The notes: generated by a model from the letters alone, not told the origin. A DNA stretch of 64,000 nt from Macrostomum lignano (GCA_002269645.1 NIVC01001966.1:124001-188000); one strand, 5' to 3'; shown: positions 1 to 64,000, numbered from the stretch's first letter. Program-made: numbers and translations.

Positions 1-59
1 CCTATAAGATCCTACCAATGATGACCAGTTGCTACTGAACACTCCTCTACCGGATCTAA

Positions 60-830
60 CCGAGGACGCTGCCATGCCGGTTATCGATCTAGATCACGTT
101 GAAATCGACTCGCTACCCGAGACTACGCGAGAACAGATGTTCACGCATAGTAAGACTTTCGTGGAATTTTTAGAAGACAAACTAAAGTGTTCCATATGAC
201 AATGTCGGAGACCAACATAAACGAGTTTCTACGTTTCTATTAGTTCTCTTTGAAGAAGTTTGACGGTAAAGTTTACACACCTGCGTGCCGGCATTCAGAG
301 GTATTTCTGCTTGGTTCTCAAGCGCTCTGTCAACATAATTTCTGGAGACGAATTTGCTGCCGCTAATCGAATGCTGCGCGTCAGAGTACGCGAGTACATT
401 GGAGCTGATTCAGTCAGAAGACAGTATCCACCAGTCGAGGAAGGTGACCTGGTGCGACTGTGCAGATACTTAGACAGAAGTACAGCAGAGCGTCTTCAGG
501 ATGAAGTGATTTTTATGTTACTCTATACGTTAGGTGAATGCGACCAAAAAACACCTGAAGTATTTGAAGAAGAGGGTACTTTGGTAGAACGAGTAGACGC
601 TGATGGCCAAGCATATCTGAGCCTACCGGATATGGCAACAAAAAATCAATCGACTCATCCGACGCGTGCTAAGAACAACATAGCAAAGCGAGCTCATCTC
701 TATGGACAGCAGCGAGAGCTTGTCGTCTACTACTGCAATCTCCTACCTGACAGTACAGAAAATTCATCACCTTAGCCAACGATGGAAGTGGCAACCTGCG
801 TTTCTCAGTTAACCGAGAACATCTCTGATT
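60..830 (+). mobile_element. Degenerate Crypton-like (DUF3504/tyrosine-recombinase-type) transposon relic, truncated at window start
   Basis: Broken frames read ...EIDSLPETTREQMFTH...FLRFY*FSLKKFDGKVY / LRAGIQRYF...NIISGDEFAAANRML...LQDEVIFMLL...DADGQAYLSLPDMATKNQ, following the motif order of DUF3504/Crypton proteins; stops and frameshifts present; homologous to the relic at 58720-59400. Confidence 0.6.
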
Positions 831-1077
831 CTACAGACAAGGAGCTCTTATCCGCTCTGCATTCAGCAAACAAGATGCATTATACCAATCCGAAAGCAGA
901 AAACATTCAGAGACACTTTGGAGAATGGATAGACCGTTTGAGCGCTGGGATAAGAGCACTAGAGCAGAACTGAAGCCCCATTGGCTGTGCAGTGGAGATT
1001 TAAGCCACCCACCAGAAAAAAATTCAACTCTTCAAGCAACACTTGGAGCGCTCAGAACCATTTTGAACACTGCGGCG

Positions 1078-2333
1078 ATGTCGACTCCGAGGGCACTTCT
1101 TCTCGCCCTGCTGAGCCTCGCCTGCCTGCGCAGCCTGCAGTCCTGCCAGCCGCCCTACCAGCCCGTGTCCGGCTTCTGCCTGCTCGTGAACACCACAGCC
1201 GCAGTCGGCTGGTGCCAGGCAGCTCGTCTGTGCCAGCTAGGCCGTCGGAGGCGAGCTGGTGATGGAGCCGGCCGCCATCCGGGCAGCTGCGCAGTTCGCC
1301 ACGGGCTCGGTGATGCTGTGGGTCGGCGTCACCGACATGCTGGAGGAGCGGCTCACCAGCAGGTGAGGCAATCAGCATCGAGTATTTCAGCACAAAACAG
1401 ACTATTTCTCCTGCTAGTGAGCAAAGCAGACAAAGCTCACTAGCAGGTTGGAATAGCTCTAGAAATACGTTTCGTAAATTCGGTGCTGCTGGTAGTAATG
1501 ATTAAATTACTCATATACGAGCTACAAGAAAGACAGGCCCTGAATGAATGAATAATTAATTTATTAGCTTTTCTACTAACATTGCTCAGCCAGTTACCAG
1601 AGCCATTATTACCCTAACACACAACGGGGGAGAGCACAAACCAAAAGGCCACCCCTAACTAGCCAAAATTAGTTGGGTCACCAACCAGCCGCCAACAAGT
1701 GCAAAGAAGCATCCAAGTGCGCAATACACAACAAAAAAGAGTAAACTCCTGCTGTGCAGAGGAATCTGAAGGGCATTACTTGATGGGGCTTCACTCTAAA
1801 AGGCACAAAATTCACTAGCCAACTTCCCAACCTGATTTTAGGTATTTTCGTGGCTCGTGCTTCTTCGAGGTTTTTCATTTAACTGAAATTTCCACCTTCT
1901 CAGAAGCGGCTGGCGCATGACCAATGGAAGCGATTTTGTTGCCCCAAATTCTGACTGGAAATCTGGCAGCCCAGGCAATTTTGCCAACTCGGATGACATG
2001 CTGGGTCTAAAAAACGGTTTGCTTCTCGACTTGATCTCATCAAACCGGATCGGCTTCGTCTGCCAGCCCGTGGCGACGCCGAACAGCGGAACCTTCAGTC
2101 GGACCAGCTTCCTGCAGCTGGGCGACATCACGCCCTACTACTGCTACACGGAGGTGCAGTCGGTGCAGCCCAGGCTGCTCTGCGCTCGCCAGTGCGCTGC
2201 CCGCTGGGAGTGTCGGGCGGCTCTGTTCAACCGGGCCGAGTCTCGCTGCCGCATGCTGGACTTCGCCGACGCGAGCGCGGGCGACGCCATCGAGAAGAGC
2301 GGCGCTTGGGAGAAGTTCGTCAAGGTCTACTGA
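1078..2333 (+). pseudogene. C-type lectin + PAN/apple gene copy 1, frameshifted allele or pseudogene
   Basis: Exons 1078-1362 and 1904-2333 (GT-AG). Exon 1 is 285 nt versus 281 nt in intact copies because of an extra CTAG at 1237-1240 (tgccag-CTAG-gccgtc). Exon 2 is intact. Confidence 0.85.
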
Positions 2334-3147
2334 GGTTATCATTGAAAAAATAAGCCACTGGTTTTATTCATTTTCGCAAATCACAATCTCTATAGCAATT
2401 TAGAGGCCGAAACTTCATGAAGCAGAGCCTAGAAGGATAACTAGCGTCGTTGAACACCTCCTGTTTTTAGTGAACGCAGATGTTCTTCTGAGTTTACTGT
2501 TGGCGACTTCTCTCTTTAATCAGATTCTGAACACCTAACTCTAGATAATACTGTATGAGTAACATTTTGGTCAGTGAAAACTCTAAACATCTCTTTGGCA
2601 CCAAATACAACAATGAAGCATAGCTGCGCATGGCAAGACATGTGTTGCTATGACAACGAAAGGATATTGTTCTTCAAATTGGCAGGCTTGGTAGAACTAA
2701 ACCGGGTCTATGGACAGGTGCGAGCCCTCCCTCTTGAACTCATCGTCGTTCAATCTATTTATGTCAGTAAAGCGTTCGAACGAGTCAAGTGGAAGCTGAA
2801 ACCCCAAGATAAATTTACAGAATTGGAGTTCAAATGCATCAGCCAATGCAAACATGACAGCTCATCCAGCCAAAGAAGTATTTGTTCGACCGTTTGGTTC
2901 GGTAAACACTTGATGAGAGTATTGCGGCATCATCATTGTTGAATGCTAGCATAGGCGATCGATTCTGCGGTGACTCAAAAATTTCACCTTATCATTTGTA
3001 GCTTGATGAAGAATACGAGTATCTGAAAAAAATTTTTGGCACAAATTTTTTCTGTCGATTTGGAAAGGTTCATGGGTCAGTCTCTATGTCTATGTCTAAT
3101 GTCCCTAATTTAAACCTGATCTTTTGTGAAAGAAAAAGCAACGGAAA

Positions 3148-3248
3148 GATAGTGCACGGCTTGCAAGTGCAACAACGCCTAGGACCACGAGTGTGCGTAG
3201 CGCACGAGTGTCTATGGCGTTGTTGCACGCGCAAGCCGTGCTTCTATC
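3148..3248. repeat. Imperfect inverted repeat (hairpin) of about 100 bp, probably a Crypton-associated terminal structure
   Basis: gatagtgcacggcttgcaagtgcaacaacgcc ... ggcgttgttgcacgcgcaagccgtgcttctatc; the left arm recurs at about 50888. Confidence 0.75.
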
Positions 3249-3250
3249 AC

Positions 3251-4203
3251 ATTATCATATAGACTAGCCAACAGTGGCTATTCATTTTTGTCTATGGCAA
3301 TTTGCAAAGAACAGGGTTGAGGGAGGCAAGGAATATCTTTCTCTCCACTACAGCGCGATATTTGTTCGTCTCAGTGTGCGTTCATTTGAAAACATGATTC
3401 ATCTGTCTCAATTCCCGGACAATTGCATAACCGGCTACAATTGCATAATTGACTACGGCGGAAATCGAGAAGCATGTAGAGCTCATGGACAGAAATTCGT
3501 TGATCGAGCGGATGATGTTCGATGATGAGCCGCTCCTACCTACTCTGGAAGAACTGTTCAATCTGATTCCCTTGGTGGAGGGTGAAGACTCGGAATCAAT
3601 TCCGGGTGTTGGAGTTTCCACAACTGAACTGCAAGCGATCGTCGACACTTTCGTTAGCTACTTAACAAATGGCAAGCGCAAGGCGAGTGAACTGGGCAAG
3701 ATGTCCGACGTGTTGTCAGCATCGCTGTATGGAGCCAGTTCGTCTTCTGCGACCAACGATAAGTCTGTGGCTATCGTCGGACCATCTGGCGATATGGATT
3801 CGGCGGGGGATGCTACGTCTATCTCCGAGGTCCCAAAGCGGGTGGCAAGTGTTGGAATGACGACGTCAGTCCAAAATGTCAAGCTTGACGTTCAAGCATC
3901 TTCGACCGATGCTGTTCGACCGGAGCTACATATTCATCTGAGTGGTAGTTTCAGCAATTGCAACTTCAAATTCGGTGATCAGTGAGTACTGATGAGTACT
4001 GAGTGAGTTACTGAGTTTTCGAGTTACTACTAGAGCACTGACTACTAGACAAAGAGCTCGTTAAACATGTTCAACTATTTGCTACGTTTGTTTTTCGTAA
4101 AATATAAAGTTTGTGTCGTTGCATTATTGCACGCTGATTGTCAATTGTCTATGGTAAAATCTCCATTATTTTGACTCACTTGTTGGCTAGACTATATGAT
4201 AAT
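3251..4203 (+). mobile_element. Crypton-derived non-autonomous element with inverted ends and an internally deleted ORF (3449-3985)
   Basis: Left end attatcatatagactagccaaca-gtg matches the reverse complement of right end cacttgttggctagactatatgataat. The ORF carries KRxSxxxxMSDVL and the terminal LSGSFSNCNFKF typical of Crypton/KCTD1-like C-termini but no recombinase core. Partial second copy at 50883-51357. Confidence 0.6.
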
Positions 4204-4399
4204 GGTTGATCACAAACCGCTACACTCGGGGCCATGGTAAGCAAGGCTTACCCTGACAGATTTTACCATACTAGGAATTGAGCAACTGCCGAAGACCACT
4301 TTTTTCGGCCTGTGCTCAAAGCTTCAAAGCGTTTGTAGGAAATTCGAAAAGTCTTTTCCTAGTACTTTTTGCCTTTCAGCTGAAATTCATTTTATTAGA

Positions 4400-5300
4400 G
4401 TTAATTCCACCATTGATGATTTAAGAGAGCATAAGAAATTAAGGATAGTCTGTCGATTTATCAATTCACAAAGCAAGTTCAACAAAGAGTTGAAACTGTA
4501 TTACGAGCAACATATTATGAACAATGACGAGAACAACAAACGAAAAAGGTATCTATTTTCATCAAGCAGATTTTTCAAAAGGGTCGAATGATTTTAATCA
4601 ATAAGGCAGGTGCGAATCCAATGTAAATGGGGGATGTTTACGTGGAAGAAACTGGTAAAAGGCTTATCAAACGATGTATTAACTCAAGTGACATGTCTCA
4701 GGACATGAACTTTGAGGTGCAAAACTTCTGAGAAGTCAGGACTCGGTGTGAGCGAGCCTGTATTCATAAATCCCACAAATTACCGTCTAAGATTTACATT
4801 GTCAAGCATGCCACTGTTGAAAGCAAGCTTCCAAACAGAGCCAAGAATCTCGATGCAGATGCGACAGCGCTTTGTTGGCCTTGGCTGGCTGTTCTGTGGC
4901 GTGATTTTCTTTGGAAAATTTAGATTGACAGGACCCCGGCTGCCTGAGCTTAGAAGCTTAGAAGTCAGTTTTTCAGTGACAAAGCCATGGATCATACACT
5001 GGAGCCCTAAAGAACCGCAATTTCAATAATTATATCGATGTCAACACCAAGGACTAACGGACTTGACAATCGAACGCTCCGATCCATCAAGCGAATGCTG
5101 ATGTTAATAACGTGCTGCAAGTGGACAAAGCTTTTCGGATCTCAGCATGGCACGCATTCTTCTTTGCATATGAATTTGCTGGCCAACTGTCGCGGAGTCT
5201 ACAGACCTCATTCTACGGCTCTTGAGAAGCAGCTTTCCTCCCTCAGCCTGCGCCAGGAGCTCGTCAGCCTCCTCTGAACAGATTCGCAGATGCGAAGTAA
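4400..5300 (-). mobile_element. Highly degenerate Crypton-like relic
   Basis: Fragments DIDIIIE..., SGSRGPVNL (cf. GRRGRENL), PRPTKR and NHSTL in broken frames; weak similarity only. Confidence 0.35.
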
Positions 5301-5879
5301 GCAGGCCAGATGAGACTCTTGCGAATTGCTAACGTTTGTCCCCTGACAAACGTGCCTGAAGCGTGCCTGATACTGTGTCTGTGGTTTACACGTATTCATA
5401 TTTGCCCACAGAAAAGCAAACTTGTAAAAGCAGAGAGGCATTGTCTCACTGCATTTTTTGCTAGGAAACTTTCTATTAGTGAACAAGAGAAAGTGTTAAG
5501 ATTAATGAAAGAATTAATTAACTGAATTTAAAGCATGAACTACCAGTACTAATATAGTTAAACCCATAAAACGATATCAATATTAGAATTTAAATAAACT
5601 AAAAACACAAAGCCAATCAATCGTCAGTCAGGCGAATTGCCAATAAATCATCAGGCAATTATTCTAGACGAGTTCCTGTACGTCTCTCTTCCCTCGTCTT
5701 CACTTTTCTCGTTTCTCTTATTTATTGTCTCAAAAAATTTTACGGGCGCTCTGCCGTGAATGAATAAAACCATGGTTTGCTCGTCTGCCTTAAATCTTGG
5801 GGTCATTTTGCTCCGAGAAGCCCCCGTTTCCCATCGATTGGCTAACTGAAAATTCTTTAGTTGTCTATGGTAAAAACGT

Positions 5880-6420
5880 TGCAAGCTGCAGTGAACTCAT
5901 TGTACTGGGTGATTGGTAAAAATCTGGACATGGTTAGTTTTTGCTGTAGACAAACTGTTCTCCGCAACGCAATCCACTACCCTTTGCGTCACGGGTACTC
6001 CGCTTTATTGAAGCATCTAGCGCACGTAATTGAGTTCCACGTCCTTCCAGAGGCTCCATGGCTTTCCGCATTCGCTGACCAAGTAGTATTGCAGCATGCT
6101 GAAAAAATCCTTCAACGTAGAAGCACCATAACGATCACCACGCTTATTTCGGATCTCTAAGATAAACCATTCAAGAACGTAGCTGAGATCGCGCTTGCTC
6201 ATCTCGGATAGGTCGGCCAACGCTATCGAACCGGTCTACGTTCTGCCTTAGCCAATTGAGCCTTCTTCTCGTGTCACGATAGAAATATTTCTACCAATCC
6301 ACTTACACCTTTTCGTTGCAGCTTCTGGCGCAACAGACACAATTATTTCGTTCAGTGTCTGCATGCTCATCTTCGCTGTACCGTAGTCGGTTGCGAAAGC
6401 CAATGGCAAGTCACTCAAGA
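5880..6420 (-). mobile_element. Crypton-like (KIAA1958/ZMYM/QRICH1-type N-terminal region) relic
   Basis: LSEMSKRDLSYVLEWFILEIRNKRGDRYGASTLKDFFSMLQYYL matches the family motif LxxxLxxFxxExRxxxGxxYxxxTL; clearly homologous to ORF 51351-51779. Confidence 0.7.
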
Positions 6421-9286
6421 AAGCTTCGAATTCGGCAAGGCTAAGTAATTCAAAACCGTCAACTAAAAACTAGCCGATTGAGCATTCTGTATAAGTTTTG
6501 TACTTAAAATTTCACAGCAAAATTTAAGGCAGGCGAGCAATCAATGATTTTATTCATCCATGGCAGCAATGTCTAGATGTCTGAAAGGCTTTGACTACCT
6601 GTCAAGAAGGCAGAAATATCAAAATATTGTATCAGTAGCATCACTGCTACACTGCTACAACTTTCAGTGCGTTTTCTTGGGAAAATTGGTCGACATCAAT
6701 TGATTACACACGATTTTCGAAGCCTAATCCAGCATCCACTAGAACTAGCAAGAATAGAATTTACGAGTATACTACAACTTATTAAGTAATTTATATTTGT
6801 TCATTGCCTGCCCCAGCAAGCTTTGCACAGCATCGAAATATTTCAGATGACAGACGCTTTTAGCCAATGCTAATGCTAAAAGCGTTAGCCACTTGCCCTA
6901 CTTGCTGATTTACTTCTGTATATACTATAATTTACAGCAAAAAATATTATTGTCGGAAATGCGACTAGCTCGTAAAAGGCGTCATTACGACGGCGATTCG
7001 ACGTCGACCTGACCGGTCACTGTTATCAGGATGATAAAAAATGCACTTTATTTAATGCATCAAGATATACCATTTTTTTATTTTTAGGCACAGGATATTT
7101 ATCTACGATATAAAAGTAACATAGAATCCAATTTTAAACGAAAATCTCTACGAATATCAATAGAGCCATATAAAAAGGACCAAGTCATGTCAAAGTATGA
7201 AAATTAAGTTTTTCTCCTATTAAAGACAACAAAAAATTATGTCCTGAAAATTGAAACTCCCTATCTCCGTAATGTGTTTTTCGTTAAAAAAATTGCCTAC
7301 TAAAAATTTCGAAGAAACGTTGTTTTTTGTCTTTCTACTATAGAAGTCTTAGATTGAAGCACCCACTATTCATGCCTTGTGGTTTGAACCTTGTTTTTAT
7401 AACTTGTATTTGAACTCAAGGCAGCATGAGCATAGCGAGTCCTAAAGAAAAAAGGAAAGCTGAGATCTTAAGCGGCTTTGGTTGGGAGTTAAGATATAAT
7501 AGATATAACTGTCAAGAATCAAGACTAACATTGAAAGAACAAGTAACGGTTGAGGAGCGATTCTTCAGGGCACAAAACCATGTATACACGAATTACCCTT
7601 TCCTCGACTCTACAACGAAATTACGTACGTATGTGAACTGATTTTAGGTCAAAACTAAACGAATACGGCTTTATAAGACATCGAAAAGAAGTCCTCAGCA
7701 CGACATCGTTGGCAGAAATATTTCGCGACGTCGAGACAGTTCAATGTAGTGCAAATACGTTGCTTCCACTTTGACCAGTGGGAGCAGTTGTAAATAAGTC
7801 TGATGCCAAGAGATGATTTGCGAATGGCTCCAAGCGAGCTCAATATGCTCAACGGATCCGGCACAACAGCGACTCTACCCGCTGCGAATCTCTTCAAGCA
7901 GCAGGCACTCGACCGTCTGTCTGAACTCCTCGACCGGCGCGTAGTTATCGGACTCAAAAGCGGGCACTTCAGACAGGGAGGCAGGCAGGATGATCAACGT
8001 CGGGGCAGACAGGAAGTGGGAGAGAAAACGCCGCAGGCGATGAAGTCTGAATGCGACACGTTATTCAGTGTTTTGTTTGATTAACACGATTGGGGTAGTT
8101 AACAGGCACATGCAAACTACCGCAGATCTGAAATCAGTGCAAAATTCAGGCAGCTCTGCCTCCTCTTTCTGCGGCCGCAGCAGTTCGATGCATGCATCGT
8201 CGGGTAAGATTGATTTCCGTTTCCAGTGCCGCTCCGAAAAATTGCCGCCCGCCTTGGGCCGCCAGCTGCTGTCGATTTCGCATAGGCTCTCGACCAAAAG
8301 TCAGCATCTACTCGTAGATCTGCTTGAGAGTCACGTCACGAGAATCATGGGCAATATTATAAATCGGCTTCGCTACCTTTCATGGGCAGCTTGCGCGCTT
8401 GCAGTGCAGCCTCTGTGGCTCGCAAAGAATCGAACCAGCGGTCGTGGCGCGACAGCCAGACGCGGTCACCACTGACTTGCTCTGCCGCCACTGGTCTGCA
8501 TTTCCCGCAATGTCTTCCATCACACGATTGACAACTGAGGGACATCCAACACAAGATCTGGTTGACGAGCGATTCCAACTGCCACAAATTTTGAGCAGAC
8601 GTCTCACAAACTTTGGAAGGTCCGTTACATGACTGTTTTACCTGACACTGCTGTCTCGAAAGTGACCGCCGGATTGAGCTGTGCTCACTTAAGGCAGTTT
8701 TTTAATTTGTCCCTTTTTTAGGATGTGAATAAAAAAATAAATCACCCAAGTGTTGTCCCATTATAACGATAATTTTGCTTTCCTACGAGCTACTTTTAGT
8801 AGCAAGGAGTGGACACAGTGAGGATTGGGAATGCAAAAGTGGAGCATTTAGCCAAAAAAGTCCATTGTTGTGCACCATTTTTTGGATAAATGTGCTTCTA
8901 GTTGAGTTTGATGAACTGTGAAATAGATGGCGACAGTAATTTTAATTAATTTTAGTGGCGAATATTCGCATACTATGTGAAGCTGTAGTGCAGTAGTTCC
9001 TTTTGAAGAGACCTAAACGTCAAGCAGAAACAGCTAGAACTTACGGTAGCCTTCGTATTCTTCCACTGGTGTTTCTGTCAAGCTCTTTAGTCTGCACTGA
9101 CTGATTGTGCGTTCATAGTCAGCTTGAGAAGTTCAAACATCCCAAGCACCACGATGGGGCCCCTCATCCGACATGGCAGGCTTCTTTCTCTCCGCTCGAT
9201 TAATCAACTGGTTCAGCATGAAAGCATGGATAAATGCAAGCTCAAGCATTTAGCATAGAATCGATAAAATTTGTGCGCAGCTTAGC

Positions 9287-9432
9287 AGCAGACGGTCCAA
9301 TGGCCAATGCAAACCAACGACAGTCTTCACTGACCAATCAGAGTCTGCCATGCTGCGAACAAGTTAAATAAAGCAATTTTCATGTGAATGATGAAGCCCG
9401 CACAGCTGAAATACTGCTGGTTTACCACAAGG
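9287..9432 (+). promoter_or_regulatory. Putative promoter/5'UTR of lectin copy 2 with a CCAAT box, shared with the split copy at 53027
   Basis: tgaccaatcagagtctgcca (CCAAT at 9334) ... atgatgaagccc.cagctg.aa..ctgctggtttacc is conserved at about 52881-53026. Confidence 0.5.
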
Positions 9433-10329
9433 ATGTCGACTCCAAGGGCGCTCCTTCTCGCCATGCTGAGCCTCGCCTGCCTGCGCAGCCTGCAGTCCTG
9501 CCAGCCGCCCTACCAGCCCGTGTCCGGCTTCTGCCTGCTCGTGAACACCACAGCCGCAGTCGGCTGGTGCCAGGCAGCTCGTCTGTGCCAGGCCGTCGGA
9601 GGCGAGCTGGTGATGGAGCCAGCCGCCATCCGGGCAGCTGCACCGTTCGCCAAGGGCTCGGTGATGCTGTGGGTCGGCGTCACCGACATGCTGGAGGAGC
9701 GGCGGACTAACAGGTGAGGCAAAAATAATCTAGTATCGATTATTTCTGCACACAGCAAATTTGATTGCATTTTGTGCTGAACGAAGAACTCTGAAAATCT
9801 CATCTGAATGCTCATTCATTAGCCTTTGATGAGTAAATATGCTAATTATGTAGATAATATTAGGAGGTCCTCACTGATCTGATATTCTCATCTTCTCAGG
9901 AGCGGCTGGCGCATGGCCAATGGAAGCGAATTTGTTGCCTCAAACTCTGACTGGGGATCTGGCTACCCAAACAACATCGACAACTCGGACGACCTGCTGG
10001 CTCTAACAAGAGGTCTCCTGGCCGACTTGATCTCATCAAACCTGATCGGCTTCGTCTGCCAGCCCGTGGCGACCCCGAACAGCGGAACCTTCCGTCGGAC
10101 CAGCTTCCTGCAGCTGGGCGACATCACGCCCTACTACTGCTACACGGAGGTGCAGTCGGTGCAGCGTAAGGTGTTCTGCTTTTGCCAGTGCGCTGCCCGC
10201 TGGGAGTGTCGGGCGGCTCTGTTCAACCGGGCCGAGTCTCGCTGCCGCATGCTGGACTTCGCCGACGCGAGCGCGGGCGACGCCATCGAGAAGAGCGGCG
10301 CTTGGGAGAAGTTCGTCAAGGTCTACTGA
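9433..10329 (+). CDS. Secreted C-type-lectin-like domain + PAN/apple domain protein, copy 2 (236 aa)
   Basis: Exons 9433-9713 (281 nt) and 9900-10329 (430 nt) join in frame. Signal peptide MSTPRALLLAMLSLACLRSLQS; CTLD hallmarks FCLLV..WCQAARLC..GGEL..LWVG..W..GxP..FVCQ; PAN-type C..C..C..C pattern CYT..C..QCAARWEC..FN....CRM. Confidence 0.85.
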
Positions 10330-10839
10330 GAGAAACAGCGGTTAAAAATACCAAATGGCCACTGAAGTTAAAAGAAACTCTTAACTTACAGGAAAACCAA
10401 CTTTAACCAAAACTAGTAGAAAATCAACTCGACAGCAAGTCATATCGTGAGCAAAACAATGAAAGACGGCCACATTCAAAACTCCTAGAAGACTTGTTAC
10501 CTCTGAAAAATCCCAGAAAATAAATTCTCCTTTTTTTGCGCCAAAGAGTTTAGAGATTCGGGACTTTCTTGCATCTACCCTGAAAGTATAAAGCTTGTTG
10601 CTGTTTCTGTCCTCAATTTAATCTTTCTACTATTACGTCTCAGTCAGAAGCATTGAAAAACGAATATATTTGCATTGTAACTTAGCATGGCCTAATATTG
10701 AAATATCAAGCTTTTGCTGAGGATCCTATATTTGAAGTTAATAACCAAAACACTCCTTTTCTTTTCGATGTAGTCTATTGTTTTTTCAAATACTTGTTGG
10801 GCATACTCTCTGCTTTACGAATATTTGTGGCAACTATAT

Positions 10840-11360
10840 CTATTTTCCAAATATTACAAATCTGTATCGAATTTTCTTCTGGAATTTACACGAGATTGTG
10901 CAGGAGCCCCGGAATCCGGATGTTTCATTGTGCCTGAGTAGCAACGCAAGGCGCTACTCAAGTTCCGAAGCAAGCCGATGAGGAGTTTGCTTTCAATGTT
11001 GTTAAGGAAGATGAGACGCAGGCTTCACTTCCGTCATTCTTTCGGGAGCGATGGGAAAGAGGCCAAGGAATTGCCATGCCCCGTTTCCTTCCTAGAAAAA
11101 CCAACTGACTAAAACTTTCGTGAGCCGACAAAGGAAGCCAAACATTGATTTCCCCGCATTGGGTGAGAAGGCGGTGTTTCGGAGTTACCCACAGTCAGCG
11201 ATCTGAGAGACTTTCTCAAGACATCCGCGAGAAAGTTTCACTTCCGGATGTAAAATATCGTTAGAGCTTTGCTGTCATGGATGTTAAATGCTGGCGAACA
11301 CAAGGACTGCTAAATTAAGACAGCAATCTTTCTTTGTAGTTCTTAGGCTGGTATCTAAGA
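10840..11360. repeat. Dispersed repeat R downstream of lectin copy 2
   Basis: acagtcagcgatctgagagactttctcaagaca...aagtttcacttccgg and neighbouring blocks recur at 58280-58640 and 61205-61300. Confidence 0.7.
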
Positions 11361-11404
11361 TCATATATACACGAGATGGGCCACTCATGTGCTTTACAAA
11401 CCTT

Positions 11405-12861
11405 TCAGTGTAGTTGAGAAAGCTCATGGATCCACCTAGATGTCGGTAGCAGAAACACCGCCAGCTTTACGAACCATTTGTGCGCTCGGCGACATGCGCT
11501 GTAAGGCTGGGCTGCGGCATCCATCCGATCCACACCTCCCATGTTCTGATTATATTGCAACACAGAGTTGGGCTTCAGCATCTGCTGCTCCACACCACCG
11601 CGCAGTACCCGGCTAAATAAAGAGCTAGCAGCTGTTGAAGAAGATTCCAACAGATAGACAGTCTTTGTTCCTGAGCTTCGCCTGTCAACCAGCTTCGCAG
11701 CGAGGATGTCACCATGTCGGGCAAAGACTCGGTGGTTGCAAGAGCATATCTCGCAGAATCGGTGGGACGCCTTGATCTTTGCGAACGGTCCCAGTTAAGG
11801 TTGTTCCTCTGGTCAGTAAGAACTTGGCCAGTCGCACTGATGAAAACCAACTGTCGCAAAAGACCCGATATCCAAGGTCCAGAATGTCGCAACAAAGTCT
11901 ACGATGACTCTCTCACTGACTGAGAGTTCATTCGCAATGGTGGATGAATGTGTCAGACAATTCCACATGTAGCCTGTAGAAGACTCTGCAAGGCAGTAAA
12001 ATTTGATTCCAAACTTGGCTCTCTTGTTGGGCATGTACTGCTTAAAAAGCAGCCTCCCTTTATGGAGGAGCAGCACTTCATCAACGGCAATGCTTTGACC
12101 CTTTGACCAGGCAGGTAGCTGTTCCTGCAAACTGTCCGGACAATGTCTTGGAACGGCCTGATCTTGCACAAGGGATCATCAGCGTCGAAGTCAAGACAGT
12201 CATAGCAACGCAGCCATGTCATGATTTGTTGAAACCGCGAGCGGGGGAGCATCTTCATGCTTTGAAAGTAGGGATGGAAGTAGAACGGGTCCGTGGACCA
12301 GTAAGCCGTCAGCTCCGGTTTCTGTACAACTCCAGTATGAAATATAACGCCGATCACCTTCTTCATCTCAGAAACAGTGCAGGGCTTCCACGTTCTGAGC
12401 CCGTAAGGTAGTTCAGCATCTCGGTGTTCTTTTTGAAACTTGGCAATATCCAGCTGTGCTCTCTTGTTTGTCCACACGCACATCTGAAGCAGAAAGTCAT
12501 CGGGTAAAAATTGCTCGAAAATGACTGTGCAGCCATCGTCAACATCAGCAGGTACAGAGAATCTCGGATTGACTTCGCTTGCCCCGAGGAACTCGGGAAG
12601 AGAATTAGCTCGAGCATCGGTCTCTGGAGTTACTGATCTCTAATCATCGTGCATCATTCCCTGATCGTCTTCCTCCGGTCCATCGTTGCCTGCTTGATCT
12701 TCGCCACCGTCCTCTCCCTCACTCTCAGCAGTGACCAATGATTCATCGCTCGACTCATCGCTCGATTCGCTGTCGAGGCCCAAATTTTGCAAGGCTAGCT
12801 TGGCTGCTTGTCGTTGCAGTCTGACCGCTTGCATTGTAAGGAGGCACGAGTAGAAACTCAT
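11405..12861 (-). mobile_element. Degenerate piggyBac (PGBD-type) transposase
   Basis: Acidic N-terminus, then VQKPELTAYWSTDP, DPLCKIRPF, IAVDEVLLLHKGRLLFKQYMPNKRAKFGIKFYCLAESSTGY and YNQNMGGVDRMD...RRAHKWFVKL; several frameshifts; TTAA ends not identified. Confidence 0.9.
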
Positions 12862-14040
12862 TCAGTTAACTTTCATGCTTGTATTTTCTCTCTCTTGACT
12901 TTTTCTAGCTTGGCCATAGACAATTCTCTGTGACGTTGCTAGTTTAAGTGGTCCCGCAAAAGGGCCGTTGGACTATAGTTTCCCTTGTAATTTCTCATTT
13001 TAATTTCTCCAATAGTTTATTTTAACGTTTACTTATGGTAGCGTGCAAATAATCTGTATCAACTGCTAATTCACTGTGTATTTGGTAGGCCTTGCGCCCG
13101 TCTGTGAATTTTGGCACGATCGATAATTTCAAGTTCTCTCGCCAGCCAATGAAGGCTCTCCGTGTTTACGCTACCCCCCTTTTGCGCTCTTTATTAACCC
13201 CCCCCCCGCCTGGCGGCGGGCCCCTCGCTCGCTTCTTCTGCCCCGTCTCCTCCGGCCTTCTGTCTGCCTCCTTATCTCTCGCCACGGCTCCTCTGTTGGG
13301 GCCAGCCTGTTTACACTGCCTGCCACTGTCTGCCACGGCTAACGCCAATCTCACCACTACGCATCTGCCACTGCTGTGCTTATCGCCGTTACTCACCACG
13401 TTGCATCGCATTGCATCACTCGCCTACTACTCGACTACAATTTCTAATTCACCTTCAATTCAAAACCATTGTTGCAGCCGCCAGTGTCCCAAAAGCACAA
13501 TAAGTTCTGTATTGATATTAACCAATTTGAATAGTGATACCAACAATAAATCAGCCACGGCAGTTCCCTGCCTTGTTCGCCAAGTGCTCCGCTACACAAT
13601 CCGCTTCTCAAGACTTGACTCAATTCATTTTGGGACTACGACTTACGACAACTCTCGTAAAACGGCCCTTCTAAGGGTCATAGCCTCTACGCCAATAACG
13701 TGACATTCTCCATTCAAAGATGTCACTTCTGTTAAGAAAGTTTTTTCTTGCCTGTGCATAATAGAGCAACTGTTTTGGAATTCGAAGTGTACAGCGCAGA
13801 ATAAAAACTGCGCATGTCTATGGCATGCATTGCTTGCCGTCTGGTAAGATAGAGATATGGGGGGGGGAATTCTGTCGTAGACAAGTGGTTAACCACTTAT
13901 GTGGCCATAGAAGCTAATGTTAAAATTTTGCTACTTGCGACAGTGCCAAAATCAACTACTGAACTCAATTTTGTCAGTAGTCTCTGCAGTTCATGAATCA
14001 TTCTTAGTTTGATTGAGTAGCTTTTTATTTAACTTAACTT

Positions 14041-14176
14041 ATAGTGCAAACTCAATTAAGTATTGTTCCCTTCTGTCTATGGTTGGGATAGTGCAAACTG
14101 TATTAGGTATTGTTCTCTTCTGTCTATGGTTGGGATAGTGCGAACTGTATTAAGTATTGTTCCCTTCTGTCTATGG
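14041..14176. repeat. Tandem repeat, 47-bp unit, 3 copies
   Basis: atagtgcaaact...tattgttcccttctgtctatggttggg, with GTCTATGG at 14075, 14122 and 14169. Confidence 0.9.
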
Positions 14177-14960
14177 GACAGAAGGGGCTCTAGCATCCTT
14201 CAAAAGCAGTTCGGGGTAAGAGTTCGCCCTGGTGACCTCGTCTCCGAGGACCCTGCAGCAGGTCGTATAACGGCTCGCAGCAGCGACTCTCTGACCGACA
14301 GACGGGGCCAGCCGGTTAGAGATTTAGACAAATCAAATCGTTGATGTCATAGACAAATCGTTGTCACGTGCTGCGACCGCTGATTATTTGCATTGTTTTT
14401 CTGTTTGACGATTCGACAGACAATGCATTGTCTGTAGTAATAGAATGTTCTGCATTAAAAATGTGAATAATGATCGTCAAATTGCTAAACAATGCAAATA
14501 TCTATAGGACAATGGATGTAGGTATACATGTACTCACACAACGGCTCAGTCTTGTCAGTGCGAAAAAGTGATGCGATGCAAATGTTAAATATTTAGATTC
14601 TTGAGTAAAAATAAGAAACTTTTTTAAATCGAGCGAGATTGCTCCCGAAATAAGGTAAAATTAGGAAAGTTAGACGTCATTTTTTTCAGTGACAAAACCA
14701 TCGAACATGATATTTATGAAACGATTGGTATGCGATTTGTAAATGTTTGAATTGAAATTTCTCTTGTTACATGAAGTAACTTTTTAGTTCAATGCTAAGT
14801 CGAACAGAGCCGTGGACGAATCAGGCCGTTTAAATGGAACAATGGGAGATGAAGTGAAGCCCCGTTGGCTGTTGAGAGCAGCTATTTAACAGCTTCGCCT
14901 TCGAAAGGCGTCGCTTTAAGCACTGGAACCCAAAGAACCGCGATTTCATCAATTGTATCG

Positions 14961-15916
14961 ATGTCGACTCCGAGGGTGCTCCTCCTCTCCCTGCTGAGCC
15001 TCGCCTGCCTGCGCAGCCTGCAGTCCTGCCAGCCGCCCTACCAGCCCGTGTCCGGCTTCTGCCTGCTCCTGAACACCACAGCCGCAGTCGGCTGGTGCCA
15101 GGCAGCTCGTCTGTGCCAGGCCGTCGGAGGCGAGCTGGTGATGGAGCCGGCCGCCATCCGGGCAGCTGCGCCGTTCACCACGGACTCGGTGAACTTGTGG
15201 GTCGGCGTCACCGACATGCTGGAGGAGCGGCTCACAAGCAGGTCGGAATTCCAGCAAAGTTCTAGAAAATGAATGCGTTGAAAACTGCCCATACTAATCA
15301 ATTAACAAAAGAATTGCAATTGCTATACCACTTCTTGTCGTGCACTGAATTCTGAAGGACGCAACTTGAACGAGAATTGAAAATAACGATCAGACAAACC
15401 GAAAACCAACTCTGCAAACTGATAATAAGCCTTCTAGTGGTTCGTCGTTCAATTTTCTCTTTTAACTGAAATTTCCATCTTCTCAGGAGCGGCTGGCGGA
15501 TGACCAATGGAAGCACATTTTTTGCCCCAAACTCTGACTGGAGACCCGGCTGGCCAAATAATGGCGACAGCTCGGATGACATGCTGGCTCTAAAAAAAGG
15601 TTTGCTTCTCGACTTTGTCTCATCCAATCTGGTAGGCTTCGTCTGCCAGCCCGTGGCGACGCCGAACAGCGGAACCTTCCGTCGGACCAGCTTCCTGCAG
15701 CTGGGCGACATCACGCCCTACTACTGCTACACGGAGGTGCAGTCGGTGCAGCGCAGGCTGCTCTGCGTTCGCCAGTGCGCTGCGCGCTGGGAGTGTCGGG
15801 CGGCTCTGTTCAACCGGGCCGAGTCTCGCTGCCGCATGCTGGACTTCGCCGACGCGAGCGCGGGCGACGCCATCGAGAAGAGCGGCGCTTGGGAGAAGTT
15901 CGTCAAGGTCTACTGA
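14961..15916 (+). CDS. Secreted C-type-lectin-like + PAN/apple protein, copy 3 (236 aa)
   Basis: Exons 14961-15241 and 15487-15916 join in frame; the donor GTCGGA is weaker than in other copies; same domain pattern as copy 2. Confidence 0.82.
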
Positions 15917-17659
15917 GTTGTGAGACTCAAAAGTTATGAATTGGAAAATGCCAATACACTTTACTGAGAAAGACGTCTCCAATCAGAAGTAAGCAGCCTA
16001 ACATGTTCTCGAATGAGTTCACCCCTCGCTGAAGCAATGTGCAAATTTCACGCAAATAAAGAAGAAATCTTTATGCAATAACATCTTCTGCATGAAGTCA
16101 TGTTGCGTATCTGTGGATTTTAACAGCAGATTTGGAAAAAACCTTTGAGTGTATTTTTCGCTTCGTGGAAAGCGTGTCACCCAATTAAAACATTCGTTTT
16201 CAGTCAATTTAGTCTTTTCCTGGCTCATAGAACTAGAATTTCCGACATGCATTTGAAACCAAGCAAGTGTTTTTCCGAAACTTTGCGATTGAAGCATCGT
16301 TTTTAATGGCATTGGTAGTGACTGCTTCTGCTTTTGAGTATGCTTTTCTTGTGTCTCAGTCTCCCTCCCCGGTTAATGAGCTAATTAAAGTAAGTCATTT
16401 TTCTTAAAATTTTTGTGGGAAATTTCTCTGATGTACCTAAAGGCAAAGGTTTATGCATACAACGGCATCAGAATTTTTTATGTTTCATATCTCAGGGTGT
16501 ATAAAAAGTTGAAGAGCATTCTTCAGTTTTAGAGACAGTAGCAAAACCTGCTTTAATTACCTTCAGGGCGTTTTTTGAACCAAGGCGCACTTACTGCTAC
16601 CCGAGATTGTGGAGATTGGTGGAAATGGGGGTAATCACTCTTCCTATGTGCAATAGGAACTTATACTAAAGTTATACTACTGGGGTCCTTTAATTGGCCT
16701 CCAATAAGGTATTTCGTTTTTTTCTTTAGCTGCACTTGCAAATTGAAGCTTTACAGTCTAGCACGTCCTAAAACAAAGTTTTTTTCGTTTGAGTTCTCCA
16801 TAGAAAATAGAAATAGGTGCGCAACTCACTACTGGGCTGAGCAATTTGCGTTGTATTTCTAAGATACAATACGATTCCCAAAGAAAACAATATTATGAAC
16901 GTATTTATCGTTTGATGTAGAAGATATCGATATAACAAAAGCAAAGATCACTGCAGCATACAAAAAACTGACTAAAAATTCACATATGTAGAAATTAAGG
17001 AAGTCAGTGCATACATCTTTATAATATGGCTGGCGAATGCCAGCTAAAAAGGCAGTTTTGTCATTTTAATTGACTGAGTAGACAACCAAAACTCGCTTGA
17101 AATTGGACTCTAGCAGGATAGACGCAGCTGAATTTATCAGAAGAAACGCTGAACATGCTCAAAATAAAAATTAAAATTTGATAGATTTTTGGGTCGGCTA
17201 TGGCTCTTGTAAATGGCAAGAACTTTCTATGCTTTTGTTGTCTTTTTAACTGTGCCCTCAGTTAAAAGTATTTTCTTATATTTTATTTATAACATTATTA
17301 TTCTCTTTATTCGTAATGATGAAACGTAATGATGAAACGTTACTAATTAATTATGGTATTTACTAAGCATCTGTATATATTATAAATAACGTGTGCCAGC
17401 CCATCCTTATCTATACATTAACTACGACATGCAAACTACGAGCTATATCACAGCGGTGTCTCGTAGCACCCTGTGCTGGTTGACCTTTTCATTCGTGTCT
17501 CTGTCTCTCCGTGCCGCCGTCTTCGTCGAGATCGATGCTGCTGCTGCTGCTGCTGCTGATTCTGCTGGTACAGCCTCTGCTGCTGCTGTTCTTCAGGCTC
17601 ACTTTCTGGTTTCCCTGTTGAATTCGAGTCCAGTTCATCTACGGAGCTGTGCCTCACCT

Positions 17660-19114
17660 TCAGAATGACTTCAGAGCCCCGCCTCCAACGCTGCCAGCTG
17701 GCTTCTGTCGATAAATCGCGATGGTAGGATAGTACACGCAGTACAAAGTGTACTTTACCTGCGGACAACGGTAGCCCGAGGACATGGGATTTGACCGCTT
17801 TGAATTAAATGAGGCCAAGAAGCTGCCCCTAGAGTTGCGTCGCTGTTGTTGCTGCTGCTGCTGCTGCAGCGGTTGAACCTGCGACTGTTGGCTGTTGGGA
17901 ATGGCGCAGTTAATTGCTTCAACGAATGATGCCTCAGGACAGGGCATCGGGATACCCGGTTGCAGCTTTGGCACAGTGCCAATGAGGATCGGACAGCCTA
18001 GTGTCACGTCTTTCACAGGTACATGGGAAAAACCGAGAGTGACGCACATCTGAATTGCGTACTCCACTGCAATTGGGTGTTGGAAGTGGCTATTCGGCAG
18101 AGATGTCGCTACCACGCCCGGAATGTGTAGCTTGTGCTTCGCCGACCAGAAGCGCTCCGGTTCCTTTCCAGGACCAAGAGAAGCCACCTGCTCCTGCAGC
18201 ACAACCTGGTTGCGGCTGCCAAGTCGACGCTGGTTGCTCCCGAGAGCGGTGGCTCGCTGCACCAACTTTAGGACGATTCGCTGCACTGGTAACGTACTGG
18301 AGGAGCAGTGCACGCTCAGATGGCAGTTGACGTCTTCACCTGGCACGTATGCGTCCTTCTTTAGCATCATTGAGGTTTTCACCTCGTCTTTCAGCAACTT
18401 ATTGATAAGGCGATCAACACTGGTGCACGAGGTCTCGTCAAAGGTGCAACGCTGGGCCACAGCCGGCGCATTGAGATCAACATCCTCGATCAAGGTGAAA
18501 AACTGCGTTGCTTCAATTCCATCGGCCTCGTCCAAGGAGAAGGTGACAACGGCGCGGCAGCAGTAGCGCACGCAGCCGAACTCCTGACACTCGACTGAGT
18601 GCGGCAGCCAGCGGGGAAGCTGAAACTCGAAGCTGCGTTTCTCAACCAATCGGCTGCCTGGCAGAAGGTTTTCCTCGATGGACAGGTGACGCCGGCAGAC
18701 CAGTCTCTGTTTCGAAACGCCGTTACTGGTCTCGGGAGGCAACTCGGAATAGCCGACGCACTCGATCTTGTAACCTGTCGCATAGACCGGTCCGCGCGTC
18801 TCGACGGTCACCCAGCCGGCGATGCGGTCTCCGCTGCGGAAGACCCGACGGCCGCCGCTGAAGCAGACGTCAAAGAGAAGCAGGCGACTCTTGGCCGATG
18901 CTGTGGCCAGCGCCGACAGGCTGGGCGCCTGTGCTGGCGTTGTCGACGGGGAAAGCGCCGGCGATGAGGTTCCCGACGAGCTGGCAACAGAGTCGTTGGC
19001 GTGCAAGATGACGAGCGACGGCGTCTCTTTGGTCATGCTCATGAGCCCGGGCGCCCCTTCGAGGCGTCTCTGTGAGTTTAACAAGGGGTTTTCAGCTAAA
19101 GATAAAGCTGACAT
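17660..19114 (-). CDS. Alpha-arrestin (arrestin-domain-containing) protein, 484-aa open reading frame
   Basis: Arrestin-N motifs VFRSGDRIAGWVTVE and FEFQLPRWLPHSVECQEFGCVRY; arrestin-C motifs KDAYVPGEDV, IAVEYAIQMCV and PILIGTVP; polyQ near C-terminus. True start uncertain. Confidence 0.88.
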   Translation of the reverse strand: MSALSLAENPLLNSQRRLEGAPGLMSMTKETPSLVILHANDSVASSSGTSSPALSPSTTPAQAPSLSALATASAKSRLLLFDVCFSGGRRVFRSGDRIAGWVTVETRGPVYATGYKIECVGYSELPPETSNGVSKQRLVCRRHLSIEENLLPGSRLVEKRSFEFQLPRWLPHSVECQEFGCVRYCCRAVVTFSLDEADGIEATQFFTLIEDVDLNAPAVAQRCTFDETSCTSVDRLINKLLKDEVKTSMMLKKDAYVPGEDVNCHLSVHCSSSTLPVQRIVLKLVQRATALGSNQRRLGSRNQVVLQEQVASLGPGKEPERFWSAKHKLHIPGVVATSLPNSHFQHPIAVEYAIQMCVTLGFSHVPVKDVTLGCPILIGTVPKLQPGIPMPCPEASFVEAINCAIPNSQQSQVQPLQQQQQQQQRRNSRGSFLASFNSKRSNPMSSGYRCPQVKYTLYCVYYPTIAIYRQKPAGSVGGGALKSF

Positions 19115-21674
19115 CTAAATAGCTGCTCTACTGGAATAAGTCTTTATAGAGATATGCGCGAATCCAGCGCTTTGCTAGAGCTTTCTTGATGGAAAGAGTC
19201 GCACGATTCAAGCAGACTATGCTGTACACTCCAGATGTGCATGTCGGTTAAGACGGGCACACAAGATAGTGGTTGGCTATTGTTTGATCAGGTTACGAAG
19301 TAGAAAAAAGCACGGACCTAGCAAGCGACAGAATGAAAGAATGAGTTCTCTTGCCAGGTTGGGACTGGAATTTTCCAGTGAGAGCAGAATAAAGTAATAG
19401 TAACTTCAATGGAGTACTGATATTTCTATAGACTCTGGAGTCTGGATGCTGACCGTTAACCAAAAAATCAACTTACATTGCATGTACGGTAGCTTCAAAA
19501 GTACCCGACGACTTTTTGCTTCGTGCAATATAAATATTTCCGTTATCTTGATGGTGGCAAGAAAAACAAGTTTGCTTTTTTGGTAAAATTAATTGGTTTA
19601 GTGAAGCGCAGGCTAAAGGGATAGTTGTTCACTCGGTCGATTTTGATATTGTAATAAAAAACTGAACGCTGGTATAGGCGAAATATACGGTGCAATTCCT
19701 CTCTCTCTTTCCCTCTGTCTCAGAGCCGCTGTGTCCATACAGTCTGTACTTGAATTGCGTAGGTGAGGCGGTCGCTTGAGCAAGGTCTGTTACAGTACAA
19801 GGCTTGGCGATACGGAAATGAATCGCGGGACTAAGCTGAGCAAGACAGACCTGCCCAAGTCCATAGCAACTGTACTGTGCTGTACAGTACAGACAGAGCG
19901 GGAGAGGGGGCAGAAAATGAATGAAAAGCTAACAACACTGGGAGAGAGAAAATATCGGGCGTTTCACCTTTGGGCATTGAGTCCGGAGCAGGGCAGGGAG
20001 GAGCAGCTTGGCGAGAATGTGAGCTCTGCACAGCGCGTTGCCAAACCGCGAGCAAGCAATCATTTTCTTTGCTCTTGCCGCTCAACGAACCTAAATGATT
20101 TTATTGGCCAACGGGAATATAATGGCGCAGATTGTATAACTACACACTCGTATATAATTTTATCTTTTGGCTTCTCACAATCTATATTTTTATGCTGCAG
20201 TATTGTGCAAAGTCATTTCCCACACACTTGTCTCGCCTTCTTGGCTTTGGCAGAAGGTTAACTAGATTATTTCCAAAAATACGCGTAATTTGTACAAACT
20301 ATTCTTGCTCAACAAAGCGCGCGCGTTTCATACATTCACATGTACATATACCATTGCGAGGGGGGCTAGTAGACAAATATAGACGCTTTCTGAGTCGAGT
20401 CTATATGCTTTATCAACCACAGTGTGGCGCTGTGTCACACCGTATACGAAGATCACATATGTATGTAATTTATATAACGTATATGTATATAACGTATATA
20501 TGTGAAAAATTCGAAAGGCCGTTGGCCATCGCATATATAACATATGTGATGGAATAGAAAGATCCAGGGGGAAAGAATAATTACAAGTATATTTCTATGA
20601 AATTAAAAGTCAGATATGCCTCCAGCTCTCCATTTCTGCAAGCCTAACACGGACCAGCCAAGATGCATTTACATGTATAGCAAAACATGCAGTGGTGAAC
20701 TTGAAAATTCAGTGATGGAACCGCGAGATTTCCTAAAATTATATTAGACAAGTCGTTGCGTTGCTGTGCTTAACTTTTTTCATAACGCTATATAATTGTC
20801 TCTGCAAAAAAATAAAAGTTCACATCATTATTGACCAATATAAATGCTGTGGCGCGCAGGCCCTCAAAAGTCAAAATGCTATACAGAATGAACGATTTAC
20901 ATGTAATGAAGCACAACTAGCTAGCTAAATGTATGGGATATGGATAGAATTATCAAGGATGAATTTAGAAATGTCTACTCTATTAGTCTACTTAAAATTA
21001 ACTAAGGGATCCATCCAATTGGCATATTCAATGACAATAAGGCATAAAAGTAATTTACAGATGTAAAATTGTATACTAACGGCTTGATGTATATAGTTTA
21101 CAAAAAATCACTTTTTCTCGCAAAAAAACAAATAAAACAAAATCTTTACTATTAAATTTCCTTTAACTGCTGGAAAAAATACAATTAAAAATAAAAAAAT
21201 TGATACAAAAACTTTCAAAGCATACTACAAAGCATAACATGCGTCTCAACTTTTTAAAATTCAATTGATTCTTATGATGATAACTCATTTGAGATTGAAG
21301 TCGCGCGCCGCTCGATGGTAACTAACCTGCTCGCTTGCTTGATTGTAATTAGAAGTGGCTGTTCTTTTTGTTAGCCTTTTGTACTGTTCAAGCGCACCTT
21401 TCCTGTTATCCTTAAGCTTTTATTCTACGAAATATGATTGAGCTGTACCTTGACATTTAGAATTAGAATATTTTTTACTTAAGTAAAAAGAGATCAATAA
21501 TCGGCCGCATAACATCTCTTTGCCGTTGGCTAACACCTAAGATTTAAATATCTAGTTAGTGCAACTACAGTTGAGTTTTCGAGTTGCTTTTTAGCTAGGC
21601 CTAAAGCAATTGACTCATTGAGCCTAAACTATCGATTTTTCACAAAAACTTACAAGATTTAATCTATTAAACCT

Positions 21675-24600
21675 ATGGCTTCTCGTGGTGCTAAAAGATC
21701 AGCTCAAGGAAATTTATTGCAGCAGATTGACGATTTTCTAAAATCTGCAGATGGATTGCTTGGTGCAGAATCAAGCGAAACTGAAAGCTTTTCTATTTCG
21801 ACTAGTGCAATGAATAGACCTAGTCAGCCTAGACAAGACAGACCCTTTCGAAATGTTCCTATTCCAAAAGAAACTTCAGGCAGCAAAACAGGAAGAGTAG
21901 CTACATCTTCGAGGCCTGATAGGCCTATGGAAAGATTGTTATCAGCTTACCAAAGACAAAGTAATACTCCAACTTTTTCTACTTCTGAAGATTCTGATTC
22001 TGAAGAAATTAAGCAAAGAGGTCCATATGCAGGTGGGTTTTTAAAATCATTTTTGAGTTTTGTCTTTTTTATTATGCCTATTGAATCTAATATTGTCAAT
22101 GTTATTTTTTTTAATAGTTAGTTATTTTATTTAATGGTTTATATATTAATTTGTAGCATTGCCATTGTTAAATTTAGAATCACATAATAACTAAATTTTT
22201 ATACAAGTTTTAATGACTTGTTTTGGTATTAAATTATTATTTCTGATCAATAAATGCCAGGGTGTACTTTATATATCAAATGCACAAAATATTTACAGAT
22301 TTTGTTTGCTAGAAAAGTATATATATTGTTGGATTTAAATGTAATGTAGCAATGATAACAATAGCATTAATATTATTTTATTAAAGCTCTCTTGAGACCA
22401 AAAAATCTTTATTGAAGTTTTATGTATACATATTATATTTTTTTAATTTCTATACAGAATGTGTAATTTTTTGGGATGAATTTCAACCTGGCATAAAGGA
22501 TCAATTTTATATTTGGTAAAATTTTAATTTATAGTCTATCTATAGGCTACCTAAAAATAAAAACTCTATGTATATATATGTGTCTATGGACAATTTTGTT
22601 TACTATAGACTCCCAGGGTCTTAGTCATTTCGTCAACTGGCCATTTTGTCAACTCAGTTTTTGCATTGGTTGTTTTGTCAACTAGCCAATGAAGCGGTCT
22701 CAAACCTTAGTCACTTTATCAACTGACCAATGGAGAGTTCCCCAACATTGGTCACTTTGTCAACTGCCAATAAACTACCCCCCCATGGCCGCAAAACAAC
22801 TAAAACTGAACCCTAAAATGACTAAGTCAATAGGCTAATTAATATATAGATACCCTTCTATACAACATCTGCTGGCTTCAATCGATGCATCTCTGACTAT
22901 ACATTAACAAACAATAATTCACTCAGGTGTTTGAAATGTGTGTAGTATAACGCAGTTGATACCCCATGTTACACATTTGCATGACAATTTTTAGATGTAC
23001 ATGTAGAAATTCATTACAGAGTAGTTGATGAGTACTAGACCAAAAATAATAATGCTTGAAATGGTCCACTCTACATGGTACATTATAAATATATATATAT
23101 AAAAAGCATTTCAAATTAACCATTACATTTATGGTCATATCGATGTCAATCACGCTCACGCATTAAAATTTATATAATAATATTTTTTATGCACACACTG
23201 GCTCATTCCATATAAGCATGGTCGTAACATGACAGGTTATTTTTACTTATAAAATGAAATCTAATAATAGAATATACTAAACCAATATTTTAAATGAAAG
23301 ATTATTTTGTCTAGAATATATTTATAGAGTTTCATATAGATATCATCATTAGTATAGATGCTATTAAACCTTAAATGACACTTATGGTCGTAACGACAGG
23401 ATTATTGACATATAGAAACTAAAAGGTAAAAGTCTTATAACATTTTTCATTTTTGATATTTTGCAATACATTTTTAAAAATTTGACCAAGAACATCTTTA
23501 GAAATCATACTCTTTTATTAGAATATATAAACTCAAAAGGCAACAAAGATACAAAAGAAAAGGCAGCCTTATGGTCGTAACATTATGGTCGTAACATATT
23601 TTTTTCTGTCAATTCAGTAACTTTGAGGTACTAATACATTAAAAATATAATAGATTATTTGGTCACCAATGCTTTTATCTGATGATGCAAGTACTATACT
23701 TTTATCTATAGTTTGTTTCAACCTTCAAAAGCTTTCTATTTGTTTTTAAAAGGTACAAAATCTTAATGATGTCTTTTGCTTCGAAAAATGTCCAAATTTT
23801 TACAAAAATGACTTTTTGCCAATTGATAACATACTAATCCAACATTTTACCATTCCTTTATTCTTAGATTGTATATATTGCACAATATAAACATTTGGTA
23901 AAAAAATAGGCTAATTAGGCAATGGCAAGCAAAAATATTGACTTTTTTCTATTTTCCAAATATGTCCATCTTATATGGAATGAGCCCACTATATTTAAAA
24001 CCTATATTAAGTATTAAGCACAATCGTACTGCTATTGTAGTGCGATTTCTGTATGGTAAGTGGTAATACGGTACTAAATGCAGACAAAAGAAAAATATAT
24101 TATTTTAAGAAAATTGCAATATTAGGACATCTTGGAAACTGTACATTACGTTACAATAGCATATGGTTCATGTACAAAGTGCAGACAGAAAAAAATATAA
24201 AAAATAATATAATATACAGTGAATGTTACATATATAATCAGGTAAAAACAAGTTGTAAAACAGTCCAATTAATGAATTATAAAGTCTTATACTTAGCTGC
24301 ACTTTTATTGTTGCTGCTGCTGCTATTGTGCCCTGCTGTGTGCAAAATGCGGAATGTGGCCAAGTCTTGTGCAGCTGAGCAGGAATGCACGAATCGAAAG
24401 CGCGCGGCTACAGTACTGCGCCCAATATCACTCTACTTGCACTTGCAGCCGCTCGTACCACGCCCAATGCTGCCACTCTTGTACTCCTTGTTGCACCAGC
24501 GTGGCGTGCACAGGTACCAGCAGTACCTCTGTATGGAGCAGTTGAATGAGAGGGTACAGGGTGAGTTTGACTCTCTTAGCCCACTGCTTCAGTCGCCAAT

Positions 24601-27600
24601 GCCAGCCTTTCACCTTGTTGTTTGTCCAAATAGACTGGCCATAAACGCTTATTTCAGCAGCGCTGGTCAGCCATGTACTGTTGACATACTCAGCCAGGTC
24701 CAGTAAAAGCGGCGCTTGCACTCCAGTGACAACTTGTGCTAGGCCGTCGTTCATGTGCTGGTATGGCAGGTAGGGCAGGTCCATCAGCATCCTGGTGAAA
24801 TTCTTCGTACCTGGTCTTTCAGGTAGGCCTGTTGCAATCCTATATACTGAATGCGACAAAATATTGCCTGTGCATAGTGAAAAAGGCAGCCTTGAAGCCT
24901 GACCATAGGGAAGACAGCTCACAAGGCCTGCCATACAGCAGCCTCAAAGTCCATTATGCAGACTTCAGGTGTTGTGTTGCTGATTGCCTCCCGTAGCGAT
25001 TGAAATACAGCAGTATAGTTGTTGACAGCTTTGCCTGACATTATAGCAAATGCTAGGGGCACCTGTTTGACTGTTGTTCCTTGCTGGATGTAGCAGTGCA
25101 TAGAGTAGAGTTGCTTGAATGGTGCATGGATGACATCAAAAGTGCCATCTAGAAACCATAGCTGACGGGATGCCAGCAGCTCAATTTGATTTGTAGTAAA
25201 AAGCAGCAAATGGTGTTTGCCAGTTCCTTCAACTTGGATGTCAGCCCGAACAAAATCTGGAGAGATACGGTCCATAGCCAGATCAAACTGGAGGTCAGAT
25301 GGGGGCATTGGATGCTCAGCTTCCCAAGCTCTGTTTGCAATCCGCACCAGTTGACAAATAGCTGGTACTTCCTGGCCAAAGTCAGTCACGCTATGGTCTA
25401 GCAGCTTCAACTCCACAATTGCAGCAGCTGATCAAAAGCACTGCTGCTTTGCTTCATCCTTGACCAGAGCGACAATGCAATGCTTCACCAACTCACAAAT
25501 TCGTGGCTCGCAGATATGGGCAGCCTGGCCACTCCAAATGCCTTGATTGTCCTAGATGGCTGATGCTGGGCACTTAAACCTTGAATTTTGCTGGGTGCAA
25601 CGCCAATAGCGTCTGTTATTTTTTCGACGTTGAGGCCCAAAACGTATTCTTGGTCACCCAGTCATTGAATGAGTAAGGGCTTGCGCTTTGTCGTGGCAGC
25701 ATCTAGCACCTCAAACTCCTTCGCCACAATGACTGCAGGCAGGTCATGAGGCTCCAGACCCTCCATCGAGACCTCAGCCATGCAAGCTGGTTCTTTGAAT
25801 GGCCCTGCATGTGATGATGACAAGATATTATAGTCAATGTTTTGTGGATGTTTTTTTTAACCTATTACCTTTAACCTTTAACCTTTAACCTACAACCTTT
25901 TACCTCCATTTTTACAAATGTGGGTTAAGGCACTAGTAAAGTATGAAGATGCCTGCCCCTTTAATACTCTCGTAGGTATGGCCCATAAAGAGTGTAACAG
26001 AGAGAGATGGGGGTGGTGTAAAGAGCAATGTGAAGGTGAGTGAGTGAGCTGAGTGAGGGAGAGAAGAGAAGAGAGAAAAAGGAGAAGAGAAAAAAGGAGA
26101 AAAGAAAGGGAAGAGAGTACAGAGAAGAGAGATGAGAGTGAAGAGAGTAGAGAAGAGAGCTGAAGAGGGGGAGAGAAGAGAGGAGAAAGAAAGGAAAAGA
26201 GAAAAGAGGAGAAAGGAGAGAGGAGAAAGAAGTGAGAAGAGAGGAGACAGAAGAGAACATAGAAGTTTCAAAGGACACAAAAGGGTCTCAACAGCTTGTA
26301 ATATTGTATATACGCTCAGCTCACTCACTCACCTGAACAGGGTTTTAAATGTACATCCCTCCTATGTACAGCTAGCTGCTCATCAGTTTTATCAGACTGA
26401 GAAAAATAAACTTAAAAGACAAACTTGCATTGCATTACATACTAATTTTTGGACTGACAAAGAGCCCAGGGGCTTAAAACTGGTAGCCTATATACTCATA
26501 CTAAATTTTAACACTCTTCTCTCTCTCAACCTCTCTCTCTCCCCCTTCTCTCTCTCTCTTTCACTTTCTCTATATCTCTCTCTTATATCAGGCACTTACC
26601 AGCATTGGCAGCATACAATTCCTCCAAAAGACCTTGTTCATCCCCCTCTGCTGGCTCTGCGACCAGAGCTGGTGCTGTCTGTGCAACTAGAGCTGGTGCT
26701 GGATCTGCGACTGGAGCTGGTGTTGGCTCTCCGACCTGAGCTGGTGCTGGCTCTGCAACCGTAGCTAGTGCTAGCCTTGCAACTGATAGAGCTGCTGGTC
26801 CTGGTACATTTTTAACAGGTTGAGTGAGCCAAGAGACAAATTGCAATTTTTACCTATTTGATATTCTTTAGTTGCCTCTGGTGTCTCTAGACATGTGCCA
26901 AATGACCACTCAAATGCGTCCATGCGCATGAAGTGTCTATACTCCGCAATCGACACATTCGTTCCACAAGCACAATGCTGCCATTGCTTGCATTTATCAC
27001 ACTGCAGAGCCTGTTGTTGCAGTCAAACACGTTCGCTGCAGAGAATGCAGCTATCAGCTGTAGCCTGCTGCATGATCGGTAAATTATATATGTAATATTG
27101 AGGAAACAAACTGATTAAATTATGACTTTGACAGGACTTCCATTTATATAGCAGTTTAGATCATTAGGGTGGGGTGACTTTGGAACTAGTGGGGTGTAAA
27201 GGACTTAACACTGGCTTAGCACTTTAGTATTAAGCATGACAGGGAGTAAAATGGCTTACAATATGGCATGATATGCGTGAATCGTGCATGATATTCTTTG
27301 AGAGCATTCCCAGATATCAAGATTTGCTATGGGGGATAAGCTTTGGTTGACTGCACTCAGCAGGGTGGAGGGGTAAGAAGGTGCATGCTGCAGTCCACTA
27401 ATTTTCACGACTCCACAGGGGACTATTAGCAGTCCTCCTGATGTGTTTTGATAGTATGAATGCCCACTGCACCATGTACTATATGGATGCATGTACTGTA
27501 TGCAGATTGCATAAAACACAAATGCTCAAGATTCATTGATGCCCCGATGCATATGGGTATAAGTGTACATAGGTGACATATTTGCATCTAGAATATTCGT

Positions 27601-30600
27601 ACCAGAACATTTAACCTATCGAATACATGTATAATGGGCATGCAGTTAACATATATATACTGTACACTGTAACAAAATTGAAAAGTTTGATTGTTTCAAA
27701 TAATATTAATTATTAAAACAAATTCATCGATATAACAATTATTGTAAGCTACACTGCTGTATGAACTACATATCATTCATATAATGACAATTTTGGTCAC
27801 TTCGTCAACAAGCAAATGGGAAGGACCTAGGCATTGGTCACTTTGTCAACCACCAGTAAAGTCGCCTTAACACTTTGGTCACTTCATCAACCAAGTTGAC
27901 AAAATGACCATCACCCAACTCCCAAACCACGCAACCAAATTATAATAAATTTTATACCCACCCTAAACTCACTATAGAGAATGTCTTAGACTACTTTAAA
28001 ATATCCTACTTAAAATTAAGTCTTCCTACTTTAAAGTGCAAAAAATTTCTCAAAAAGCTCTACTTTTTTACTAAATTTTGTGATTGTGATGGGAATTAAT
28101 TAGCCATTTTAGTTCATAGATATGGCAGTTTACATATATAATATGAAAACATACATTCAATTCAGCTATAAGTTAGTCAAATTGACATAGTTTTCTTTTA
28201 AATATAGACAAAACTTTTTAGTAATTTTAAGTATCCAAGGCATCATTTTAAAGTTAAGATATGCATAAATATATAACTGATATTTAGGACTTTGAGACAA
28301 AAGAAATCAACACTGTGTAGCAACAAAAATATCTAATGTAATATTGAGGCCTTTTTAATTTCAGTCTAGACACACTTCAAGTGCAATTTTTGCCAAGTAT
28401 AAACATTGACTAGGAGTGCTCGCAATGTCAGTTAAAAATTAAATGATGCATAAGCTTTAGATTAAAACTTAACTGATGACAAGCAAATATTTTTAGCAGA
28501 GCAAGAGTTTCTTTTTTTTTACTTAGAGTTGAGCAGGAAATATGCAAACATGCTTTAAACACAAAAATGTCCATAGAGTCAATACAATATTATATGTGGC
28601 ACATATTGTTGCTGGGATGGGCATAATGGTATAGAAATTATTTTTTATTCAAAAAGATCTTTATTAAGTTTGAAAATTCCTTTCAAATTTAAAGCAAAGT
28701 AGTAAAACTAAACTTTTGTGTTGCTAAACCATAGTTTTTTATGTTTTTCTTTAATTTGACCATAAAAAACTTTTAAATGAAAAGAAAGCTTAAAGATGCA
28801 TAAAAAGATGAAAAAAATCTGCAATAAATATCTTTGTTAAACAGAGCACTCATTTATTTGAATAATCTATCTATTAAATATCTATCAGGAAATCACTATA
28901 TTTTTGTTGTTTGTTCAAAAACCTATTTGGCTTTAGCTATAGATATAGCTATGGGAAGTTATGAATGTGGAGGTTTTTAAACAAAGCATATGGATATATA
29001 GTTACAGGAACACATACTTCCTATATCTAGTAATGTCATCTAACTGAGACTTAAAATACTAATGGGGCTGTTGATTTGATGGGGTTAAGGGATAAATGAA
29101 TGTTGCCAGTTTCAAAATGAGGGAAAATCCCAAGTCCTTAGAATTTAGGACTTAAGCAACAGATTCCAGTGACATGTCCATGTTGTGGTTGTGGTGGTAG
29201 GGGCTTAAGTTAAGATGTTTTTAATTTCAAAGGGGAGTTCTTAAGTCCTTGCATGGATTTTGGAATTATTCAATAGAGAGTCTTGATGCCATATGCACAT
29301 TGTGGTTGGGTGGTAGGAGCAATGTTGAGATAAATATTTTACTTTCAATTCAAGGGGAGCTCTTAAGTCCTTGGGGTTGGGAACTAGACAACTTAACAAT
29401 GAGAAAAGCCTTTAAACTACCATATTTTTACATTTGTAGTAATTACAGCAATTTGCTTGTCTGTAGACAGTATTTCATAGTCATAATTACAGTTCTTTAA
29501 CACCAATTTCTTACTAAGCTAGTCATTGAGTTTTGTCCATCTATTTACAAGTATTTTTAAGATAATGGTCCTATGCTTGGATTATGAAGGACCTAATATT
29601 CATTGAATCTGTCAGAGGGTCAGATTTAGAGTAGCCCATAGAGATTGTGTTTTTTTCAAATTAGACTCTACTAATAGTAGTAAATAAATATTACTAAATT
29701 GGCAGATGCCCGAATGCGAATGGGCCGCGAATACCAGGCCGTTCCGCCTAGTCTGGTTGGCCGCCCCGGCAGCCGGTGCCAGTCGCCTGACAGGGCTCTC
29801 TGCGTGTGGAAGCCTTTGCCAGAGGCTGGGTCTGATGAGGCGGCTGTCTCACTTACCGATGACCAGGTTGGTCTTATGCCTGATTCATATTTGGGAAGAA
29901 AAATGGGGATTTGGGATTTCAGATGACACGGAATTTAAATTTAAGATGTTTGATTTTGGGATTTCGAATTTTCGAATCGGATTTGGATTTCAGATAATCG
30001 CAATTTGGGATTTCAGATTATCAGGATTTGGATTTCAGATTATCAGGATTTGGATTTCAGATTATCGGGATTTGGATTTCAGATTATCAGGATTTGGATT
30101 TCAGATTATCAGGATTTCAGATTATCAGGATTTGGATTTCAGATTATCAGGATTTCAGATTTCAGATTATCTAGATTTGGATTTCAGATTATCAGGATTG
30201 GAATTTCAGATAATCGGGATTGGGATTTCAGATTATCGGGATTTGGATTTCAGATTATCTGGATTTGGATTTCAGATTATCAGGATTTGGATTTTAAATT
30301 ATCAGGATTTGGATTTCAGATTATCAGGATTTGGATTTCAGATTATCGGGATTTGGATTTCAGATTATCGGGATTTGGATTTCAGATTATCAGGATTTGG
30401 AATTTAGATTATCAGGATTGGGATTTCAGATTATCAGGATTGGGATTTCAGATTATTAGGATTGGGATTTCAGATTATCAGTATTTGCATTTCAGATTAT
30501 CGGGATTTGGATTTCAGATTATCGGGATTTGAATTGGATTATCAGGATTTGGATTTCAGATTATCGGGATTTGGAATTTTTTTGGACTCGCTTGGGTACT

Positions 30601-32441
30601 CCCTTAAAGAAATGTCACATGTGCTCATTTCAAGGTGGCAAATTTCGTAGACCTGGCCCGGGATCGATTCGGCTACACTACTGAGCAGGCGCTGGGCATG
30701 CTCTACTGGCACAAGCACAACGTTGAGCTGGCCACGGTCGACCTGCCGAATTTCATTCCATACCCAGACGAATGGACTAACGAAGAGAAGGTCGTGTTCG
30801 ACCAGGCCTTCAGCTTCCAGGGCAAGCAGTTTCACAAGATTATCCACGCCCTGCCGGACAAGACTGTGCCGCATCTGGTGCGTAACTTTTTTCAGGAATT
30901 ATTCCAGTTGTGTCAGAGTTCGTCTACTGATAAGTAGAAAGTATAGAGTTTTTTTCGCGAAAAGCTTGCATGTTGGGAAAATAAAAACGTAACAAAGTAT
31001 CTAATCTAAATAGGCCGCTTGATAAAGTAGATGTCGGCGAACTCTCTACTCGCAAAGCCTCTCTATCCGGCCCTCGGGTCCTTTGAAACTTTACAATCCT
31101 ACACAGGTGAAATACTATTACCAGTGGAAGAAGAACAGAGCCAAAACCTCGCTGATTGAACGGCGCGGTGGTCAAGGCGGCAGCGGTAACGGCCAAGGCG
31201 GCCAAGGCGGTGACGACGAGACCGGCTCCGAGTGCTCCGACGGCGAGTTGCCCGAGCTGCGGCCAGGCGGTCGTCGGGTTCGCCAGAAGCAGCAGCAGTC
31301 GGCTACGCAGAAGGCCAACAAGCAGCCGTCATCGCAGCAGCAGCAGCATCACAAGCGCAAACTGCCACGAGGAATTTTCCTTGACTACGACGCTCTGCTG
31401 TCCATGTCCGCCCAGGGTGCCGGCCGCGCCTCCGTCGTCGTCGACGCCCTAGACGCTCAACTGGCCTCAGCCAGGTCGCGCGTACGAAGAAATCGTGCTC
31501 AGCTCACCCAGCGATGGGAGTCCCTGCTGAGTGAAATTCAGGTGAGATTTATCTGTGCTAGGATGACGGTCTCGACACTCACGACTAGGAGGCGATTGCC
31601 TCTGAGTCCCAAAAAAATCGCCTAAGTTTCAGTAAGAATCCCCCCTGAGTTTCAGTAAGAATCGCCCTTAAGTTTCAGTAAGAGTCGCCCCTAAGTTTCA
31701 GTAATAATCGCCCCTGAGTTTCAGTAAGAATCGCCCCTAAGTTTCAGTAAGAATCGCCCCTAAGTTTCAGTAATAATCGCCCTTAAGTTTCAGTAAGAAT
31801 CGCCCCTAAGTTTCAGTAAGAATCGCCCCTAAGTTTCAGTAAGAATAGCCCCTAAGTTTCAGTAAGAATCGCCCCTGAGTTTCAGTAAGAATCGCCGCTG
31901 AGTTCCAAAAAGAACCGCCCCTGAGTTTCAGTAAGAATCGCCCCTGAGTTTCAGTAAGAATCGCCCCTGAGTTTCAGTAAGAATCGCCCCTGAGTTTCAG
32001 TAAGAATCGCCGCTGAGTTCCAAAAAGAACCGCCCCTGAGTTCTAGTGAGAATCGCTGCTGAGTTCCAGTAAAAATCGCCCAGCTGAGTTGTAGTAAAAA
32101 TCGCCCAGCTGAGTTGTAGTAAAAATCGCCCAGCTGAGTTCTAGTACGAATCGCCCCTGAGTTTCAAAAACTCAGCGCCACTGTCGCACCTCAACCCACA
32201 CTACCAGGCCTACCAGGAGCCGGATGCAGAGGGCCAGATCTCGTACAAATGGACCGACGAGGAGCTGCTGCTGGCTGTGCAGGGTGTCCGCCGTTACGGC
32301 AAAGACTTCCGTTCGATTGCGCAACTAATTGGCAGCAAAACGGAGAATCACGTTCGCTATTTCTTTGCTCAGTACCGATCGAAATTCGGACTGGACTCTG
32401 TGCTGGCCGAGTACAATCGGGAGTCCGCTGGAAAACAGTAG
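21675..32441 (+). CDS. RCOR: REST corepressor (CoREST) ortholog with ELM2 and two SANT domains
   Basis: Exons 21675-22032 (putative exon 1, phase 1), 29706-29866, 30635-30877, 31107-31541 and 32208-32441; all phases join. Motifs MRMGREYQA, GYTTEQALGMLYWHKHN, FIPYPDEWTNEEKVVFDQAF, VKYYYQWKK and KWTDEELLLAVQGVRRYGKDF match RCOR. Confidence 0.9.
23200..23986. mobile_element. MITE nested in the MULE (787 bp)
   Basis: TIR ggctcattccatataag(c)atgg / ccatcttatatggaatgagcc; CACT direct repeat on both sides (23196-23199 and 23987-23990); internal ttatggtcgtaac repeats. Confidence 0.75.
26040..26262. repeat. GA-rich simple repeat
   Basis: Purine-only gagaagagaa-type tract. Confidence 0.9.
29950..30575. 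repeat. Minisatellite, unit about 22 bp, in RCOR intron 2
   Basis: (ggatttggatttcagattatca)n. Confidence 0.95.
31616..32165. repeat. Minisatellite, 23-bp unit, in RCOR intron 4
   Basis: (gaatcgcccctgagtttcagtaa)n. Confidence 0.95.
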
Positions 32442-32489
32442 CAACTGTGTCTTCTGGGTGCTAATATTGATCAGCTGTTTTTTGGTGTC

Positions 32490-33270
32490 ATCGTTGCTAT
32501 GGCAATGAATTTGCTGTTGTCAGTGTTTAGCGTCATGGTTGCTATGGTGATAAACCAGCTGTTGTCGGTGTTTAGCGTCATGGTTGCTATAGTGATAAAT
32601 CAGCTGTTGTCAGTGTTTAGCGTCATGGTTGCTATGGTGATAAATCAGCCGTTGTCAGTGTTTAGCGTCATGGTTGCTATGGTGATAAATCAGCTGTTGT
32701 CATTGTTTAGCATCATGGTTGCTATAGTGATAAATCAGCTGTTGTCAGTGTTTAGCGTCATGGTTGCTATGGTGATAAATCAGCTGTTGTCATTATGTAG
32801 CGTCATGGTTGCTATGGTGATAAATCAGCTGTTGTCATTGTTTAGCGTCATGGTTGCTATGGTGATAAATCAGCTGTTGTCATTATGTAGCGTCATGGTT
32901 GCTATGGTGATAAATCAGCTTTTGTCATTGTTTAGCGTCATGGTTGCTATGGTGATAAATCAGCTGTTGTCATTATGTAGCGTCATGGTTGCTATGGTGA
33001 TAAATCAGCTTTTGTCAGTGTTTAGCGTCATGGTTGCTATGGTGATAAATCAGCCGTTGTCAGTGTTTAGCGTCATGGTTGCTATGGTGATAAATCAGCT
33101 GTTGTCATTGTTTAGCGTCATGGTTGCTATAGTGATAAATCAGCTGTTGTCAGTGTTTAGCGTCATGGTTGCTATGGTGATAAATCAGCTGTTGTCATTG
33201 TTTAGCGTCATGGTTGCTATGGTGATAAATCAGCTGTTGTCAGTGTTTAGCGTCATGGTTGCTATGGTGA
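32490..33270. repeat. Minisatellite, 45-bp unit, just downstream of the RCOR stop codon
   Basis: (catggttgctatggtgataaatcagctgttgtcagtgtttagcgt)n, about 17 units. Confidence 0.95.
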
Positions 33271-33869
33271 GGTTCATTCACAACCAGTTCAGCTGAATCA
33301 AAAAAGTTTTAATCGTTATTTTTGCGAACCGTTTGACATTTATAGGTAGAAAGTGTACTTCAAGTGTGACTGGGTCGTTGTTGAAATTTTATATATCTGT
33401 GTAAAACCTTAAATATATTTTGTTATTTGCTACTCATTAGTAGTTTAGGGCGAAGAAAGTACTAGTCACTGATAATTAAATGCTATTTCTAATCTCAAAT
33501 TCATTAGGATTAGCATAAAAAACCGGCTATAAAAATCAATGTAAAAAATTCTTCCCATTTTGTGCAATGATTTTCATTTCTCAATGTACTTTATCGTGTG
33601 TAAATAATGTTTAACAATTGTCGGTAATTATATTCTCGCGCAGTTGTGGTTTAAACTTGCACACAATCATACGGCCATGCATTGATATAATAATTGTACC
33701 AACTTCGCGTGTTAAACGCATTCTACGATCGATAACTTCTTTAGTGCTTCAAAATTCCAAAACTAATTTTTTTTTTTTGGTATTTTTAGATAGAAAATCT
33801 GTTAATATTGCCCTTGTGTGTTATTAAGAATCCCTTCTAAGTTCATTTCATGACTTCATTGATGCCCCC

Positions 33870-34696
33870 AAAATCCATTTAGAATCGCTTCTAAATTCAA
33901 TTTAGAATCGCCACTACAATCCATTTAGAATCGCCCCTACATTCCATTTAGAATCGCCCCTGCATTCCATTTAGAATCGCCCCTACATTCAATTTATAAT
34001 CGCCGCTACAATCCATTTAGAATCTCCCCTAGATTCCATTTAGAATCTCCCCTCTCTTCAATTTAGAATCGCCCCTCTCTTCAATTTAGAATCGCCCCTC
34101 TCTTTAATTTAGAATCGCCCTCTCTTCAATTTAGAATCGCCCCTCTCTTCAATTTAGAATCGCCCCTCTCTTCAATTTAGAATCGCCCCTCTCTTCAATT
34201 TAGAATCGCCCCTCTCTTCAATTTAGAATCGCCCCTCTCTTCAATTTAGAATCGCCACTGCATTCAATTTAGAATCGCCCCTGCATTCAATTTAGAATCG
34301 CCCCTAGGTTCAATTTAGAATCGCCCTTAGATTCAATTTAGAATCGCCCCTGCATTTCATTTAGAATCGCCCCTAGATTCCATTTAGAATCGCCCCTGCA
34401 TTCCATTTAGAATCGCCACTGCATTCAATTTAGAATCGCCCCTGCATTCAATTTAGAATCGCCCCTAGGTTCAATTTAGAATCGCCCTTAGATTCAATTT
34501 AGAATCGCCCCTGCATTCAATTTAGAATCGCCCCTAGGTTCAATTTAGAATCGCCCTTAGATTCAATTTAGAATCGCCCCTGCATTCAATTTAGAATCGC
34601 CCCTGCATTCAATTTAGAATCGCCCCTGCATTCCATTTAGAATCGCCCCTGCATTTCATTTAGAATCGCCTCTGCATTCCATTTAGAATCGCCCAA
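33870..34696. repeat. Minisatellite, 23-bp unit, upstream of FCHO
   Basis: (gaatcgcccctgcattcaattta)n. Confidence 0.95.
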
Positions 34697-34805
34697 AAAT
34701 CTTTAATAACTTGAGCAAACGCAAAAATTCTACTATAAGTAGAACATCGCACATTAATAATAAAATTCGCCGGCCTTCATGCCGACCCAGCGGCACCGTT
34801 AGAGC

Positions 34806-35338
34806 ATGTCGCGCAGCGGCAGCACGGTCGCCGGCGGCCTATTTGTGGCCAATTATTGGGGCGAGAAGCACAACGGCTTCGATGCTTTGTATTCGAATTT
34901 CAATGCCCAGAGCTGCCAGGCCACCGCCGAGCTGCTGGCATTTATGCGCGACTATCAGCAGCTGGAGGATGCGCACCACAAAGGCCTGGTGAAGCTCAGC
35001 AGGAAGCTGGCCTCCTCCAAGTCTCTGACTGGCGGCACCGGCAGCTTCACGCCCTGCTGGGACGTCCTCCTGGCTGCTGTGGACCAGATGGCCACGGCCT
35101 ACTCTGACCTGGCCTCCAACAGCCAGACCCTGCTGCGGGACATTCAGAAGCACAGCGAGGAGCAGCAGCGGGCGACTAAAGGATTCAAGGACAGCGAGCA
35201 CCAGCGGACCATGAATAACTGCGCCGCTGCCAAGACCTGCTTCGGCATGGTGCAGAGCAAGAGGCAGGCCTGCCAGACCCGGCATGCTGAGGCTAGAAAG
35301 GTCAGCTGTCTGTCTGCCTGTCTGTCAGGTCTGTCTGT

Positions 35339-35399
<61 letters not shown>

Positions 35400-35544
35400 T
35401 GTCTGTCTGTCTGCCTGCCTTTCCGTCTGTCTGTCTGTCTGTCTGCCTGTCCGTCCGTCTGCCTGTCTGTCTATCAGGTCCGCCTGTCTGTCTGTCAGGT
35501 CTATCTATCTATCAGGTCTGTCTGTCTGTCTGTCTGTCTATCAG

Positions 35545-35580
<36 letters not shown>

Positions 35581-38500
35581 ATCAGGTCTGTCTGTCTGTC
35601 TGTCTATCAGGTCTATCTGTCTCTCTCTGTCTGTCTGTCTGTCTGTCTAATCTGTCAAGTGTCCGTTTATATCGGCTGTCCGTGTCTATTTTCATAAATT
35701 TGTCTCTATTTAACACTATCTATCCGCCGGGTATATCTTTCTTATCAATATATCTACGTACATCTAGCGACATCACGGATGGCCGAACTCCGGACCGAAG
35801 GCCACATTCGGCCAACAAAGTCTCTATCCGGCCCTCGGGTTCGTTTAAACTTCACATTTGCATTCCGGCTGGCTCAATGTTCAGCGCTCTTCTCTCTATC
35901 TAATCTCCTCTTTTCTCCTCTCCTCTCTCCTCTTCCATTGGCTGACCCTGATCTACATCGCATATAACAATTTACCCACACACCACTTCTAAACGTGCAA
36001 GATGCTCCCAATTCTCGTAGGCCGCAACGCAACAGCAGCCTACTAACCCCACCCCCCCGCTCCAATCGGCCAGGTGGGGACTAGCGACTCGGCCTCGGAG
36101 AAGGAGAAGAAGAAAGTGATGTCCAAGCTGGAGGCCGCCATCAAAGATTTCAGATTCAACGTAGAAAAATACAATCACGTGCGCAACGCATTCGAGGAGG
36201 GCATGCGCAAGTCGTGCGCCTATTTCGAAGATACCGAAGTTCGCCACCTCGAAGCCATGCTGGGCTTCGTTGGCCGCTTTGCCCAGCCGCTGGGCTCGGC
36301 CGGGCATCAGCTGACTGAAGCCCAGGCCGCCGTTGACAGGCAGCTGGAGGCGACGCACTCGGTTGATCGCCTGCTGGCTCTGTTTGTTGAACGAACTCGA
36401 ACTGGCGGCTCGGTGCCTCGGCCAATCAGCGACAGCAGCGACCAGTTCCTTGACTTCAGTGCTCCGCTGCCAGACGGTGCTGCAGCAGGCGGTGGCGGCG
36501 GCCTGACAGCGGGCGGTGGCAATGTGTATTCGACAGGCTCGCAGCTGTCAATAGACCGGCTGTCGCATCATTCCGCTTCGATTAGCGGCGGCGGCGGAGC
36601 AGCGTCGGTTCGTCAGTCGGCCGAGCCCGACCTGATGTCGATGGAGCCGGTGTCGCCGCCGCAGCCGTCCTTGGCGATGTCCGCCGCTTCGGGTGAGCAG
36701 CAGCAGCCGCGAGACGACGCGACGGCAGGCGGCGGTGGCGGCGGCAAAACGAAGCGCGGCGGCATTATTGGCAATATTCTCAATCACGGTCGGCGGTCTA
36801 GGAATCGAGGTGAATCACTGAGTGGCCACCAGCCGGGGTTTTAGAAATCATTCTAATGCTCAGAACTGATGTACTTAAACCAAGTGATTTTAGTGGCATC
36901 AAATGACACGAGGCAGGTCAGTTGGCCATAATCTGACGCCAAATTCCTAATTTTAATAAGTTGCAAATCCCAAGCACTGCCCAACAACTCAAAAACAACT
37001 CACTGGTGACTCTAGCGATTCTGAGGCAACTCGTGTGACCTTTTAACGACACAAACGACTGTAAATACGACGGAGATGCGACTGTTAAGTCTGGAGCGCA
37101 TCACGTGATACAATAGTCGCAAAAAAAGTCTTCCAAAAGGTCGTTTTGTCTTAGCGCTTCGAGTAGACAAAATAGAGTTGTTATAAATGCGATTCTAATT
37201 CATAAAGCGATGCAGAGGCGCTTTGCATCCGCAACTCTAGCGCGGCTCAGATACCGACTCTACGGCCCCAGAGTTCATCCTGTGGTCGCGTGATAATCCT
37301 TAGCCAATTGTTTAATATAATCTTGCAGTTTGTAAATTGAATTGGTGCGTTCTACAAACCTCGCAGACGCCAGCAGCTCCGTTGTGTCCAGCGGAAGCGG
37401 CGGTGCAGCAGCGGCAGCGGCAGCCCCAGCCGATACGCTGCTGTCGGGCTCGTCGAACGCGCCGGAGCCGCGAGTAGACGCAGAAGGCTTCACCATTCGC
37501 GATGACGAGGATCACCCGTGGCGGAAGAAGAATAATAAAAGCAGCAGCAGCTCTTCTGGTTCGGACTCAGACTCAGATCAGGAGAAGAAAATCGATGTGA
37601 GCTGTGCAAGGATTGATGACTATCGTGTTTAAGAGGGGGCAGAGTGACACTAAGAGTGACAAGTGGGGGTAGCGTTTGGAGTGACATATCGGCGAAAGTG
37701 ACGAATGCTGTGACGGTGAGTGATAAATCGGGAGTGACGGTGAGAGTGATAAATCGGGAGTGACGGTGAGAGTGATAAATCGGGAGTGACGGTGAGAGTG
37801 ATAAATCGGGAGTGACGGTGAGAGTGATAAATCGGGAGTGACGGTGAGAGTGATAAATCGGGAGTGACGGTGAGAATGATAAATCGGGAGTGACGGTGAG
37901 AGTGATAAATCGGGAGTGACGGTGAGAGTGATAAATCGGGAGTGACGGTGAGAGTGATAAATCGGGAGTGACGGTGAGAGTGATAAATCGGGAGTGACGG
38001 TGAGAGTGATAAATCGGGAGTGACGGTGAGAGTGATAAATCGGGAGTGACGGTGAGTGATAAATCGGGAGTGACGGTGAGAGTGATAAATCGGGAGTGAC
38101 GGTGAGAGTGATAAATCGGGAGTGACGGTGAGAGTGATAAATCGGGAGTGACGGTGAGAGTGATAATTTCTCACTAATTCCCAGGTGCGAATCACCGAAG
38201 AGAAGAAGCCGGTGGCCAACGCAGACGAGATCGAGCGGGTTGCAAATTCCATTAAGCTTTTCGGCCCCAGCCCGTCTGCCGCCATGTTCCGGCCCGCCTC
38301 CAGAGCCGGGGTCGGCGGCGGCGGCGGCTCTTCGATTACGGCCTCGTCGACCGACTTGAATGGCGGCGTTGAGCGGCCGCCGTCTCGGGCGCGGCCGCGG
38401 CCAAAAACGCCCGACTGGAGTCGCGGCTTTGGCGGCAGCGGCGGAGGGGGCTTTCAACAGCAGCGTCAGCGGCGTCAGTCTGTTGACCCGTTCGACTTTG

Positions 38501-41500
38501 GCGCCGCCTTTGGTGGCTCTCAGCAGCAGCAGCAGAAAGATCAGGAGCAGCAGCCACCGCCAATGCCTTCCATGCCGCCGCCGCTTCCGCCGCCTTCGGA
38601 GCAGCCAAATGCCTCCTCATCTTCGCCGCCGTCGCAGCCTCAACCTTCGCTTCCACCGCCGCCGCCTCCATCGGGTTCGGCGCCGTCGCCGGCTTCGCCA
38701 GCGCGTCCGCTGGACCATCGGGGCGACCGGGAGGCTGCGCCACTCAACGCTCTCCTGACTGAGACCATCCACTGCCGCTGGTCCGGCGAGCAGTGCAAGT
38801 TCCGGGTGCAGGGCAGCCTGACCCTGTCCTTCCCGGCTACTCAGCTGCTGTCCAGACTGTCGCAGCCGCTGCCCGGTTTGCTGTTTCGCCTGTGCGACAC
38901 CGGCCTGCTTGGCCAGCACAGGTCATCCAGCCGGCTTGTTAAAGAGTGAGAGACTGGCTAGCTTTGTCGTGAAGTCTTGATATCATTATCTTGCTCATTA
39001 GCTCGTGAACTCTCACGTTGACAGGCTTCGACTCACCCACGAAGTCACGTTTGAAGTCACTCATACCGTGGAGTCACTTACTGATGCGGTCACTTACTCA
39101 TGGAGTCCCTCACTCATTGGAGTCATTCACTGATGAAGTCATTCACCGAAGAAATCACTCACTCATAAAGTCATTAACTCATAAAGTCATTCACCGATGA
39201 AATCACTCACTCATAAAGTCATTCACCGATGAAATCACTCACTCATAAAGTCATTCACTCATGAAGTCACTCACTAATATAGTCACACACTCATGAAGTC
39301 ATTCACTGATGAAGTCAGTCACCGATGAAATCACTCACTCATAAAGTCATTCACCGATGAAATCACTCACTCATAAAGTCATTCACCGATGAAATCACTC
39401 ACTCATAAAGTCATTCACTCATGAAGTCACTCACTAATATAGTCACACACTCATGAAGTCATTCACTGATGAAGTCAGTCACCGATGAAATCACTCACTC
39501 ATAAAGTCATTCACTCATGAAGTCACTCACTGATATAGTCACACACTCATAAATTCATTCACTCATGAAGTCATTCACTCATGAAGTCAGTCACCGATGA
39601 AATCACTCACTCATAAATTCACTCAACTCATAAAGTCATTAACTCATAGTCACTCACTCATAAAGTCATTCACTCAAGAAGTCGCTTACTAATAAATTCT
39701 CATAGTCATTCACTGATGTAATCACTCTCTGATAAAGTCACACACTCAAAGTCATTCACCGATGAAATCACTCACTCATAAAGTCATTCACCGATGAAAT
39801 CACTCACTCATAAAGTCACACACTCATAAATTCATTCACTCATGAAGTCATTCACTGATGAAGTCATTCACCGATGAAATCACTCACTCATAAATTCACT
39901 CAACTCATAAAGTCATTAACTCATAGTCACTCACTCATAGTCATTTACTCATGAAGTACTTCACTGATGAAATCACTCACTTAAAAATCACTCACGCGCT
40001 CCGTGGCGCTCCACCTCAGGGAGTTCCCCGAGTCCAACGGTCTCCAGCTCACCATAGACCCGGCCGCCCTCGCCGACGAGCTGAAACGGCTGGCCAGAGA
40101 GCGGCCCGGCATCCAGTTCCTGAGCATGGAGGTGCTCACTTACGATCTGCAGTTGCCAATAGTCACACCAGGGCCCGTGTTTATCCGGGCCTGCTGGAAC
40201 TGCGAACAGGAGCATACGGACCTGCGGGTGGAGATTAGCAGGCACCCAACATCGTCTCTGCTTGTCGGGAAAGTGTCCGTTTCCGTGAGTTATCTACTCG
40301 AAAATTTCGGTGTTACAATTTAAGACCAAGTCTAAAATAGAGTAAAGTCAAATTTGTACAAAGTTAAATTTGTAGGCTCGTGACCTTTCTTGATCTTTTT
40401 ACGATCATGACCTCAATGAATGAACTTTGTGTGGTTACGAACTCAGTGAATCTACTTTTTAGGGTCATGGTCTTAGTAGGTCTTATTTATAAGTTCATGA
40501 CCTTATTGAGTCTACTTTGTAGGATCATGACCTCTATTAATGGGTTTTGTAGGGTCACGACCTCAATTAATGGATTTTGTAGGGTCATGACCTCTGTTAA
40601 TGGGTTTTTTAGGGTCATGACCTCTATTAATGGGTTTTTTAGGGTCATGACCTCAATTAATGGGTTTTATTGGGTCATGACCTCTATTAATGGGTTTTGT
40701 AGGGTCATGACCTCTATTAATGGGTTTTGTAGGGTCATGACCTCTATTAATGGGTTTTGTAGGGTCATGACCTCTATTAATGGGTTTTATTGGGTCATGA
40801 CCTCTATTAATGGGTTTTGTAGGGTCATGACCTCTATTAATGGGTTTTGTAGGGTCATGACCTCTATTAATGGGTTTTGTAGGGTCATGACCTCAATTAA
40901 TAGATTTTTCAGGGTCATGACCTCTATTAATGGGTTTTATTGGGTCATGACCTCTATTAATGGGTTTTGTAGGGTCATGACCTCAATTAATGGGTTTTAT
41001 TGGGTCATGACCTCAATTAATGGGTTTTATTGGGTCATGACCTCTATTAATGGGTTTTGTAGGGTCATGACCTCAGTTAATGAGTTTTTTAGGGCCATGG
41101 CCTCTATTAATGGGTTTTTTAGGGTCATGACCTCAATTAATGGGTTTTATTGGGTCATGACCTCTATTAATGGGTTTTTTAGGGTCATGACCTCAATTAA
41201 TGGGTTTTATTGGGTCATGACCTCTATTAATGGGTTTTGTAGGGTCATGACCTCTATTAATGGGTTTTGTAGGGTCATGACCTCTATTAATGGGTTTTGT
41301 AGGGTCATGACCTCTATTAATGGGTTTTATTGGGTCATGACCTCTATTAATGGGTTTTATTGGGTCATGACCTCTATTAATGGGTTTTGTAGGGTCATGA
41401 CCTCAGTTAATGAGTTTTTTAGGGTCATGACCTCTATTAATGGGTTTTGTAGGGTCATGACCTCAATTAATGGGTTTCGTAGGGTCATGACCTCAAAGAA

Positions 41501-42159
41501 TCAACTTGGTAAGGTCATGACCTCAAAGAATCAACTTGGTAAGGTCAATGACCTCAAAGAATCAACTTGGTAAGGTCAATGACCTCAATGAATCAACCTG
41601 GTAAGGTCAATGACCTCAATGAATCAACCTGGTAAGGTCATGACCTCAATGAATCAACCTGGTAAGGTCATGACCTCAATGAATCAGCTTAGTAAGGTTA
41701 TGACATCAATAAATGGATTTTTTATAGTCGTGACGTCACTGAGTCTAATTTACAGGGTCATAACCTAAACAAGCGTACATAAGGTGTCAGGACCATGATC
41801 ATAAATGCACAATGTCCCCTCTGAACAAATGAAACGACCGCCAGGCCGAGGTCTCTGGCGGCGTCCTTGACATGCAGTCCCTGCCGGCCGGTCGCTGGCT
41901 GTCGGACACCCGCCTAGCCATCTGGGAGGTGGCTGTCCCGGCCAATCCGGCCGACAAGACGGTGGTGAAAGCGAAATTCCTGCTGGGCTCCGGGCCTACG
42001 GTGCCCAGCCCAGTCCGGGTGCAGTTCATGCTGGACAACAGCAGCTTCTCAGACTGCAGCTTCGCCCTGATCGGTGCCAACTACAGGCTGGATGTCAATA
42101 AGCGCAGGATCATCAGCGGCCAGTACAGCGCTGAGCCTAGCGCAGTGGCACCCCTGTGA
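34806..42159 (+). CDS. FCHO: FCH domain-only protein (F-BAR plus mu-homology domain endocytic pioneer), about 925 aa
   Basis: Exons 34806-35300, 36074-36809, 37367-37596, 38185-38921, 40020-40284 and 41845-42159; phases join. F-BAR start FVANYWGEKHNGFDALYSN..MRDYQQLEDAH; linker PRVDAEGFTIRDD; muHD LNALLTETIHCRW..FRVQGSLTLSFP and MQSLPAGRW..KAKF..VRVQF..RIISGQY. Confidence 0.92.
35304..35660. repeat. Tetranucleotide microsatellite (TCTG/GCCT) in FCHO intron 1
   Basis: ctgcctgc and tctgtctg runs directly after the donor at 35301. Confidence 0.95.
37712..38166. repeat. Minisatellite, 26-bp unit, in FCHO intron 3
   Basis: (gtgataaatcgggagtgacggtgaga)n. Confidence 0.95.
39010..39995. repeat. Complex minisatellite (about 32-bp unit with sub-repeats) in FCHO intron 4
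   Basis: tcattcaccgatgaaatcactcactcataaag and variants. Confidence 0.9.
40463..41710. repeat. Minisatellite, 30-bp unit, in FCHO intron 5
   Basis: (ggtcatgacctctattaatgggttttgtag)n. Confidence 0.95.
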
Positions 42160-43147
42160 GGTCGGTTATAAATAACTATTATAATCAGAATAATTGCAAA
42201 GCGACATTCATACACCTGCGCGTCTGTCACACAAGCTGTTTCCGTATTGTTTTTAGTGATTGGATTTATTAAAATAAAAAAAGATTTATGCAATATTAAT
42301 CAATATTCCGCAGATACTATACTTAGCTGACTTTTAACGCAGCAAACTGGAATAATGAAATAAGTTATGAAGATCCATCCATATGTTATAGTATCTGTGT
42401 GGATTGCGGCATCCTGTATTCCAGTTGTACTAATACAGTACCTAGGAATTCTGTACGTGTACAATAGTTTTCTAATCATTCTATTAACCAACTAATATGA
42501 GTGCCCTGTTTCTAATGTAATTGTCCTGGTCACTAGTTTTTACCCAGCGCACGGCCCTGCGAAACTGTTCTAATTAAGTTATTATCGATACATATCGTCG
42601 GATGGGAAATATTACAGCTAATTATGCTCACTAACATAAAAATTCAAACAATGGATCAAACTGACGCAATGAGCTTCTTCATCAGTAGCCAGACTCCCCT
42701 TAAGACAATGCCTCTCTGTCCGAGTCAATTTTGTGATAATTCTGCATGCCGAGCAATATGAACGAGAGTATTTATAATTCATATTTGATTGCTATGATAA
42801 AAGATTAACCGATGGTCAATATTGCCTGTTGGTAATTGCTTGTTTGTTCTCTGTATTTTTACTATGTACTGTTTTGCTATGCATCAATACAGATTGTTAC
42901 TATTTACTAATGCTATGAATTATCCTTTTTATTATTAATTATACTAATACAAGGCGCGAACGCATGCCTTTTTGTTGAATGCTCTGTGAAATATGGATTT
43001 GCATATTATTATGCGGTATTGGATGATGAGTTATTGATTTGTTAATCTTCTTACGCTCGTATTTAGCTGATGACCGGCCTTCTTCGCTGTCGATTCATCA
43101 TATAGGCTATATACATGTTAGCAGTAGTATTAGCAGTAGTAGTAGTA

Positions 43148-43718
43148 TCCTGATGGCCCTCGAACAAGGCCCCTCGGGGAAGCCACTGCCACCGGAGACG
43201 CCTGCTGGCAACTCCTGGCCAACAGCAGCACCGCCGTTACCTTCATTTGGGTGCCAGGCCACGCAGGAATTGACGGCAACGACGCAGCAGACACCGCCGC
43301 CGCCGAGGCAGCCTCAGCCTTCAGACAGCACGCACCGCCATCCGCCGAGACCGTCGCGCCCTTGACGCTCAGGTCCTGGGCCCTTCACTTCGCCCGACCG
43401 AGTCAGGCCGCAGCAGGGAGGAGTTCATCGCCACGAACCAGCTCCGTGCTGGCGTCAGCACCCTCTCATCCGCGCCCGCATCGGCCTCCAGGAATCCGAC
43501 GCCTGCCCCGACTGCGGCGCCCCGGATACCGTTGACCACCTCGTTCGCCGCTGTCCCCGAGGGGACGCCGCTCGCCTCCGCCTGTTCGGCAGCGACGACC
43601 CGTTGGAGGATCAGCACGGTCGCCTCTGCCCTCCTTCGCAGCATGGGCGTTAACCCCCGCCTCTCTTAGCACCGCAGTATTAACGGCGAGCCGAGTAGAA
43701 GAAGAAGTAGTAGTAGTA
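43148..43718 (+). mobile_element. 5'-truncated non-LTR retrotransposon 3' end (RNase H and Cys/His knuckle)
   Basis: FIWVPGHAGIDGNDAADTAA RNase H motif; CGAPDTVDHLVRRCP-like knuckle; tail agaagaagaagtagtagtagta; agtagtagtagta also precedes the 5' end. Confidence 0.8.
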
Positions 43719-43779
43719 CATAAAGTAGTAGCAATAGACTCGCTAGCAGTCAGGTTCAGGACGCGCAGGTCGTCAAAAA

Positions 43780-44010
43780 AGTGTCAATGAAGGTCGTGGT
43801 GCCAGCTTATCCTCGGCGAAATCCCTCCTGAGGTGGGTTGGCAACTACGGCTGTCATCGGGTTTGGCTTCTCCCCGTCCCGTGCCTCTGAGCACATGTCC
43901 GAGGAGTCTCAGTCTGAGGGTGTCGCTCAGCGGTGGCCCCGGTGTTAGGCTTTGCATTTTGACGTGCGCTTGCAGTCTCCGGCCGAAGATCGCAAGACAA
44001 ATGTGACTCT
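43780..44010 (-). mobile_element. RTE/CR1-like LINE 3' fragment
   Basis: PPLSDTLRLRLLGHVLRG...ISW resembles the conserved C-terminal RRLRWLGHVLR segment of RTE-type ORFs. Confidence 0.6.
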
Positions 44011-45094
44011 GCTTTGCGATCTCCAGTAAAAGTCGTGCCTTGCGTTTCCCCTGATTTGAGATCTCCGGGGGTAAAAATGTACATGAGTGGTGTACAGCCA
44101 CGCGGCTAAAACTCTGCCAAATAATTATTGGTTGTAGGGACTCACGGCCATACGTGCAAACAGCTAACATTTATGTGTACTTAGCAGGGTGAGCTCTTGC
44201 TGAATTGTCAGTGTAATTGCGCAATGTACTCGTATACTTTATTCTCTGATGCTCAGTGTATTTTGAATTTCGAATTAGGAACTTAGAAGCCTGCAAATGT
44301 GACTGAGGTACTTGTATTTTCAAGTGGAGACAGACATGGCAAAGGCGACTTTAAACCAAGTGTTATTTTATTCATTGAACAACGAGCACGTCGAAATTCC
44401 CTGAGACTTGCCGGCCAAAGTGAACAACAATTTCAAGCCAAAAATTCGAGAAATAAGTAAAGCCCTTTTCTTCCAAGACGTTCAATTGTTCTACAAAGTG
44501 AGAACCAGAACTTCAGCAAGAAAAGGCGCCCAGAACAGCCGCGGCGTACGCTTTTTACGAAGGGTGAAGTCAGGGAAAAGATCAAAACACTGCACGTCGA
44601 GTCATGTCACATGGGAATAAAGAGCATCGGCCATTGGCCTCTTTACCGCCCGATTCTACAGCGATGTGCCTGTTGAACATCAATTGTAGAGTCGGTAGTA
44701 AAGTGATGCAAGAGGTGAGAATAGATGTGAGAAGACTAACAAGAAGTTCACCAGCAAACAGCGTGAAATACATCCGATTGAGGTGCCTACTGACGCTCAA
44801 CGATTGTCCGGCTTCCTCTGCTTGGATTGCGTTACAATGCCGACCACAACTGAGAGGGAGCTCGTTGTTATCCTGACTATATGTTGCAAATTCACTAAAT
44901 TTGCAGATTTTCGCGGCCGATACCAAATGTACGAGCCGGCACGATCGCTCGAGAACTGAAGAGTCTGTTTGGCCTTTTTGGCTGGCCTCGCATTCTTCTG
45001 AGTGATCAAGGCAGGGAATTCTGCAACTCCATCATCGAGGCTGTGCTACAGGAGGGCGGTACGGAAAGTCGAGTAACGAGTGCCTACCATCCTC

Positions 45095-46698
45095 CACAGA
45101 CCATATAGAATATAGACTGCGAATCTCGGGGGCCTGCCCAGGCGCGTTGTGGGACAAAAAAGCAACACAAAAAATGGTCCTTCCCCCAAAGCCTCAACTT
45201 CGATCGATATGTGGGACAAAAAATGGGCAAGTGCAAGTTTTTCAAGCGGGCCAGTGCTTGAAATTTACTTACCAGTATTATAAAGAGTTTTAAAACCCCA
45301 GGGAGGCAAAATAAATATTTCCTTGCAAAAATATCCCGCAAAAACCCAATTACCAATCATTCTTATTCATGCAGCCAGCTTCTAGTGTATCAAGAAAAGA
45401 GAAAAGCGCCAGAAAGTGTGGCAACTATTGCTGTGCTCAGGGCGCTGAACAAGAAGCACCAGCGACTGAGGGTGCGGTCGAAGTCACTGACTAAAATTGT
45501 GAAAGTGCTGCAGGCAAAGAATATTGTGGACGAAGCTGCAGCATCCCGTCTGCAGTTTCTGCATTCATTGTTGAGCTGTCTAGTGCCAACCAAAAACAAG
45601 AGGATAAAAAATTTCCTCCTGAAGTTCGGCGATTTGCTTCCACGTTGCACTATTACAGTCCTAAGGCATACAAATACGTGAGAAACTTTTTCCAGCTTCC
45701 GCATCCATCGTCTTTACGAAAATGGATCTCAAGTGTGCTGTGCCTTCCAGGACTGTGCGTCCAAGCATTTCAACGACTATCACGTCGCCGCAGCTCAGCC
45801 AATGGCCAAGCCCTTGACTACAGCAACATTGTAGCAGACGAGATGTCCCTGGAGTCCTGGTCGAATGGAGCGATTTCGAGGGCAGGTTCCTTGGCTTTGT
45901 CGATAAGGGCGATGGGAACGTACATGTAAGCGAACAGGAAGCATCATCTGCACTTGTTTTGATGGCTGTAGGGCTGAAGAACTACTGGAAACTGCCTTCG
46001 GTGCCGTGTAGATCCGCCCTGCTATCAAGCGAAGGAAAAATTAGCCCGCACATTTTTTGCTCCCTGATGCTCAATGAAGAACGCTCAGAAGAGAGAAGGA
46101 CTTGGTTGACTTATTTTCCCGACTCTAGATGTGGCTTCGTATTCTGATGAACGCCGAAACGATTATTCGCCGCTCCAGCTTTGATAGCTGTTTTTCAAGC
46201 TCAATCGCTGTTCATGAGACTTTGAGAATGTCCAGCGCGCTATTCTCTGAATTAGATTTGCATTCAGCAGCTGTTAGCAGAGGTATTGAGTCACACAATC
46301 TGCATTTGATGAAAGTTATGAGCATTTTTTACACCAGAATTCTCATAAAGAAAATTGAGAAAGACATGTCGCACTTATTAAGAAAGGCAGGAAGGAGACA
46401 GAAGCTGCTGCGCACATCAATTTTTCTTAATCTGTGAGAGCTTGGACTTTGAAGGACATTTCGGGGTTAGCAGCTTAAATTTAATTACTTTTTACGTATT
46501 TGATTTTCGTGGCGTTTTATGTGAAAAATAAGAAAAAATGTATCTCAATTGCATGTGTCCAATAGGAGCACAATGGAAAAGAGGCCCGCCCTGTACCACA
46601 TCGATCGAGCTGGGGTGGGTGAGAGGGACCAGTTTCTTATGGGGGAAATGGCCCACTTTTTTCTTCACTTTACTGGTCTATATTCTATATGGTCTGTG
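45095..46698 (+). mobile_element. Internally deleted P-element-like (THAP9-type) transposon
   Basis: 23-bp TIR CACAGACCATATAGAATATAGAC at both ends; transposase fragments PPEVRRFASTLHYYSPKAYKYVRNFFQLPHPSSLRKW, NIVADEMSL, MAVGLKNYWKLP and C-terminal RQKLLRTSIF; frameshifts; no TSD found. Confidence 0.85.
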
Positions 46699-47222
46699 AT
46701 CGGCACCTGGACGCTTCGCCTTTCAGAGCTGTTTTTGGTTTTGACCTGTTTTTTGGCTTTTTTGGCTGGCTTTCGGCCAGAATCAAAATTGCCCAGCAGC
46801 GAATGCGGGAACGTCACTCGAGGATATATATATAAACTTCCCAATTTACCGTCGCGATGATCGAAAAGGCGGAAAACTTCTGTCCACTTGGAGCGACTGC
46901 ACGCACTCAGTGCGCAGATGCGTGAGGCGAAACGTCTACCAATTGGCTGGCCTACCCTAAAGCGCTGTGTCAATGGAGTACATCTGAAGCGATGCAGGAC
47001 GCAGGCCGAACCTTATACTCGTAATCAAAGTGCTTCCCCAATATTCTGGTGACTTTAACTAATTGAACTAACTAATTAATTTACCTAACTACTAACTAAC
47101 TACTACTAACTACATGTAACTACGCTCGTAATTTAACTAATTGATTGAAAATACCAACAACAATTGCGTCTTAGAATTTTTGACAATTTGGTAGTTATTG
47201 CTTCTTTGCTTTGAACATATTA

Positions 47223-48176
47223 CGAGGGGCATTCAAAAAGTTTTGGCAACAGGCAACTAAAATCTAGTGGAAGCTTATTATTCTAAAAGTAAGGGTTTAC
47301 AGTCCTTCTATGTAGTCTCCGCCGCGCTCTATGCACTTCTGATGCCTCCGTATCCACGAATCAAAGGCGCCACGGTACTCCGATTCAGTGAATGCCCTCA
47401 ACTCTGAATTGATAGCGCGGGCCAGGTCTTGCGGCCTCTGAAATCGGCGCCCAGCCAGCCTCTCCGTCAATTTCGGGAAGGCCCAGAAGTCGCACGGAGC
47501 TAAGTCCGATGTGACGATGTCAGAGAGGCGCTTGGTGCCGCCAGAACCAAAGCAGCGCAAGAACTCCTGACTGCAGCGAACCCGCTCCTGGCGCTGCTCC
47601 TCAGTGAGCTGATGCGGCACCCAACGAGCTGTGATTTTTCTGAGACCCAGCTGATCATGCAGGATGGTGAAAACGCTGCTATCAGATATGCCAAGTGTCT
47701 GGCTCAGTATGGCAACAGAAATGTTTGGGTCCTCAGCCACCAGCGATTGCACAGCGTCAATGTTGCTCTTGGTCACGGCTGTGCTCGGCCTCCCAGATCG
47801 AGGGTTGTCACTGAGGCTGCTCCTGCCGGCGCCAAAAGCCTCAATCCATTGCGCAACAGTTCTATAAGATGGAGCTTGATCCCCTATCACCTGTGCTAAG
47901 TCGGCATGAATTTTGGTGGCGTTTTCTCCAAGTTGTACGCGCATGAAGATGTAGAAGCGCGCATTTTCTGAGCTGATATTTTCCATATTATGTCAGAAGC
48001 TGAAACTTAGTTATGGTTAGCTGTGAATTGTGCAATAACGGGTGAAGCTATTGAGCTGAAAGTTTATACGTTGGTATCAGGCATGTTACTAAAGACATTC
48101 CTAAAATTTAGTGCATTTTGCTTGAGCCAAAGTATATCTGCATATGCAGTTGCCAAAACTTTTTGAATGCCCCTCG
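47223..48176 (-). mobile_element. Mariner element (954 bp) with in-frame deleted transposase ORF 47297-47986
   Basis: Perfect 28-bp TIR cgaggggcattcaaaaagttttggcaac and TA TSD; HTH regions, PRSGRP and WVPHQL intact; IVT is joined directly to SDLAPCDF. Confidence 0.95.
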
Positions 48177-48634
48177 TAAATTGAAAAATCGTTCTTTGAC
48201 CCGGACTTCAAATTCCGGATATCGCAAAGCAAGCCTTAGTTTTTCGGCCGGATATTTCAACCTGCTTGTGACTTCCGGGGGGGACTGCAAGTCTCGGAGA
48301 ACGCAAAGCAGCTTGAGATATCCGGACCGGATACTTAAAGATGCTTGTAATATCCGGGGGAGATCAAAAAGTACTTGTACTATCTGGGCGGACAACAAAA
48401 GACACGGATATCCGAAAGTATAACACCGGTTTTCGGCGACATCTGGAGCCAGAGTTGTCAAGCTCGGGTTCTTGTCAAGGACCACAGTATATACATGTAA
48501 CTGTTATATACAGTGGTCCTTGGTTCCAGTTTGCTTCCGGTGTTGTTAAATCGCATTGAGACCGGCCAACCCCGTTATTCTAAAGCCTGAGCAAGCTAAA
48601 GGTGTGACACTGGAAAAGTCAGTGTTGCATTCTT

Positions 48635-48677
48635 ATTGGCTGAGAACATGGAAGGTGAAATCCCAGATGCTATAAAA
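48635..48677 (+). promoter_or_regulatory. Putative core promoter of lectin copy 4 (reverse CCAAT plus TATA box)
   Basis: ATTGG at 48635-48639 and TATAAAA at 48671-48677, about 56 bp before the ATG. Confidence 0.5.
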
Positions 48678-48732
48678 TGGCTGTAGCAGTCGCCTCCTCC
48701 TGCTCAGCAAGTTCTCCGAATCTGAAGCAAGG

Positions 48733-49621
48733 ATGTCGACTCTGAGGGCGCTCCTCCTCTCTCTGCTGAGCCTCGCCTGCCTGCGCAGCCTGCAGTCCTG
48801 CCAGCCGCCCTACCAGTCCGTGTCCGGCTTCTGCCTGCTCGTGAACACCACAGCCGCAGTCGGCTGGTGCCAGGCGGCTCGTCTGTGCCAGGCCGTCGGA
48901 GGCGAGCTGGTGATGGAGCCGGCCGCCATCCGGGCAGCTGCGCAGTTCGCCACGGGCTCGGTGATGCTGTGGGTCGGCGTCACCGACATGCTGGAGGAGC
49001 GGCTCACCAGCAGGTGAGGCAATCAGCATCTAGTATTTCTGCACACAGCAAATTTGATGCCACCTTTTGCTAAACAAAGAACTTCAAAAATCTCATCCGA
49101 TGCTCATTAATTAGCCTTCGATAAGTACAGATGCTGATTATCTAGATAATATCAGGAGGGTCTCACTGAACTGCTATTTTCATCTTCTCAGGAGCGGCTG
49201 GCGCATGGCAAATGGAAGCGAGTTTGTTGCCCCAAACTCGGACTGGGCAATTGGCTGCCCAAACAACATAGACAGCTCGGATGACCTGCTGGCGCTATTG
49301 AGTGGTGCTCTGTGCGACTTGCGGGAATTTTTCCAAGTCGGCTTCGTCTGCCAGCCCGTGGCGACGCCGAACAGCGGAACCTTCCGTCGGACCAGCTTCC
49401 TGCAGCTGGGCGACATCACGCCCTACTACTGCTACACGGAGGTGCAGTCGGTGCAGCGCAGGCTGCTCTGCGTTCGCCAGTGCGCTGCCCGCTGGGAGTG
49501 TCGGGCGGCTCTGTTCAACCGGGCCGAGTCTCGCTGCCGCATGCTGGACTTCGCCGACGCAAGCGCGGGCGACGCCATCGAGAAGAGCGGCGCTTGGGAG
49601 AAGTTCGTCAAGGTCTACTGA
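48733..49621 (+). CDS. Secreted C-type-lectin-like + PAN/apple protein, copy 4 (236 aa)
   Basis: Exons 48733-49013 and 49192-49621 join in frame. Confidence 0.85.
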
Positions 49622-50882
49622 GATGAACCCACTGATCAAGAATAGTTGAGCAAATAGCAAAAAACTTATTTTACACCAACTAAACACAAACTCTAGTCTC
49701 TCTGGTGACTCTCTTTCTGGCCAGGGAAAAGTTTGATGCTTGGATGGAAGCATATACGTAGCACCTGTGTGGCAGGTAAGAAAGTTATTGGTAAAAGGCA
49801 AAATCAGTGCAAATGCAAATTGACTGACACAGAATAAATACAACGTAAGCGTTAAAGACCCGCATTGTTGATAGCACGTGTTTGGAACTGATGAAGTTTA
49901 CAAAATTCTTGGAGCACTGCAGGTCAGGAAACTATGCTTGCGAGCGAAGAGAAGAAAGTCAGAACTGAGTTTACTTCAGTTCATTACCGCTCATTTGAAG
50001 GACATCTTGGCTGTTTACATGTAGGTTCTTTTGTTGTAGAAAAACTTGAGAGTCCATGCAGCTCAAGTCTCTTGAAAGCGTGGTGTGCTGTTTCCACTCT
50101 CACTAAGAGACTCAAGACAATCAATGGAGACGCCTTCCGCTGTTGTCTTGAAGAGAAACAAAGAGAAAGTAGAATGAAAAACGAAGTTGATGGGGTCAAG
50201 AAGCTGCTTGAGCAAATCCGCCACCTTTTCATTGGTGTCCTTGAGCTGAGTTTTCTTCTTTTTCAACTGCCACTGTGCTGTCTCGCTACTCGACGACTAC
50301 CATCAAGGAGCGCATGAGTTTGCTGCGCGACACGTGATCCTGCGTAGCTGAGTCAGTGCTGGAGTGCTTCTCTAGGCAGGGACTTCTTTTTGCGATGAAG
50401 TAAAACAGCAGATGAAGCTGGCAAACAAACAAGTTTCTATCTTTTCCATGATGTGCGCTCGTATTTGGATTTTTCATTCACTTTCAAAATGCAGCACCGC
50501 ATGTACGAATTCGGACAGATTCTGTCCGAACTAGAGAGCTGCGCCATGGACAACTGAGGTGGTATCGAATAGAAGGACTCCCGTACTCTCGATTCTCTTT
50601 GAAATAAGAAACAGGATTTTCTCGACAAAATTTGTCTATGGCGAAACCCCGTTCTCGAGAGCATACAAAATGGCTGCTGGCCGCTCAACAGTTTTATTTA
50701 TTTTGGTCGTAAGCGGCTGAGGACGCGTAAATACACGCGTCTGAAGACGATTACGACCATAGATAAGTCAAACAAGTGGGGATTGATGTATTTATTACTC
50801 AGTTCGTGTCAAGCAAGAGGAAAGTTAAGATAAAATCCTGCAACGTACTTACCAACGACTTATCCAACCAAAAAGCCACAAT

Positions 50883-51357
50883 GGAAAGATAGTGCACGGC
50901 TTGCAAGTGCAACAACGCCTAGGACCACGAGTGCGAGTGTTGGAAGTGACGACGTCAGGCAAGTGTTGGAATGACGACGTCAGTCCAAAATGTCAAGGTT
51001 GACGTTCAAGCATCTTCGGCCGATACTGTTCGACCGGAGCTACATATTCATCTGAGTGGTAGTTTCAGCAATTGCAACTTCAAATTCGATGATCAGTGAG
51101 TACTGATGAGTACTGAGTGAGTTACTGAGTTTTCGAGTTACTACTAGAGCACTGACTACTAGACAAAGAGCTAGTTAAAAATGTTCAACTATTTGCTACG
51201 TTTGCTTTTCGTAAAATATAAAGTTTGTGTTGTTGCATTATTGCACGCTGAAAGCCGCCAGCGTGCATTTTTGGCGCATTATTGCACCCTGATTGTCAAT
51301 TGTCTATGGTAAAATCTCCATTATTTTGACTCACTTGTTGGCTAGACTATATGATAA
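50883..51357 (+). repeat. Deleted copy of the 3139-4204 hairpin/Crypton-derived element
   Basis: Hairpin left arm (equivalent to 3139-3200) fused to sequence nearly identical to 3844-4204. Confidence 0.85.
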
Positions 51358-51779
51358 TGGGTATTCCTGACGACTTACTTGACTTGACTCTGCCGGATAT
51401 GGATTTTAATCTTGAAGTGCTCATGGTGGCCGAAGGCGACAAACAACGTGATGGAGTGGTTTCAAGTCGGCATGCGATGATGAACGAGTTGGAGTTGAAT
51501 TTGCAACTGAATAAAGCGACACCTGAAAATACTAAAAAGAAGGCTGATTGGATCGTTGGCGTATTCAAGCATTGGCATGAGCAGAAGAAGACTGCTTGGT
51601 CAACGGGTGGTGGTCCATCGTTAATGGTCCTGAAAGATCTCTCGGAGATGACGAAGCAAGATCTGAATTATCTTCTGAAGTACTTCGTTATGGAAGTACG
51701 CAATCAGGATGGAGAACGGTTCACTTCCACCACTCTGAATGACTCTTTGTCCATGATTCAATGGTACTGGCGCCGTTAA
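51351..51779 (+). mobile_element. Crypton-like N-terminal ORF fragment
   Basis: TPENTKKKADWIVGVFKHW...LSEMTKQDLNYLLKYFVMEVRNQDGERFTSTTL, DUF3504/KIAA1958-type N-terminus; truncated. Confidence 0.75.
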
Positions 51780-52424
51780 CTCCGAGAGTCCTAGTCCTAC
51801 GAAGATGCGAATCGAGATCTGTGGCGAATCGAATAAGGTCACCATTAATTTCGATTAACAATGCTTGTTTTTCGAGAACTTAATGACGAAAGTGCAGTTC
51901 TTCGTTCGTTCTTCGTTTCTTACACGTTATTTCGTTCAAAATGAAATTCTAAAGTATTCGAGCTAATAAATAATTTATTGGCCCGGCCAAATAAATTTCT
52001 TTCGCATCAAATAAAGCTTTTCTTAGTCTATGACCGGGCCTAACTGGGTAATAAATGTGATTGAAAGCAGCTTTCTGAATTTTATCTAAACACTACAGAA
52101 ATGTATGTACCTGCGACTGCGTACCTCAAAAGGTCCATTCAGGCCAATTGAAAAAGTTTTTACACAAGTTTTTTAGCTATGTACTTTCTTTAATTCAAAA
52201 GCTTAAATTAGTACTGGCTAATATCTGAATAATGCCCTTAAAAGATTAAATAATCTAACAAGTTTAAATTAGTTAGAACTGTTTGGCACATTAAGGTTTC
52301 ACGCCTGGAGCTGGTCAAATAGAGCCAGGGGTCAGCTTTGATGGCAACTATACGAGCGTACTTTGAATTACATGTAGTTATATAATTCCCGTAAAATTTA
52401 ACATTAAAGTACATTGTTTGTAGG

Positions 52425-52505
52425 ATGTCGATTGACGACTCCGACGGCGTTCCTCCTCTTATTTGCTGACATCACCGACATGCTGCAGGAGCGGCTCACT
52501 AGCAG
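52425..52505 (+). pseudogene. Collapsed remnant of lectin exon 1
   Basis: atgtcga..gactccga..gcgttcctcctct fused to tcaccgacatgctgcaggagcggctcactagcag|gt, about 200 bp of exon 1 missing. Confidence 0.7.
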
Positions 52506-53667
52506 GTTTGTTCAGAACTTAAAATCATAATCGAGCTGATATATCAATCATATTTCCAGTCTGAAGCGCTGAGCTTAATGTATCAACAATTGTGGTTTGT
52601 TAGACAATTATAGAGACATTCTGTTTCTCGTAGTGCCGACGGTTCACGCCCACGATCGTATTGCTTGGCTAATCCCTAAATAAGTCATCAGAAATCGGGA
52701 AACCTAAATAATTTTTTACAGTTTTAAAAAATTAGAACTATAGATTTACAGTGCAATGCCATGTGGCATTAACTGTAATGGCGATTTGAACACGAAATAT
52801 TCTTTTATTAAAAACTGCTCAAATTGACTCAAAATTGTAAAAAAGCTAATTCGAATCCAAGAGTATGTGCTACTCGTAAGCAGCAGACGGTCCATTTGCC
52901 CATGCACCTGAGCAACATGACCAATCAGAGTCTGCCAAGCTGCGAGAGGTTAAACACCGGTATATAGCAATTTCCATGCGAATGATGAAGCCCGTACAGC
53001 TGGAAAGCTGCTGGTTTACCGCAGGGATGTCGACTGCAAGGGCGCTCATCCTCTCCCTGCTGAGCCTCGCCTGCCTGCGCAGCCTGCAGTCCTGCCAGCC
53101 GCCCTACCAGTCCGTGTCCGGCTTCTGCCTGCTCGTGAACACCACAGCCGCAGTCGGCTGGTGCCAGGCAGCTCGTCTGTGCTCACGCGTAATATGCACG
53201 TGACTGACACTCGTGAAACACGTTTTGTGTCCCTTCTTTACGCGAATATACGCGTGTAAGAATACGCACAGAATACACGAGTGAGTTACGCGCTCAAAAA
53301 GCGCGCTTTACACACATTTAACATGAATAATACGCGCAATAAACGGATAGAAAGTTGTCGGGGCAGCGCTGACAGCGCAGACAACAGGAGCCTCGTCGAT
53401 AGAGTAGGACCCGGGATTAGGCCAGAATTACTCGTAGGAGACCTTCTCCGTACTCGATTCAGTGGTTTCTTGACCAGTTCTTTCATATTTCCTATCTGCC
53501 GCGTATCACAGGACGGAGTGATTAAATCCAAAACAGGAAAAGTGACAGAGGAGTGCCAGAAAGCACAAACATATAGAATTCGCCTGGCTAAATTCATACT
53601 ACGAGTATGAGTCTTATAAGCTCAGGTCTTCGTCAAAAAAGGTCCTCACAGCCCTCAGTATACTCAG

Positions 53668-53792
53668 TATGGCGCCCCTGTATTGTATAATATGGCCCCT
53701 GTAGTGTATAATATGGCACCCCTGTAGTGTATAATATGGCGCCCCTGTGGTGTATAATATGGCGCCCCTGTAGTGTATAATATGGCGCCCCA
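53668..53792. repeat. Tandem repeat, 23-bp unit, about 5 copies
   Basis: (ggcgcccctgtagtgtataatat)n. Confidence 0.9.
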
Positions 53793-54489
53793 CTCTTGTG
53801 GTTAAAATACGCCCCCCCTCATTTTTTTATTTCTAAATCCGCCTCTGGCGAACAGTGTTTTAAATTAATAGAAAAAACAATAGCCATTCAGAAGTCTACT
53901 TACAGAGAGGGTATAGAAAACGCACGATACTCGTAGATGTATGTCAGCCTGAAATTCAGTGAATTTATAAGCCCTTTAACAGACAGCTGCTGTAACGGCT
54001 TCCGCTGCCTGGATTTCCTGGTATTTTCAGAATGAATCTAAATAACAGACCGTAGATCGTTGCTCAGCGTCACATGAGAAGAGACAGATCTGCTTCTTTT
54101 ATCGTATACCAATCAATCGTCATGGAATGTTTTCCTTACATCTCTGCTTCCATTGCTGCTTTTGTGTGCTAGAATTTACTGTATTGATTGAAAAGCATTG
54201 TAAAACACGGATAATGGGTATGAAAAAACAACTGAATTTTTAGGTTTAGGGTTGGGGGTTGAACCAAAAATTAGAATGGCCCTGTCGAACATAAAAGACT
54301 CATTGGGGAATTGCTAAGATGTTAAGGATTACAGGGGCTGCTGAGAATCCAAGGGTCAATTGGAAGTTGTTGGTGGGCCAAGCCAAAGTAGATCAAAGCG
54401 AGAGTTAGGGTTAAACCATTGCTTAAAGGGAGGCTTTAATGCCAAAGCTCACAGCTTGGGGATGTGACAGATTTTATCAATTCCGTGTC

Positions 54490-54870
54490 ATGCCATTTAA
54501 TGCTAAAAATGCGCCTGCAAACAGTTAAACGTCTCATGGACATGGTGTTGCGCGGACCTAAATGGGAAGCCTGTCTTGTATATGTAGATGACATTGTAGT
54601 CATGGGCAGGTCATTACAAGAGCATAATAAGAACCTTGAAAAAGTCCTAAAACGTCTTAAAGAGGCTAATCTTTGTTTAAAGCCCAGTAAATGTCTCCTT
54701 GCCTTGAAATCCCGGCCATAAATATACTAAGCTATAAAATACTCCAGATGGTATTGCAGTCGACGAAGAGAAGGTACAAGTGATTACTACTTGGCCTCGA
54801 CCAGGAACTGTGAAAGAGGTGCAAAGTTTGCTAGGGCTTGAATCTTACCATCGCAAATTAATACAAAACT
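54490..54870 (+). mobile_element. Ty3/Gypsy reverse-transcriptase fragment
   Basis: MDMVLRG..CLVYVDDIVVMGRSLQEHNKNLEKVLKRLKEANLCLKPSKC, then GIAVDEEKVQVITTWPRPGTVKEVQSLLGL. Confidence 0.88.
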
Positions 54871-56519
54871 TTTCCTCATTAGCCGAAATGTAATTTCGAG
54901 TTTTTGGAAAATATGAATTAATGCGTATTTTACCAACCCAATTCATTATTTGTTTTTGACTCAAATATTGCAATATTGTCACACAGCTTTGATGTCCTGA
55001 AATGTAATGAAATGAAATGAAATGAAAAAACTTGATAAACTTGATAAACCTCCAAATAATTACGCTCGTATTAAACATTACTGATATCCATCGAAGTACA
55101 GTGTAAGTTACGCCAAATTCTATAAGTATCACATTGACTGAATATTTCTATGATTCTACTGTAAGTAGCATCATAGTTATTTCGATACTGTTACTTTAGT
55201 TGGTACTTTGTTACTGCATGTGGACGTACGTACGTCTTACATAAGACAGCTCATATGTTCCTTTTGCAACGATCCCTTGTGAATTCGTTATTCCCGGGGT
55301 ATCCGCTTATAAGCGCCTCTGCCCACCCACCTTTTCGGTTGTGTGTAATTGTGAGCGCCTCTTGAGCTGATATACGAAGAATTTCAAGTGGGTTTCCCGA
55401 GTACCTGTGTATTTTGTGGTTGATACATGTGTTAAGCATGTTTTGTAGTAGAAAAATTATCGTTGTTTGTAATCCTGATGAGTATTTTTTTAGTTGGAGA
55501 GTAAAGTATTTTTGTACTGTATAGCGTCTAGTGTAATCTAGTCAACAATGAGGTCAATGCGTTTTCGTAGTAATGATGTTACAGTGTGGTTTGTTAAAGG
55601 CATGTATCATATCGTATTTCATTATTTCGCGCGCATAACCGTACTACTTGTAATCATTCATTCATTTTAACAATATTCTATATGTAATGCGCTTATGCTC
55701 CTTTTGTATTTGTGGATATTTGTCGCCTCGCATGTATTTATTATATTATTTATATTTTATGCACAACGCCATTACACGCGTAATTCGTACTGCGTCAGAG
55801 ACTCGGAGGCGAGCTAGCTGGTGATGGAGCCGACCGCCATCCGGGGAAGCTGCGCTGTTCGCCATGGTGAACCTGTGGGTCGGCGATACCGACATGTTGG
55901 ACAAGCGACTCACCGGCAGGTATGGCTTTTAACGTCAACAGTAGGATTTTAATTACAACTGTTATTGTAAACTTTTTGCAAACATTATTAGGGAGTATCA
56001 ACACAATCCAGCGATCTGTTTTTAGAAAAAAACTTTCGCTGTTCGATAAATTTAGAACAAGGATGACATGCTGGCTCTACAAAGTGGTCTCGAGCACCGC
56101 AGGCAGGATGAGCGACGTCTGGGCAGGGCAGGCAGAGAAGTGGAGGAGAGCGTTGCAGGAGATGGAGTCCTCACGTGACGCTTCACTCAATTTTCACTCA
56201 AAAATCTGACCCACTGGCAGAATTGTTGAATATCTCAACTGTCCGGAAAACTGACGACTTGATTCTTGTTTAATAAGGTTTGCAACGAGACCAAGGAACA
56301 CAGCAATATAGTAAGTTAGATTCTGCCGAATTCTATGAGCGTTGTGCTATATCAGCCAATCAGGATGAGCGATACGGGTGACAATGAGGAAAGTGTTTCT
56401 AAGCCGAATTCAATTGGACATTGGGGTTTCCAATGGAATTTGGATTTAAACAGAAGCCCGATACGCTTTCAAGGCTGCAGAGTCTCCTGAAGTTTTTAAT
56501 AACATTTAACTCTGAAGTG

Positions 56520-57403
56520 ATGTCGACACCAAGGGTGCTCCTTCTCGCCCTGCTGAGCCTCGCCTGCCTGCGCAGCCTGCAGTCCTGCCAGCCGCCCTAC
56601 CAGCCCGTGTCCGGCTTCTGCCTGCTCGTGAACACCACAGCCGCAGTCGGCTGGTGCCAGGCAGCTCGTCTGTGCCAGGCCGTCGGAGGCGAGCTGGTGA
56701 TGGAGCCGGCCGCCATCCGGGCAGCTGCGCAGTTCGCCACGTACTCGTGGCTCTGGGTCGGCGTCACCGACATGCTGGAGGAGCGGCTCACCAGCAGGTG
56801 AGGCAATCAGCATCGAGTATCTAGTGTTTCTATCTTAAAGCTAATTTGGTGCTACTTTTGCGGAATAAAAAACTCTGAAAATCTCATCTGAATGCTCATT
56901 CATTAGTCTTCAATGCGTAAAGATGACTATAGCTTAAATTATAATAGCTGATCTGATATTCTCATCTTCTCAGGAGCGGCTGGCGCATGACCAATGGAAG
57001 CGAATTTGTTGCCCCAGACTCTTACTGGAGATCTGGCTGGCCAGATAATGGAGGCAGCTCGGATGACATGCTGGGTCTAATCAATGGTCTGCTTTACGAC
57101 TTTGTCTCATCAAACGCCATCGGCTTCGTCTGCCAGCCCGTGGCGACGCCGAACAGCGGAACCTTCCGTCGGACCAGCTTCCTGCAGCTGGGCGACATCA
57201 CGCCCTACTACTGCTACACGGAGGTGCAGTCGGTGCAGCGCAGGCTGCTCTGCGTTCGCCAGTGCGCTGCCCGCTGGGAGTGTCGGGCGGCTCTGTTCAA
57301 CCGGGCCGAGTCTCGCTGCCGCATGCTGGACTTCGCCGACGCGAGCGCGGGCGACGCCATCGAGAAGAGCGGCGCTTGGGAGAAGTTCGTCAAGGTCTAC
57401 TGA
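56520..57403 (+). CDS. Secreted C-type-lectin-like + PAN/apple protein, copy 5 (235 aa)
   Basis: Exons 56520-56797 (278 nt, one codon shorter: ATYSWLW) and 56974-57403 join in frame. Confidence 0.85.
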
Positions 57404-58719
57404 GAGAAGCAGCGATGGCTAACATGGCTATTTGAATTAAAACAACTCTTGATCCACAGGAGAGCAGCTTAACCAAAACTGGCAGAAACTGAACTCGAGT
57501 GCGCAATGTTAGCTCGAACGTAGTAGCAAAATACCACAAGCTTACTAAAGGCAAAAAACCGTATTCACAACTTCTAGATTGTTTGTTCCAACAGTAAATT
57601 TTTATTTTGATCTCAAATTTATCCCCCACTTTTCCCAGTCAAATAAGTCTATGGTCCAGTGTTGAAGCATTTATTTGTCCGGGACGAAGAAATATTTATT
57701 TGTCCCGGACGAAGAAACGATATATTTATTTCCGTTTCGATCAGAACCATAGACTGTTGAGCTATAGTTCTTTTTTTCCACAAGACCGAGCCAAGTTGTG
57801 GAAAAATACTATCTCTCCCGTTTATTCATTTATCTGAAGGAATATCAACCTTCTGCTGGGGGAAGAAGGCACTTTGTGAATATTACTCTAAGTGCCTCAA
57901 ACTCAAACTGAGTAAGTTTTTCTTACTCAAATGCGCGCGCATCTTAGACTTGGACTCATAGTTCAGACTAGTTTAGATGAATGAATCAAAGAGACGAGTG
58001 CATTTGTATTTTACGCTTGATATTCTCATGCAGTTCTTTGTTAGTTTCCGAATTTCAGTCTCGGTGAGGATGTAAAAGTATTTAGAAAATGAAGTTTCAA
58101 AGTTGTTGCAATTTGCTGTTTTCACCTGAAACGATGTAGTTGTGCAATTACGTTCGCCCATAATTTAGATCATGCTTTGGACATTAAAAAAGTTTAAGAG
58201 CTATCAGTTGATTGTTTTTAGTACCCCTATACCCCAGCCTTGGCTTGTTGAGCACACGGCCTGCTGTATCTGTGGCAGCTTTCTCTAATTTCCAAATATT
58301 TGCACGAGTACCATGTCGTGTATCGAATTTTCTTCTAGAAGTTTCATTGTGCCTGGGTACCAGCGCGAGGCATCACTCAAGTTTAGCAGTAAGCGGATGA
58401 GGAGTTTGCTTTTCTACTTTTTTACGGAAGCTGAGGCTCATGCTTTACGCGATGGCAATGAGGCAAAGACATTGTCATGGCGTGAATAATCGCTAAAGCT
58501 TTTTTGAGCCCACAGAGGAAGACAAATATTGATTTAATTGCACTGGGTGCGAAGGAGAGTTTTCGGAGTCAACCACAGTCAGCGATCTGAGAGACTTTCT
58601 CAAGACACTCGCCAGGAAGTTTCACTTCCGGTAGTAATATGTTGACTCAGTGTTGGTGTTATAAACGCAGTAGTGTAGCTGATTGAGTATATTTCTTAGT
58701 CAACAAGCAACACAGTTAA

Positions 58720-59400
58720 GAGAGGATGAAGCCAGAGGGCGAAAGCGATTTGATCGCTATAGCAGTTTCAGACATTGACAAAGGCTATACAGCATCGTCC
58801 GAGAAAAATCTAGAATTGGGGAAACTAAAGGCAGTCACTATAATTAGCATAGATACGAACTGCAATTTACAATTAATGGCTGGCACAAGCATGAATTCGC
58901 TCTATTTCTTCTGGGGTAGGGCGATGCATAGACATCAGCAATCGGTAGCGTGCAACAAACGAAACGAAAATCAACAGGGAAAGTCGACGAATGCGTTGAA
59001 TTGTCAGCAATCACTCTTCTTGAGACCGAAATAGTAGTAACGTAGGTATTCGTAGAGCTTCCACGAGTCCATAATGACGCAGTCGTCCTCCGTATGCTCC
59101 CATTAGAGAGGACTTGAAGTATCCACCGTGGCGCATCATCTGCTCTTGAGTCGTCTTTGGCAGAGACCTTAACTCCACGGCGTCCAAGTCAATTGTCGCA
59201 TGTTCAACTGGAAGCTCCGGCAATGGTCCATATCACCAGGTTTGGTCAGCCATTAGATAAAGTTGAAAAGCACCGCGTCATCCTGGTGGTCATCCTGGTC
59301 ATCCTTGGCACTCAGTTCAGATATCAGCTGGCTTAACTCACTACTTGTCACACTGTGAGATTGGCCCCAGTTGATGAGAGCCATGTTTAATAAGAATAGC
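58720..59400 (-). mobile_element. Degenerate Crypton-like relic, same subfamily as 60-830
   Basis: LDAVELRSLPKTTQEQMMRHGGYF aligns with HVEIDSLPETTREQMFTHSKTF; followed by LYEYLRYYYFGLKKSD. Confidence 0.55.
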
Positions 59401-59603
59401 TGAGACGTAGGAGAAGCTCTCGCATAGATCTTATATCAAATCACCGCTTCTTGGAATGAATGGTTCCCATAGACTCAATGGTTTTGCTGGGTGCCACTGA
59501 GTGGCCTATCTTGTGTATATAAAATCTATGCTCTACACTAAGGTCTCTCTCGTCTATCTGTCTTCCTAGCTAGCGCCTCCCTCCATCATCTTTAGGCCCC
59601 ACC

Positions 59604-60892
59604 CACAGAACTTACACAGAATGCTCAGTCAGCTTTTTTTTAGAATAGAACTGAGTAGAAATAGATGCGCGCTCACACTACTTTGTCGATGAAGAGGAAT
59701 GAGTAGCCATAGGTTTGTCTATGGCCAAAACCTCGGGTTTCCGCGAGCGCCTATGAGGCGAAGGCTTAGTATGTTGCGAGAGTCAAAACAAAGTTAGCCG
59801 TCTAGATAATACAAAATCTGTGCTTTGGACTGCGTGGCTTTGAGTATTAAGAGAGGAAGAAGAATTTTTGCTAAGCAAAATTCTGAGATGTGGCGGTCCA
59901 CTGCCGCCAACTTATTAACATAATGCGGACTGCAGAGCTTTGCCTAAATGCCTCTCTTACTTTTATATCTATGGCCCAAATAGACGCTCAAATTGAGAAG
60001 CCAGGCCGAACTTGAGGCCTGGCAAGTGGACTTTCTTTACTCGCTCGCACAGCCTTAGGCGAGCCGCTACAGAGAAGCTAATTGCTTTATGCCATCTGCA
60101 AAATCACGGACACAGTGCGCAGCCTACGGCTGCCCAAACTGCACTTTTGAATGTCCACCTGGAACACGATTCCACAGGTTTCCATCAGACCGTGATTGGT
60201 GAGTTGCAGATTGCGAAATGACCAACTTCGTCATTCTTTCTGTAGAAGCCTTCGTACTTTTCGTACCTTTATCTACATTTAGCAACTGCGACTGATATAA
60301 TTGAAATTACAGGTGTGAAGATTGGGCTCGACGGATATTCCGAGCTGACCTTATAGGCAAGAAGCTGTTCGAGCACAAATGGGCGAATGCTGTTGTATGC
60401 AGTCAGCACTTCGAGGACCACATGTACATGTGTCCGAAAAATTGTCACGAGGTTCACAGTCGACTTGCTTGGAATGCAATTCCTACGCAAAAAGCTCTAC
60501 AAGCAAGCCGTAACAAAGCAAATACATCGGCTGCCTCCAAAGCAGAGAACTGATTCTCCAGCATCTCTGCATCAAACTCGCGGAAGTGGTAAAGTGCAAA
60601 ACGAGAATGAAGTTCCTTTTATGAGCATGCATACTTGTGTCATTTGAATAAAAAACGTACATTTAAACCGTTTAAAACATTATGATACATAGAAAGACAT
60701 GATACACTGTACCTTGAGTTAGTGTCTTTTGTACTGAAAAGTCGACAATGGTATAGCAGTTTTATCTCAAATCACAGCTATAGTCTATGGCTACTCATTC
60801 CTCTTCATCGACAAAGTAGTGTGAGCGCGCATCTATTTATACTCAGTTCTATTCTAAAAAACGCTGACTGAGCATTCTGTGTAAGTTCTGTG
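59604..60892 (+). mobile_element. P-like non-autonomous element with about 108-bp TIRs
   Basis: TIR cacagaacttacacagaatgctcagtcagc...gagtagccatag at both ends; flanks gccccacc / gtcccacc (8-bp TSD, 7/8 match). Confidence 0.85.
60089..60553 (+). CDS. THAP-domain-only protein (116 aa, two exons) inside the P-like element
   Basis: Exons 60089-60198 and 60313-60553 (GT-AG, phase 2) give MPSAKSRTQCAAYGCPNC..FHRFPSDRDWCEDWARRI..VVCSQHF..RLAWNAIPT, a complete C2CH THAP signature with an AVPT-like box. Confidence 0.75.
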
Positions 60893-61369
60893 GTCCCACC
60901 CTTGTCTATCAGTTTCGTCTGTGGCACAACTTACCAGTGCCTCCAACTCCACTATCCCAACTCCCCCTTCACATCCTGCGTTTTCGTCTGCGACGTAATC
61001 TACGCACATTCACAGTGCTGAAATAATGACAGCAGCCCGCAAGAGACAGCAGGCTAAGTGACTGCCAAATGTAAGAAGAAAACTGAAATAATGTCCATAT
61101 GTGTCCGATATGCAATGAAATTTTTTAGTGTGTATCGTCGTTAGAAAATGGCCAAAACACGAGCGAGCGTACCTACACACTAAGCAATCGCCCATTAATT
61201 TTTAAACAGTCAGAGTTTCACTGACATGGATTATTTAATGCTGGCGAATCAAACGACTGGCTGCTAAAATAAAGCAGCTATCAATCTTGTAGTCCTGAGG
61301 CTTGTACGAAATCAAAATTTTCGCTTGTTTCAGCCCTCTGCACTCTGCAGCCTATCAAAATTGGACATC

Positions 61370-62520
61370 GAGCTGCTGGAAGCGGAGAAGCAGCTCCGTC
61401 TGCTGAAGCTACGCAAAGAAACGGCCTCGGTCACTCTGAAGCGATGGCACACAGGGATAAAGGTGCAGAGGCTTGCCGGCCGCTGCATTAACTGAGTGCA
61501 GATTCTGTTTTAACTTCCCTTATTTTATCGACTGATTTGCGGCTGGATGCATGAATAGATGAGTTGGAGCGCATTGACTTGCCGCCCAGGCGAGGAAGAA
61601 GTTCATTCTGGACGCTTTGCTGAAGGTTTACGATATCTAATTTGCAGCTGGCCTCGCCGAAGGCATTTGAGGTCAGTAACTACGAGTCGGTCCAAATGTA
61701 CTCTGACGCGGTTGAGTCGCAGATTTTGAGAGAGCCTTACCGGGACGCTACCGCCAGTGCCCGGATGGGTGGCGGCCGCGGACGATCACCGCTTTGGGAG
61801 CCTTGCTGAAGGCGGATGTCATTTCTGGGAATTGAGTTCGACACTGTTCAAGCTGTCAAGAAGTTGCCCGATGATAAGGCGAGGAAGCTGATTCAGCTGG
61901 TTGAGGAGGAGTCGGTCAAGGTGAGACTGAGTCAGCGGGAGCTCAAACAGCTCATTGGCAAGCTTGGGTGGGCGGCGCAAGTCATCACCAGGTCATCGAG
62001 CGGTGCAACGCCCTGCAGCGGGGTCAAATGACGTTGACGGATGTGGATGCTAAGTTGCGCAGCCAGCTGAACTGGTGGAAGATGGCCCTTCAGTCGTGTC
62101 GCTGGGTACAGCTGTGGACATGCTATCGAGGAGTCATGACCATTGAGTCGGGTTCGTGTGGGAGAGGCGATGCTGCGCTGCTGCGCAGTCCCTCTGGTTG
62201 GTGGAACTGGTGCTACGTGGATTGGGTGAAGGATTCGGAAGCAGTTTTTACTGGCTTGCCGATCGATTACAAGGAGGCTTTCGCTCCTCTGCTGGCGGTG
62301 CTGAGGTGGAGAGAAGAGCTGAGAGGCTGCAAAGTGAGTATTTTCTGCGACAACCAGCCCGTGTGCCACATCATCAATAAACGCGTGTCGAGGTTCGCTG
62401 AGCTGCAACGGCTGCTGCAGACGGTCGCGCTGATGTGCCTGCGGTGGAACATGAGCGTTTGTGCGTGTCACATTCCGGGTGAATTTCAGATTTTTGCCGA
62501 TGCCACCATGAGCGCAGTCA
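61370..62520 (+). mobile_element. DIRS/Ngaro-type retrotransposon relic (RT connection and RNase H)
   Basis: NYESV..AVESQILRE; FLGIEFDTV..LPDDK..LKQLIGKLGWAAQVI; IDYKEAFAPLLAVLRW..VSIFCDNQPVCHIINK..HIPGE..FAD match DIRS1-type RNase H. Confidence 0.8.
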
Positions 62521-63437
62521 GCTGCTTAAATTTTTTATTCGCTGCTACAATTTCGTTTGGCCATATGTTTTAAATTCACTGTATCGATAGGCTTTTGTCT
62601 CGGCCGAAAGCGGCTGGTGTCACCAGTTTTGCTGGTTGAGATTCGGCGACGAGTGGACGAAACTGATGGTCACCAGCTCATGAAACTTCATCCAAGGTTC
62701 ATGAAACTTGCACTGTTCTATCAGAAATTTTTCGATGACTGTACAGTGGCAAAAAACCTGCTCAATGCCAAAAGGATTAAGTACCAGGGTACTTGAAAGC
62801 ATAACTTTTGCAATGCTAAAATAGAATTTTCGACTATGATTTTCAAAGCAAAAAACCTAAAGACTGAATTCTGATTTTGATAAAATTGTTTCTGTGTTCA
62901 AATGTAGTGCATGCGCCCTTGTCTGTTTGGGGCTGGCTGGGTTGGCGGGCGTGGCAGGGTCTGGCCGGCGACCGGGCTTTGCGCGTGCCCCTCCCCAGCC
63001 ATGCGTCCTGCCCCGTGCTCAGGGCTGGTTGGCTGCGGCCGGGCCGGCTTTGACGCGGGTGCGCCCCCCCCCCAGGCGGGATTTTGATTGGCTGGCCAGT
63101 GCGTCCAGTCTATTTATCCTTTCGTGCTCTATTTTGCTCGGCTCAGCCTGTGGGGCCGTCTTTCCCCCCCCCCCAGGTCTGTGGTGGTATTTATTAACCC
63201 CCCTCACTTCGTACTGCGACATTGAGAAAAGAATTGTTTTTCTTCTAATAAGAAATTTAGTTAAAACAAATTTTCAAGTTGTACGACACCACAAATAAAT
63301 CGACAACGACCCAAAAGGGCAAGCAGAGCAAGCCAAAAGCCAGCTTAAACGCGCATCTGATAACCCGGCCACTGGTAAGCCGCCTGCTTGAGTTCAGTCT
63401 TTTCTGGGAAGCTTGTTAGGCTGCAGGGAGTTTTGGC

Positions 63438-63538
63438 CAGAGCGTCATAACGCCTGTCAGTAACAGTGTCACCATTGGCAGAGCGTCACAACGCCTGTCA
63501 GTAACAGTATCACCATTGGCAGAGCGTCACAACGCCTG
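63438..63538. repeat. Tandem repeat, 41-bp unit, about 2.5 copies
   Basis: cagagcgtcacaacgcctgtcagtaacagtatcaccattgg. Confidence 0.85.
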
Positions 63539-64000
63539 CTGGTACAACCGTATAGTACTTGGGCTGGGCACCTGAAACGACCCGGGTTACTACACAAAAC
63601 TTTCATCCCCAGAAATACATGTCAAACTCGACCCCGTTGATTGAAGCAACTCTCACCCCGTCCCAATCTGTCTCACAGAAAATCTCACATGTCTCAGAAG
63701 ATTTTCTGTGACCTGTCTTCAGTTTATGACATATGGCGAATGTAAAATGAATAAGAATAAATTCTATATGCATTTAGTGTCAACTAGCAATCTACGCCCC
63801 CCGTTGGGGAGCCAAAGAAATGCAATACACGTTTTTTTAATAAGCTACATGTATCCTTGAAATCTTAAAAAATCTCCTATCAAACCTTGTAAGCCTTGAC
63901 ATGTCAGTAATTCCCCCCCACAAGCTTTAACATATCAACTTCCCCCCTTGACATCTCAGCCATGCCCCCAATAAGCCTTGGAAATCTAAAAATATCTGTC

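What the first reader, a model, noticed from the sequence alone, without database searches (positions are those of the whole stretch)
1078..57403. Secreted lectin-PAN family with a hypervariable recognition face on a constant scaffold: candidate diversified recognition system
Seen: five full-length copies share almost identical signal peptide, N-terminal CTLD and PAN domain. The first 45 codons of the exon-2 ORF (1917-2051, 9913-10047, 15500-15634, 49205-49339, 56987-57121) differ by whole-codon swaps with no indels. Examples: codon 15 K/G/R/A/R, 18 S/Y/W/C/W, 22 F/I/G/I/G, 32 K/T/K/L/I, 33 N/R/K/S/N, 37 L/A/L/C/Y, 44 R/L/L/Q/A. These sit between invariant W14, G17, P19, N21, SDD, L29, L31, G34, D38 and GFVCQ. 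Established: this part of the C-type lectin fold (long loop and beta3-beta4) is the ligand-binding surface, and invertebrate immune or allorecognition families often show variable binding sites on constant frames. Inference: a variable-head, constant-PAN-tail secreted receptor family under diversifying selection (immunity, mucus/adhesion or sperm/mate recognition). I cannot tell whether it has been described.
Basis: partly seen in the sequence, partly recalled or inferred. Interest (0 to 1): 0.85.

Follow-up and report, generated by a model that had tools for sequence, protein, structure and literature searches.

The report
Flatworm lectin-PAN genes, variable binding patch
A flatworm (Macrostomum lignano) gene cluster encodes small secreted lectin-like proteins that gene conversion keeps almost identical, except for a roughly 45-codon patch on the predicted ligand-binding face; this is an undescribed example of a familiar way of building a panel of recognition proteins.

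Summary
The window is from Macrostomum lignano (assembly Mlig_3_7). It holds five two-exon copies of a 236-aa secreted protein (signal peptide, C-type-lectin-like domain, PAN/apple domain) plus a dead exon-1 fragment. Copy 1 is frameshifted.

Amino-acid variation is concentrated in codons 100-143: 26 of 44 codons vary, against 20 of 192 elsewhere (p = 3e-11), with no indels. A confident AlphaFold model and sequence matches to Mincle place the patch on the long loop and the beta3-beta4 hairpin. The most variable residues sit where canonical lectins have the EPN Glu and the WND Asn.

Region-wide dN/dS is below 1 (about 0.7), and synonymous divergence is about 11-fold higher in the patch than in the PAN part. 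Flanks are unalignable and introns diverged. Constant exons have very high GC3 and conflicting site patterns, and half of the dead exon fragment is still identical to the live copies. So the constant scaffold is best explained by gene conversion among old paralogs.

A site model gives nominal support for positive selection on about a quarter of patch codons (omega about 3.5, p about 0.02).

The canonical Ca2+/sugar ligands are absent. Ligand, tissue and function are unknown. I rate it a new member of a known kind, of moderate interest.

The parts
1078..1362 (+). Copy c1, exon 1 (signal peptide + N-terminal half of the CTLD). A 4-bp insertion at 1237-1240 shifts the frame, so this is a probable pseudogene.
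   Evidence: Alignment; translation; tblastn split at 1236/1241.
1904..2333 (+). Copy c1, exon 2 (rest of the CTLD + PAN domain + stop). The variable patch, codons 100-143, is at 1920-2051.
9433..9713 (+). Copy c2, exon 1.
9900..10329 (+). Copy c2, exon 2. Variable patch at 9916-10047. There is an extra cluster of changes at codons 183-189, including a new Cys189.
14961..15241 (+). Copy c3, exon 1.
15487..15916 (+). Copy c3, exon 2. Variable patch at 15503-15634.
48733..49013 (+). Copy c4, exon 1.
49192..49621 (+). Copy c4, exon 2. Variable patch at 49208-49339. This is the only copy with Cys at both 116 and 135.
56520..56797 (+). Copy c5, exon 1 (one codon shorter than the others).
56974..57403 (+). 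Copy c5, exon 2. Variable patch at 56990-57121.
53027..53182 (+). Dead sixth copy: 5' half of exon 1 (codons 1-52). It is 93-96% identical to the live copies, and its last 111 nt are identical to c2, while its upstream flank is only about 78% identical to that of c2.
55803..55921 (+). Dead sixth copy: 3' half of exon 1 (codons ~55-94). It has decayed to about 80% identity with frameshifts. A 2.6-kb insertion carrying a reverse-transcriptase ORF (54464-54721) separates it from the 5' half.
52444..52506 (+). Short further remnant of the 3' end of exon 1.

Best explanation

The paralogs are old. Their flanks and most introns no longer align. Recurrent gene conversion keeps the coding scaffold (exon 1 and the PAN half of exon 2) 94-99.6% identical, synonymous sites included. 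A roughly 45-codon patch at the start of exon 2 escapes this homogenisation and has diverged at about the neutral synonymous rate. Inside the patch, structural residues stay fixed (W112, G115, P117, N119, S123-D124-D125, L127, L129, G132, L134, D136). About a quarter of the codons, including 116, 120, 130, 133, 135 and 142, change faster than neutral.

The patch forms the long loop and the beta3-beta4 hairpin, which is the canonical CTLD ligand face. Each paralog therefore most likely presents a different binding specificity on a common scaffold, with the constant PAN domain as a shared partner-binding or anchoring module. Because the canonical Ca2+/sugar ligands are replaced, the ligands may not be ordinary sugars.

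Shown: gene structure, fold, location of the variability, dS heterogeneity, and the signatures of conversion.
Inferred: selection for diversity, distinct ligands, secretion, and the biological role. My best guess for the role is extracellular or mucosal recognition of microbes or other foreign surfaces; reproductive recognition is second.
For: Organism: the arrestin-domain ORF in the window lies on NCBI GCA_002269645.1 contig NIVC01001966.1. That accession is M. lignano Mlig_3_7.

Gene models: five copies with the same GT..AG phase-2 intron.

Fold: the AF2 model built on a 50-sequence alignment has pLDDT 91.8 and pTM 0.86. The Foldseek top hits are all CTLDs (Endo180 CRD2, Mincle, SIGN-R1, DC-SIGN) at E about 3e-7 and target-normalised TM-score 0.7-0.79. 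Across relatives, Lectin_C matches 37 of 50 and PAN_1 31 of 50. About 50 relatives of roughly 240 aa share the architecture.

Patch location: DSSP gives beta3 at 126-130 and beta4 at 133-137. 'WAIGCPNNI' aligns to Mincle 'WDVGEPNNI'. Variable and invariant residues alternate along beta3 and beta4.

Old paralogs with a converted scaffold:
- Identity by segment: flanks about 42% (random level), introns 50-84%, patch 69-83%, exon 1 94-97%, PAN part 96.5-99.6%.
- Homology starts 1-2 nt before the ATG and ends at the stop codon in nearly all pairs.
- pS is 0.285 in the patch against 0.025 in the PAN part and 0.061 in exon 1.
- GC3 is 0.85-0.91 in the constant parts, 0.53-0.69 in the patch and 0.67-0.82 in neighbouring genes; introns have GC 0.34-0.42.
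- The 20 informative sites give 7 different splits, and 88 of 190 site pairs are incompatible.
- In the dead exon-1 fragment, one half is still 100% identical over 111 nt while its flank is about 78% and its other half about 80%.

Selection in the patch: M0 omega is 0.69. M2a puts 24-27% of codons at omega 3.4-3.7 and 43-44% at omega about 0.05. The LRT is 7.5-8.0 on three topologies, p about 0.02. In a parametric bootstrap under M1a, 1 of 88 replicates reached the observed value.

Precedent for reading dS heterogeneity as regional gene conversion that spares the specificity-determining part: clustered protocadherins (PMC4978886).
Against: - Mean dN/dS in the patch is below 1.
- The site test rests on five sequences and 49 codons. 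Recombination, which is evident here, can inflate such tests.
- A short intron lying between two homogenised exons has not been homogenised. This requires short conversion tracts or separate conversion of each exon.
- There are no expression data. The four intact products and two of the exon-2 ORFs are absent from the protein collection by exact look-up, and none of the genes is among the called genes of the region fetched around c3.
- No further close paralogs could be retrieved.
- Function is entirely inferred.
Confidence: 0.6

Rival explanations
1. There is no adaptive diversification. The patch is a tolerant surface loop region evolving under relaxed constraint, and it looks hypervariable only because gene conversion erases divergence everywhere else in the coding sequence.
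For: Pairwise and M0 dN/dS are 0.69-0.83, i.e. below 1. dS in the patch is as high as intron divergence. The sample is small and reticulate, which makes the M2a result fragile.
Against: M2a fits better than M1a (p about 0.02; bootstrap 1 of 88). 43-44% of patch codons are under strong constraint (omega about 0.05), interleaved with the fast ones. There is no indel or stop in the patch in any copy despite 17-31% nucleotide divergence. The fastest sites are the positions equivalent to canonical ligand-contact residues (116, 135).
Confidence: 0.24
2. The constant exon parts are kept identical by selection on the nucleotide sequence itself (overlapping reading frame, RNA structure or extreme codon preference), not by gene conversion.
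For: Long ORFs exist in other frames and on the antisense strand of the GC-rich constant parts, for example 49295-49843 (-) and 49302-49649 (+). The homology is limited almost exactly to the coding sequence.
Against: A truncated, non-functional exon-1 fragment is still 100% identical over 111 nt, while its flank and its other half have diverged. Informative sites in the constant parts conflict with each other, as expected for exchange between copies. In distant relatives the PAN domain is as divergent as the CTLD, with 26% mean column identity. GC-rich sequence gives long spurious ORFs in any frame.
Confidence: 0.06
3. A targeted mutational process (a hypermutation hotspot or a templated diversification mechanism) acts on the patch of recently duplicated genes.
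For: Both synonymous and non-synonymous changes are elevated in a sharply bounded 130-150-nt segment. The C-type-lectin fold is the scaffold used by bacterial diversity-generating retroelements (own knowledge).
Against: Flanks and introns are even more diverged than the patch, so the genes are not young. There is no extra template-like copy of the patch in the window. The reverse-transcriptase ORFs present belong to ordinary retrotransposon fragments. Two near-identical (719/720) copies of a related M. lignano paralog are identical through their patch.
Confidence: 0.03

Closest known systems
Clustered protocadherin variable exons (vertebrates)
   Same: Tandem paralogs in which gene conversion homogenises part of the coding sequence (low dS), while the specificity-determining part escapes conversion and diversifies. 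dS heterogeneity is used as the read-out (PMC4978886).
   Different: Different fold and biology: these are membrane cadherins for neuronal self-recognition, with variable exons spliced to shared constant exons. Here each gene is a complete small secreted protein. The dS contrast is also larger here (about 11-fold, against 2-5-fold in mouse and frog).
Canonical Ca2+-dependent C-type lectin CRDs (Mincle, MBP-A, DC-SIGN)
   Same: Same fold. There is a WIGL-like strand (WVGV), the outer disulfide, and a near-gapless correspondence of the EPN...WND segment, one residue shorter here than in MBP-A. The variable patch covers the same loop and hairpin that bind Ca2+ and sugar in these proteins.
   Different: The inner disulfide is absent. 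The Glu of EPN is S/Y/W/C/W and the Asn of WND is L/A/L/C/Y, so canonical Ca2+-site-2 sugar binding is not expected. A PAN domain is fused at the C-terminus.
Diversified invertebrate recognition families (sea-urchin 185/333, snail FREPs and CREPs, bivalve C1q-domain proteins)
   Same: Clustered, secreted, lineage-specific families with a conserved leader and scaffold and a diverse recognition part. Recombination or conversion among members is reported for 185/333 (PMC1988830, seen).
   Different: Those families have shown immune induction and, for FREPs, reported somatic diversification. None of this is known here. The domain composition (CTLD + PAN) is different, and the diversity here is point substitution without indels or element mosaics.
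Snake-venom C-type lectin-like proteins and NK-cell lectin-like receptors (Ly49/KLR); own knowledge, not tested here
   Same: CTLDs that have lost Ca2+/sugar binding, bind proteins, and evolve rapidly in tandem arrays with positive selection on the binding surface.
   Different: These are vertebrate dimeric or membrane proteins with no PAN domain. Scaffold homogenisation with such sharp boundaries is not their hallmark.
Variable proteins of bacterial and phage diversity-generating retroelements (Mtd, TvpA); own knowledge
   Same: A C-type-lectin fold that displays a small set of hypervariable residues on a rigid constant scaffold.
   Different: That variability is made by a reverse transcriptase copying a template repeat with adenine-specific errors. 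No template repeat or dedicated RT is present here, and the variation is between germline paralogs.

Membership tests
[quoted passage not shown] | CTLD fold (two helices, beta-sheets, long loop region, beta3-beta4 hairpin) | tested here: met
   AF2 model pLDDT 91.8. All 50 listed Foldseek PDB hits are CTLDs, E 3e-7 to 7e-6, target-normalised TM-score mostly 0.6-0.79 against single-domain CRD chains.
[quoted passage not shown] | Match to Pfam Lectin_C above the gathering score | tested here: inconclusive
   Window copies are sub-threshold: c2 scores 18.1 bits against a cut-off of 22.6, and c4 has no hit. However, 37 of 50 aligned relatives match, best E 4.6e-15. PDB sequence hits to Mincle and others have E 0.01-0.07.
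[quoted passage not shown] | Conserved cysteines: outer pair (alpha1 to beta5) and inner pair (beta3 to the loop after beta4) | tested here: not met
   The outer pair is present (C52, C147), as is the long-form N-terminal pair (C23, C34). The inner pair is absent in the window copies and in P0002-P0004 (SDD[ML]L and L-x-D in place of DC...D..C), although most distant relatives keep it. Pairings are inferred from position, not from coordinates.
Ca2+-dependent carbohydrate-recognition domains (true C-type lectins) | EPN or QPD motif plus WND motif supplying the Ca2+-site-2 and sugar ligands | tested here: not met
   The EPN position reads SPG/YPN/WPN/CPN/WPD and the WND position reads LLD/LAD/LLD/LCD/LYD. 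Only the Asp residues (D124, D136) are kept.
PAN/apple domain | Match to Pfam PAN_1 and the conserved cysteine core | tested here: inconclusive
   PAN_1 scores 21.2 bits against a cut-off of 21.4 for c4. 31 of 50 relatives match, best E 4.8e-7. C174, C187, C191, C197 and C209 are invariant or nearly so across 50 sequences. The PAN part of the model was not searched on its own.
Gene families with regional gene conversion that spares the specificity region (protocadherin-type pattern) | Strong dS heterogeneity along the coding sequence, raised GC3 in converted parts, conflicting phylogenetic signal | tested here: met
   pS is 0.025-0.061 in the scaffold against 0.285 in the patch. GC3 is 0.85-0.91 against 0.53-0.69. 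There are 7 splits among 20 informative sites. A PHI-like test was not significant (p = 0.09). The dead fragment is half-homogenised.
Inducible or somatically diversified invertebrate immune repertoires (185/333, FREP type) | Immune-induced expression; diversity beyond the germline gene set | not testable with these tools
   No expression or individual-level sequence data could be reached. Literature searches found no description of this family.
Diversity-generating retroelement targets | Template repeat plus cognate reverse transcriptase next to the variable region | tested here: not met
   blastn of a whole gene against the window finds only the gene copies and exon-1 fragments. The RT ORFs are retrotransposon fragments. 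The organism is a eukaryote.

The most novel reading that the evidence does not exclude
The cluster is part of a larger germline 'cassette' repertoire. Conversion keeps a universal scaffold, and patch variants are shuffled between paralogs, or are highly polymorphic or somatically varied between individuals. This would give Macrostomum an individual-specific recognition system for immunity or for mate and sperm discrimination in an outcrossing hermaphrodite. It would be built on a CTLD that binds non-sugar ligands without the canonical Ca2+ site.
Probability: 0.12. Interest if true: 0.8.

Novelty: new member of a known kind. Interest (0 to 1): 0.5.

Why it matters
Flatworm extracellular recognition and immunity are poorly known at the molecular level. 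Macrostomum lignano has transgenesis available (PMC5730564) and is used for gene knockdown (PMC12732829).

This locus offers a compact, clear natural experiment. The same genes show scaffold homogenisation by gene conversion next to a sharply bounded patch that diversifies, and a dead fragment serves as an internal control.

If the paralogs prove to bind different targets, the family would be a tractable model for how binding repertoires are built and maintained without somatic rearrangement. It would also provide a naturally pre-diversified small CTLD scaffold.

The genes also appear to be missing from the gene calls held for this assembly. That is worth fixing in the annotation.

Tried and rejected
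- Word-index protein searches with one copy and with the exon-2 alignment found nothing. Only the exhaustive HMMER scan found relatives.
- Exact look-ups of the spliced products and the exon-2 ORFs were negative. The spliced protein could not be used for a contig look-up.
- Two metagenome scans for close relatives found none, so a site-model test on many paralogs was impossible.
- The first AF2 run, with only the five paralogs, was useless (pLDDT 29).
- A PHI-like recombination test on 20 informative sites was not significant (p = 0.09). The case for reticulation rests on the number of conflicting splits and on the dead fragment.
- cDNA-mediated conversion was considered because homology stops at the coding-sequence ends. 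I set it aside because the 5'UTR downstream of the putative CCAAT and TATA boxes is not homogenised, the intron is retained in all copies, and c1-c4 similarity runs about 30 nt into the intron.
- Assembly artefact or collapsed haplotypes were rejected, because all copies lie on one contig with unrelated flanks.
- A DGR-like mechanism and a mutational hotspot were rejected (see the rival explanations).
- Literature searches for a described CTLD-PAN family in Macrostomum or other flatworms found only the unrelated adhesive protein Mlig-ap1 and a CLECT-like gene, Mlig-tuf2.


Full report
**Source and setting.** The window is eukaryotic. An intronless arrestin-domain ORF (17660-19114, minus strand) is found with 100% identity on NCBI assembly GCA_002269645.1, contig NIVC01001966.1. 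That accession is the Macrostomum lignano Mlig_3_7 genome. From the coordinates, the window corresponds to bases 124001-188000 of that contig. A related lectin-PAN sequence (P0003) is a UniRef entry of M. lignano, which fits this assignment.

**Checking the observation.** A DNA alignment of the five loci, together with motif and blastn searches, shows five two-exon genes on the plus strand:
- c1: 1078-1362 / 1904-2333
- c2: 9433-9713 / 9900-10329
- c3: 14961-15241 / 15487-15916
- c4: 48733-49013 / 49192-49621
- c5: 56520-56797 / 56974-57403

Each has a GT..AG phase-2 intron of 173-242 nt (541 nt in c1). The spliced product is 236 aa (235 in c5). Copy c1 carries a 4-bp insertion at 1237-1240 that breaks the frame, so four copies are intact. 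A sixth copy survives only as exon-1 pieces: 53027-53182, 55803-55921 and 52444-52506. Amino-acid variation is strongly clustered: 26 of 44 codons between 100 and 143 vary, against 20 of 192 elsewhere (Fisher p = 3e-11). There is no indel in the 148-nt segment in any pair. Two minor variable spots lie at codons 71-78 and 183-189.

**What the protein is.**
- Single-sequence Pfam matches are marginal: PAN_1 at 21.2 bits against a 21.4 cut-off, and Lectin_C at 18.1 against 22.6 for c2 only. PDB sequence matches to Mincle, DEC-205 and others are weak (E 0.01-0.07).
- An exhaustive HMMER scan with the five-copy profile found 169 proteins at E <= 1e-3. About 50 of them are roughly 240 aa long and match end to end.
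- In a 50-sequence alignment of these, 37 match Lectin_C and 31 match PAN_1.
- With that alignment AlphaFold2 gives a confident model (pLDDT 91.8, pTM 0.86). Its best PDB matches are all C-type lectin-like domains, at E about 3e-7 and target-normalised TM-score 0.7-0.79.

So the architecture is signal peptide, CTLD, PAN/apple. The signal peptide is inferred from the hydrophobic N-terminus. The three closest relatives are P0002 and P0004 (from JGI environmental contigs) and P0003 (M. lignano). Like the window copies, they lack the inner CTLD disulfide that most distant members keep.

**Where the variable patch sits.**
- In the model, beta3 is 126-130, beta4 is 133-137 and beta5 is 143-149.
- The HMMER alignment to Mincle pairs 'WAIGCPNNI' with 'WDVGEPNNI'. 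Residues 116-118 therefore occupy the EPN position.
- By near-gapless correspondence (one residue shorter here) with the canonical EPNN...EDC...WND segment of mannose-binding protein (my own knowledge of that sequence), 134-136 occupy the WND position.
- The most variable codons are 116 (S/Y/W/C/W, the Glu of EPN) and 135 (L/A/L/C/Y, the Asn of WND), together with 113, 120, 130, 131 and 142.
- Along beta3 and beta4, invariant hydrophobic residues (L127, L129, L134) alternate with variable ones (128, 130, 133, 135, 137). This fits one buried and one exposed face.

However, the canonical Ca2+ and sugar ligands are not kept, so ordinary Ca2+-dependent sugar binding is not expected. Copy c4 alone has Cys at both 116 and 135. 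In canonical CTLDs these two positions hold the same Ca2+ ion, which suggests a disulfide in its place (inference).

**How the pattern arose.** Nei-Gojobori estimates give mean pS and pN as follows:

| Region | pS | pN |
|---|---|---|
| Signal peptide | 0.146 | 0.043 |
| Rest of exon 1 | 0.061 | 0.035 |
| 49 variable codons | 0.285 | 0.207 |
| PAN part | 0.025 | 0.015 |

The ratio for the 49 variable codons is 0.72, and 0.83 for the core 33 codons. Synonymous divergence is thus about 11 times higher in the patch than in the adjoining PAN part of the same exon. The 'constant scaffold' cannot be explained by protein-level constraint alone.

The genes are not young:
- 300-nt flanks are at random-level identity (about 42%). 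Introns are 50-84% identical and fall into two lineages, {c1, c3} and {c2, c4, c5} (the lineages are visible).
- With 2.5-kb flanks, detectable homology begins 1-2 nt before the ATG and ends at the stop codon in nearly every pair.

A hotspot acting on recent duplicates is therefore excluded. It is the constant exons that are anomalously similar.

Several signatures point to gene conversion:
- GC3 is 0.85-0.91 in the constant parts, 0.53-0.69 in the patch and 0.67-0.82 in neighbouring genes, as expected from GC-biased conversion.
- The 20 parsimony-informative sites define 7 different splits of five sequences, and 88 of 190 site pairs are incompatible.
- Identity drops at the 5' edge of the homologous block.
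- The dead sixth copy is the most telling. Its 5' exon-1 half is 93-96% identical to the live copies, with its last 111 nt identical to c2, while its own upstream flank is only about 78% identical to that of c2. Its 3' half, separated by a 2.6-kb retroelement-bearing insertion, has decayed to about 80% with frameshifts. A non-functional fragment cannot be kept identical by selection on its product.

The same reasoning, low dS marking converted segments with the specificity region escaping, is standard for clustered protocadherins (PMC4978886).

**Is the patch under positive selection?** I wrote a Goldman-Yang type codon likelihood (F3x4, five taxa, all 15 topologies) and applied it to the 49 variable codons.
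- M0 gives omega 0.69.
- M2a puts 43-44% of codons at omega about 0.05 and 24-27% at omega 3.4-3.7.
- The M1a/M2a LRT is 7.5-8.0 on the three best topologies (chi-square p about 0.02). The high-posterior sites are 130, 133, 135 and 142 on all three topologies, plus 116 and 120 on two of the three.
- A parametric bootstrap under M1a gave a 95th percentile of 4.64, and 1 of 88 replicates reached the observed value.

This is nominal support, limited by five sequences and by recombination.

**Function.** Nothing here shows expression or ligand. By exact look-up, the four intact products and two of the exon-2 ORFs are absent from the protein collection. None of the genes is among the called genes of the 21-kb region fetched around c3. 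The relative P0002 lies uninterrupted, with no intron at the corresponding junction, on a 1.15-kb environmental contig. That could be a transcript or an intronless gene. Two copies of P0003 in M. lignano that differ at 1 of 720 residues are identical through their patch. Literature searches found no description of a CTLD-PAN family in Macrostomum or other flatworms. They found only the large adhesive protein Mlig-ap1 with a CTLD, and an unrelated CLECT-like gene.

My working model is a germline panel of secreted recognition proteins with paralog-specific binding faces and a shared PAN module. Extracellular or mucosal recognition is the most likely role, and reproductive recognition is second.

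**Comparison and novelty.** In principle this is a familiar kind of system: a tandem lectin-like family with a diversified binding site and a scaffold under concerted evolution. The evolutionary mechanics match clustered protocadherins. The protein logic matches rapidly evolving non-sugar CTLDs (snake-venom lectin-like proteins, NK receptors) and invertebrate repertoires such as 185/333 or FREPs. It is not a canonical C-type lectin, because EPN/WND and the inner disulfide are missing, and it is not a DGR-type system.

What is new is the family itself: CTLD + PAN, roughly 240 aa, apparently unannotated and undescribed. Also new is the unusually clean, sharply bounded pattern with an internal pseudogene control. 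I rate it a new member of a known kind, with moderate interest.

Noticed in passing
window 1237-1240 and 1363-1903: Copy c1 has a 4-bp frameshifting insertion in exon 1, and its intron is three times longer than the others (541 nt). It is probably a pseudogene, yet it remains 95-99% identical to the live copies in the constant parts.
   Followed up: partly
window 52444-55921: A dead sixth copy consists of exon-1 halves split by a 2.6-kb insertion carrying a reverse-transcriptase ORF (YVDD motif, 54464-54721). The 5' half is still near-identical to live copies, and the 3' half has decayed to about 80%.
   Followed up: yes
window 49256-49258 and 49313-49315 (c4 codons 116 and 135): Only c4 has cysteines at both positions, which in canonical C-type lectins hold the same Ca2+ ion. 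This is a possible extra disulfide replacing the metal site, and an example of two hypervariable sites changing together.
   Followed up: no
window 10165-10185 (c2 codons 183-189); also c1 2169-2189: There is a second small variable spot in the predicted PAN helix: RKVFCFC in c2 and PRLLCAR in c1, against RRLLCVR in the others. The c2 version gives an odd extra cysteine.
   Followed up: no
about 50-170 nt upstream of each ATG (e.g. 9332-9341, 52919-52928, 48640-48690): Each copy has a CCAAT or ATTGG box and a TATA-like box upstream, in otherwise unalignable promoters. c1 and c3 share a short promoter block, and c2 and the dead copy share about 160 nt at about 78% identity.
   Followed up: partly
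window 17660-19114 (-), 30635-30937 (+), 34806-42159 (+): Three unrelated genes separate the two lectin sub-clusters: an intronless arrestin-domain gene, an ELM2/SANT-like exon, and an FCH/F-BAR-domain gene.
   Followed up: partly
window 29955-41714: There is a dense run of minisatellite arrays (periods 22/44/66, 23, 45, 23, 4, 26, 16/64, 30/60/90; up to 980 bp each) in the introns and intergenic DNA of the middle region. These produce the long repetitive pseudo-ORFs in the ORF list.
   Followed up: partly
window 11405-12483 (-), 24919-25416 (-), 47297-47986 (-), 61968-62573 (+): Transposon remnants are present: a piggyBac-type transposase, a MULE transposase, a mariner/Mos1-type transposase, and a retroelement RNase H fragment.
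   Followed up: partly
P0003 / P0152 (M. lignano UniRef entries): A related lectin-PAN unit is embedded at residues 461-672 of a 720-aa predicted 'guanylate cyclase'. This is most likely a merged gene model, with a lectin gene nested in or next to the cyclase gene.
   Followed up: no
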